A stretch of DNA of 64,000 bases from Cenococcum geophilum (GCA_050273025.1 CP158635.1:14632001-14696000), one strand, 5' to 3'; positions 1 to 64,000 are shown, counted from the stretch's first letter. The notes: generated from the letters alone by a model not told the origin. A program made the numbers and translations.

Positions 1-983
1 TATTAAAGAACTTCTTAGCTTATAAGCTATCTTATTACTACCTATAGGCCTCTACTTATAGAAAGTACTTAGGTAATATTGTTTATGCCTATACTAGTAA
101 ATAGCTAGTACCTTACTAAGCGGTAACTGTAGAATAGTAATATATAGCGTATTAACTAAATAGGCCACCCGTATATATATTAAGGTAAGGTATTTAAAAT
201 ATAGATGCTTACTAGCTATATATTTAGGCCTAAAACCTCTATTTATAGTAGAAAGGCAACTATAGATTTTACCTTTATTAGTATTAACTATAGGGTGTTC
301 TTTATAGCTGCGTCTTATATTTTCGCTACCTCCTTCTATTATCGCTTTTATTTAAGATCTACCTATATTATAATTAGTGTAGTAGATTTCTATCTATATT
401 AGTAACCTTTTATCCTCTATTACTATTATAGCGCTCTAATAGTATAGCGTTAGGTCTCCGCCTAGTAAGCTAATAGTTTCTATATTTCCTTTTCTCTCTT
501 TACTACTTATAGGTAGTAGGCTTCCTAGCTAGTATATTTAGGCGTATTACCTCTTTAAGGAGCTATCGCTTCTTATATATATATCTTATTCCTTATATAT
601 ATTTTAGTATTTAGTATATATTTTCTTCTACTAGGTAGCCTTATACTATAACTACTCTCTATATAGTAGTTAAGTTACTATATAAGTCTAGTAGTAGAAC
701 TACTACTTCGCGTTTTAATATAGCGCGTAGTATTCTTTTATAGGCCCCTATAGTTCTATATAGGCACTAGTTTTATAGCTTAGCTAGTAGCGCTAGTAAG
801 CTTTTTACTAGTACCTTACCGCCTAGTCCTAAGCCCTAGATTTAGGAGCCGTATAGTATTATTAGCCTTACTACTACTATATATAGTAGGCGTATATATT
901 TAAAAGAGGGTCCTTATATTAAGGTAGTAATTTATAATACTACCAAAAATACTACTACTTCTCTATAAGTCGCCTATATAATA
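1..983 (-). mobile_element. LINE family A (Tad1-like) copy 1, ORF2 C-terminal segment; runs off the window start
   Basis: Minus-strand translation with RIP reversed gives K.ESTVAFLLRTEVLGLNAWLASIH...CTCGWPTQ.VRHILLFC, the CCHC C-terminus of fungal LINE ORF2. Homologous to 7200-7475, 15484-16000, 18400-19075 and 37000-37430. Confidence 0.85.
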
Positions 984-1229
984 ATAATAATAATTTATTA
1001 CTTAACGTCCGATTTAGATCCCTATTAGGCCTATATAGACTACTCCTTATTTACATATGGGGAGAAAACTCTATTTAAGAAAAATAAGAAAACCCTATAA
1101 TCCATCTCCCCGCCTTTTAGGACTCGCCTACTTAACGCCTATAAGTCGCCTATAGTGCTCTACTACCTTACTATTTAACCTCCTTGGGAACTACTGCTGC
1201 CGTAATAAGCCTACGGACGCGCTAGTATT

Positions 1230-4200
1230 ATAAACTATTACTCTACTACTATAGAGTTACTAGGGGGCACCTGCTGCTCGCCCTCTTGCCTTCTATTACT
1301 ATTTCCCTTATAACCCGGAACTAATTTAGCATATTTTAACTAATAAGCCACTAGGTAACCGCCTTAAGGCCTTTTTATGTTAAGAGTAGTGTATTATAGT
1401 TCTCTGTGCCAGCTGCTAAGAGTATTATTTCTTAATTGGTGCGTAGGGGGCATAGCAGTATTATGTGTTTTGGTGTCTGTCTTAGCTAGCTATATTTATA
1501 TCTTAGGCTACCTACTAGAATACCCACCTAGTAAAGCCAATCTTTTAGTCCTATTATTCCTATTCTTAAGAGTGTTGCTATTATATTTTCTACCTTTATT
1601 AGGCCTTCTCGGAGCCCTTAGGTATTTACCCCCTATAGTATTAACTATGCTATAGCTTAGGTTCGTCTTGCCTAAGTTAGCCTCTATACCTTTAACTCCC
1701 ATTTACCTCTCTAGCGTTAGTCCAACTAGTATTATATTACGGTAGATGGTTTCCTAGCGTTCTTATATATTCTACTTTAGCTCCTTTCTCTGTCTTATTA
1801 TTATCTTTACTAACCTCTTACGCGTCTCCCTTTCTCCTCTATATAGGCCTAGGCCCTAAAGCAGCACTATTCTTCTTCTACTTTCTTTACCTATTTCTCT
1901 AATATCTCTTCCCTACTTTAGGGTTGTTAGTTTATTCTCCTATAGGGTACCCTAGGGTTCCTTTATAGTTTACTTAGGCGTGTCTTAATATACTTTATAA
2001 CATTAGAGTTGTGTTTATTTTACGTCCTTTATATTATAGTAGCTTTAATATATAACTATAGGGGGGGAGTATTAGATTCCTTCTTAAGTAGTACTATAGC
2101 CATTCGCTTATACCCGCCTATAATACTTTAAAGGCAGGCTATCTAGACCTTTTAAAGTGGTTTAAGGAGTGATTTAGGGGGGCCCTTTTTAGTTTCTCTA
2201 ATGGCCCAAATACTAGATCTATATGTTATGGTTAGCTAGACAACTGCTATATATAATAGGCGTAACCTTTAGAAGTATGGACCCTATCTAGAATTAATAA
2301 TCCTAGATAAAGCAATATACTGTGCTTGGCCTTTACGGGCCGCTTACGCCGTATATACGCTTTACTAGAGCTTACTATCTACCTATACTCCTAATACCCT
2401 TAGGCCCTAAACTAGTTAACCCCTAAAGCCTTAAATGCGAATTATATGCTAGAGATCTGCAGATTAGTTGCGTTTTCTTATAAAATGGATTAGCTAGTAT
2501 TTCTCTAGTAAAAATTGGACTCTATAATATTTTGCCTATTCTATATAAGTGTTATAGGCTTTCTCTAGTATTCTATAATTCTCTATGGCTATTAGCCCAT
2601 ATATAATTAGGTTTATATTATTAATAAAGCCTATCCCCTGGGTTGCCCCTTCCTTAAAGAAGTTAAGCAGGTTGCTTATAAAGAAAAGGAAGAGTATAGG
2701 CGAGAGGGGTAATCCTTATGGTATTTCTATTGTAACTATAATGGGGGGGCTCTGGTATCTGCTAAAGACTAGTAATATTTCTTTCTAGCCTATAAACCCT
2801 TAGATAAATTATATAATCTATTCTAAAAAGCCCTTTACCCTAAGGATATACAGGAGACGCTTATAGGGTATATTATTATAGGCACCACTAATATCTAGGC
2901 TAAGCATTAATATTACAAAGTCCTTTTGTATCGCCTATGCAGATTTAATAGTGGCAGCGAGTAGCGTAAGTGCTAATAGTATTAAGTAGTTCTTTCTTGC
3001 CCCTATTTAGCTTTATAGTAATAGGGCGTGTTCCTCTACCGTGTCTACTATATATTCCGCTATTACCCTTTCTAAGATCTTGCTAAGGGTATTTTCTAAG
3101 GCAATAGGGCAGTAGCTTCCTGGGATTAAGTAATCTGCTTTACCTTTTTTTTATAGGACAACTATTATTATAGATCTTTCGAGTTGCGGGTAGTAGCCTA
3201 TAGTAAAGTATGCTCTAGCTATATCTACAAGCTAAGGTGCTATAAGTAGCCTATAGGTTTTTAGGGCCTTATTTAGAATCCTATCTAGTCCTAGTACTAT
3301 ATTATTTAAAAGGCGGCTAATAGTTCTAGCCATTTCCTCTATTATTATATCGCTGTTAATCCGTAGGTAAGTCACCGGTATTTCGCCTGTAATATTACTA
3401 AGGTCTACTAGAGCCAGTTAGGGGAAGAACCTTTCTATAAGGATCTTTACCTTCTTATCGTTATTATTTATAGCCTATAATTCTCCTGCTCTTTATAGGG
3501 GTGGTAGGTATAGGTCTTCTACTAAGCGCCCTACCTTTTTCTTTACCCATTTCGCCATAGCCTAAAGGCCCTTATTATGGGGGAGGCTCGGGTTAAAAGT
3601 ATACTCGTTTATAAACCGTCTCCAGTTATTCCTTACTTCTTTTTTTAGGGTATTCTTTAGCTGGTTTCTTATGTCTTTATATTGTCTCTCGTTTTTAAGG
3701 TTGTGGCTACTTATATATTTCCTTTTTACTTATTATTGGCTAGTAACCAGAACTGCGTATTATATAGACCATACGTGTCGCGTATAGGGGCCCGGTTTTA
3801 AGATCGGGCAGTGCTCTTTTAGCCTATTTTTAATTGCTGCCTAGATTCTTTTTAGTCTTCGGTTAATTTCCTTAGGGGTAGCTAATAAGCCTCGCTTGTT
3901 TAGTATTAGGTGGATTTCTTCTAGGTCTTAAAGTTATTATTTAACTATATTAAGGAAACTATCTGTCTTAAGCTTCCTTATTATATATCTTTTTCTATTT
4001 AGTTATGCTTTAGTATTTAGGTCTAGCTATATCTAAATAGGGATATAGTCTAGGGTAAGTGCCTATTCTTCTTTAAGGTTGCACCTTTTAAGTCTCTGGT
4101 ATAGGCCTTTATCTATAAATATAAGGTTAATTATACTTCTGGCGGTGCCTCATTGCCATATAATTGCTTCTAGGGGGGTAGCTAGCTTAAGGCCCTAGAT

Positions 4201-4690
4201 ATCTATAGCTCTTAATAGGCACTTTAACTATTAATCTATAGCAATATAGATACCCCCTTACCGCGGGTAGTAGAAGTTTATGTCTCCTAGTAAGATAGAC
4301 TCTATACCTTTGGTTTCTAGTAAGCTTATTACCAATATAATATTCTCTATTTATAGGACCCCTTCGACCCTAGGGTTATATACATTAATAATTTATACCG
4401 GTCCCCTATATATTTAGATTATTATAACTACAATATCTGGGTTAACTGCCTGCTATAACTATAAGGATAGGCTAATAGCCTTACTAATTATAAAGCACAC
4501 GTATATAGCTACTTTTGGTTTATATAGAAGCTAGAATCCTTAGGGGCAGTATATTAATTATATAAAGGTATTATAATACGGTTCTTGTATAGTAAGGATA
4601 TAGTATTTCTCTAGGTCTAAACTGTCTAGTAGGGGCCTTGTAAGGCGGTGGTTTGTGTTGCCGCAGTTATATTATATAATAGATAGGTAG
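1230..4690 (-). pseudogene. LINE-B ORF2 (APE endonuclease, reverse transcriptase, CCHC), RIP-inactivated
   Basis: LSII*YNCGN..ILTIQEP (~4580-4690); KKGKADYLIPGSYCPIALENTLSKILE (~3070-3160); MLSLDISGAYNN (~2880-2910); IP*GLPLSPILFLFF (~2680-2730); GFINNINL, read as GFVDDTNL (~2605-2630); RYKYS*LRQTPKHIILLC, read as RCECGWPRQTPKHIILLC (~1450-1505). Confidence 0.9.
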
Positions 4691-4699
4691 CGGACCCCC

Positions 4700-6450
4700 G
4701 GCAAGGGTCCTTTAACTTTCCTTTATTCCTCGCTTCTTTTATTTCTACTTTCTTTAGGATATTTAGAGCTTCTGTCTCTTATATCTATACCCTAGTTACT
4801 ACTTATTTTATATAAAGCTTTCCATTCCCATGTTTTATATTCCTATTAGCGCTTCTATATCTAAATCTATTATTATTACCAGTTCTTCCCCTATTCTTAC
4901 TAGTTAGCTATATACCCTTTATAGGTTGGCTATAAATATTATATTTACCGCATTAAGTCTAATTCTTAATTATTCTGGTTTTAAGCCTACTATTACTGTT
5001 TATAGGGGTCTTCCTACGGGGCGTCCTCCCCTTATATCCCCTGTGACCCTTATATCCCTAATTAGTCTAGTAATATTACACGGCGTCGCTTCTGGCCTAT
5101 TAAGGCTTAGGATAGCTGGCCTAGCCCTCTAGTATTAAAGGTAGGAAACGCTAGGAAGGCGCCTACGTCCCCCTAGCTTATTACTTATTGTTTCTATTCA
5201 TATAACCTAGCGTACAGTTATTTCCACAGCTATTAAGCCCTTACCTTCCATCTCCTATATTTAATACAGTCTTCTCTCTCCTACGCCTTATATGTGCTTC
5301 GGTAGCAGTTTACGCATTTTATTTAGTCTTGATTTAAGTAATATCTTATATTGTAGGGGCCTGTATAGTGGCCGCAGCATACCTATACTACGTATATAGA
5401 TTAGGTATGTCCCCATTATATATAGCGATAGCATTATTTTAGGCGTAGTCTGTGGTTATAGAGCCTTGTGTTATATATAAGGCCATTTATAATTATTCCT
5501 TTTTAGATAAAGAGTTTTTGCATTCCTAGTATATATATACTAACAATAAGGGAGCTATGCGTTCGTCCGGTGTCTCCCTAGTAAGTCTTTAGCAACCCTT
5601 ATATCCTCTTATTATTCTTATTATATACTTAGTTTGTATTTTCCTATTAAAGCTATTAGATTTAGGTGATTTCGAGTCCTAGTATAAGGCGTTCCGTTTG
5701 TCTTACTATCTCCTATATAATTACTATATTGTCTGCCTAGCGTCCCTTTTCTACCCTAAGGCTTATAGGAACTACTAGGACTTTAACTAGGTAATCCTTA
5801 TAAAGTACTTTAATGCTAATATATTCTCCTAGCCTATCCCCTACCCTTATAGCTTATTCCTTTACCTATTAGTCCTTTAGGGTAACTCTAATATCTCCGC
5901 TCTTAAGGTATTGGACTATAATAGCATTATAGACCTCTTTACGTATCTCTATAAGGACTTCTGTTTCTAATTATCCCCTAAGCCCCTCTACTTATTCTGT
6001 GTTTAGTTATATTATAATTATATACCCAGTTGTTAACTTAAGGGGGGTAGGTTCCCTATGCTATAAAAGCGTAGCTATAGCGGCCCAGGTGCGGTTCGCC
6101 GGTAAGGGGGGGTTATACTTATTTTTAATTTTGCTTAGCCATTAGAGAATTTAATTAAGGGTTTACTAGAGAGGCGCCTAAGGTTTACTAAACTAGCGGA
6201 GCTATTCTACTAGCTGTATTAGTTTATTATAGCTAACAGTTACTCCCCCACAATTTTAGATACTAGACGCGTCTAATAGGCTTTATATTTTATTAGATGC
6301 CTTCTTAATAGAGGTATTTCCGCTTTATAGTATGGTATTCGCCCGTCTTTATTATAGAGGGCTATTGCTAGGCGTAGTTCTAGCGGTCGCGCGCAAGTGC
6401 GAGCTACTGTTGTTTAACGTGTGCCTCCCCTGCGATATATACATCTTAGG
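4700..6450 (-). pseudogene. LINE-B ORF1 (gag-like, zinc knuckles), RIP-inactivated
   Basis: *CYRYI*WGHT*SIY...CGHYTGPY at ~5350-5440 reads as QCYRC.QWGHTQS.C...CGHC.GPH (CX2CX4HX4C knuckles). Boundaries approximate. Confidence 0.75.
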
Positions 6451-6556
6451 GGGATTCTCTAGGTGTTTTTTAGGGTTCTTTTAGTTGGTTTTGGTCTTTT
6501 TGGGCCGGGTGCAGCAAGAGCTCCTTTTGCTATTTTGGTGTTGTTGTAGGGAGTAG

Positions 6557-6872
6557 AAGTCGCCTATATAATATACTTGTTTTAGTTTAACCTAGAGTTT
6601 ATTTAAACCCTTAAGGGTAGCTTCTAGTTTTACTTCGCAGCTCTAGATATTTACTATTAAGGCTAGGTCGCTACTTACCCTTTTTTCCCTTATAAAGTAG
6701 ATAAGCTAGTAATTATCTAATACAAATTTAGCGCTATATTGTTTTGCCTATATAATGTACCTATTATATACCTGGTTTAGCCTAGTATAGTTTTCTACTA
6801 CTATATTTCCCTATATAATTAAGTTTATATTATCTATAAATTCTAGAACTATTATATCCTAGCTATTATTAT
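6557..6872 (-). mobile_element. LINE-A copy 1, RT segment between two nested insertions
   Basis: Encodes VLEFIDNINLII (read as VLGFVDDTNLI). It reads in frame from the 16007-16080 segment once LINE-A copy 2 is removed. 6557-6720 is the reverse complement of 18236-18405. Confidence 0.85.
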
Positions 6873-7475
6873 TATTATTTATTTATTCTATTTATTGCCC
6901 GATTTAGTCCCTTTACTAGGTCTATATAGGCTTCTACCTTCTATTTATAGGAAAAATCCCTAATAAGGGAAAAACCTAAGTGTATCCTTTTAGCTAGTCT
7001 TACGCGCTCCGCCTACGCCTAGCCTATTTACCTTTATAATATATTTACCTTTTATACTATACTTCTAAGGTATTTTAGAAGGTTTAGGGGGTAGTAGAAG
7101 GGTATAGTAAGTCGCCTATAAGCCGCCTTTAGCTTAGTAGGGTTGTTTAGTCCCTAAGGGGCTAAAAAGGGGCGTATTCCCCTATGTCCTCCTATTAGAT
7201 CTTATACGCTATCTAAAACTACTAGAGGACTTCTTAACCTATAAACTATTATACTGTTTTATATAGGCCCCTACTTATAAATAGTATTTAGGTAATATTA
7301 TTTATACCCGCCCTAGTAAATAGCTAGTCTTTTACTATATAGTAGTTATAGAAGAGTATTATATAGCGTACTAACTATATAGGCTATTTATACGTATGGT
7401 ATAGTATAGTATAGTATAGTATTTAGGATATAGATGCTTACTAGATATACGTTTAGTTCTAAGACCTCTATCTAT
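6873..7475 (-). mobile_element. LINE-A copy 2 (5'-truncated), 3' end and tail
   Basis: (ATT)n tail and 3' UTR match the reverse complement of 37430-37728. TSD CTAGCTATTATTAT at 6859-6872 and 16007-16020. Confidence 0.85.
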
Positions 7476-7896
7476 TATAACGGAGCCTTATAGTAGGGAC
7501 TACGGTAGACTTGTTATTGGGCTAGGTATGTAGGTATTATAAGTAAGTCAACAACGTAATAATAACTGGTGGAGTGGTTGCCTAATAGATGAACTCTAAT
7601 TGTATTCTAAGAATTACTATAAAGAAGGAACTATCTAGGTAGGGACTAAGGGTCCTTAAATACACAACTATACTTCTATAAAATCCTCCTTATATGTAAT
7701 ATACGTGTTATATATAAGGTACGTAAGTTCCCTTCGTTCCTTGCGTCCCTTACGTAGCACCTTATATAACCTTAGCTACCATTCCTTGTTATATAGTTCT
7801 ACGGGTTCTATTTTGGACCGTGCTTATATTAACTAACTAGCTTCTTCTAATTCTTCTCTAAGTAGTCGTAATATCGTACTTAAGGCGTCCGTAATA
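7476..7896 (-). repeat. G1 3' LTR
   Basis: Direct repeat of 15063-15483; RIP-altered TG..CA ends (TATAACGG...CCGTAATA). Confidence 0.95.
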
Positions 7897-8004
7897 CCAT
7901 CTCCCTCCTCTCTATCTTCGTCCTTGAAGATACCTAGCATCTCTAAGTCGTTTATTAGAGGTGTGATATCCGTTTAATTAATTTGGTTAATATTGTTACT
8001 TATA

Positions 8005-8660
8005 ATGCCTAAAGCCTCTTCTTCTTCACACGCGCAACGTCGTGCTCGTACTATTGCTGCAATTTTGTCGCTTAGTGAAATAATACTATCTCCGTGTTCT
8101 TGTTGCTTAAAAGAGGGGTTGGTCTATATTGCGTTAGTAAGTTCTTTATCTTGGCAACCCTTCTTTTATTTAGAGTGTACTAAAGCAAACGTTTAATTAT
8201 TCTGCGATATTTGTTCTACTTTTAACGCTAAGTATACGCGTTTTATAACTCTTAATAGCCTCTAAGTTCCCTAAGTAATTTATTATAGGGTCTCGTATTT
8301 AATCTGCTACTACGAAGCTTAATAGCAACCTAGCGTAGGCTTTTATTAAGCTTAAGTGTTCTTAGGATGCGGAATAGAAGGCCCTGGATGCTTATATTGC
8401 GGCGTTTACCTATCTACTTTGTCTTAAGAAAGTGCGTAAGAAGGTTTATTTAAAGGAGTAGAAACTTATAGAATAAGGTCTGTAGGAACTTAGTAATAAA
8501 AGAACGGATTCTCTTCTAATAGGGAAGGAAATAACTCTGCGTAGTTTAGCAGTCGCTCTTCCTAGGTCCCCTTTAGGTAACTTATTCTTTAGTATTTCTT
8601 CTTTATTAATATTGTATAACCTTTTCTCTTCTAATACTCCTATACCTTTTCTATAGCGTT
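8005..8660 (+). pseudogene. Antisense two-exon accessory gene of G1: Zn2Cys6-like motif plus coiled coil
   Basis: ATG at 8005, MPKASSSSHAQRRAR. Motif C-x2-C-x6-C-x13-C-x2-C-x8-C with 4 Cys intact and 2 as TAT. A 55-bp intron at 8234-8288 (donor ATACGC, inferred from GTACGC; acceptor TAG) restores a Trp codon and the frame into a helical exon 2 (A.LLRL.KVRKKV..KE.KL.E.GL.EL). Confidence 0.7.
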
Positions 8661-11600
8661 CTTTAGGTTTTCTAGTAGTTCCTAGGTAGTCTTATTGTAG
8701 CCTATCTACTTTACTTTATACTATATCTTATTATCTATATCCTTATAACTAACGATCTTTAAAACTTACTATTTATCTTTCTTTTGTCCTCTATATATGT
8801 CTGCCTTATAGACCGGTAGCTTAATATTTCTGTATACTGGCTTTAGCATTATAATATACTATATAGGGTAGATCTTTATCCTAGCTAGTAGGTTTAACTT
8901 AAATATAACTGATGAAATTTTCTGTATAATTTTGAAAGGTCCTAGTCTAACGTAGTCTAACTTCTTGCTTAGTCGTCGACTTTTAAAATTTTTGTATAGT
9001 AGCTATACTTTATCTCCCTCCTTAAGATCTAGTCCCTTAGATCTCCTAGTATCGTAGTACTTTTTTATTCTTTACTGTACCACTTTAGCTATTTCCGTAA
9101 GGTCTATATAAAGATTTATTAAACTCTTTATTCTTTACTTAGCTGTGCTATTTATCTTTTTTACTTAATGTAGCGATAATAAGGTTCTTGGCTTATACCC
9201 GTAATTCGCCTTAAATAGTGACGTACCCATTTCTTCTTATAGTGTTATATTGTATGTAAACTGTATAACTAGTAATAGCGATACCTAATTATTCTGTGCG
9301 TGATTAACGTAATGTCTTAGATACTATTTTAGTGTCTAATTTAATCTTTTTATTTAACTGTTTGTCTGTAGATAATACGCGGTAGAAGTTACTACTTGAA
9401 CTCCTTGCTTTGCTAAGAATATTTCCTAAAATACTGCTACGAATCTTAGATCTTTGTCTAATATAATCTTACTTAGTGCTCTATGTTTTACAAATACTTC
9501 TTTTATATAGATTTTAGCGATATCTTCCGCTAATATTTCTTCCGTGTATGCTATAAAGTATTCCCACTTTATAAGCTTGTCTACTATTACTAGAATTACA
9601 TTATAATCTTATCCGGTAATAGGGTTTTTTGACTTTAGTAACTTAATAATAAAGTCCTATAATATAACCTCCTATAGTCTCTCTAGTATTTTAATAGGTT
9701 GTAGCTCTCTATATGGCTTATACCTTATTAGTTTATTTCTTTAGTAATTTAAATATTCTTTTGTAACTTGCCTAGCTAGTCCCTAAATTCTATTAATAAT
9801 ATACTCTTCCTAAAGTCTTAATACTAAGCCTATAGCTCTGTTATGTCCTTAAGTTAGTCCTTTATAAAATGACTTAATAAACTCTTTTGCAATAGTTCTT
9901 GGTACGTATATTGCTTTTTAATTTTCGTACTACTCTAAGTCTAGATCCTCTATTTGTATATTTAAGATCTTTTGTTTCTAATTACTTTTTAGTAATTTAT
10001 AGATCTTTTCTTTTTATAGTACTATAATCTTTAGATGATTGTATTTAATTAGTCTATCTATATCTTTCCGCAATAAAGCCCCTAATGGCTTTTTATTATT
10101 TTATAGTTTAGCCTTTCTACTTAGAGCGTCTGCTTGTATATTCTCTGTACCTTTAGTATACTAAATCTCGAAATAGTATTCTGTAAGTATCTCTGCCCAT
10201 CTAACTTATCTATAATTAAGTTCTTTCGTTATTAGGAACCCTATTAGGTTCTTATAATCTGTCTTAACTATAAATGGTTTTTCTATACCTTGTAAGAATA
10301 ATCTTTATTCCTTTAGTGCTATAACTATACCTAATAACTCCTTATTATATATATTATAGTTTAGTTCTAGTAGTATTATCTTTTAACTGTAGTATGCTAC
10401 TAGGTGCTATCCATCTTAATATTTCTATAGGAAGTACGCTCCTAGTATATAGTCTAATGCATCCGTTTTAACTACTGTCTCTAACTATAGTTAATAGATT
10501 TTAAGAACTAGTTCCTAGGTAAATAACTATTTAATCTTCTTAAACAGTTTCTTTTATTCCTTTCCCTATACCTATAGTTTTTCCTTCTTTATTAATTTTA
10601 TAAGTAGCTTAATATCCTTTAACTATTAAGCTATAAACCTTCTGCAGTAATTACAGAACCCTAGAAATAACCTTAATTACGTTATATTTTCTAGTTCTTG
10701 CTAATTTACTATAGCCTTAATCTTTTTTAGATCTATACTAAGTTGGCCTGGTTTAATAATAAATCTAACAAAATTGGTTTTTCTAGTGAAGAACTTGCAT
10801 TTTTTAATTGCTACTAGCATCTATTCTTCTTATAGTCTCTTTAAAACCTATTTAACGTGTTCTCTATATTCTTTCTTACTTATTAAGTAGATAATAATAT
10901 TATTAAGGTATACTATAATAAATTTATCCAAATACTCTCTTAATATATTATTAATTCGTTTCTAAAACGTTGCCGGTATATTTATAAGCCTAAATTGTAT
11001 AACTAATGGTTTATATAGTCCTTCCTTTAACCTAAAGGCTGCCTTCTATTTATTGCCTTTCTTAATTTTAATCTAATAGTACGCCCATCTTAGATCTATC
11101 TTTGTGAAGATTTGCGCATTACCGATTCTGTCTTAGATTTCGCTAATTAAGGGTAAAGGATACCTATCCTTTCTAGTAATGCTGTTTAACTATCTATAGT
11201 TAATATATAGCCTAAGTTTTCTATTCTTTTTTGGTATAAATAGTACTAGATATCCTGCTAATAACTGTAATAGTCTAATATATCCCTTTTAAAGATTTTC
11301 CTAGATAAACTCCTTAAGTACTTATGACTCTTTTTCTATTAACTTATAAGTTGGGTAGAACCTTAGACTTGTTCCTAGTTCTAACTCTATCTTATAGTCC
11401 TATACTATATAATCTAATAGCTTTTTACTTTCTAGTAACTATAACTTTTTACTATACTTATAGTATCTTTTTAGTATATAGCTTAATCCTTAATTAGTTT
11501 CTTTATATATCACTCTAACTTAGTACCATACTAACTTAGTTTATTATCGCATCTTATGTCATTATATATTTTTAATATTAACCTAACTTATAACCTAATT

Positions 11601-14600
11601 AATCTTTAGATTATATTCCTATAACTAAGGTATTCCTAATACTGCCTTATTATTTCCTAATGGTAATATATCAAAAGATATCTTAATTTATCTCCCTTTA
11701 ATAGTTATCTAAATTAGTCCTGTTTTAAGATTAATAATGCCTCCTCCATAGGCTATCAGATCTCCTAAGATTATTACTAATAGGTAAGGGTGCTTTTTCT
11801 ACCTATGTAGTATTCCTATCCTTTTAACTGCTGCTAGTAAGATATAGTTTCTTATTGCTCTACTATCTACTAATATTTTAAACTGTTAATCTTGCCATTT
11901 AACTCTTAGGTTTAGGTGTTGTCCTTAAATTTCTTTAAGGGTTTAAGGCTTTACTACTAGCTCCCTCTGGTTTTGTAGGCCTCTACTTTTCCTAACTGTT
12001 AGCTGCTTAATCCTATTATACTTAGCTTATTCTTTAGCCAATACCTAGTTTGTTTTTTGTCTTTAATATACTATAGATAGGTATTTTCTAAACATTTCTA
12101 CTATTGTTATTTATCTAAGCATTCTTCCATAAGGAATCTTTTTGGTTAAAGTATTAAGTCTTCTTCCTCTTAGACTTCTGCTGGATGCTAGCTATATATA
12201 TACTTGGCATTCCTGTACTGTTGTTTATCTATTATTTAGTATATCTTTGTAGGGTATTTTTAATTTTTTTCTTTTAGATTCTTGTATATTTTGTATATTT
12301 TATCTATATATGCAATCCATGATAGCGTATAGTGTGCTGGGTGCTTTAGGTTAACTCTTAGCTTGTTTTTGTCTCTGAGTTTAAACCTTTATCGTGCTAA
12401 TTTGAATATTATGACTTTATTTATAGGTACTAAGACGCGTTTTTTGCTTCTCTAGTCCTCTAATTGTTCCTCTAGATCCTTTAATGTTATAATTAATGCT
12501 TCCTTAATATGGTTTATTACTTTTTCCGTAATTAGGTGGTTTTAGATAACTTTTTTGTTTAACTATATATAGAAATCTTCCTACTTATTATTATGTCGCT
12601 GTCTATACTACTTTTAGTATAGCTGCTGAAGTGTATACGGCTTGTTTATAAGGAAGTATTTTCTTATTACTGCGTCGTAATAGCCCTTTATGTGTCGTTC
12701 TTTAAACCTAGTAGGAATCTCTAGATCCTCTTCTTGTTCTAGTTTGGTAAGCCACTTAGCTCTTAGTGTGCCTATTCTCGGCCTATTAGTGATTCTTTAT
12801 ATAGGTGCCCTGTCCCTTATACGTCCTAATATACTAGATCTCTTATCTAGTTTCTTTTCTTACTATAAGGTAATTCTCGCTCTAAACTCCTCTATAGTTT
12901 CTCTTTTTTTATATCTTATAAGTGGATCCTTAAAGTCTTCTTACTTCTTAATCTTGGTATTAAACTTTTAATCTTTAGTTTAAACATCTTGTTTAACTAG
13001 TAAGTCTTCTAGGTCTATATATCTGTCTTTTAGTCTAACTGCTATTTATATTGTAGATTCTCTAATCTATAAAGAAGCTCCTTACCTCTTGCTTATAGGT
13101 GTCTTAATTTATACTCTAAATTCTTAATCCCTTAGATTCTTTAATCCTAAGCTTGCCTCTATTTTAAGCTTAGCTCTAGCCTTAGTCTAACTAGGCTTTA
13201 CTAGTGTCCTTATCTTGTCTTAAGAGTCCTAGATCTTACTTATCTTATCTTAAAAGTCTTATGCTGTTGGGAACACTTGTCCTAAGCTTATTTATATATT
13301 TTTAAACTGAGCCGCTGCTCTACTTTATTAGTTATTGTCTGTTATAGGTCTCTAAGCATACCTTATCTTGTTTTGAGAATCTTAGTTATCTCTTATCTTA
13401 TCTTAAGAATCTTAAGCCTTTAGCCTTTTACCTTTATTAAGTGGTGAGCTAGTACTAGCAGTTATCTGCTTGCTTAATTGTCTCTAGATATTGCTCCTTT
13501 TATTTTATAAAGCGATAGATGCCGTATCTAACGGTATTATAATGCCTGTTACTGAACCTTGCTCTATAGCGGTCTTAGTTTCTACTTCTATTGCGTTATT
13601 AAGGTTTAGATACCCCTAGTTAGTTCCTTTACTATCCTTGTCGCTATTAATTAATAAGTACTCCGACTCTATTATTATTGTTACTAATCTTTATCTATAT
13701 ATTGCTGTAATATCTTAATCTAGCTTATAGAGTCGATCTTATTCTTTATCTAACTCTTTAGTTCTTTTAAGTCCCCTTAACTCTGGCTCTTATAGCTAAT
13801 AGCTTATACTATACTTAGCGTCTTTATAAATTTGGTATATGTTGTTATAATAAAACGCAAAACTTTTAATTGAATATTCTTTTGTTCCCCGTAGTACACT
13901 ATTATCCCTTTATACGTATATGTTATATACTATTAGTCTAGTTCCCTTTACTACGTAGTGGCCCTAACTACTTTTATAGTCTCTAGCGAAATAACCCTGT
14001 TTCCCGCAATTTATATAAGCTCCGTCTTTAAACTATTGTTTTTGCTATAGAGTTCGCTTAAACGTCTTCTGCTGCTAAGATCCTTAGTTTAGCCTATGCT
14101 TTTTAGTCCTATAATTACTTAATCCTTAACCTCTAGGTTTCTATAGTTTCTTACTCTATCTTTTATGGGTTTCTTTAGTACTACTTAGGTCTATTGGCTC
14201 TGCGCCGTACTATGATTTCTAATTTAGCTTTGGTTGTTACGTGCTCTGCGTCTTATATAACTATAGGACTTTATCCTAACCCCTCTTAGCTTGTTCCCTT
14301 TAGAAGATCCTATTATTAATCTTAATCGCTTAATCTATTAATTCCCTTAGGGTGTCCGCATCTTCTATTAGAATGATTGTGTTCTGGACTTTAGCCTTAA
14401 GTCCTTGTTTATACTGTGCTATAAGCGCCTTATTGTTCCATTTGACTTATATTATAAGTGTTTAAAACTGCGTTGTGTACTTGATTGCTGAAGTTTACTA
14501 TATTAGGTTCTAAAGCTTTCTCTCTGCTGTAGTTGTTGCTTTTAGGTCCCTAAATATCTGTGTTAATTGTTCCGTGAATCCTACCTAGCTAGAAAATATA

Positions 14601-15022
14601 AATCGTATCTTTTAATTAGTAGTAGTTATTCCGTTAGTCTGTATTTCTGTTAAGTAGGGTTTAAACTATTTAAGTGCCCGACCCGATAGGAATAGTCCTA
14701 TGTAGGCTATCTGGTCTATTATTATGGCTAACTTAGCCCCTTCTTATATGACTTTGAAATGCATTTGTGTTAGAAATCCTTTGAGCTTTAATTTTTCTCC
14801 TAAGAATCGTTTAATTAAAGGTAACTTAACCTTTGCTGCTCTGATCCCGTTAAGTCTATTCTTAAGTGTTGTATTATTTTCTGTTAATCGATCTACTATT
14901 TTTTATAATTGTCCTACTGTTATAGGTTGCTGCGAGTTAGTGTCCGCTATACTGGTGTCACCCCCTGACTTTAAAGTAGTTGCCGCTGTTGATGGCGTCG
15001 TGGTGGCTGCTTTTGGTAGTAT
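8620..15022 (-). pseudogene. G1 gag-pol polyprotein, RIP-inactivated
   Basis: Gag KVKLP.I.RF.GEK.KLKGFLTQM (~14760-14835); CCHC knuckle (~13985-14020); protease ILVDSRAIRNYI (~11845-11880); RT YLNNIIIY, read as YLDD (~10890-10912); chromodomain (~8640-8780). Confidence 0.9.
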
Positions 15023-15062
15023 GTTATTTGACTTATTGAAACCGTAACTGTGGTAGTGATTG

Positions 15063-15483
15063 TATAATGGAGCCTTGTAGTAGGGACTATAGTAAACTTG
15101 TTATTGGGCTAGGTATATAGGTATTATAAGTAAGTTAATAACGTAATAATAACTGGTGGAGTGGTTGCCTAATAGATGAACTCTAATTGTATTCTAAGAA
15201 TTACTATAAAGAAGGAACTATCTAGGTAGGGACTAAGGGTCCTTAAATACATAACTGTACTCCTATGAAATCCTCCTTATACGTAATGTACGTATTATAT
15301 ATAAGGTACGTAAGTTCCCTTCGTTCCTCGTGTCCCTTACGTAGCACCTTATGTGACCTCGGCTACTATTCCTTGTTATATAGTTCTACGGGTTCTATCC
15401 TAGACCGTGCTTATATTAACCAACTAGCTTCTTCTAACTCTTCTCTAAGTAGTCGTAATATTGTACTTAAGGCGTCCGTAACA
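15063..15483 (-). repeat. G1 5' LTR
   Basis: Direct repeat of 7476-7896; ends CCGTAACA. Confidence 0.95.
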
Positions 15484-16006
15484 TCTATAATAGAAAGGCA
15501 GCTATAAATTCTGCCTTTATCTATCCTTTATATAGGGAGAAAGTTAATATTATTTATAGGGTGCTCCACGTAGTTCCTCTCTATGCTTTTACCGCTTTCT
15601 TTTAGCATCGTTTCTACTTAATATCTACCTATCTTGCGATGTATATAGTAGATCTCCACTTATACTAGTGGCCCTATATCCTCTATTATTATTATAATGC
15701 TCTACTAGCGTGGCGCTAAGTATTATAGTAGCTTTTATATTTCCTATTCTTTCTCTACTACTTATAAATAGAGGGCTTTTTAACTTATAAGCTTAGGCGT
15801 GATACCTCTTTATAGGGCCCTTGCTTCTTATATACGCTCTATTATCTAGTATATCTCCTTCTCTACTAGGTGGCCTTATACTATGGATGCTCTCTATATA
15901 GCAGTTGCTTCTATATATACGTCTAGTAGTAGTACTACTACTTTACGTTCTATTATGGCATATAGTGTCCTTTTATAGGCCCCTATAATTCTATATAGCT
16001 ATTATT
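15484..16006 (-). mobile_element. LINE-A copy 2, 5' part (truncated near 16000)
   Basis: Continues 7475 across the G1 TSD; colinear with 240-765. Confidence 0.85.
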
Positions 16007-16762
16007 CTAGCTATTATTATATATCTCTAGTAGTTTAGATATAAAGAAAAGAATTAGAATTAGAAATAGGTGTAATCCCTATATAATACCTATAGGTATT
16101 AGTATTAATTTGCTTTTATAGCCCTTAATTATAATTTTTATAGTACACCCTATTAGAAAGGCTTAGATAAACTTAATTATCTAGTTTAATAGGCCTTTAT
16201 TTCTTAGGATTTATAGAAGTCTCTTATATAATATATTATTAAATATTCCGCTTAGGTTTAGGCTTAGTATAGATATAATATATCCTAGGTAAGCTTACTA
16301 TACCGCTTAGATACTAAAGGTAATTAAGAAGAGGGCTAAAAGGGTTAATCTTTTCTTTCTTAAGCCTATTTATATCTACGGTAGTAGCTTTTATACTTCT
16401 GCCGCTTCTTATATACGTTTTATAACTATCTTTTTTAAGAGCCTTTTTAGGGTTAGTAGTTTTCTAAAATAGAGTAGTCTTTTTTTATACCTTTTATAAG
16501 ACGACTATAGTTATTACTTTAAAGTATTTAGGTAGTTTGCCTCTCTAAAGGTAGGTAGTTACGACGTTAGCGAATAGTATTACTACCGCTTTTACTATAG
16601 CTTTAATTGCCTTATTTAGCCTTAACGCTTTACTAGTAGGGAGCTTTTATATAGTGTCCTTTATTTCTTTTACTAATATTATATAACTTATATTAATAGG
16701 TAAGGGGTAGAATTAGCTACTAATATTCTATAGGTCTGTTTAGCCCGCGCCTAAAAAGAACC

Positions 16763-17235
16763 TGTCTGTACGAGTAGAGGGTATAAATAGTGTTATTAGA
16801 TAAATGGCGTAGAGCGTATGCGGTAGGGCCGCATGGCGTATGCGGTAGGGGCCGTATGGCGTAGCGTAGGTCACCTAACTACCTACGGCCCAATAGATAG
16901 CCCGACCTTTACTACCCCTTTCTTTCTCTTTTAGTAGACAAGATAGAACACAAATAAACCAAGAACTAGAACTAATTGCAATTGCAGTATCCGGGTGATA
17001 CCAACACTAATCAGTGTTAGTATCACCCGGATACTACAATTGCAATTAGTTCTAGTTCTTGGTTTATTTGTGTTCTATCTTGTCTACTAAAAGAGAAAGA
17101 AAGGGGTAGTAAAGGTCGGGCTATCTATTGGGCCGTAGGTAGTTAGGTGACCTACGCTACGCCATACGGCCCTACCGTATACGCTCTGCGCCATTTATCT
17201 AATAACACTATTTATACCCTCTACTCGTATAGACA
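16763..17235. mobile_element. 473-bp spacerless palindromic (fold-back) insertion with TG..CA ends
   Basis: Starts TGTCTGTACGAGTAGAGGG and ends CCCTCTACTCGTATAGACA. The arms (248 and 225 bp) meet at 17010/17011. 5-bp TSD GAACC at 16758-16762 and 17236-17240. Confidence 0.92.
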
Positions 17236-17404
17236 GAACCTCTACTAATATTTTAATATTTTCCTTATTATTATTTATATACTAGTCCTATTCTATCTAG
17301 TAAAGTATAAATAGGTAAAAGTCCCCTAGCGTCTCTTTAGCAGCTCGCCTATTTTACTTTAATATATACTAGAATCCCTTATTATATAGTTTAGTAGGGT
17401 TTAA

Positions 17405-17830
17405 TATTACGGACGCTTTAAGTACGATGTTATGACTACTTGGAGAAGAGACGAAAGAAGCTAGTTAGTTAATTTAGGCATGGTTTAGGATGGAGCCGAT
17501 AGAACTATGTGACGAGGAATAGTAGCCGAGGTCACATAATGCGATCTATGTAATCTGTATAATCTATATAATCCGCAACAGAGTAGATAGAATACACGTA
17601 TATTACGTACAAGAAGGATTTTATAGGAGTACGGTTGTGTATTTAAGGACCCTTAGTCCCTATCTAGATAGTTCCTTCCTTATAGTAATTCTTAGAATAT
17701 AATTAGAGTTAATCTGTTAGGCAACCACTCCACCAGTTATTATTACGTTGTTAACTTTTATACTTACATTTCCTATATACCTAGCCTATTAACGAGCCTA
17801 TCGTAGTTCCTGCTATAAGGTTCCGTTACA
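17405..17830 (+). repeat. Solo LTR of the G1 family, opposite orientation to G1
   Basis: Reverse complement of the G1 LTR with a variant middle; TSD TTTAA at 17400-17404 and 17831-17835. Confidence 0.92.
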
Positions 17831-18235
17831 TTTAAGGTAATTTCTTTTAGAAATTAGCGCTAGCTATTTCTACCCTCCTTTTATATTATCTTCTTAGGCC
17901 TATTCTTTAGGGCCTTATAGCTCTATTAGTAGTAGGCTTTATTTATTACGCTATACTATTACCTTACCCTTTTTACGCCTATAAGTAGTTAGGCCGTTTC
18001 TAGTAACTATTTACGGTAGGCGTATTTTCTAGGCTAGGACTTTAGGTAATATTCTTTTAAGTAGTTACTTATAATCCTTTAGATATTCTCTAGTAATACC
18101 TAAGGTATAGCTACTAGCCTATTAGTAACTTCCTAGGTATACTTTTTTAAGTTAAATTTCTTAGTAACGTATCTTTAGCAGGTTTGTTACGCTAATATAG
18201 CAATATTAAGCGTTATCCGTACAGGTATATAGTCT

Positions 18236-19075
18236 AAGATAATTACTAGCTTATCTACTTTATAAGGAAAAGAAGGGTAAGTAGTAACCTAGTCTTAATA
18301 GTAAATATCTAAGGCTATAAAGTAAAATTAGAAGCTACCCTTAAGGTCCTAGGGGTTTAGGTAGACTCTAGGTTAAACTAGAATAAGTATATTATATAGA
18401 CTACTTATAAGGGAGGAGTAGTACTTTTAGCAGTATTATAAATAACTACCTTAATATAAGGACCCTCTTTTAAATATATACGCCTACTATATATAGTAGT
18501 AGTAAGGCTAATAATGCTATACGGCTCCTAAATCTAGGGCTTAGGACTAGGCGGTAAGGTACTAGTAAAAAGCTTACTAGCGCTACTAGCTAAGCTATAA
18601 AACTAGTGCCTATATAGAACTATAGGGGCCTATAGAAGAATACTACGCGCTATATTAAAACGCGAAGTAGTAGTTCTACTATTAGACTTATATAGTAACT
18701 TAACTACTATATAGAGAGTAGTTATAGTATAAGGCTACCTAGTAGAAGAAAATATATACTAAATACTAAAACGTATATAAGGAACGAGATATATATAAGA
18801 AGCGATAGCCCCTTAAAGAGGTAATATGCCTAAATATACTAGCTAGGAAGCCCTTTACCTATAAATAATAGAGAGAAAAGGAAATAAGGAAATAATTATC
18901 TTATTAGATAAAGACCTAGCGTTATACTAGTAGAGTATTATAATGGTAATAGAGGATAGGAGGTTACTAATATAGATAGAGATTTACTATACTAATTATA
19001 AGATAGGTAGATCTTAAATAGAAGTAATAATAGAAGGAGGTAGTAAAAATATAAGACGTAGCTATATAGAATACC
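18236..19075 (+). mobile_element. LINE-A copy 3 (5'-truncated), first segment
   Basis: Reverse complement of 6557-6720 joined to 295-983, i.e. it shows the empty site for LINE-B. Confidence 0.85.
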
Positions 19076-19200
19076 TGTCTATATAAGTTCGCACGAGAAT
19101 TTATAGACGTAATTACGTAAGCTAAGCGAGCTCAGGAAACCCCTTAAATTCCTCCTATTTATATATAATTAAAAGAAAAAGTCACCACTATTTAAAAGAG

Positions 19201-22200
19201 TGTTATGGCTTAAACAAATGCCTCTAAACCGAAGCTTAAACGAATGCTATATTACGAAGATACTAAGCTAAAGAGAAGGAAAAGGGGTCGCTAGGACCGA
19301 TGTAAACAAATATATAGGGTGAGCCGCTAAGGCGCTAGCTTTGGGCGGGCCAATTGCAGGTCGGCAGAATATGGCAGAATTTGGCAGGTAATGTGCGATA
19401 GCGCCGTTATATCACCCCCCTCTTTGAAGAAAGCCTGCCCTTAGGCTTAGTTAGAAATAGGGTAGCACTAGGCTTATAAATGTGGGATTATAAAATATAA
19501 GATAAGGAGATAAAGGGGACAAGAGTACGTCTAGACTAAGTATAAAGGGCGATTATAGGCTAAGTGGAAGCACTAGGCTAGAAAGAGTAGCCGTTAAAAG
19601 TCTTAGCACGGATCTAACTAATTAGATAACTTTAACCGGCGGTTAAAGTTCCTAGATATCTAATATTTTACGGTACTGGCAGAAAACGGCAGAATATGGT
19701 AGAATTTGGTAGATAGCTGTATTAGGGCTTTAGGGCGTTTTTATCCCTATATTCTTCTAGTAACTTATTATCTTTATTATACTAGTATTCTATCTATTTA
19801 TCTAGGTACTTTAGGGGCCCAGGCGTATTAGGGTATTAGTTATAAAATTCTTTAAGCTTTTAGGGGCAGCCTATAAAGTTCCACGTAGGGTACTAAGTTA
19901 GGTTAGGATTGTAGCCCTTCTATTAGATACGGTATTTTAGCGTTCCCCATACTATCTTACAGGCTAGTATTTTATTAACCTCCTATTTACTGTCACCGTT
20001 TACTTAAACTAGTAGGGAAGGCTCGTTCTTTTATCTAGGTAATAGGTCGTTTATAGCTTTCCGTAACTTATCTGGCAAAAAGATAGAGTAAACCCTAATT
20101 AAATCTAAAAGCTTTATCTTATATAAGTTACCTATCTTCTTAAGAACCTTATATGGTCCTGCTATCTAGTAGTCCAGCTTATAGCTGGGTCGTTCGGTCT
20201 TCTAATTCCTTATTATAACCTAGATTATATTGCTAGGGGTAAAATTAGGCTCTTAACGGTGTTTATTCGCCTACTGTTCTATTAACCTTTAAGCTTTTTT
20301 TAGGTTCTTATAGGCTACCGTCTAAGCCTCCTCTAATTATTTAGCGTACTATTAGGCCTTAGTATAGGATAGCTTCTCTTATATAGTCTAGGGTTCTTCT
20401 GGCCTTTTTTAGTTAAAGCTTATACGGGGTAAGTATCCTATTTCTAGCTAAATTAGGGCAAACCCTATAAAGTTATGGGGTAAGGTTACTTGCGCATAGT
20501 TTATTAAGGGTAGTAGTTTAAACTAGTTATCCTAGAAATAGTTAACGAGGGGCCTAAGCCTCTAGTCTAGGTACTAATTTATAATCTCTATCTAACCGTC
20601 TATCTGGGGGTAATAAGCCGTAGAAAGCTTTAGCTTAATACCTAGGATTTAGGTAAACTTATTCCAGAAGGCTAATATAAACTATAGCTTATAATTAGAC
20701 ATAATAGTATCTGGTAGTCTATAGATTTAGTAGACGTAATAAATATATAGCTAGGCTACTTCTTTAGCATTAATGTTCTTATAATAGGGAATTAAGAACG
20801 GGCGTTTACTAAAGCGGTTAACTATAACTATAACTATATCGTATCTGTTACGGTCCCTAGGTAGTTTATAAAAGTCTATAAAGATATACTACTAAGGGCG
20901 CTCTAGTATTAGGAGTAGCTTAAGTAGTCCTAGGGTCTTATCCCGTAGGATTATAGCTCTCTAACAGTCTTTACAGTTCCGTATATATTAATTAATATCC
21001 GCAACTATTCTTAGCCAGTAGTAGTAGTAGTTAATAATTTTATGGGTCTTGTTCTTGCTAGGGTATACTATAGAGACTTAGTAATAAGCTTCGCGGATTA
21101 GTTTGGTTTATAGATTATTAACGTTAAGGACTATAAGCCGCTTCTAGTATAGGAGTAATCCTTCCTCCGTCTTAAAATTGGGGTCTCTTTTTACGGCTTA
21201 TTTACAAAGGGCCCTTAGGGCATTAGCCGTGCGGTTTACAGTTAGGAGGCGGTTAATTAGCCCTATTAGCTTATCTAAGGACTCCTCTATTAGTGCTAGC
21301 TCGTTTTACTAAAAGTCTAGCTCCTTAAAGATCTGTAGGTCGAGCTGTTCTAGATAGAGGAGGGCGCGTGTCTAATATTAGGTCTTTAGCTTATCCTAGG
21401 GTCCTATATCTTATTCTCTTTAGGTTAGGGTATTAGCCTTAGAGTTTTACTTACTAGAACGATATATAATCGTAAAAAAGAATTAGAAGAGTATTTTGGC
21501 CCACTAAGCCTATTATTTAGTAAGCTGCTTTATAGTTATAAAGTACTCTAGGGCTTTATAATCTGTATATATCTTAATCCGGGAATTTATACCTTTAAGC
21601 TCTACGCGCTATTAGGAGAGTAATTAAATAATAACTAGCATTTCTTTATTATATACTTTATAGTTATACTTAGCTAGGTCTATTATCTTTAAGAAGAAAG
21701 CTATAGGGTACTATTTACTATTTAGATATAACTATAATAGGATTTCCACTACGACCCCATTAGAGGCGTCTATTTTTAGCATTAATTTAAGGTCTGGGTT
21801 ATAGTAATAAAGGATTAGGAAAGAGATAAGCCAATCCTTTATCTCTTTAAAGGCTTCTATATAGCTATTATTAAAGATAAAAGGCGTATCCTTCCTAGTT
21901 AGTTATATAAGAGGTTTTACCGCAATTCTGTAGTTATAGATAAACCAGCAATAGAAGTTGCAAAAGCTAAGGAAGGACTAGATTCCTTTTACTATATAAG
22001 GGGGCTTCTAGTTATAAATTACCTCTACCTTTTTAGGGTTAATTTTAATTCCTTCTATAGTTATAATAAACCTAAGGTATTTTATACGTTTTACCCTAAA
22101 CTCGCATTTCTTAATATTAACTTATAAGCCCGCGTTCCGTAGTCTCTCTAGGACCTTCTTAATATAAACTTAATACTTAAGTTTGTTGTCTGAGTATATA

Positions 22201-25200
22201 AGAATGTCGTCTAGATATATACCTTTAGTACGTAGCTAGTCCGTTTATTAGTCTAAAAGAAAGAACTTTATATTTATAGAAACTATAATAGGTACGGAAT
22301 ATTATTAAATCTTTAGATGCAGGGTCTATCCTAATTTGGTAAAAAGCTTGGCAGATATTAAGTTTAGTAAAGATCTTTGCCTAGCTTAGACGTATAAGGG
22401 TCTCGTTAATTAAAGGAATAGGATACTAGTTTTTTTAAGTAATAGTATTTAGCTTTTAATAGTTAATATAAAAACGAAGGCCTTTATTAGGCTTTTTTAT
22501 AAATAGAATAGGGGAAGTAAAAGGGGCTTAACTTAGCTTAATAAACCCTTTATCCAGGTTATTAATTAAGTACTACTTTATTACTTTTAGCTTATCTGTT
22601 AATTAATAGTAGAGGGGGCTATAGCCTAGCGAGTTATTAGCTTTTAATTAAATCTTATAATTATACGTCTGGTAGGGGGGTAACTTATTTAAGGCCGCCT
22701 TTAAGAATGTATCCTTGTAGTTTATATAAATAGTAGGAAGGAGGTATTTAACTAGTTCCTTATCGGTTTCCTTAGCTAGCCTTTCCTCTCTATTATTAAT
22801 AATTTGGTTAATTTTATATAGGCTTATTATAAAGACCTTATTGTCCTTCTAGTATATATTAAAGTGGAACGCTATAGCGCTAATTACGGCGATGTCTACG
22901 ATAGGGGGGTTGCCTAATAATAGGGGCGTACGTGACTTTAGGGACTTCTAGGGTACTAGCGTTATTGTTACCCCTTTTAGCTCCTCTTATATCTTTCGGA
23001 GGTTATCCCTTATATCCTATTAATACGTTCTTTTCTATACTGGTTAAATCCGTGTAATTTAGACGTTGTTTATGTTACTATCTGTCCCGCTTCCGTATAT
23101 AGAGTCCTCTTTAAATATAGCGCTTTAGGAGAGTATCTTTATTAGTATAGAGTTCTTTCCAGCTTCGCGGCGGGCGTCTTCTTAGGTAAAGGCTAGGTTA
23201 CGGGCCCAGACATCCTACTAGTAGGTAGGGTTAGCCCTTACGGCTAGTGTCTTACGGTTAGTTTAGATCTCCTTAATAAAGAAGGGCAACCTTAGTCTAT
23301 CCTCTGGCTAGATAAACCGTCTTTATTGTATATTTAACTAAATATTAAAATAGAACATCTATTTTTGTCTAAGGATTATATTATAAGACCCTAGGTCTAA
23401 GATGCAAAAGGGGATACTATATTAGCGTCATCCGTTAAAAGCGATAAGACGTGGGTAACAAGCTAACTAGCTTAGCCGTTATAGCCTTTTACCTAGATAG
23501 GCTTCTCTAGTTAGATGGCTTCTGTATTTAGAAACTTAGTAACATTATTTATATAGGCAGTATTTATAAAGGCAAAGCTATTTGCTCTAGTGTTAATAAG
23601 GGCGGTTATATTAACTTTATATCTATTTTAAGATACTATATATAGAAATGTAAAATGCTTTCTACCTATTAACTAACTAAGATTAATCTCTTTAAGATTA
23701 ATAGGTACCCTAGGGGGGAGTCTTTCCCTAGGGTTTCTCTTTTCCTAACTTATCTAACATTTCTTCTTCCTCTATCTCCTTAATATCGCCTATATCTTTT
23801 AGCTCCAGGTAGGATAAAATAAAGTAACCCTATTTATTGCAGTTAAAGCATATAGCCGAGGTAGGGTTAATTGGAGTATTGCGGTAAATACTAGTTAATG
23901 GTGTGGTATATAACTAGTTAGGCGAGGCTCGCTAGTATATAGTTATAACCGCCTTTAGTAAAAGAGTAGTTATAACTTATCTTCCTGCTTTAGCTCCTAT
24001 AGGTATAGCTAGCAAGTTCCGATTATTATAGAGTCGCTTCTGCTAATTAGGGTAGGTGTTAATCCGCTTTAGTTCTAAGTCTAATAATAGGCAATAAGCT
24101 ACGAGTTTTTTATGGGTTAGTAGGTTATCTAAGGTTACAGCGATCTTTTCTTATAGCTAGATTATTAGCTTATTATATAGGTCTAATTAATAGTTCTTAA
24201 GGGGGACCTAGCCTTCTCCTATAAGGTATAGGAATTAAGTTTAGAATTTAGTAAAGGGTTAGTTTAGTTTTATTATTAGGCGATTATAGTTATAACGGGC
24301 ATTCTATACTTTATTTGGGTTAATATAAATAGCCGCTAGGTGCTATATTATCTTATTAACGGATATAAATTAGATAGGGGAGTCGTCCTTAAACTTAGCT
24401 TAAAGGTGCCGTTAGGCGTCCCCAGTAGTTTAACTAAAGAGGTAGAGTATTTTGGCTTCTTTAGAAAGGAAATAGTTATAGTTAACGCGAAGCTTTTCTC
24501 GTACTTAAATCCTCTAATTCTTAAAGGTAGGGTTTATTTTATTAAATAGTAGTAGGGGGTTAGGGAGCTTAACGGACTTTAATTACTTTATTATTGTATC
24601 CGTACTCCCTAGTATATTATATTTAGTAGAGTAAATAGGTCGGCTAGGGCTTTAAGAAGGGGAAGCTAGGCTATTTTATAGGGCCGTAAGGCTTTCTAGG
24701 ATCTCTTATAGGGTCTCTTATATATTTCTTACTTTAAGACAATTAGCTTTTTAGCTGGCTATAAGGGCATAAATCTGCTCGCGTACGTCTATAACGTTAT
24801 TATTATCTTTAATTTCTAATCCTAATTGGATCTTAGGTTCCTCTTAGGTAGAGGCAGCTCTCTTAAATAAGCTTGCTTTAGGTGCCATCGTTAGCTTCCT
24901 AAGGTTTATTAGTATTATACGCTTTAGTTTTAATTCTAGGGGTATAGGTCTAGTCCTATCTGGCTTATAAGGTAGGATATTATCTAGGCCTTCCCAGGTA
25001 ATGTAGAGTTGTTTTAGTGTCTAAGTATAGCGCGTTAATACGTCGTTGCAGACGAAGTTTCTTTAGGGTGGGATATTATTAAGGCCTTCCCAGGCAAGGT
25101 AGGGAGAGCTTAGTATAATGTTACGGCTTAAATAAATGCCTTTAAACCAAAGCTTAAATAAATGCTGTATTACGAAGATACTAAGCTAAAGAGAAGGAAA

Positions 25201-25329
25201 AGGGGTTACTAGGACTAATATAAACAAATATATAGGGTGAGCCGCTAAGGCGCTAGCTTTGGGCGGGCCAATCGCAGGTCGGCAGAATATGGCAGAATTT
25301 GGCAGGTAACGTGCAATAGCGCCGTTACA
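19201..25329 (-). mobile_element. Ty3/gypsy chromovirus G2 copy a (6.1 kb)
   Basis: 211-bp LTRs at 19201-19411 and 25119-25329; TSD AAGAG; minus-strand PPT at 19412-19425; near-identical to 50214-56393. Confidence 0.95.
19740..24888 (-). pseudogene. G2a gag-pol, RIP-inactivated
   Basis: ATG at 24888 (MAPK); protease ALINTRANSFAFIN, read as ALIDTGA (~23565-23605); RT YLDDILIYSD (~22190-22218); chromodomain (~19870-19990). Confidence 0.9.
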
Positions 25330-25632
25330 AAGAGTATACGATACTATACGTATTTCGTGCCCCTGGATATAACTTACTTATTATAAGGGGATCTTGTAGA
25401 CAGGGGGCTATAAGGACACGATTGGAATAAGATAGATTAGTGAGAGAGACAAATCCATAAGGAGGTAAGGCCTCTGGGATCGTGGAGACTATATACTATA
25501 GGCACGTGCCTCCGGCACGTGACCGGCGACTATCTGAGGGGCGTCTGGGGGTTGTCCTGAGGGCAACCCGAGGTGTCCGCAATAATATCCCTTACATTGC
25601 CCCCCCCCTTCTTACGGTTGGCCCCCGATCGC

Positions 25633-26825
25633 CACATTGCCAGAACCAGACGACGACCGTTTGAATGACCAGCTAGCAAACACCACGAATGATTCAATTA
25701 ATTGATTGATCGAATTGAACCAGAGCTTTAATATTGGCCCGTCACCGAATCGAATCAAGGCCTCCTAGGGAGGCACCCTAGACGACCACCGTTTGAATGT
25801 AATCAGGGCCTTCAATCGGGCCGACCCCTCCCCAAAATTGAATCATACACTGACACAGGCAGGCAGGCAGGCAGGCAGGTAGGTAGGTAGGTAGGTAGGT
25901 AGGTAGGTAGGTAGGTAGGTAGGTAGGTAGGTAGGCAGGTAGGCAGGCAGGTAGGAGACGACCGTCGCCAGAACTAGACGACCGTTACCAGAACCAGACG
26001 ACCGTCGCCAGAACGAGACGACCGTCGCCAGAACCAGACGACCGTTACCAGAACCACACGACCGTCGCCAGAGCCAGACGACCGTCGCTAGAACCAGACG
26101 ACCGTTACCAGAACCACACGACCGTCGCCAGAGCCAGACGACAACGACTAGCCAGCGAACACTATAAACGATTCGATCGATCGATCGAATCAAGGCAGCA
26201 CAGACAGGTAGGCACAAACAGGGAGATGCTGACGGGTAGGCAGATGCAGACAGGTAGGCAGATGCTGACGGGTAGGCAGATATAGACAGGTAGGCAGATG
26301 CAAACAGGTAGGCGATGCAGACAGGTAGGCGATGCAGACAGGTAGGCAATGCAGACAGGCAGGCAATGCAGAGGTACGCGATGTAGACAGGTACGCGATG
26401 CAGGCAGGTAGGTAGATAGGCAGGTAGGTAAGTCAATAGGTAGATAGGTAGAAGAGAACCATTGCTATATTATATTAAATTATCTAAAATAATAATATTT
26501 ATTTTGCTAGCATTATAAATAGCCTTAAAGTAGCTTTTATTTATTTAAAAGAGGTAAATATAATTATAGTTGCCAAATGCGCAGATTGCTGGCAGGTTGC
26601 GCGCAGGCTGCGCGCAGGCTGCGTGTCAAAAAAACACGAGTTGCCAAATGCCCTCAACTGCACGCCAATTGCGTCAACCACCAACCATTGAGGCCATTGG
26701 TAGGGTACCATATTTTGCCGATGCATTACCTTGCGGTAGGGAGATTATAAGGGCTCGTCCTGGAAGAGGTTTAAAGAGATGTCGGAGAGGTGTTGGTATG
26801 CCGCTGTATATCATCTATCTATCTA
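25633..26825. other. Foreign GC-rich, weakly RIPped segment next to the G3 PPT, homologous to the interior of the 30002-31577 element
   Basis: Shares CCAG(C/T)AGCAAACACCACGA, ATCGAATCAAGGCCTC.TAGGGAGGCACCC.AGACGACCACCGTT and the 20-bp unit with 30545-31210. Contains (AGGC)n(AGGT)n at 25855-25955, 20-bp repeats at 25955-26145 and ~18-bp repeats at 26200-26440. Confidence 0.7.
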
Positions 26826-26889
26826 ACCCCTACTTTAAACTCCTGAAAAACCTTAATAAGGGAAAAACGTGACTGGAGAAAAAACGCGA

Positions 26890-27600
26890 GGATTACTAGG
26901 AGACCTATCGGAAGTCTACTAGAAGTATGCCAGTAACTACCTAGGCTAATATAGGGATTTTTATACAACTCTGCTTCTAAGCCTTTATACCGGTCTATAA
27001 TTAATTATAAGTGTTATAGGCAATTTGGTGTTCCAATATAGTTCTATAAAACCTTTTAGTATAGGATTTAACGTATAGAGCCTTAGCTTGCCGTCGTCTT
27101 TAACTACTAAGATATAGTCTATAATTCTTTCTTATAATCCTTTTCTTATAATCCTCTACGTCACTAACGCATTACTCCCGCATTTGCCCTTAGGCTATTA
27201 AATGCGGTTAAGGTATTAATTAGTTAGTTAAAGAGACTTGTCTCTTAAGATTTGGTGTATATAGTTTTAAATTTAATAGTCCTGTGCCGTATATTTAGCG
27301 TAGCTCTACTACCTAGCAAATAGGGACATTTTGCGATAGCAATTATAGCTATTATACAATTGTCAAGAACGTCTATAACGTTATTCTTTAATACTATAGT
27401 ATTATTTTAGGTCTAATTTAACCTATATACGTCTTTAATTTAACGTCTTAATTGCCTTCCCCTGGCCGCGTAGTTAGTTTTTATAAGAAAGTAATAGTTA
27501 AATAACTTATACGCGTATTTCCTTCCTTCTAAATAGCGCTATTATAACGGAGTTATATCAGCAAGGTTGCGGCTATTCGCTAGAAGGGTATTAGATAGTA
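26890..27600 (-). pseudogene. Possible second G3 accessory gene (sense to the element, one candidate intron), unknown product
   Basis: A minus-strand intron-like stretch GTATAAG...ACTAAC...CAG (~27463-27512) joins two protein-like frames. No recognisable domain. Confidence 0.3.
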
Positions 27601-27737
27601 AAGTATAAGGACACCTTTGCTTATTAAGCAGCTCCTTTTCCTTAACACCTCACTTTCCTATCATCAACCTTTATCTAATTTTAGACGTATCTTTAATATA
27701 TTATTAAGATTTTCTTCTTTTCCATTAATAATTTAAT

Positions 27738-28850
27738 ATACCTCTTCGTTCTCCTACTAACTACTCTTCTAAGCAGATTCTACAGCGTATCCTAGCCCTA
27801 CCTTTATATATAGAACCCTAACCTCCACTAACTCGTAACTGGTGCTAGTCCTACCTAAATAATTTTGCCTACATATTTTCAAAAAACTAGAAATCTAATA
27901 ATAGGATTCTAGAGGCTTATAATAAGACGTACTACGTTAGATCTAATACCTTCAGTCCTTATAATCAATGCATACGTACTAAGAGCGGCAGTTATATTAA
28001 GGTAAGCTTTTCTATTCTTAATAGATTTCCATTACTAACTTTAAGCTTTAATAGCCTAGGCCTAAGTGGCAACGTTCCTTTAATGTCCTTAACTACTACA
28101 TCGCCCGGGCTCTCTCTTATTCCAGCGTAAATACTAAACGACTTAGCCGAATTTAAGACTATGCCACGGCCATCTACACTGCCTATAATTCCTAGCAAGC
28201 TAGCTAGTAATGCCTAATGCGAGAGCAAGGTTAGTATACTAAGGATAGGGTAAAAGATAGGGGTAATAAGAAGAAGGTTACTGTCTACCACAGGAAGGAG
28301 TTTGCGTATACGCGTCAAGTTTTAAAAGAGCATAATATAATGCGTTATTAGGTAGGTTACCCTTCGGATACCTACCAAATAGGTAACTAACAGTTACCGT
28401 AGCAAGGTCTTAGTAGTTCTGGACTATGCCAGCCAGCTAACGTCTCTATTCATTTTAGGCTTAAGCGTGTCTTTATTAACTATAAGCTTACGCTGTAAGA
28501 GCTTTGTTGGTATTGGTTTAGACCTAATATTAGTATTAAGCGTTTAAGAGTCTCTACTCTAGCTACACCTCATTATCCTGCCCCTGTTTTTATACCTACT
28601 TATATACCTACTAAGGCATCTAAATCCCATTCTCGTTAGCTATCACTTAGTAGCCCAATAGATACTAATCCTACTCCTAATAATAAGGCGTAGTGGCTTT
28701 TTAGGTTAGGCATTTGTGGTTTAGACTTTTAGGATTCGTTCTTGTATATAGTAGCAATTAAGGACCTCGATTAGGTGCTTAGGAAGGCCTTATAAGGCTT
28801 TTAGAAAGGGCTTAGAAGCTCTAGAAATAATATTCCTAATATAGATTAAT
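27738..28850 (+). pseudogene. Antisense two-exon accessory gene of G3 with a Cys-cluster N-terminus
   Basis: Start ATA (inferred ATG) then PLRSPTNYSS. Candidate C-x2-C-x26-C-x8-C-x2-C-x7-C with only 2 Cys intact and the rest TAC/TAT. Donor GTAAGC at 28002, branch ACTAAC at 28034-28039, acceptor at 28045 or 28054; the frame then continues for ~270 codons. Confidence 0.5.
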
Positions 28851-30001
28851 AAATAGGAATACAATTCTAGCAAAATGCCCTATTAACTCTATGCTATATA
28901 TGTAAAAAGGCTAAGGACCCGTCCTGCCTTAGGCTGTAGCCCTATCCCTATAGTTTCCAGAGCCTATCCATTCCATATCCAATTTAACCTATTTACTCTT
29001 TTTGCGAGCTTTCTTTATAGGTCGCGATAACACCATAGTATTAGAGCGCTTTCTATAACTTATAGATTATGGACCTTAGTCCCAATATTCTTTTAGAATA
29101 TCTTTATAATAATTAAGGTAATCCTCTAGTTCCTATATAGAGTCCTTAGTGGGCTAGCCTAGCCATTTAACTTTAAATTAAAGCTTATTCTTAATAGACT
29201 TATAGCGTAGTATAGCTTTAACCTTATACCGCTCGCCTACTACTTTAGGGTGTTTAATTAGACCTAGACGGAAGTTCTTTTCTGGTAGTAGTCTATACTA
29301 TAGCTCTAGTAGGTTTATATAAAACACTAGATGTATATAGGCCATAGATAGGGGTAGCTAGAGACAATAGGCTAGCTTACCAATTCGTTCCTTAACTTAA
29401 AAGGGACCTAGGTATCTTATATCGAGCTTCTTTAATAGTCAACGGGTTTTAATATTTATTAAACGTAATAAAACCTTATTGCCTACTCCGAAATACTTAT
29501 CCTAGTGCTTACGGTTATACTAAAGTTTTTACTACTCTTAGGCATCTTATAGGCTCTGCTTTGCATACTTCTATTACTCCTCCTATTCCTAAAGGTATCC
29601 TTATACTCTTTAATAAATATCCTTAAACTTCCTAGTAGGATCCTATAACTAATTATACGGCCTTAGCCAATAATCGTTAGGTATACTATTAAACCTAAAT
29701 AGTTAAACGCTATAGGTAATCTAGATTAGTGCATACTTATATAATGCATATTACTTTAAATTATAAGCGTACTCCGCGTATAAAAGTAGCTTACACTAGT
29801 TATCTTACTGGTAGTTTAAATATATCTATAGGTAAGACTCCAGTTCCTAGTTCTAGCGTTCCGTTTGCCTATCCGTCTATAAATAGAAAGCCATACTATA
29901 CTGGTAGTCTATCTTTAAATAGAAGTATAGATCCAACTAGTACTAACTTATAAAGACGCTGCCCCTATTAGTAATAATAGAGTGCGGCTAATCTACTTTA
30001 A

Positions 30002-31577
30002 CGTCAGGAAAACGGGAAGTGGCGCAGGAAATTTGGTTTCGCTAAAAGTGTTTTTAGGGCCCGGGGCTAGCTTTCCGCCATATTAGCCAACCCCCCCTAG
30101 CCCGGGGCCAGCTTTTAGCCATATTAACTAACCCCCCCTAGCCTAGGGCTAGCTTTTAGCTATATTAGCTAACCCCCCCTAGCCTAGGGCTAGCTTTTAG
30201 CCATATTAGCTAAGCCTTAGAGCTATACGCTAGCACTATGCTAGCTTATAGCTATAAAATAAATATTATTACTATTATTGTATTTATTGCTATTAGGGTA
30301 TTAAAATCCTAAAGGCCTCCGGGCAGGCTCCTAGCAGGCTTCCTAGTAGGCTCCTAGCAGGACTTTGATTTTCCTTATCATCTAAATCGTCCGAAGTACC
30401 ATCGGGTCCCCGCTATATTCCCGACAGCCTCTACACGTGCCTTTGCATACCCCTTGTACACCTAAATGCCACCTTTACCCTTCCTTCCTTCCTTACATCC
30501 TCCCTACTTAGGGAGGCACCAGAACGGTAGCTAGAGGACTGTGACCAGAACCAGACGACCGTCGCCAGAACCAGACGACCGTCGCCAGAACCAGACGACC
30601 GTCGCCAGAACCAGACGACCGTCGCCAGAACCAGACGACCGTCGCCAGAACCAGACGACCGTCGCCAGAACCAGACGACCGTCGCCAGAACCAGACGACC
30701 GTCGCCAGAACCAGACGACCGTCGCCAGAACCAGACGACCGTCGCCAGAACCAGACGACCGTCGCCAGAACCAGACGACCGTCGCCAGAACCAGACGACC
30801 GTCGCCAGAGCCAGACGATAATCGTTTAAACGACCAGCCAGCAAACACCACGATCAATTCAATCGATCGATCGAATCGAACTAGAGCCTCGATATCATCC
30901 CATTACCAAATCAAATCGAATCAAGGCCTCTTAGGGAGGCACCCCAGACGACCACCGTTCAAACGTACAGCCAGCGAACGCCCAGAGAGAACGATTCGAA
31001 TTAATATAATTAATCGCAATCAAATCAAGCAGAGCCTTTGATCTGGCCGATCTCTCCCCCGAATTACAGATACAGACAGGTAGGCATAGACAAGTAGGCA
31101 CGACCGGCAGGCATAGACAGGTAGGCACAAACAAGTAGGACGGTCAGACGGTAGGACAGGTAGGATAGGTAGGACAGGGAGGACAGGCAGGACAGGTAGG
31201 ACAGGCACTAGGCCTAGTTAGGAAATCAGTACATGGCCGGCAGATCATCGGGAACGCCGCCAATTGACGATTTGGAGACTCTGCGAGAGATATCCCTTAT
31301 AGCTACTATTAATTTTAAATTTTAAATTTTGAATTTTATTATAATTATACATATTGCAGCTATAGGAAATATTATATAAAATATATAAAACGTATAAAAT
31401 GTATAAAACGTACAAAACGTATAAAATGTGCTAATGTTGCTAATATGGCCCCGGGCTAGCCCCGGGCTAGCGTAAATAAGTATACATAAGCAGATCAGCG
31501 GATCCAGCTGAAATGACCCCGGGCCAGCCCCGGGCTAGCCCCTGGCTAGCCCCTACCACCCTCCCGTTTTCCTGACG
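30002..31577. mobile_element. Non-autonomous TIR DNA element (1576 bp) inserted in the G3 integrase
   Basis: 16-bp perfect TIR CGTCAGGAAAACGGGA; 2-bp TSD AA (30000-30001 and 31578-31579) whose removal restores the integrase frame; subterminal CCCCGGGCTAG-type repeats at both ends; no transposase. Confidence 0.88.
30545..30818. repeat. Near-perfect 20-bp minisatellite (CCAGAACCAGACGACCGTCG) x ~13.7
   Basis: Read directly; head-to-tail units with no spacers. Confidence 0.97.
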
Positions 31578-34500
31578 AAGAAAGTATTTCTTCTTAATTA
31601 GGTTGGCGAGCTCTTATACATTAATTGTCTTATTAACGGGAAGGTATTAGACGTACTTTAAAAACCTATTAATAAGTACGAGGACCGAATCGTATGTTTG
31701 TCCTTGGCTATCTTTAGATAGCGGGAGATCCGTAATAAAGTCCATAGCGTAATATTACCATAGCTTACTAGCAGGGGGAACTAATTTAAGTAGACCCTAT
31801 AGCTTATGCCTACGGATCTTATATACTTAACACTTCTTACAATAGCTAATGTACTCCTTTACTTCCTAATTAAGCCTTAGCTAATAGTATTTACGCTAAA
31901 ATAATTCTACTGTCTTTACTTAACTATAGTGGCCGCCCAGAGGATTATCGTAATTCTTTATAAGAATCTTCTATTATAGATTTGCTTCTTATAGCACCTA
32001 AACCTTACCACCTTTACGTAGTAGGCCTATTGGGTCTAGTTCCTAATAGTAGCGCCTAATAGCTTTTTTTCCGTCACGTTTCCGGTCTACTTCCGTATTA
32101 AGAATAGCATAGGAAGCATCCCTCCGTTACACCTTATAGATGAGATCCGTTAACCCTTTAGATAGTTCCTAGGTAAAAGCTATTTTATCCCGTACTGCTT
32201 TAAGTATAAGACTAGATAGTACTATAGATCTTGCAACTCTTTAATACACATATATTAGGAAGGCCGCTATAAGGTTAAAGTCCTTTAGTTATTATAGGGC
32301 TCTAAGTTCCAATTACTTTATAGCTTCGCTATTTATTTAAGGGGATAGCTTAGTAATTAGAGATAGTATATTACTAGGTTCCGAGAATATATTAGGGACG
32401 TCCTATTTAGGTATATTTAAACCCTTATTAGTAACGGACTGGGTACTAGCTAGAACATTAGTAGAAACTAATAGGGCTTATACCGCCTAAGACTTAGTAC
32501 ATAGAGCTATAGGTGCTTAAGTATCCTATACCTAGAGCTTATTCTATAATATAGGGAGTAAGATATCTATTATCTGTTTTCCTTCTTCTATTTTAAAGCC
32601 TTTAGTATAGTCTAGCCGTCGTAACGGTCTATTAACAGGGTTGTTTTCCCCTAGTTTATATTTAATCTTAAAATTAAATCGCGCAAGCTCCTCTACCTAT
32701 TTGGCTTATTAAGGTATAAGCTTCTTTATAGTTATAAAGTAGCGTAAATTATAGTAATCTAAGAGTATACGAGTGGTATAGCTTGCGTGCTTAAGGTAGT
32801 GTCGCCACTATTTAAAGCAGTTAACTATAGCCAGCAGTTCCTTATTATGGGTATAATACCTAACTTTAGGTCCCTGGAATTTTCTACTATAAAATGCTAC
32901 TAGTCTCTAATAGAGCTAGGTAGCGTCCGGATGCCTATTAGGTTATAACAGGATACCGGCAAAGGCAAAATTCGATATATTAGTAATTATCATTAATAGC
33001 TGATCTGGGTTAAAATGCCGCAGCAATAGAGCTTTCATAAACTTTACGCGAAGTTCTTAAAAGGCCTCTTAAACCTTTCTGGGCTATAACCATAGCTTAT
33101 ACTATTTAGTTAGTCCCTTTTTAGTTTTCTTCCTTACCACCTTTAAGCTTTTTGCTCCTTAGGTCGGGTCTCGGGAAGCTTTTATAATATAGTTAGATAG
33201 GTATTAGGCAACGTCTAAATAGTTATAGATAAAGCGCCTATAGAAATTGGCAAAGCCTAGGAACACTTAAATATCCTAATAGCTCTCTGGCTCCGGCCAC
33301 TCCTAAATTATCTACACCCGTACTAGGTCTATAACTACACCTATAGGCGTCACAATATAACCTAAAAACTCGACCTACTTAGTATTAAAGACATACTTTA
33401 ACGCCTTAGCGTAGAGGCCCTAATTATCTAAACGTTCCAGCACTTCGCGGACATATTATTCGTATTAATCCTCGTCTTCTAAGTAGATCAAGATGTTATC
33501 TAAATAAACAACATATATGCGGTCGACTAGTCCCCCTAAGGCTCTGTAAATATACAATTAGAATATTATAGGCGCATTAGCTAGCCTAAAAGGCATTACT
33601 AGATACTTAAAGTGGCCGTATTAGGTCTTAAAAGCGGTCTTCTATTTATCCCCTTCTTTGATACGGAGCCTATAGTAGGCGTCTTATAGATCTAGCTTCG
33701 TAAAGATCTTCGCCCTAGATAGTCAATCTAGCATTTCACTAACTAGTAGTAGTAGGTAACGGTTCTTAATTGTAATCTTATTAAGACCGCGATAGTCTAC
33801 GCATAGCCTTATAGTTCTATCTGGTTTTAGGACGAAGAGGATTAGTACGCCTAATGGCGACTTACTGGGCCAGATCTACCCCTTTTTCAGTAACCCATTA
33901 AGGTACTCCTATAGGATCTTAAGCTCTTTACGCGAGAGGTTGTAGATAGAAAAATTCAGCGGTTATTTACCTTCTTCTAGATTAATTACATAATCATACT
34001 CCAAGTTCTGCGGTAGGACTTTTACTCTCCTACCCAAAAATACCCTTAGTAAGTCCCTTAGGCCTACTGGGATATTTAATAAATCGGGGTCGCGTTTATC
34101 CTCTACGTTATTATCAAGTAGGTCCCGGAGCTCCCTTAGGATGCTTATAGGCAGCGTCATACGCTATAGTGGTTACTTATACATAGTTACCACTATACGT
34201 TAAACCGTTTCATACAGTAGCTAGTAGAGGGTAGGGAACTCCTTAACGCAGCGTTTAAGGTGCCGTAGCATACTCTCCGTATATTGCTTAAGCCAGAGTA
34301 ATCCGTAGCGGTTAAAGTATCTCATAAGATCCTTAAGATCGCCGCCTTCCTATAATGTCTCCGTAACCTGTCCGGCAGTTCCCTATAGGGTCTCCATTAT
34401 AAAGGGGTTATTACCTATACTAGGCTCTATACCTATCTTATTACCAAATAAGGGTTAGATCTAATACTCCTTTAGGTATAGAGCGTACACTATTTTACCT

Positions 34501-36996
34501 AGGGCTATATTCTCTAGGATATCCTTTAGGCTTATTAGTAATATACGCCCTTTTAAATCTTTATTATTCTACTATTTAAAGGCTCTAGTTTTAAAGCGTA
34601 TTTTAAAATCTACTTCCGCTAGCTAAGGGTATCCGAGGATAAGGTTATAACCTATAAAGTCAGCCGCCTAGAAGGGTTGCGGGCCAACTACCTTAGTGTA
34701 GTTATATATGTCGGCCACTAATACTATAAGCTTATAGGCACTATATAGTTTAATCTAATACTTATTTAGAAAGCCTACAATAGGTTTCCGCTACCTTTAT
34801 AATGGGATAAGTTTATACTCTTTTACCAAATCATATTATATAAGATTGATTTTAGCGCCGCTGTTATATAATACTTAGAACTATTATACTTTACCTATAG
34901 GGAGTGTTATTTCTAGCTTAATAGTAATATAGAGAGTCTCTCCTTCTATATCTTACCCTAGTTATAGCTAGGAGAGGTCCGTAACTAGGGCTTTTCTTTT
35001 TTTAGATTGTTAGTGCGGTTATCGCCCTACTTGTTTTTCCAATAGGATCTACCTTCGGAGTTTTCTCTTAACTTCTTAAAGTATTCCCATAAAGGTGCCA
35101 GATAGGTGTTAGGTTAGCCCTAAAAGTCTTTCCCGTTATTTAAGGTTCCTAACTTTAACCCTTTTAAAGTTCTCTTTAAGAACGGCTTCTTTAAAGGTTA
35201 GGTCTGCCCTACGTTACTACTAGAGTGCCTATACTTTTAGTAACCCCTTAGCTTCCTACTAGAAGAGGTCTGGTTCCTTACCGTATCCTCAGCGTTTAGA
35301 ACCGCTTATTTAAAATCCGCATATACAGTAATCCGCGGTAGGGCTCCTATACGCTTTATTTCGTTATAAATTACTAGCTTAATTCTAGCCTAGATAAATC
35401 CAATCTTCTTTTTCTTGTAGACGCTGCCGTCCTTGTTTTTAAAGGGCTCTAGATTTATTTATTAAGCACGAGTTTCTATAAAGTTTATAAACTAGCGGAA
35501 GTCTTAACGGTCTAGCTGCGTATCATTCCAGAATTATTCTATATTATTATATTATATAATATATAAATCTTAAGTTTAACCCTTTAGGAAGGTCTATAGC
35601 TATAGCCATATTATAATTTACTCTTTATTAAGTTAATTAAGCGCGATCTAGTTTAGTAATCGGTCTTTAATCTTACTAATAATCTAGCGTATACGCTCTT
35701 TAGTATTATCTCATATTATTAGCATCTTAAAGAAGTTATCTACCTCGCGAACCCAATCGTCCAGCTATTGGGCGTTGGGTCTATAACGAAGTTCTAGACT
35801 ATTAAAGGCCTTGGCCAGTCAGTCTATATCCTTTTTCCGTTTATTATATAGGTGCCTCTCTAAGTCTTCCATACCTTCTTAGGTAGGTACTAGGTAGCCC
35901 CTAGGAAGCCCTTAGCCTTAACTAGGTTATAAAAGAATTTGTCTAGCTTAGATTAGACCCTACTAGATCTAAATTTACCCTTAGAGGGTTCTAATATATT
36001 TATTAGTGGCTTCCTCCCGTATAGCTTCTAAGAGCCTTATAATAGCTTCCCAATATTTATTTTAAAGAAGATTAGTATAGGGCTCTTAACCTTCCAAACT
36101 TAGGCCTAGGGAGGCTCCTGCTATAAAGGTAGTGTTAGTACTAGTAGCTAGTATAGGCTTCCTAACGGGGCTTAGGTCTTAAGTTAGTAATTAGCTTAAA
36201 TTACCTAAAGGGGTAGGCCCACTTAGCTCGTAAGCAGTCTATATACCGCCACTATGCCAATTATAGGCCGGTGGTCTTCCGGGAGGGTTCTGGTTGGTTC
36301 CCTAGTTAAATATATTAGTGTATTTCTTTGGCATTTCTGGCTTAGGGGAAGATCTTAAAGTCGCCTCTGGCGCTTAATCTTCCAATTAGCTTAGGTAGGG
36401 CCAGAGGGGTTCCGGCTGCTTTTTAGTAGTATTACGACCGTTATAAAGGGTATCTATATTTTCCTTAGCGTTACCGGTAACCGTAGGTATATAAGAGTCT
36501 TCAAGCTCCTAGAGCATCTGGGTATTAGGGCTTATTTAGCCGTCTTGCCCAGAGGGTTATATTATCGCAATCTCTCGCTATCGGAGGGACCTTCCTGCCT
36601 TTACGCGACAGCTTTCCATAAAGTATCCGTAGAGTTTCCGTTTAGGTTATCGCGAAATTTTAAGGGAAGATAGTAGTTATAAATAAATAATATAAATAAA
36701 CAATCTGGTCCTTAAAGCCGACTGCCCTTCTAAAAAAGAGTAGGAAGGATTTAAATGTAAGGGGATCTTATAGACAGGGGGCTATAAGGACACGATTAGA
36801 ACAAGATAGATTAGTAAGAGAGACGAATCCTTAAGGAGGTAAGGCCTTTGGGATTGTAAAGACTATATACTACAGGCACGTACCTCTAGCACGTGACTGG
36901 CGACCATCTAAGGGGCGTCCGGGGGTTATCCTAAGGGTAACCCAAGGTGTCCGCAATAATATCCCTTACACTTATATTATTAAGTTAATATAAACA

Positions 36997-37728
36997 ATAC
37001 CCTATAGTTAATACTAGCTCTTTTTTTATATAAAGGACTAACGAGGGTAAAATCTATAGCCGTTTTTCTACTATAGATAAAGGTCCTAGGTCTAAATATA
37101 TAGCTAATATCTATATTCTAAATATCTTACTTTAATATATAATAATATTTATTTATTAGTTAACGTCTAATCTAAATCCCTATTAGGCCTATATAGACTA
37201 CTTTTTAGTTACCTTAATATATATACCGGTGGCCTATTTAGTTAGTATATTATATACTACTATTTTATAGCTACCGCTTAATAAGGGACTAGCTACTTAC
37301 TAGCGTAGGTATAAATAATATTACTTAGATACTCTCTATAAGTAGGAGCTTATAAATAGTAGTAAAATAGCTTATAGGCTAAGGAATTCTTTAGTAGTTT
37401 TAAATAGCATATAAGATCTAATAGGAGGATACTAAATAATACGCCCTATTCTAGCCCCTTAAGGACTAAATACCCCCGCCTAGCTATAGGCGGCTTACTA
37501 GCGAATTTCTAAACCCTTTTACTACTCCTTTTAGATTTTCTAATATACCTAGGAAGTATAGTATATAAGGTAGACTAGAAGATATAAAGATATACTAGCT
37601 AGGTAAAGGCGGAACAAATAGGACTAGCTAAAAGGAAATACTTAGGATTTTCCCCTTATAGGGCTTTTTCCTATATAGACCTAAAAGGGGACTAAATTGG
37701 GCAATAAATAGAATTAATAATAATAATT
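36997..37728 (+). mobile_element. LINE-A copy 3, 3' end with (TAA)n tail
   Basis: Reverse complement of 1-295 and 6873-7475; tail at ~37715-37728. Confidence 0.85.
37142..37208 (-). mobile_element. 67-bp extreme 5'-truncated LINE-B stub inside LINE-A copy 3
   Basis: Matches 984-1046; 15-bp TSD TTAC(T/C)TTAATATATA at 37127-37141 and 37209-37223. Confidence 0.8.
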
Positions 37729-37784
37729 ATATAGGTAGTTATATAGCTAATTATAGAACCTTCGTAGTATATTAGTGCTGTATT

Positions 37785-38172
37785 AGTAGAGCTTTAAAGC
37801 TCTATATAAGGTTTTGAGTAAAGCTTCGAGCAGAGCCTTGTGCAGAGCTTTGAGCAGAGCCTTGTATAGAGCTTCGAGCAGAGCTTCGAGCAGAGCTTTG
37901 AGCAGAGCTTCGAGCAGAGCTTCGGCTAGAGCTTCGGCCAGAGCTTCGACCAGAGCTTCGACTACAGCTTCGACCAGAGCTTCGACCAGAGCTTCGACTA
38001 GAGCTTCGACTAGAGCTTCGACCGGAGCTTTAAGCAGAGCCTCGTGTAGAGCCTTGTGCAGAGCTTTATATAGAGTTTGTATTCGTGCAGGCGTTCGTGC
38101 AGACGTCGTGTAGGCTTCGTGCAGGCTTCGTGCAGGCTTTCGTGCAGGCTTTCGTGCAGGCGTTTATGCAGG
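37785..38172. repeat. 12-bp minisatellite (AGAGCTTCGAGC / AGAGCTTCGACC grading to AGGCTTCGTGC)
   Basis: Roughly 30 degenerate units read directly. Confidence 0.9.
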
Positions 38173-38339
38173 CAGCGGAAGAGCAATAAAGCAGGTAATA
38201 AGGCCCAGAGTTAGTCTAGATACAATACATTAGCTATTTAGGTATTTATCTACTATAAATATTAATATAGGAGGTTAAATGTTAAGGATTGGTAATGGTT
38301 AATAGCTCTGGCTAAATATTTACTATTTTAGTGGTAATA

Positions 38340-38650
38340 TTTAAGGTAAAATGTAGCAGTAACCATAACGCCGTTTATAATAATTTTGGTAGCATTAGAA
38401 TTGCCTTATAAAGCTCTAGAATATAACGTTGGCCGATTATTTATAAAGGCGTTAGTTTGTTATTAATTAATAGTAGTAGAGTTTTAAGCAGAGCTTTAAA
38501 GAGGAGATTCGCTTATTTAAGGCAAAATGTAGTAGTAACCACTAGGCCGTTCGCAATAATTTTAGTAGCATTAGAATTGCCCTATAAAGTTCTAGAACAT
38601 AACGTTGGCCGATTATTTATAAAGGCGTTAGTTCGTTGTTAATTAATAGC
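38340..38650. repeat. ~135-bp direct duplication (38340-38473 and 38517-38650)
   Basis: TTAAGG.AAAATGTAG.AGTAACCA...ACGTTGGCCGATTATTTATAAAGGCGTTAGTT...AATTAATAG occurs twice. Confidence 0.9.
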
Positions 38651-39275
38651 TAAAGGATTTAGTATGGCGCGTGAGTTTATATAAGAATTATATACAAATC
38701 GGCGCGAGGGACTAATAAATTTCCGAACCGTATACTAGACGACAACAACATAAGATAATTAATCTGTTATGTAAGCAGCTTATAATTGGTTGATCGTCTG
38801 GGACCGAGATAAATTCTATTAGTGCGGATTTTCAATCAGTCCGCAAGCTTACTAACTACGTTTATGCAAAACCACCAGAATTACGTCTAAGCCACATTTC
38901 CAACGTTTCTTAGTTTTTTAGCAATATCCGCGTTGCGGAGGTTGCGGATATTAAAATAACTCAACACCAGTATTTTATATCCTTCCCTAAAAGTTAATCA
39001 ATTATATAATAGAACGTAGGCTTTTAGAATATATTATTTTTATTACTTAGGTATTTTTAGGTCTTATGATTATTTTTATTTAAAAAAAAACGCGTTATTA
39101 GCAATTCTGCGACTATATATAACTTTATTAAACGCTAGCTAATATATATAAAACCTATATAAATCTATAATAGCTACTTTAAAGAACCTATTATAGCCTA
39201 GCGGATATATAGCATCCGCGTTATAGTATATAACACCTACTAAAACCTTATCGTGTGCTAACTATTAAGTTATAA

Positions 39276-42200
39276 ATATCTAAGCAAATCTACTATATAC
39301 CGACACTAAAACCTACTAAGCGGAGAGGAAGGAAGTTAAATAAGGTGCTAGAGCAGCCGCGGCCGTATTAGGTGTTAGATAATTAAACTTAAAGGAGTTA
39401 TAAAATAGATTAAGAGCGACGGCTATAGGACCTTTAAGATTAGCTTTTTACGCTTTATAGAGAGAGCAAGGCCCGGTAGCTAAGCAAGGTTAGTAAGGCT
39501 ATTGCTTTTTTATATCTATATTACGGACGTGCGGAGCAGCTTAAAGCCCTTAGGTAGCTACTATTTAAGAAAAAAGATATAATACTTATTATAAAAACCT
39601 TATTTAGCAAGAGTATAATAATATAAGTAATACTATGTCTTCTTTGGGCCTTAGTAGTAATTATTATCTTACTACTTAATGCGATTAGTATAGAGTAGAA
39701 GGTAAAGATTAAGGAGCTTCCTAAAATAAGGCCGGTTTATATATACGCCAAGATAATATCTATATATCTTTTACGGGAAATCCGCATTAGAGTATATACC
39801 TATATTTTAATATCGCTAGAGTTATTAGTTGGCGAAAGGTTCTATAAGACTCCTACTAACCCTACCTTTTATACGTATATTAGCTTAGTAGTAATTAATA
39901 AGGTATACCTTATAGCTAATTAGGGGGGTTTATTCTGGAATTCGTATATATAGCTATAGAAAGTGCAGTTATTATTAGGGCGAAAGCCTTAATTTACTTA
40001 TACTATAATATTTAACAATATAACATTTAAGATTGTTTAAGAGTTAGCGGGCTTTTAAAAAAATATTAATATAGTACGGATATTAATTAACCGGCCAGAT
40101 CTATTAATTATTAGAGAATACATTAAACGGGGAAGTAAGAAATCCTTTAAGAGCTTATATTTTGTTATAAACCGCGCGTATACCGCTATATCCACTAAGT
40201 AGAGAATTTAATACACGCTAACTCCCCACCAAATTCTAAAGATAATTATCTTTCTTAATTTAAAGGACCTAATATTACTAGGCAGGAACTTAATTTATTT
40301 ATAGTTGGTATATTATAGGTACCAGGAAGCGTAAGCTAAAAGAGCTATTTAGCTTTATTATACATTATTAGCTATTATAGATAAAGATAGACTATATAAG
40401 GAGTTTAGAAAACCTAACTCAGAAATCTATATTCTGCTTTCCTCTAACGCGCTTACCTATAGCGCTAATATTCCTAATATTAACTATATTACGTAGTATT
40501 GCATATATAAAGATAAGTCCATTAATATAATATGATAATAACTTAGACGCGGTGCTCGTGGTAGTAGTTAAATAGGTAAGGCAATATTTTTAATTAAGGA
40601 TTAGTATAAAGGTCCATATAAGGATATTACTAGGCTAGCCAAAAATCGCGGTTATACTAATAGAGCCTTCCAATCTTAGCTAAGCCAACTTAGCCGCAAA
40701 TATTGTGTTAAGTAATAGGTATTATAAGAAGATAGGGCTACTAATTTTACTAGCAATATATCTTTAAAAGTGTCTATATATAGTAATGCTGATTTTAATC
40801 CGTCCGCATCTAATATAGGGTAAGAGCTTAGTCTGGGTGGAACATCCGTAGTTCTACTTATGGATATTCTACTAAAGAAGCTAGTGTAGCGCCTAAAGAC
40901 TAAAGCTAAGAAAAGAGCAGCTCTCTCCTATTATATATATACTCTTATAAATAAGGAAAAGGGCTGCTTATAAAAGATTATATTGGAGAACTATAAGGAA
41001 TAGTCTCCATCTACTAGTAGTTAGGGTTATTACTCTAACTATAATCCTACTTTACAGGCTTTTAAAGAGTTTAATATCCGTAAGCCGTATATAGAGGGGA
41101 TTCCAAGAAAAATGCACTAAAAGGCCTTTACTATAAGCATAAAAAACTAGTTCTATAACTAGATGGAGAAGAAATATTAGTATACTATTTGGAATCCGAC
41201 CTTAAGCTACGTTATATCCAATAAGCAAATTACCGCCCTTTATAGCTGCGCCTAGTATATAACTAGCCATAAGGCGCTTAAGAAAAACCTACCTAATTAA
41301 AATTATAATTAGCTTAGTAATAATCTAAATAAGTTTATTGCCTTTATTTAAGCCGAGGTAAAAAAGGCAAATTAGGTAGAGATTTAGCTATTAGCATTAG
41401 TAAGTAAATTAAAAAATAGCGTAGAGCGGATATTACCACAGTCTAGGGTAGCGGAGAGGCGTATAGTATTAGTAGCTTAACGTCTGTAAATATAAGTAGC
41501 CTAGCTACCTTAATTGATATCCGCCGAAAATCCGTATATGGGGCTGCCGACACTATTACCTTCTTAGCCTATATCTAGCAGGAACGTATAGCTAGCTAGC
41601 TTAAACCCTAGCTAGTAAAACACCTCTAGGCTAAGTATACTAATATTCTATAACGGATACCAGTCCTAGTAACGTGACGGTTAGGTTTAGTTTTTAATAT
41701 AGGGCGGATATCTAGGATCTTAAAGTTAGGCTAGGTATTAACATCCCTAGGGCAACAATTAGCGTCAGTTATTATTAGGTATTAAGTATTGGCCTCTTAG
41801 ATATTAGGGTCTATACTATAATAATAGATATTAACTCCCTATAGCTCCTGGATATCTAAGCCTATACTATAGCATTAGAAACTAGTCTCTAGGGTAGGCT
41901 AGGTATTATAGCTTATAAGGTAACTTTATATCTTAACCCTTAGAATAATCCGGATATTAGAGCTTATAGCGCAGTATTAGGTCTTAGCCCTTAAAGCAAT
42001 CCGGATATTAAAGCTTATAGCACAGCATTAAATCTAAATCCTTAGGGCAGTTTAAGTATTAGAGCTTATAGTGTAATACTAAGTCTTAACTTTTAGATAA
42101 GCCTAAGGTTTAATATTTGTAATATAGCACTAAATCTCTAATTACGAAAGGTTTTAAAGTTTAAGATTTATAATATAGCACTAGTTCCTAGGTAGTAGGA

Positions 42201-42520
42201 AATTTAGAAATTTAGAAATCGTAATATAGTATTAAATCTCCGCTCCTAGAGAAACCTAAGGCTTAGGATTTAAGTTATAATACTAAATCTCCGCTCCTAG
42301 GAAACTTTAAGGCTTAGGGTTTATAGGCTAATACTTAATCTCCGCCCTCTAAACTGGGCGTAGTTTAGAATTCACGTGCTAATGTTTAATCCCCACCTTC
42401 CAAATTGGGTGCGGCTTAGAATTTATAGTCTAATATTTAATCTCCGCTCTCTAAATTAGGCGTAGCTTAGAACCTATAGCCTAGTGCTTAATCTCTACCC
42501 TTAGTTTTAGATATGATATA
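39276..42520 (+). pseudogene. RecQ-like SF2 helicase with Zn-binding module and a repetitive C-terminal tail, RIP-inactivated
   Basis: LIIKTLFSKS, read as AKTSFGKS (motif I, ~39585-39615); IILLLNAI, read as LPLNAI; ISLELL, read as SPELL; LVVINKVYLIAN*G, read as VIDEAHLV.NWG (~39885-39925); SSNALTYSANIPNI, read as SSDAL.HGADIPDI (~40440-40480); **LRRGARG, read as QRLGRGARG (~40535-40562); YYSNYNP, read as CCSNC.P (~41028-41048). Ends approximate. Confidence 0.88.
41860..42520 (+). repeat. 51-bp (17-codon) degenerate tandem repeat, ~12-13 copies
   Basis: AGCTTATAG recurs at 41961, 42012 and 42063; AATCTCCGC-like anchors recur every 51 bp from ~42235 to ~42490. Confidence 0.8.
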
Positions 42521-43446
42521 GCTTTAGCAGGTTAATATTTAATATTCCTTGGCGTTTTACTTATTTATTAACTTAACTAAGACTAGGGTAGAGCTCTAAT
42601 TAATATTTAGGTGTTAAGTGTCGATCTCTATATGCGTATTTAAATAGTCCATTAGATTCTTATCTAGAGAGATATTAAAGTTTATACTAAAAGCTCCTAA
42701 AACCCATAGAACCTATATTATATTAGCTATTTAGTTTAAGTGTCTTATAATCCTCTTAACTAGATATTATCCGTTTTTCTTAGGCTACTATACCTTAAGC
42801 CTTTTAGCCAATATTAGATTTACCTTATAGTAAGAGAAAACAAAAGGATATATCTGCGCACTCTAAAAGTAAGAAATCCGCTTACTAAGTAAACCTAATA
42901 TCTACTTATAACCCCTCTCTAGCACCTTAATTAAGTAGTAATTCTATATTAATGTTACTTTATAAGTTAACTAGACGGCGCCCACTTACTTTAATTAGTA
43001 GTAACTTAACTATAAAGGATTTACGCGTTACAAATAAGCGTATATAAGGTGGTTAATTTTTACTAAGGTAAGTTATAGCGGCGATTATTTATTAGTAAGC
43101 TAATTTAATAAAATTAGCAGCGCGGATATTTACCTTTAATTAACCTCTGTACTTCTTCTTTTATTAACTATTAGGTAAAACCTAAGTAGATAGTTATATA
43201 GGTGTAAGGTATGGGCGACCCTAGGGCGACCTAGGGGTGACTCGCCTGTAAGGCACGTGCTTTACATATGCCTAGGGAAAACCCTTCCTACCTTATATAT
43301 AGACTCCTCCTTTTTCCCTTAAGGATTTGTCTCTGTCTATACAATATACCTATTATTCTATTATTGGACTCCTTATCCACATCCTTACCTTATATTTAAA
43401 TCCTTACCAATCCCCTTAGGAGGATAGCCGGTTTAATTTTTCTATA

Positions 43447-46400
43447 ATACCTCTAAAAAGAAAACCGACGCCTGTACCCGATAGTAATACGCTAGTAATG
43501 CAACCGCAGAACGCCTTAGGATCTAGTGCAGACGAAACCGCTAAAAGTATACTAGTAGCATCTAAGCCATTTTTTAAATCTTAAAATAATTAGACATCTA
43601 TAAACGCTAGAGACTAGTTTAACTTATATACCTAGGCTTAATAGAAGCTTAGTAAGATTACTAGCGTCCTACCTAATACCGCTAATATAAAGGAGCTAGA
43701 TAAGCTAGCTAAGAAAATAGCTAACTTACGGAGCATTATTAATTTAATAAAGCCCTCCCGTTGCCTCTTTAGTAAAGAGTATAAGTTATATAGCAAACGC
43801 ATACGCCGAATAAATCTCAACGCCCTAGTTAAGAAGTTACTACCTAATATTAGCGGTACTACTTAACAGCATTTTAACTGGTAGATTGCCGCAGTTAAGA
43901 ACCGATTTAAGGTTAATAACGCTAACTATAACTATAAGCAACGCACGCGCTAGGCCATTAAAGGTTTTATAAAAAAGAAGACAATTACCTAACTAGTTTA
44001 TCGCCGGTTAGGCACTAAGAATAAGGGTCCTTTACTATAGAATAAATTTAAGACTATAGTCCAAGACTAGATTAGGAACCCTATAGTAAGACACTTTAAT
44101 AACGCTATAATATACTATACAGCTGTTATAAAGGAGAACTAAAGGTTTAACGTCTTCCTAACCTATATGCGTAGCTTAGAGGACCTCTTCTTATATACCC
44201 CCTTTATTAATCCTAAATAATAGGTAGACTTTTAGTTCTTATATCTCCTAGCCTACCTATAAGTAAAGCTCTTCCGCCAGAACTTTGCCTAACGGGTAAG
44301 AACCGCTAAAGACCTCTTTAACGAAATCCGCTATATAGAGTAATTACTTAATACTATAAAGCTCGCGGAAGATTGCGTAAGTAGCAGCGGCAAATTATCG
44401 CGTATAAAGCGCGGTCGCAGTATAGGCTCTATAGACTTAGGCTTAGGGAACAGAACCTAAAAAGGGCGACGCTTTTTTAAGTAAACTTCTAAGGAGATCA
44501 CCTAAAAGCTGGATGGCTTAGGGGACCCCCTAAACGCTAGTGCTACGTAAGTAAGTTAAAGAACCGTAGGCAGCTACTATAAGGAATACTAAAAGCAGGC
44601 TAATAAAGAGAAGTTAGCTCGGCCTTTAGAAAACCTAAAGCCCTAGTAGCGTATCTCTCTTAACTGCAACTAGGGCCTAATATAGAGGGAGAGAAGAAAC
44701 GCATTATAGTATATATTGCGATGGATACGCCCTAGGGCGAAGTCCGCCTATATGCTTTATATAATAATAAGTGCTAAATTAACCTTATTAATTAAGATAT
44801 CGTCCGTAGGTTTAACCTACCTATATACCACACGCTATATTTATATAAACCTATTATACGTTTCCTTAATAGCAACTAGATAATAATCTAAGATACTTAT
44901 AATCTAATAGTTACCACTAGCGACTCCTAGGGTACCTTTTGCACTATTAGCCCGCAGACCTTTTAGGGCGGCTTATTTAATGGTTATAATATAGTTCTTA
45001 AATAGGATTAGCTTGTGAAAATAGATCTATTAATTAGCTTCCGTTCTAGATAGTTTATTTAGGGTACTTTAGACCCTAAACGCCTCTAAATAGTTACCCT
45101 TAACGCTCTCTTAGTAGATATTAAGGCTAGCGAAATAGTCTATTCGCTATAGCTAGAAGACTTCCTCTTTACGCTAGTTATGAATATAATAGAGGACCTA
45201 TTATTACTAGCAGCGAGTACCTGTGCAGACCCTTTAGATGTAGAGATACTGGTTATAAATATAGTAGAGGACCTGCCGTTACTGGCAGCAAGTATTTATA
45301 AAGACCCTCTAGTGCCGGCGTAGATCACCTACATATAAGGGAGAGGTGATTAAAAACCCAAAACTATTAAGTATACTATAGTAGAGCTATATATACTCTT
45401 AGTGCGAGTATACCTATAAAACGCATGTTGGCTACACCCTTTTCTTTACTAGCTTCTAGAAGTATACAACTATATAATAGTCGCTTTAACCTCTATAGCC
45501 CCTAGCCTACTAGATATATATAAGAAGGAAATTAATATCTTCTCTAATAAGCTAGTAAGTATACTACTATAGAACTCTAAATATAACTATGCAATTAACT
45601 TAAAAGAAGGCAAGACGCTACCGTAAATGCCCCTTTATAACCTCTTATAGAAAGAGTTATAGATTTTATAAGAGTACCTAGATAGTGCTCTTAAAAAGGG
45701 CTAGATTAGGCCTAGTAAGTCGCCTACTAGAGCGCCTATTCTCTTTATACTAAAAGCAGACGGTATAATACGGCTATATATTAACTACAGACGCCTAAAT
45801 AAGATTATAATTAAAAATCGGTACCCCCTACCGCTAGTTGGCGAACTCTTTAATAGGCTTAACTATGCGAAGATATTTATAAAGCTAGATCTTTATAATA
45901 CGTACTATAGAATTTATATTAAAAAGGGAGATAAATGGAAGACCGTATTTAAGACACGCTACGGTTACTTTAAGTACCTAATAATGCCCTTTAATCTTGC
46001 TAACGCCCCTATAACTTTTTAGAGCTATATTTATAAAGCTCTAGAAACCCTAGTAGATGCTATTTACGTAGTTTACCTAGATAATATTCTTATCTACTTA
46101 AATAACGAGGATAAGTACGTCGAGTATATTAAGCAGGTACTGCGACAGCTTTACGCTTAGGGCCTATATACCAAACTATTAAAATACATCTTTTATCCTA
46201 AGAACGTTAAGTTCCTAGGCTTTATTATTACCCTTAGGGGTATTATAATAGACCCTAACCGCGTAAAAGCTATTAAGGAATAGCCTAAGCCTAAGTCCTA
46301 TAGGGATATCTAAATCTTTCTTAGCTTTACTAACTTCTATAGGCGATTTATCTGGAACTACTTAAATACTATATACCCCCTATACGTATATCTTATATAG

Positions 46401-49145
46401 GCATATCGCAACCTAATGTTAGATAGGGAGAAGAAGAAGAGATATAAGTTAAAAGGGCCTACTAAATGGTATTAACCTTAGTCCTAGCCTGATAACGCGT
46501 AGTAGGTATTCTATAAGCTATGCGCTACGTTTATATAGGCTCCTCTACTTTGCTACTTTAACCCTAATTTACCCCTAATAGTAATTACTAACGCTTCTAA
46601 CTATACCTATAGCGGTATACTTCTGTAGCCTTTAGGGTAAAAAGATTAACTCTACTAGCACCTAATCACTTATTATAGTTAGAAGCTTACTAGCCTAGAA
46701 GTATAGTATAATACGTATAATAAAGAACTACTCGCTATAGTGTAATGCTTTAAGACGTAGCGCTATTACCTTAAATACGCCGCGTATATAACACGCGTGC
46801 TCTACAATTATAATAATCTTAGGTACTTTATAACCACTAAGAGCTTATCTGCTCGCTAGGCCTAATACGCTAAGGAACTAGCTAAGTTTAATTTTAAGAT
46901 TAAATATAAGCTAGGTAAAGCAAATCCTGCTAATATACTATCCTAGCGCCTAGATTATGCTAAAGGCTTTAAAAATAGTAGTAAGAGGATACTCCTTAAT
47001 ATTATACTGCCTATATTGTAGTAAAAGTTACGGGTTATAGGCCTTATGGGCGGCCCTAGTGCTACTATATTATACTAGCGAGTAGTATACGTGTAGTATA
47101 CGAGCGACCCTTATAAACTTAGCGCTAGCGGACTAGAGCGTCTTACCATTCTTTTTAAGACTACTTCGACTGGCCTAATGGCGCTTAACCCTAAGGAAGT
47201 GTAAGCTTTGCAGTGTGTGGGAATTAAACGAGCGACTTAATTGTAAATCTATGGAAATTAAGTGGTATATATATATAAAGAAGGCATAGGAAATAAGGGG
47301 TAATTAACCAAGTCAGTGGCCGAGTCGGTGAGCGAGTTAAGGTGTATATGGTGATACGAGACAAGACAAGGTAGTGTTTTGGCAGGGTACTGTAGTCGGT
47401 TACAGGAAGACCCCTTAGCCCAGGCTATGGTCCCCCGTAATAACCTAGCGAGTTACCTACGTATTATATGTTACTTCGCTAGCACCGACTTTATACAGAG
47501 TCTTGTGCCATGGTAAAAGGTAGTAGTAGCTACTTTAGCCAAAACGGCGTTTATGGAACACCCCCCTAAGTTACTAGTTAATTTTATTTATAGAGTATAA
47601 AAAAGGGACGCCTTTATACGCTTTATATATAATCAGTTAACCTAAAAATGAGTTCCTGCCGGTAATAAGGACTATACCCTTAATAATTAAGGACTTTTAA
47701 GGTAAAATAATAAGGTCTAGGTGCCGAATTGCATACTATTATAATAGGAGATCCTTAAGTGGAATTATAACAATCCTATAGGCGGCCACTATGGTTTTAA
47801 CTATACCTTTAAGGTAATTGCGCGAAAGTATACTTAGAACGGCCTTACCTAGGACCTCCGTAAATACCTAGATAATTGTAATACCTACTAACGCTCTAAA
47901 TCGCGCCGCTATAAACCCTATAGTAAGCTGTAGCCTCTCTAGGCCCCTACCCAAGCCTAGTAGTATTATTTACTTAACTTTATTATGGATTTCCTAAAGT
48001 CTAAAACTCCTAATAGCATAGAGTATAACTCCGTTCTTATCCTTATAGACCGTTTTATAAAGCTAATACGCTACTATCTAATGCGTAAGATAATTAATGC
48101 TACGCAACTCGCAGAACTTTTATTTAGAGTCTTTACGTAAATAGGGCCTCTAAATAATATTATCTTTAATAGGGGTAGTATATTTACAAGCGAGTACTAA
48201 AGCACTATATACTACTATCTCCGCGTTTAATATAAACTTAGTACCGCATTTTACCCGCAAATAGATAGTTAGACAAAGCATTAGAACTAGGAGCTTAAGG
48301 TATACCTATATATATTTACGAACTAGAAACAGTTTAATTAGGCCTCCCTACTTAAAGAAGTAGCCTTTACCTATAACTCTAAGGTCCATACTATAATAAA
48401 GCGTTCCCTTATTAAGCTCGCCTATAGCTAGCTACTAAATATCCCGGACAAAGTCCTAGACGGCGTTTAAGACGCCTAGTAAGGTAGGGAAGAGTTTAAG
48501 TTAACAAATGTTAAACTAGTAAAGACGTATCTATAATGCCTGCGCATTATATATAAGGCAGCGGCGGCGTTAATAATGCACGCCTAATAGCTTTAGGTAA
48601 AATACTATAATCGTCACTATCTAGCCAAGCATTTCGCCGTTAGTAAACGAGTCCTACTCTCCTTTAAGAATATCCGCACAAAACGTCCCTATAAAAAGCT
48701 TAACTATAAGTTTATAGAACCGTTTTAGATCCTAGAGCGCGTAAGGCAGCAAGTATATAAGCTAGAGCTTCCACCCGCTATAGCATAGCTCTATCTAGTC
48801 TTCTATATCTCCCTACTAGAGCCTTATAGGTCACGCCCTAGGTTTTAACCCCTAGCAGTAAAAGAGCTTAAGGAAGGCAGCTGGGAAGTAAAAGTAATTA
48901 TCGCCTACTAGGATTGTGCTAGATAACCATAGTACCTTATTAAATAGCTAGGATGGCTAAATAAGTATAATAAATAGAAATACAAGATAGAACTTAAGAA
49001 TTATTAATAACTATTAGATAAGTACCGTAAGCGGAACACCCTAGCCTTATAGCCGAAGCGCAGGCGAAAAGTAAGCGCTGCTGTTAAAATATAACCTATA
49101 TTAAAGTAGAGTAAAGGACGTCCTAAGGGATTAAAGAATAAGTAA
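43447..49145 (+). pseudogene. G4 gag-pol, RIP-inactivated
   Basis: Start IPLKRKPTPVP, read as MPPKRK; protease (~44750-44790); RT VYLDNILIY (~46071-46098); integrase core NRGSIFTSEY (~48168-48197); chromodomain WEVKVII...YLIK*LGW (~48882-49030). Confidence 0.9.
47200..47404. repeat. 205-bp solo LTR of a further family, inserted in G4 pol
   Basis: TGTAA...TTACA ends; TSD GGAAG at 47195-47199 and 47405-47409. Confidence 0.88.
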
Positions 49146-50213
49146 CAATTACTATAAGAACTGCGGCGTATATATAGGGTAAAGTTTTAATTTATTAATA
49201 TCCTATATAAGCCACACTCTAATGTAACCTGGCGATGCTAGTAACTTATAGGTAAGGCTACGGCATATACCGGCAATAAAGCTTAATTTAGAAAGCACCC
49301 TTCTTAGACCTAATCCGTTACTCTATATTAGCTAAGCAGATTACTTATATATTAGAAAATAGGCCCGTTTATAACTAGGGTCTATTTAACCGGGGTCTAT
49401 AACTTACTAGTAACCCACTAGTAGTAACCTATACTAATAACTTATACTATTCTATATATATACTATACAGATAACGCGTAAGGCTAAAGTATAGGTTAGT
49501 AGCGGATTTAACAGGTATATAGCCTTGCCGTCCTAAACCTAGCTATATATAAGTAACCTATAACCTACCTATAAAGTATATACGGCGCTATACCGGTATA
49601 GCATAAGGCTAAAGCAGGGTTAGTAGCGGGTTTAATAGGTATATAGCCTTACCGTCTATAAATCTAGCTGTATATAAATAACCTATAACTAACCCGCGAG
49701 GTACTAGCGACCTACCTACGTAAATAAGCTTTTAGAATATTTCTAGTCTACTAAATTTAGGTAACGGTATTAAGCTCTACTAGCTCTACCTATTAAATAG
49801 ACTAATTAGGATTTTCTATACCGGGTATATAAAATCGCTACTAGCTCGGTTAAATATAGGGGAGTTTTAGTAAGGTAAATCTGACTAATTAGACAACTTT
49901 AACCGCCGGTTAAAGTTTCTTAACATCTTCGCGCCGCGCATATGTACCACCTATCTCTCTATACGCAAAATTAAGACGCTCTTTCCCCTCCAAATTTTTT
50001 CCTTACTAGGGTTTTTTATAGGGTTTTATTAAGGCTTAAGTATATAAAGGATTAGGGACGACCCTTTTTAAAGGGGGAGGGCATTATTAGGTAAAACCTA
50101 AGTAGATAGTTATATAGGTATAAGGTATAGGGCAACCTAGGGAAAACCCTTCCTACCTCGCACACAGACTCCTCCTTTTTCCCTTAAGGATTTATCTCTG
50201 TCTATATAATATA

Positions 50214-53200
50214 TGTCACGGCTTAAATAAATACCTCTAAACCAAAGCTTGAACGAATGCTATATTACAAAGATACTAAGCTAAAGAGAAGGAAAAGGGG
50301 TCGCTAGGACCGATGTAAACAAATATATAGGGTGAGCCGCCAAGGCGCTAGCTTTAGGCGGGCTAATCGCAGGTCGGCAGAATATGGCAGAATTTGGCAG
50401 GTAATATGCGATAGCGCCGTTATATCACCCCCCTCTTTAAAAGAAAGCCTGCCCTTAGGCTTAGTTAGAAAAAATAGGGTAGTACTAAGCTTATAAATAT
50501 AGGATTATAAAAATATAAGATAAGGAGATAAAGGGGATATAAGTCTATCCTAACTAAGTATAAAGGGCGATTATAGGCTAAGTAGAAGCACTAGGCTAGA
50601 AAGAGTAGCCGCTAAAAGTCTTGGCACAGATCTAACTAATTAGATAACTTCAACTGGTGGTTAAAGTTCCTGGATATCTGAAATTTTATAGTACTGGTAG
50701 AAAACGGTAAAATATGGCAGAATTTAGCAGACAGCTATATTAGGGCTTTAGGGCGTTTTTGTCCCTATATTCTTCCGGTAACTTATTATCTTTATTATAC
50801 TAGCATTCCATCCATTTATCTAGGTACTTTAGGGGTCTAGGCGTATTAGGGTATTAGTTATAGAATTTTTTAAGCTTCTAGGAGCAGCCTATAAAGTTCT
50901 ATATAGGGTACTAGGTTAGGTTAGAATTATAGCCCTTCCATTAAATACGGTATTTTAGCGCTCCCCGTACTATCTTATAGGCCAGTATTTTATTAACCTT
51001 CTATTCGTTATTACCGTTTACTTAAACTAGTAGGGGAGGCTTATTCTTTTGTCTAGGTAATAGGTCGTTTACAGCTTTCTATAACTTATCTAGCGAGAAG
51101 ATAGGGTGAACCCTAATTAAGTCTAGGAGCTTTATCTTATACAAGTTGCCTATCTTTTTAAGAACCTTATACGGTCCTACTATTTAATAGTCCAGCTTAT
51201 AGCTAGGTCGTTTAGTCCTCTAATTTCTTATTATAACCTAGACTATATCGCTAGGGGCAAAATTAGGCTCTTAACGGTGTTTATTCGCCTACTATTTTAT
51301 TAACCTTTAAGCTTTTTCTAGGTTCTTACGGGCTACCATCTAGGCCTCCTCTAATTATTTGGCGTACTGTTAGGCCTTAGTATAGAATAGCTTCTCTTAT
51401 ATAGTCTAGAGTTCTTCTAGCCTTTTCCAGTTAAAGCTTATACGGGGTAAGTATCCTATTTCTAGCTAAATTGGGGCAAACCCTATAGAGTTATAGGGTA
51501 GAGTTGCTTGCGCGTAGTCTATTAAGGGTAGTAGTTTAGACTAGTTATCCTGGAAATAGTTAATAAAGGGCCTAAGCCTTTAGTCTAGGTACTAATTTAT
51601 AATCTCTATCTAACCGTCTATCTAGGGGTAATAAGCCGTAGAAAGCTTTAGCTTAATACCTAGGATCCGGGTAAACTTATTTTAGAAGGCTAATATAAAC
51701 TATAGCCTATAATTGGATATAATAGTATCTAGTAGTTTATAGATTTAGTAGACGTAATAGATATATAGCCAGGCTACCTCTTTAGCATTAATGTTCTTAT
51801 AACATGGAATTAAAAACGGGCGTTTACTAAAGCGGTTAACTATAACTATAACCATATCGTATCTGTTACGGTCCCTAGGTAGTTTATAGAAGTCTATAAA
51901 GATATACTACTAAGGGCGCTCTAGTATTAGGAGTGGCTTAAGTAGTTCTGGGGTCTTATCCCGTGGGATTATAGCTCTCTAGTAGTCTTCGCAGTTCTAT
52001 ATATATTAATTAATATCCGCAACTATTCTTAGCTAGTAGTAGCGGCAGTTAATAATTTTACAGGTCTTATTCTTGCTAGGGTGTGCTGTAAAGACTTGGT
52101 AATAAGCTTTATAGATTAGTTCGGTTTATAGATTATTAATATTAGGGACTATAAGCCGCTTCTAGTATAGGAGCAATCCTTCCTCTATCTTAAAATTGGG
52201 GTCTTCTTTTACGGCTTATTCGCGGAGGGCCCTTAGGGCGTTAGCCGTGCGGTTTATAGTTAGGAGGTAGTTAATTAGCCCTATTAGCTCTTCTAAGGAC
52301 TCCTCTATTAGTACTAGCTCGTTTTGCTAGGAGTCTAGCTCCTTAAGGATCCGTAGGTTAAGCTATTCTAGATAGAGGAGGGCGCGCATCTAATATTAGG
52401 TCTTTAGCTTATCTTAGGGTCCTACGTCTTATTCTCTTTGGGTTAGGGTATTAGCCTTAGAGTTTTACTTACCAGAACGATATATAATTGTAAAAAAGAA
52501 TTAGGAGAGTATTTTGGCCTACTAGGCTTATTACCCTATAAGCTGCTTTATAGTTATAAAGTACTCTAGGGCTTTATAATCTATATATATTTTAATCCGG
52601 AAGTTCGTACCTTTAAGCTCTACGCGCTATTAGGAGAGTAATTAAATAATAGCTAGCATTTCTTTATTATGTACTTTATAGTTATACTTAGCTAGGTCTA
52701 TTATCTTTAAGAAGAAAGCTATAGGGTACCATTCGCCGTCTGGATATAATTGTAATAGGATTCCCGCTATAACCCTATTAGAGGCGTCTATTTCTAGCAT
52801 TAATTTAAGGTTTAGGTTATAGTAATAAAGGATTAGGGAAGAGATAAGCCAATTCTTTACCTCTTTAAAGGCCTCTATATAGCTATTATTAAAGATAAAA
52901 GGCGTATCCTTCCTAGTTAGTTGTATAAGAGGTTTTGCTATAATTCCGTAGTTACGGATAAACTAGCGGTAGAAATTATAAAAACTAAGAAAGGACTGGA
53001 TTCCTTTTACTATATAAGGGGGCTTTTAGTTACGGATTGCTTTTACCTTCTTAGGGTTAACCTTAATTCCTTCTATAGTTATAATAAACCTAAGGTATTT
53101 TATACGTTTTACCCTAAACTTATATTTCTTAATATTAACTTATAAGCCCGCGTTCCGTAGCCTCTCTAGAACCTTCTTAATATAAACTTAATACTTAAGT

Positions 53201-56200
53201 TCGTTATCTAAGTATATAAGAATGTCGTCTAGGTATGCCATATAGAATTTGTTAAGGTAATTAAAAAGAACGTTATTTATATACCTTTGGTACGTAGTTA
53301 GTCCGTTTATTAGTTTAAAAAAAAGAACTTTATATTTATAGGAACTATAGCAGGTATAGAACGTTATTAAATCTTTAAATACAGGGTCTATTCTAATTTG
53401 GTAAAAAGCTTAGCGGATATTAAGTTTAGTAAAGATCTTTGCCTGGCTTAGACGTGTAAGGGTCTTATTTATTAAAGGAATAGGATACCGGTCCTTTTAA
53501 GTAATAGCGTTTAGCTTTTAATAGTTAATATAAAAACAAAGGCCTCTATTAGGCTTTTTTATAAATAGGATAGGGGAAGTAAAAGGGGCTTAACTTAGCT
53601 CGATAAACCCTTTATCTAGGTTATTAATTAAGTACTACTTTATTGCTTTTAGCTTATCCGTTAATTAATAGCAGAGGGGGCTATAGCCTAGCGAGTTATT
53701 GGCCTTTAATTAAATCTTATAATTGTATGTCTGGTAGGGGGGTAACTTATTTAAGGCCGCCTTTAAAAATGCATTCTTATAGCCTATATAAATGGTAGAA
53801 AGAAGGCGTTTAACTAGTTCCTTATCAGTTTCCTTATCTAGCCTTTCCTCTCTATTATTAATAATTTGGTTAATCTTATATAGGCTTATTATAAAGACCT
53901 CATTATCCTTCTAGTATATATTAAAGTGGAACGCTATAGCGCTAATTACGGCGATTTCTACGGTAGGGGGGTTAACTAATAATAGGGGCGTATATAACTT
54001 TAGGGACTTCTGGGGTACTAGCGTTATTATTACTTCTTTTAGTTTCTATTGCATCTTTCGGAGGTTATCCCTTATATCCTATTAATACGTTCTTTTCCAT
54101 AACGGTTAAATCTGTGCAATTTAGACGTTATTATCTGTCCCGCTTTTGTACGTAGAGTCCTCTTTAAACGTAGCGCTTTAGGAGAGTATCTTTATTAGTA
54201 TAGAATTCTTTCTAGCTTTACGGCGGGCGTTTTCTTAGGTAAAGGCTAGGTTACGGGCCCGGATATCCTGCTAGTAGGTAGGGTTACCCCTTACAGCTAG
54301 TGTCTTGTAGTTAGTTCGGATCTCCTTAATAAAGAAGGGCAACCTTAGTCTATCCTCTAGCTAAATAAACCGTCTTTTTTATACGTTTAACCAAATATTA
54401 AAATAGGACATCTATTTTCGTCTAAGGATTATATTATAGGACCCTAGGTCTAGGATGCAAAAGGGGATGCTATATTAGCGTTATCTGTTAAGAGTAATAT
54501 ATAACTTTAAGACGTGGGTAATAGGCCGACTAGCTTGGCCGTTATAGCCCTTTACCTAAACAGGCTTCTCTAGTTAGATAGCTTCTGTATTTAGAAACTT
54601 GGCAACATTATTTATATAGGTAGTATTTATAAAGGCGAAGCTATTTACTCCAGTATTAATAAGGGCGGTTGTATTAACTCTATATCTATTTTAAGATACT
54701 ATATATAGAACTATAAAATGCTTTCTACCTATTAACTAACTAAGATTAATCTCTTTGAGATTAATAGGGTACCCTAGGGGGGAGTTTTTCCCTAGGGTTC
54801 TTCTTTTCCCGACTTATCGGACGTTTCTCCTTCCTCTATCTTCTTAATATCGCCTATATCCTTTAGCTCCGGGCAGGATAAAGTAAAGTAACTTTACTTA
54901 TTATAGTTAAAGCATATAGCCGAGGCAGGGTTAATTAGAGTATTACAGCGAATATTAGTTAATAGCGTGGTACGTAGCTAGTTAGGTAAGGCTTGCTAGT
55001 GCGTAATTATAACCGCCTTTAGTATAAGAGCAGTCGTAATTTATCTTTCTGCTCTAGTTTCTATAGGTATAGCTAGCGAGTTCCGATTGTTATAGAGTCG
55101 CTTCTACTAATTAGGGTGGGTATTAATCCGCTTTAGTTCTAAGTCTAATAATAGGTAATAAGCTGCGAGTCTTTTATAGGTTAGTAGGTTATTTAAGGTT
55201 ATAGCGATCTTTTCTTATAGCCGGATTGTTAGCTTATTGTATAGGTCTAATTAGTAGTTCTTAAGGGGAACCTAGCCTTCTCCTATAAGGTATAGGAATT
55301 AAGTTTAGAATTTAGCAAAGGGTTAGTTTAGTTTTATTATTAGGTAATTATAGTTATAATAGGCATCCTATACTTTGTTTGGGTTAACATAGATAGCCGC
55401 TAGGTGCTATATTATCTTATTAATAGATATAAATTAGACAGGGGAGTCGTCCTTAAACTTGGCTTAAAGGTGCCGTTAGGCGTCCCTAGTGGTTTAACTA
55501 AAGAGGTAGAGTATTTTGGCTTCTTTAGAAAGGAAATAGTTATAGTTAATATAGAGCTTTCCTTGTACTTAAATCCTCTAATTCTTAAAGGTAGGGTTTA
55601 TCCTATTAAATAGTAGTAGGGGGTTAGGGAGCTTAACGGACTTTAATTGCTTTGTTATTATATCCGTACTCCCTAGTATATTATATTTAGTAGAGTAAAT
55701 AGGTTAGCTAGGGCTTTAAAAAGAGGAAGCTAGGCTATTTTATAGGGCTGTAAGGCTTTCTAGGATCTCTTATAGGGTCTCTTATATATTTCTCGCTTTA
55801 AGATAATTGGCTTTTTAGCTAGCTGCAAGGGCGCAAATCTACTCGCGTATGTCTATAATAATATTATTATCTTTAATTTCTGATCCTAATTGGATCTTAG
55901 GTTCCTCTTGGGTAGAGGTAGCTCTCTTAGATAAGCTTACTTTAGGTGCCATTATTAGCTTCCTAAGGTTCGTTAGTATTATACGCTTTAGTTTTAATTC
56001 TGGGGGTATAGGTCTAGTCTTGTCTAGCTTATAAGGTAGGATATTATCTAGGCCTTCCCAGGCAATATAAAGTTGTTTTAGTGTCTAAGTATAGCGCGTT
56101 AATACGTCGTTGCAGACAAAGTTTCTTTAGGGTGGGATATTATTAAGGCCTTTCCAGGCAAGGTAGGGAGAGCTTAGTATAATATCATGGCTTAAATAAA

Positions 56201-56393
56201 TGCCTCTAAACCAAAGCTTAAACGAATACTATATTACAAAGATACTAAGCTAAAGAGAAGGAAAAGGGGTCGCTAGGACCGATATAAACAAATATATAGG
56301 CTAAGCCGCTAAGGCGCTAGCTTTAGGCGGGCTAATCGCAGGTCGGCAGAATATGGCAGAATTTGGCAGGTAACGTGCGATAGCGCCGTTACA
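50214..56393 (-). mobile_element. Ty3/gypsy chromovirus G2 copy b (6.2 kb), inserted in the G4 3' LTR
   Basis: 211-bp LTRs at 50214-50424 and 56183-56393; TSD ATATA at 50209-50213 and 56394-56398; colinear with G2a. Confidence 0.95.
50760..55952 (-). pseudogene. G2b gag-pol, RIP-inactivated
   Basis: ATG at 55952; RT MAYLDDILIY (~53213-53242); same domains as G2a. Confidence 0.9.
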
Positions 56394-56527
56394 ATATACC
56401 TATTGTTCTATTATTGGACTTCCTATCTATATCTTTACCTTATATTAACCTTCTACCTTATAGTACCGTACCGTAAACTTTGTCGTTGTTATTTTATCTA
56501 CTATCTATTAGTATACTACTATCTATA

Positions 56528-58057
56528 ATGCCTTTATTTACACCTTTAAATATATCTAATAGCTATTTAGTTAAGGAACTTAATATACGTAATGTTAACA
56601 ATAAAATAATTAAGGACGCTTTTAAGGACGCACTTTTTTTTACTAATCCTTTAAATTTTTTACTTAGAGAGTAAGCTTTCTAATACTAAATTATGCCTAT
56701 AGTTAATATAATTTTAGGAAATATATACTAAAGCACTCTTTATTGGATATAGCAAAGCACTATAATAATACTATTGCAAAATCCGCTTGAAATCCGCTTA
56801 CCTTTTTACTACTTATCTCTTTACCGCCTACTTCTTTACTACTTGCCTCTTTGCTGCCTACTTTTAAGCCGCCTATTTCTTTATCGCCTGCTACTTCTAA
56901 AAAGTTTAATCCTTATTATGCTTTTGCTTCTCTTAAGAGGCAGGCTAATAAAATTGCTATGTAAAATATTTAGTATAAGATAGCCTTTAAATCGTATATA
57001 TTAGCTATACTTTTTTAATATCTTATCTACTAATTTACCTCTTATAGTAACCCAATAGAAATATTAGAGATTTTAGACGATAAAGAGAGTAATCTTAATA
57101 ATGCCAACTCTTCTAAAAGCCCTCCTCTATTCTCTTATAATCTCTACAGCCCTTATAAGCTCCGTAGTACATAAACGGCCTAAGCTATAATGTTAGATAT
57201 TAATATAAAAGAGCGCCTTCCTATTTAAGTGCTGTTAGTAAATAAATGGTATACCCTAAAAGCTAGTGCTTAGGAGAATATAAAGGAAGCTCACTAGCGG
57301 ATATATACCTATATCTAGAATATTAAGGGTAGCTTTAGTATGCCATATAATCCGCTATACGCTTTATGCGTTAAGTAAGACTATAAATATCGCGTTTATA
57401 AGCAGAATGCTAGGCTATATTTTAGAGGTGCATACTTAAGATATTGCTTAAGTAGTAGGTTGTGTAAAAAGGTATATACTAATAGTATACCACCATTCTA
57501 TTAGCTAATACGTATATAGGATAGTTTGCTAAGACTAGAGCTAGTTACACTTTAGCGTAAAATATATATGCAATTAGCTTCTACTAGTAGTCCGACTAGA
57601 ATACCTACTAAAAAGGTATAATATTTGCATCTTAATAATATAAATATTGCTAATATCCGTATAGCTTTATACCTGCACTATCCCCCCTCTAAAGACCTCC
57701 CCTCCCCCTAAGACTCCTACTTGTAGTAATATGCATAGCCGTAGAGGCACCCGTTCTGCCGCTACTCCTTTTACTCTTTTACTAATTCCTAGCACGCGTA
57801 GTGCTGCTTCTAGTACTACTACCGCTCCTACTAGCATAGAAAATGTTAGGGCGTATTTAGCAATTACTGTTTCCGTATATATTAATATAGTTTATAAACG
57901 GGTAACTAAAATAGCGAAAGATACTTGGGCTATAGATTGCCGGTTAAGTAAGCTTAAAGATTCTCTAAGTAAAATAAAGGATAAACTTGCGTTTATAAGG
58001 CGTGGCATTACTATACTTATATATAACGCTAGGTTGCCGGATATAGAATTTAAGTAG
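56528..58057 (+). pseudogene. Five-exon Zn2Cys6-like / coiled-coil accessory gene in the AcademH-like element, copy 1
   Basis: ATG at 56528. GT..CTAA-like branch..AG introns at 56671-56717, 56994-57047, 57472-57519 and 57616-57664. Motif C-x2-C-x6-C-x14-C-x2-C-x6-C at ~57358-57465. Helical C-terminus RLSKLKDSLSKIKDKLAF. Confidence 0.72.
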
Positions 58058-58448
58058 ATATAGGTTAGCTATTATTACGGGTTTAGAGTAATAAAATAGT
58101 AGCTCTTGTCTCTCTACTATTATATATATAGGAATTAAGTCTCTACCTTATATTTAATAGATATACTTAATTAATATTATAATATCCGTATAGGCTAGAA
58201 TAAGGATATCCACATAAGCTAAAATAGAGATATTTATATATCCGCACCGTTAATATTTACTAAGGTAAGTTACTATAGCAGCGATTATTTATTAGTAAGC
58301 TAATTTAATAAAATCGGCAGCGTGGATATTTACCTTAATTAACCTCCGTACCTTTTTTTCCTCTACTAACCTTCTACCTTATAGCACCATACCACGAACT
58401 TTATTATTATTGTTTTATATACTATCCCTTAGAATACTATAATCTATA

Positions 58449-60023
58449 ATGCCTTTATTTATACCTCTAAATAATATTAATATAAATAATAGCAACTAGG
58501 CGGTTAAGGAACTTAATATACGCGATGTTAACGATAAGAAGTTTAATGCTGTTAAGTACACTATAGCTACTCTTACTAAGCCTTTAGGCTCTATTCCTAA
58601 AAAATAAGCCTTTTAATACTAAATTATACCTATAGCTAATATGATTTTAGGAAATATATACTAAGGCGCTCTTTATAGGATTTAGTAGATAACGATAATA
58701 AGGATAGAGTAAAATCCGCTAAAAACCCGCTTACCTTTTTACTGGATACCTTTCTGCTGCCTATATCTTTGCCGTAGGCTACTTTACTATCCACTATTTT
58801 ACTATCCGCTTTTCTACTACCGCCGCCTAATACTTCTAAAAAGAGGCTTAATAAGGCTCGTTTGTCTTCTTTTCTTAGAAAGTAGGCTAAAAAGGCTGCT
58901 AATATGAATATAAAGCTTAAGATAGCTATTAAATTGTATATATTAGTTATACTATTTTAGTGTCTTATCTACTAATTTACCTTTTATAGTAACCCAAATA
59001 CTATATATAAGGTTTCTTTGGATAGTAAATCTTTAGATAGTAATAAAGATAAAGACCTTAATATCGCTAACTCTCGCAATCTCTGTAGCCCTTACAATCT
59101 CCGCAGCCCTTAAAATCTTAGTAGCCCTTATAATCTCCACAGTACTCCTAATACAAATAAGCGCCTTCCTATTTAAGTACCGTTAGCGAATAAATGGTAC
59201 ACTCTAAAAGCTAGTGTTTGGGATAATATAAAGGAAAGTCGCTAGCGGATATTAATACACATCTAGAATATTAAGGGTAGCTTTAGTAAACTGCGTAATC
59301 CGCTATACGCTCTATGCGAGAAGTATAGCTATAAATATTGCGTTTATAAGAAGGACTTTAGGCCACATTTTAGGGGTACGTGCTTAAGATATTGTGTAGG
59401 TAGTAGGTTATATAGAAAGGTACGTGCTAATAGTATACTATTATTTTATTAGCTAACACGCGTATAAGAAAGTTTACTAAATCCAGAGCTAGTTATACCT
59501 TAGGGTAGAAAACGTGCGCAATTAGCTTCTACTAATAGTCCGGCTAGAATACCTACTAAGAAGGTATGCTATCCGCATTTTAATAATATAGATATTGCTA
59601 ATATCCGCATAGCTTCGTTTTTTTATTATCCCCGCCTATACTACTACGCCTCCCCCTACTAAGACCTCCCCTCCTATTAAGACTCCTACTTATAGTAGTA
59701 TATACGGCTATAGGGGCACCCGCTCTACTGCTACTCCTCTAACCCTTTTACTAATTGCTAGCATACTAGGTGCTGCTATTGCTGCTACCGCTTTCGCTAG
59801 CGCTGGGTCTATTAGGGTATATTTAGTAATTATTATTTCTGCGCGTATTAATATAGTTTATAAACGGGTAACTAATATAGTAAAAGATATTTAAGCTATA
59901 GATCGCCAGTTTAATAAGTTTAAAGATTTTTTAAGTAAAATAAAGAATAAGCTTGCGTTCCTAAGGCGTAGTATTATTACACTTATATATAATGCTAGGC
60001 TACCAGATATTAAATATAAGTAA
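58449..60023 (+). pseudogene. Five-exon Zn2Cys6-like accessory gene, copy 2 (diverged tandem duplicate)
   Basis: Colinear with copy 1 and with the same intron positions; retains canonical donors GTACGT (~59420) and GTATGC (~59564) and an intact Cys4 codon. Confidence 0.72.
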
Positions 60024-60229
60024 ATATAAGTTAGCTATTACTATAGGTTGGCTGTTATTGCTAGTTTATAATAATAAAATAGTAGCTCTTACCTTTTTAC
60101 TACTATATATATAGGAATTAAGTCTTTGCCTTACATTTAATAGATATACTTAATTAATATTATAATATCCGTATAAGCTAAGATAAAGATATTTATAGAT
60201 CCGCACTATAAAAAAGCTTATTGCTACGT

Positions 60230-60898
60230 TATATACTACGCGCTAAGAAGATTATACGCTAGCTAGAGTTAATATTAATAAAAAGAACTTAATTAATATA
60301 TTTAAAATAGAAATGTACTATAAGCCTAAGCATTTAAAAGTCCTCTGGTATATTATTTATAGCCTTATTAAATCCGTCCTTATAAGGGTTATATAGTAAA
60401 CCGCTAATATAAGATATCCGTATATTAAAATTAGTAATGCCGCCCTATAAAAGCCGCTCTAATCTAAGTTAAAGAATAGTAGGCGCCTTAAACCTAATGT
60501 CCTGCACACGCTAATATATAATTAAATCCTTAGCAATTATATCTATAAGGGACTAGATATTAACCGCAGAAGACTTAATTATATAATTAGATATTGTTTA
60601 CTTACTAAACGCATTCTTAAACTTAGTATAAAGAGGTCTAGTATAGCTTATAGTAAGAACACTCTATTTAAATAGAGAGTCTACTCTAAAGGTTAAGTTT
60701 CCGCGTAATTAGAGTAACTCCTTTAGCTAAAGATTTAGTAGTTTATTAAGTTAATTAGCTTTAAAAAACTATTTAGCTCTCCGCGATTATTAATTAGCCT
60801 ATTTATAAGTATAGCCCGCTAAAGTACTAGATTATATACCTCTATTATAACTAACCTCTAAAAGTATATTATTTTAGATATATAGTTATTACTCCTTA
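60230..60898 (-). pseudogene. Academ-type (DUF6589-like) transposase C-terminal portion, interrupted by G5
   Basis: SNNYISKIIYF*RL...L*RAILINRLINNRGELNSFF then, after an apparent 1-nt shift, KAN*LNKLLNL*LK. This reads as NYA.E...L.RAIL.N.L.N..G.P.SFFE.D.LNE.LN..LK, matching my recollection of the DUF6589 C-terminal signature. Confidence 0.7.
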
Positions 60899-63800
60899 TG
60901 TGAGGTGAGGATATAGATAGGGAGTCTAATGATAGAACAATAGGTATATTGTATAGACAGAGACGAATCCTTAAGGGAGAAGGAGGAGTCTAAGGTGCGA
61001 GGTAAGGGGTTTCCATAGGCATGTGCAGCGCACGTACCTTACAGGCGAGTCGCCTGCGGGTCGCCTGTACCTCACAGCTACATAGCTATCTACTTAGGTT
61101 TCACCTAACAATGCCCCCCCCTTTAAAAAGGGTCGTCCCCGATCCTTTATATGCTTAGGCCTTAATAAAACCCTATAAAAACCTTTAGAAGGACAAAATT
61201 AGAAGGGAAAGAGCGTCCTAATTTTACGTATAGAGAGATAGGTAGTACACTTACGCGGCGTAAAGATGTTAAGGAACTTCAACCGCCGGTCGAAGTTATC
61301 TAATTAGTCAGATTTAGCTTGCTAAGACTTCCCTATATTTTACCAAGCTAATAGCGATTTTATATGCCCGGCATAGAAAATCCTAATTAGTCCATTTAAT
61401 AGGTAGAGCCAGTAGCTTAATACTGTCGCCTAAATTTGGTAGATATATTCCAAAAGTTCGCTTATATAGGCAGGTCGCTGGTACCTCATAGGTAGGTTAT
61501 AGGTTATTCGCATGCAGCCAGATTTAGGACGGTAAGGTTATATGCCCATTAAATCCGCCGCTGACCCTACTTTAGCCTTGCGCTATACCGGCGTAGCGCC
61601 ATGTATACTTCGTAGGTAGGTTATAGGTTACTTATATACGGCTAGGTTTAGGACAGTAAGACTATATGCCCGTTAAATCCGCCGCTAACCTATGCTTTAG
61701 CCTTACGCGTTATCTACGTAGTATATGTATGGAATAGTGTATAAGTTATCTGTATAGGTTACTACTAATAGGTTACTAGCAGGTCGTAGACCCCGGTTAA
61801 AGAACCCCGGTTACGGACGGGTATAGGATAATATAAGTTGTTAGTGCAGGTTACTACTAGCAGGTTACTAGCGGGTCAAAGACCTTGGTTAAAGGACCCT
61901 AGTTACAGACGGACCTATCTTCCGGTATAGAGGCTATCTTAGCAGCGGCGCTTACTTTTTACTTACGCTTTAGCTACGAGGCTAAGTAGTAGTATACTAG
62001 TTTCGTAAAACGGTCTATAAGGATAAGGAGGTATCTTAGCCTTAGGGAGATCTGTAACAGTTAAGTAAGTAATACTGCTAGGCTTATATAGGGGCCTTAG
62101 GGGCTATAGCTCACTATAAGGTATATAGCGGCGCGATTTAAGCGTTAGCAGGTATTGTAGTACCTAGGTATTTACAGAGGTCCTTAGTAAGGCCAGACCT
62201 TATTATGCCTTAGGAGTCCTTAAGTGTTACTAGCAAGAGCTCGCCCCTAGGTGGTCACGTATGGAGCGTATAAAGGCGTCCCTTATACTCTATAGATGGA
62301 CTAATAACTTAAGGGTATTCCATAAGCCGTTTTAGCTAAGGTAGCTACTACTACTACTTGCTATAGTACGAGGCTCTGCGCAAAGCTAGTGCCAATGAGG
62401 TAATATGCAATACGTAGGTTACTCATAGGGTTATTATAGGGGACCGTCGCCTAGGCTAAGGGTCTAGCGCTATAGGTCGGTTGAAGTCTTAGTAAGAATA
62501 GCAGGATACTCTAGTCCGCCGGCGCTAGGTTATTAGTATAGTAGCACTAAAACCGCCTACAAGGTCCATAACCCGCAACTTTTATATAGTATTAAGGGTT
62601 AATTTGGCACGTATTGTTGTATTAAGTATATAGGCGGACTTTACCCTAGGGCGTATCTATCGCAACATATACCACAATGCGTTCCCTTTCTCCCCATCTA
62701 GCGTTAGGTCGCGATATACCTGCGTAAGGTATATATTTAGGGGTATGCGGTATCCAAATCTTTAGGCTTATACATAGGTTATTAGTATAGGTCACTACTA
62801 GCGGGTTATTAGCGGGTCGTAGACCCCAGTTAAAGGACCCCAGTTACGGACGGACCTGTCTGCCAATATACGTCGTCGGTATAGGTTACTACTAGTAGGT
62901 TACTAGCGGGTTAAAGGACCCTAGTTAAAGGACCCCAGTTACGGACGGACCTATCTAGTATAAGTCGTTAGTGCAGGTCGCTACTAGTAGGTTACTAGCG
63001 GGTCGTAGACCCCGGTCAAAGGACCCTAGTTACGGACGGACCTATCTGCCGATATACGTTGTCGGTATAGGTTACTACTAGCAGGTCACTAGCGAGTCGA
63101 AGGATCCCAGTTAAAGGACCCCGGTTACGGACAGACCTATCCAGTATAAGTCGTTGGTATAGGTCGCTACCAGTAGGTTACCAGCGGGTCGTAAACCCTA
63201 GTTAAAGGACCCCAGTCACGGACGGACCTGTCTGCCGATATACGTCGTCGGTATAGGTTACTACTAGCAGGTTACTAGCGAGTTAAAGGACCCCAGTTAA
63301 AGGACCCCGGTTACAGACGGACCTGTCTAGTATAAGTCGTTAGTGCAGGTCGCTACTAGTAGGTTACCAGTAGGTTATAGACCCTAGTTAAAGGACCCCG
63401 GTTATGGACGGACCTGCTACCTAACAGTTAGGCATTATTTATAGCGGTTTGCTGCTAGTGTTCTTTACAATTACTACCTATATTCTTCTTGCGATACGCA
63501 GGCGTATCGCCAGCGTCTGGGGGGTCCTCTGAGCCATCTGGCTGTTGAGTAGTCTCCCCTGGAGCTTGGTTGGGAAAGCGTCGCCTTCCTGGGGTTCCGT
63601 TCTCTGAACCTGACCCTGTGGAGCCTATGCTACGACCGCGCTTCGGGCGCGAGGATCTGCTGTTGCCAGCTGCGCGGTCTTCCGCGAGCTTTGTGGTGTC
63701 GAGCAATTGCTCTACACGGCGGATTTTTTTGGTTCTCCTTTATTACAGTCATATAGTACGCAGTAGCATTTTCAAAGCGTCTTACTGTAGGGTTCTTGAT

Positions 63801-64000
63801 CTGGTCTTGGACCATAGTCTTAAGTTCGTCCCACAGTAGAGGACCCTTATCTTTGGCGCCCAGGCGGTGATGCACTAGTTAGGCGACTGTCTTCTCTTTT
63901 GCAAGACCTTTAATGGCCTAGCGCGTACGTTGCTCGCAGTCGTAGTTAGCGTTGTTGATCTCGAATTAATTCTTAATTGCGGCAATCCATTGGTCAAACT
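60899..64000 (-). mobile_element. G5: internally deleted, non-autonomous derivative of the G4 family; runs off the window end
   Basis: LTR at 60899-61110 (TGTGAGG...CCTAACA, reverse complement of the G4 LTR); PPT at 61111-61125; G4-like 3' UTR; pol reduced to scraps (61935-62700); gag at 63420-64000. Confidence 0.9.
62785..63418. repeat. ~93-bp tandem repeat (~7 units) with a 186-bp higher-order period inside G5
   Basis: ATAGGTTACTACTAG recurs at 62881, 63067 and 63253. The same unit occurs twice at 61750-61930 and once (reverse complement) in the G4 3' UTR at ~49360-49435. Confidence 0.9.

Follow-up and report, generated by a model that had tools for sequence, protein, structure and literature searches.

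Six-cysteine accessory genes killed by RIP in a helicase-bearing DNA transposon and a Gypsy retrotransposon of Cenococcum geophilum, and their candidate role in self-recognition

DNA transposons of the AcademH type are reportedly treated in Kojima 2020, and the retrotransposon gene brtn is said to go back to a study by Zhao et al. 2011. In excerpts of two sources, AcademH elements encode a DEAD/Helicase_C helicase and a DDE-type transposase and have terminal inverted repeats and 9-10 bp target-site duplications (PMC10045372, PMC10799480); these excerpts make no mention of Cys-cluster accessory genes. The antisense gene brtn is carried by Boty-like Ty3/Gypsy elements of Botrytis cinerea and Sclerotinia (excerpts of PMC8365987, PMC7264820). 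REP9, an IS3EU-like DNA transposon of Zymoseptoria tritici (7.9 kb, with an rve-type integrase), contains two genes, REP9-1 (193 aa) and REP9-2, that both have a DUF3716 domain, and overexpression of REP9-1 induced the other three genes of the element (PMC8232023, in excerpt).

The window analyzed here, that is, a stretch of 64,000 nucleotides from Cenococcum geophilum numbered from its first letter, is a nest of fungal transposable elements mutated by RIP. A preliminary description, made from the sequence alone, proposed that three unrelated elements in the window each carry an intron-containing gene for a six-Cys, Zn2Cys6-like protein; this stands for a Gypsy retrotransposon (G1) and for a helicase-bearing DNA transposon and falls for a second Gypsy element (G3). 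Of the three genes claimed, two exist, as RIP-killed copies: the one is a tandem pair (a and b) in the DNA transposon and the other a backward-facing gene in G1; all three window copies were killed by RIP. The best joint explanation, to which we assign a probability of roughly 60%, is that these genes are real and that their products (A, B, and the G1 protein) are dimeric, zinc-dependent, sequence-specific binders of their own element.

G1 (7476..15481, minus strand) is a Ty3/Gypsy LTR retrotransposon with LTRs at 7476-7894 and 15063-15481 that are 93% alike; its pol is matched by the Pfam families RVT_1, RT_RNaseH, and SH3_Tf2-1. G3 (25384..36970, minus strand) is also a Ty3/Gypsy element, in which pol and the 3' LTR are 3.4 kb apart; both elements have paired LTRs, with RT, RNase H, and integrase arranged in the Ty3/Gypsy order. 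The DNA transposon is found in two pieces (about 38.8-43.17 kb and 56.45-60.9 kb) with nested Gypsy elements between them. The left part (38813..43168, plus strand) contains the RIP-degraded region of a RecQ-like helicase gene and 51-bp repeats, is colinear with positions 5-4853 and 6020-9391 of two metagenome contigs (L001 and L003, respectively), and stops 80 bp upstream of the ATG of gene a, the insertion point of the nested LTR elements. The insertion is the Gypsy element G4 (43169..56446, plus strand), with a truncated 5' LTR, pol, and a 3' LTR at 49348-50213 plus 56390-56446; G4 is itself interrupted by a second copy of the LTR element G2 (50202-56394). The right part (56447..60897, plus strand) is colinear with L001 4852-9684 and L003 9357-13870; it holds genes a and b and then the 3' part of a DUF6589 transposase gene (about 60580-60897, minus strand, as placed by colinearity only), and is truncated by an inverted G4-type LTR.

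Gene a, a RIP-killed copy of the A type, occupies 56528..58057 on the plus strand (exons 56528-56670, 56718-56993, 57048-57471, 57520-57615, and 57665-58057); gene b, its RIP-killed B-type paralogue, occupies 58449..60023 on the same strand (exons 58449-58603, 58651-58935, 58990-59419, 59468-59563, and 59613-60023). Our five-exon models have exactly the limits first proposed. Gene a has 11 in-frame stops and GT..AG introns of 47, 54, 48, and 49 nt, and gene b has 10 in-frame stops. All eight indels between a and b inside exons are multiples of 3; however, transversions between them are scarcely enriched at the third codon position (0.082, 0.080, and 0.101 at positions 1-3), which counts against the gene reading. 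The consensus of the preliminary description, with either Cys or Tyr accepted at each of the six positions, has 8 matches in the six frames of the window; first-order Markov simulations averaged 1.57 matches and never exceeded 6. Among the 8 are the clusters of the two genes, which in their window copies are Y C Y Y Y C for gene a (57358..57465, plus strand; codons TAC TGC TAT TAC TAT TGT, vs TGY at all six positions in L001) and Y C Y C Y Y for gene b (59306..59413, plus strand). In both genes an intron begins two codons past the last Cys position, as close behind it as had been described.

The genes, their cysteines, their splicing, the selection on them, and their linkage to the element are seen in relatives from metagenomes. 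A profile search identified 32 relatives of A and B, every one a short metagenome ORF fragment; the search found neither an annotated fungal protein nor a stand-alone host homologue. Five metagenome loci were recovered, three as long contigs (L001, L002, and L003), and in all three the pair occupies the same place as in the window. L001 is un-RIPped (GC 47%, TpA/ApT 0.97). When the five-exon models of the window are transferred to it, both spliced frames are open (A, 444 aa; B, 448 aa), all eight introns are GT..AG, and both proteins contain C-x2-C-x6-C-x14-C-x2-C-x6-C, with Cys exactly where it was predicted from Tyr in the window. Across 16 related sequences, the six positions are occupied by Cys (TGY) or Tyr (TAY) and nothing else, and the three un-mutated sequences (L001_A, L001_B, and P0004) have Cys at all six, so the pattern obtained by RIP reversal is the true one. 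RNA contigs from four metatranscriptome runs lack introns 2, 3, and 4 of A and introns 1 and 4 of B (5 of the 8), with junctions at the predicted bases. In L001, dN/dS between A and B is 0.34 in the Cys domain and 0.29 in the coiled coil, that is, purifying selection, and 0.87 in the N-terminus. The two proteins have a common architecture: a disordered N-terminus, a conserved helix, the six-Cys module, a Ser/Thr/Pro-rich linker of ~100 residues, and a six-heptad coiled coil. In intact A, the coiled coil (residues 387-428; approximately 57891..58016, plus strand, when converted to gene a via the exon model) has hydrophobic residues at 12 of 12 a/d positions, and its score is reached by none of 1000 shuffles, in line with the helical end first ascribed to the gene.

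The element that carries A and B is multi-copy and longer than 12 kb, and its intact relatives encode four genes. Their order (helicase, A, B, DUF6589) is preserved in all three long contigs, which are colinear, and is matched piecewise by the window; copies part after a common 3' sequence (at about 12003 in L001 and at about 16223 and 17012 in L003). The helicase and DUF6589 genes have Pfam names in L001 only; the helicase region of the window copy, too mutated to score, has no Pfam match. In L001, the ORF at 403-3972 encodes an SF2 helicase (DEAD, E 1.8e-13; Helicase_C, E 1.7e-9) that is RecQ-like (E 1.5e-20). The DUF6589 protein (Pfam E 1e-72 in L001) is encoded on the strand opposite to the other three genes; its structural model (pLDDT 84) shows a helical domain inserted into an RNase H-like fold and is closest in structure to Hermes (Z 11.8, 301 residues aligned), followed by the P element transposase (Z 10.1). 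By the fold of this model, it is predicted to be a Hermes/P-element-like DDE transposase. As a fungal DNA transposon with a helicase and a DDE fold, the element fits the label 'AcademH-like'.

The G1 gene relic (8005..8660, plus strand; ATG at 8005) is located within 7895-8690, between the end of pol and the 3' LTR (which ends at 7894); it was called antisense with respect to the element and so is on the plus strand of the window. The C/Y match at 8095-8205 (plus strand) reads C C Y Y C C in the window, and a second copy (L003:1813-2040, minus strand) reads Y C C C C C. Because each position is Cys in at least one of the two copies, the cluster is C-x2-C-x6-C-x13-C-x2-C-x8-C, and the six-Cys pattern proposed from RIP reversal is upheld. 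It aligns in register with the clusters of A and B, with scores reached by 14 of 2000 shuffles (A) and 0 of 2000 (B); no Zn_clus match was found by Pfam for the G1 peptides. A GT..AG candidate intron of 57 nt (8232-8288) begins nine codons past the last Cys, as was claimed, but the coiled coil claimed with it is not borne out, 300 of 1000 shuffles reaching its score; the downstream exon structure does not close in the two RIP-damaged copies. The gene faces backward, so its intron would survive reverse transcription. In position and orientation alone it is like brtn as excerpted, that is, an additional gene in the space from pol to the 3' LTR, running opposite to gag-pol.

The six-Cys gene read in G3 (27738-28850) could not be reproduced: on neither strand is there a six-position C/Y match, even with relaxed spacings, and the interval has no Pfam hit, does not resemble A, B, or the G1 protein, and has no second copy that we could find for RIP reversal. 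For G3 only, the claimed gene is probably a fortuitous pattern in non-coding DNA that is Tyr-rich and mutated by RIP; the six-frame codons of the window are 7.4% Tyr and 1.4% Cys, and chance would give ~1.6 full matches per window. The unusual length of the stretch between pol and the 3' LTR argues against this explanation, as does the fact that RIP could not be reversed in a single copy.

The DNA transposon is rich in one word. The 8-mer ATATCCGC (complement GCGGATAT) is present in 39 copies in L001 (about 3 per kb), whereas 0.58 would be expected and none of 200 shuffles has more than 5; this excess is new here. In L003, all 17 copies are inside the element and none are in about 9.4 kb of other DNA; in the window, 11 of 15 are within the element's 10.6 kb. 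ATATCCGC(A) is spread over the whole element, with 12-, 21-, and 24-bp arrays between genes; two copies of ATATCCGC are found in intron 4 of A and two in intron 4 of B, others are within coding exons, and inverted pairs are near both contig ends. The word contains CGG, the half-site of the GAL4-type family. We regard ATATCCGC as a candidate binding site and the putative target of A and B, to which it is linked by co-occurrence alone. A transposase or helicase could instead read the word.

In the explanation that we prefer, A and B would be dimers that recognize, in a zinc-dependent and sequence-specific way, the DNA of their own element, the likely target in the DNA transposon being the CGG-containing ATATCCGC(A); binding would then switch on the genes of the element, open chromatin, or recruit transposition proteins. 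The six-Cys proteins may be regulators. Other transposons have accessory DNA-binding subunits that serve as transposition co-factors, and A and B could possibly be such co-factors that bind the motif arrays and the ends to bring together or direct the DDE transposase and the RecQ-like helicase. The fact that all long copies have A and B flanked by the helicase and transposase genes, the inverted ATATCCGC pairs, and the copies inside exons (odd for a promoter element) are consistent with this role; nevertheless, we consider it unlikely, given that protein-protein binding is only putative, that a related module is found in G1, whose mode of transposition is entirely different, and that REP9-1 overexpression raised the transcription of its element (PMC8232023, in excerpt).

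Taken as family membership, the name 'Zn2Cys6' is not supported. Matches to Pfam Zn_clus (PF00172) are below the cut-off of 21 bits (B, 19.5; A, 18.2; P0004, 18.2) and cover only positions 17-36 of 39, half of the profile; those to DUF3716 (PF12511) are below the cut-off of 22 bits (B, 16.0; A, 14.9; P0004, 15.9) and cover positions 7-52 of 59. The top named clusters among ESM Atlas language-model neighbors, which are not alignments, are DUF3716 (0.92, 0.89, and 0.88), with 22 of 30 in that set; no Zn_clus cluster is among these neighbors, even with DUF3716 left out. A PDB profile search gave insignificant matches to GAL4 (E 2.3-2.5) with the halves in swapped order, and the AlphaFold model of the Cys domain (pLDDT 49) is too low in confidence to use. 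The usual Zn_clus spacing is C-x2-C-x6-C-x5-12-C-x2-C-x6-8-C; the outer spacings of A, B, and G1 fit, and the central loops (x14 in A and B, x13 in G1) are longer, within the range of 5-16 used in the search. GAL4-type clusters have basic residues between Cys2 and Cys3, whereas those of A and B (VKQDYE and EKHGHE) are non-basic. The six-Cys proteins A, B, and G1 are related and probably DNA-binding; zinc binding and DNA binding by A and B are what we infer. It is improbable that the module instead binds protein or RNA, or is a structural zinc knot, with ATATCCGC read by another protein or without a partner: no family threshold is reached, the Cys2-Cys3 segment is non-basic, and the domain model is poor, but the two CX2CX6C halves are spaced as in GAL4, each aligns weakly to a GAL4 half, and a module, linker, and coiled coil are the architecture of dimeric DNA binders.

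That A and B are captured host genes, passengers with no role for the element, is very improbable: their multi-intron structure has an ordinary fungal look and gene capture has been suggested for helicase-bearing transposons (PMC10799480, in excerpt), but the pair is found at an identical location in the window and in each of the three long contigs, purifying selection acts on both paralogues in the un-mutated copy, where neither is disrupted, intron 4 of each has two copies of the element's own word, no stand-alone host homologue was found in the profile search, and related modules are found in the unrelated retrotransposon G1 and in an IS3EU-type element (PMC8232023, in excerpt).

Returning to binders of their own element as the preferred reading, the comparison with REP9 can be made by description only, from the excerpted source (PMC8232023). 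Both are single DNA transposons with two paralogous accessory genes that share one Cys-rich domain and are beside the transposase gene; for A and B, the closest family both in Pfam and among language-model neighbors is DUF3716; and induction of the other REP9 genes by REP9-1 is the self-activator behavior proposed for A and B. The differences are that the present element has a RecQ-like helicase and DUF6589 in >12 kb, not an rve-type integrase in 7.9 kb; that A and B have 444 and 448 residues with a long coiled coil, compared with 193 for REP9-1; and that they score below the DUF3716 cut-off (14.9 and 16.0 vs 22 bits). Since REP9 carries two DUF3716 genes, A and B are a variant of something known, and because of the REP9-1 overexpression precedent the idea of a regulator is less new than the preliminary description held.

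With the GAL4-type Zn(II)2Cys6 proteins, A and B share occurrence in fungi, two CX2CX6C halves, and a putatively dimerizing coiled coil behind the cluster; they differ in matching half of the Zn_clus profile below its cut-off, in having no Zn_clus language-model neighbors, in a first half that is like the second half of GAL4 and the reverse, in a central loop of 13-14 residues (G1 included), and in a cluster that is mid-protein, about 100 residues ahead of the coiled coil. The VANC proteins, anti-silencing proteins of the Arabidopsis VANDAL transposons, are from an unrelated family and kingdom, and anti-silencing by A and B would be an analogy only; the likeness is one of working principle, that is, an accessory protein encoded by the element and a short motif, its presumed target, repeated many times over that element. 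We offer, as a tentative and rather doubtful generalization, that one six-Cys (DUF3716-type) family of dimeric DNA-binding proteins could be a portable 'self-recognition' module of fungal mobile elements, in LTR retrotransposons (as backward-facing, intron-keeping genes), IS3EU-like elements, and helicase-bearing DDE transposons, each version recognizing a short sequence present dozens of times in its own element (in the present case ATATCCGC, at about 3 per kb). If this is true, the module would coat the element and activate its genes or protect them from silencing, as a fungal counterpart of plant VANC.

The window, with a G+C content of 31-47%, a TpA/ApT ratio of 1.74 and just six stop-free frames of at least 120 codons, is fungal DNA eroded by repeat-induced point mutation (RIP). 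RIP removes TGA everywhere, so TGA-free frames are useless as a marker of old coding frames; we drew a repeat map from self-comparison and Pfam scans in which stops were read as X. Both place the Ty3/Gypsy elements G1 (7476-15481, minus strand), G3 (25384-36970, minus strand) and G4 (plus strand, its 3' LTR split by the second copy of G2); self-comparison places the two copies of G2, a 6.1-kb LTR element (19188-25330 and 50202-56394). A degenerate inverted copy of G4, with arrays of 94-bp period, runs from 60898 onwards. Minisatellite-like tandem arrays lie at 25950-26430, 30526-30877, 37813-38649, 41800-42500 and 62782-63416; a GC-rich 20-bp array (30.5-30.9 kb) breaks up the integrase region of G3 and recurs in the G3 tail. 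A repeat family (about 73-74% alike; 37000-37770, 1-292 and 6841-7435) flanks G1 and the left side of a DNA transposon. The Pfam scan found no match in the plus frames of 56401-60300 or in the six frames of 60001-64000 and 37001-43200.

The DNA transposon carries a tandem pair of RIP-killed genes, a and b (56528-58057 and 58449-60023, plus strand), for which splice signals common to both copies give a five-exon model with the limits already proposed in the preliminary description. In a self-comparison, 56434-58209 and 58356-60192 are 75% alike; all eight indels in exons are multiples of three (12, 6, 3, 21, 6, 9, 21 and 3), those in the flanks measure 21, 17, 1, 1 and 17, and the introns are free of indels, with a transversion rate (0.039) below that of the exons (0.080-0.101). 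The copies contain 11 (a) and 10 (b) in-frame stops and match no Pfam family. A zinc-cluster consensus that tolerates Tyr for Cys, that is, TAY for a RIP-mutated TGY, matches eight times in the whole window (1.6 expected), and genes a and b are two of these matches, with YCYYYC and YCYCYY at the six positions. Only TGY and TAY codons occur at these positions in 16 related sequences, so the reading of Tyr as mutated Cys was correct for this pair.

A profile of a and b identified 32 relatives among 1.84 billion representative proteins, every one of them a short metagenomic ORF fragment; P0004, which is the least mutated, keeps Cys at 6/6 predicted positions. Word-indexed protein searches with the RIP-mutated copy b, and with P0004 for longer proteins, returned no match, which is not evidence of absence. 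A scan of metagenome contigs located five loci, of which L001 (12,044 bp) is without RIP mutation; L001, L002 and L003 each have an A-type gene with a B-type gene behind it. The gene model, transferred to L001 with one donor site amended on RNA evidence, gives open frames of 444 (A) and 448 (B) residues, and all eight introns (47-54 nt) have GT..AG ends. The splice junctions called for in RNA were found: contigs assembled from four metatranscriptome runs skip five of these introns, all with GT..AG ends, namely introns 2 (L001 5398-5451; three runs), 3 (5879-5926) and 4 (6023-6071; window 57616-57664) of A and introns 1 (7041-7087) and 4 (7980-8028; window 59564-59612) of B. Some joints in the RNA contigs lack GT..AG ends (e.g., 7026 to 7171 and 5059 to 5206); we take these as differences between copies.

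Both proteins end in six heptads in which 12/12 a/d positions are hydrophobic (score reached in 0/1000 shuffles). For the A and B pair of L001, dN/dS is 0.62 overall; by part, it is 0.34 for the helix and Cys module, 0.29 for the coiled coil and 0.87 for the N-terminal part, the low values fitting purifying selection. Complex prediction with the coiled-coil parts of A and B (scores 0.07 and 0.10; mark 0.34) is neutral either way.

The module had been described as Zn2Cys6-like. Its spacing in A and B (C-x2-C-x6-C-x14-C-x2-C-x6-C) is indeed that of a zinc cluster, but membership of the Zn_clus family did not hold. The Zn_clus profile reaches 19.5 bits on B and 18.2 on A, short of its cut-off of 21, and pairs its own second half with the first Cys triad. 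DUF3716, at 16.0 bits on B and 14.9 on A, also stays below its cut-off of 22, yet spans the whole module. A profile search of the PDB gave GAL4 matches only, insignificant and with the halves swapped; the language-model neighbors come from ascomycete DUF3716 clusters (0.92), and excluding DUF3716 brought up no Zn_clus cluster. Because of the Pfam scores, the PDB profile search and these neighbors, we call the module a putative six-Cys, DUF3716-like domain that has the spacing of a zinc cluster but does not belong to Zn_clus. An AlphaFold model of the Cys domain, built from three sequences, has a pLDDT of 49.

The word ATATCCGC, the complement of which contains CGG, is present in 39 copies in L001, where chance predicts 0.58, an excess of about 70-fold. 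The copies are spread over exons, introns and spacers of both strands; they form 24-bp arrays behind A and behind B and a 21-bp array inside the helicase frame, and two are found in intron 4 of each gene. The word is likewise concentrated in the other copies of the element (17/17 copies in L003, and 11 of the 15 copies in the window within the element's 10.6 kb). We infer that ATATCCGC is a candidate target word that A and B may read.

L001 is colinear with window positions 38876-43152 and 56448-60890, and L003 with 39834-43154 and 56425-60896; the window element is therefore split by the G4/G2 nest, 80 bp upstream of the ATG of gene a, and it is cut off at 60897. In L001, a 1190-codon frame has DEAD and Helicase_C domains (RecQ-like), and a 635-codon frame on the opposite strand (minus; L001:9046-10953, window about 60580-60897) matches DUF6589 at an E-value of 1e-72. 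DUF6589 is a Pfam family with no function assigned; at least 110 relatives were identified here, and those with names come almost entirely from Ascomycota. A model from 41 relatives (pLDDT 84) has Hermes as its best structural match (Z 11.8, rmsd 7.1, 301 residues aligned). Next come the P element transposase (Z 10.1) and, at a Z of about 7, RAG1; all three are DDE transposases into which a helical domain is inserted. In a search by Foldseek alone, nothing passed E <= 0.001, Hermes standing at 0.014. The predicted fold of DUF6589 is thus RNase H-like and interrupted by a helical domain, and its likely function is that of a DDE transposase. In all four runs, RNA contigs skip 93 bases with CT..AC ends (L001:8416-8508), therefore a GT..AG intron of the minus strand, and they continue beyond 8700; splicing thus seems to extend to the transcript of the DUF6589 gene. 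AcademH elements, according to excerpts of PMC10045372 and PMC10799480, combine a helicase with a DDE transposase; the label AcademH-like is therefore reasonable for an element that encodes a helicase and a protein with a predicted transposase fold, although comparison of copies did not fix its ends. In L003, the full element is followed directly by a segment of about 0.8 kb (16231-17022), in which sequence of the element's 5' region, resembling window 38813-39222, is fused to another copy of the 3' region, matching L003 15835-16215 at 86%; the segment may be an internally deleted, non-autonomous derivative.

A six-Cys gene had also been proposed antisense to each of G1 and G3. Over G1, the window's minus strand has no six-position pattern; the plus strand, antisense to the element, has a frame that starts with an ATG at 8005 and contains a C/Y match at 8095-8205. 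Two partial G1 copies, 73-79% like that of the window, lie in L003:1-6019, one inserted into the DNA transposon; with G1 copies beside the transposon, the contig therefore belongs to an organism closely related to that of the window. A second G1 copy in L003 has Cys at both positions where the window copy has Tyr, and its one Tyr is Cys in the window, so that Cys is found at all six positions across the two copies. Merged, the two copies give a peptide that falls into register with the B module (alignment score reached in 0/2000 shuffles) and with the A module (14/2000); neither mutated copy matches Pfam. The antisense six-Cys cluster proposed for G1 is thus confirmed. The coiled coil proposed with it is not, as the helix-like frame fails the heptad test; a 57-nt GT..AG intron candidate does follow the cluster, without joining that frame.

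The G3 gene (27738-28850) is unsupported. Neither strand of G3 has a six-position match, even with relaxed spacings, only scattered half-sites; the supposed start codon is ATA; and no second copy and no Pfam match were found. In tblastn, A and B matched neither the G1 nor the G3 tail in the window (best E-values around 5-8), and de-RIPped G1 peptides show no similarity to G3. When RIP was reversed by comparing both copies of G2, no six-Cys pattern emerged.

The accessory genes of transposons are rarely understood, and the question at stake is whether those of fungi supply sequence-specific activators or anti-silencers of their own. A dead window copy with intact, expressed relatives provides a testable pairing, that is, two six-Cys coiled-coil paralogues and an overrepresented 8-base word, and indicates that, where RIP has mutated the DNA, genuine modules, here putative zinc modules, can be recovered by restoring Cys for Tyr. 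Such genes are of a kind already known: as described in excerpts of PMC8232023, the DNA transposon REP9 of Zymoseptoria tritici has two DUF3716 genes, and overexpression of one induced the other REP9 genes. To this our analysis adds RNA proof of introns (five skipped), a dense candidate target word, a predicted fold for DUF6589, an apparent third carrier of such a module in a helicase-bearing DDE transposon and an in-register likeness between the modules of the transposon and of the Gypsy antisense gene. The G1 gene resembles brtn of Boty-like elements, as citing papers describe it, in position and orientation; with REP9 and brtn compared by description, one module would link the REP9 genes, the antisense gene of a Boty-like Gypsy element and the helicase-bearing transposon.
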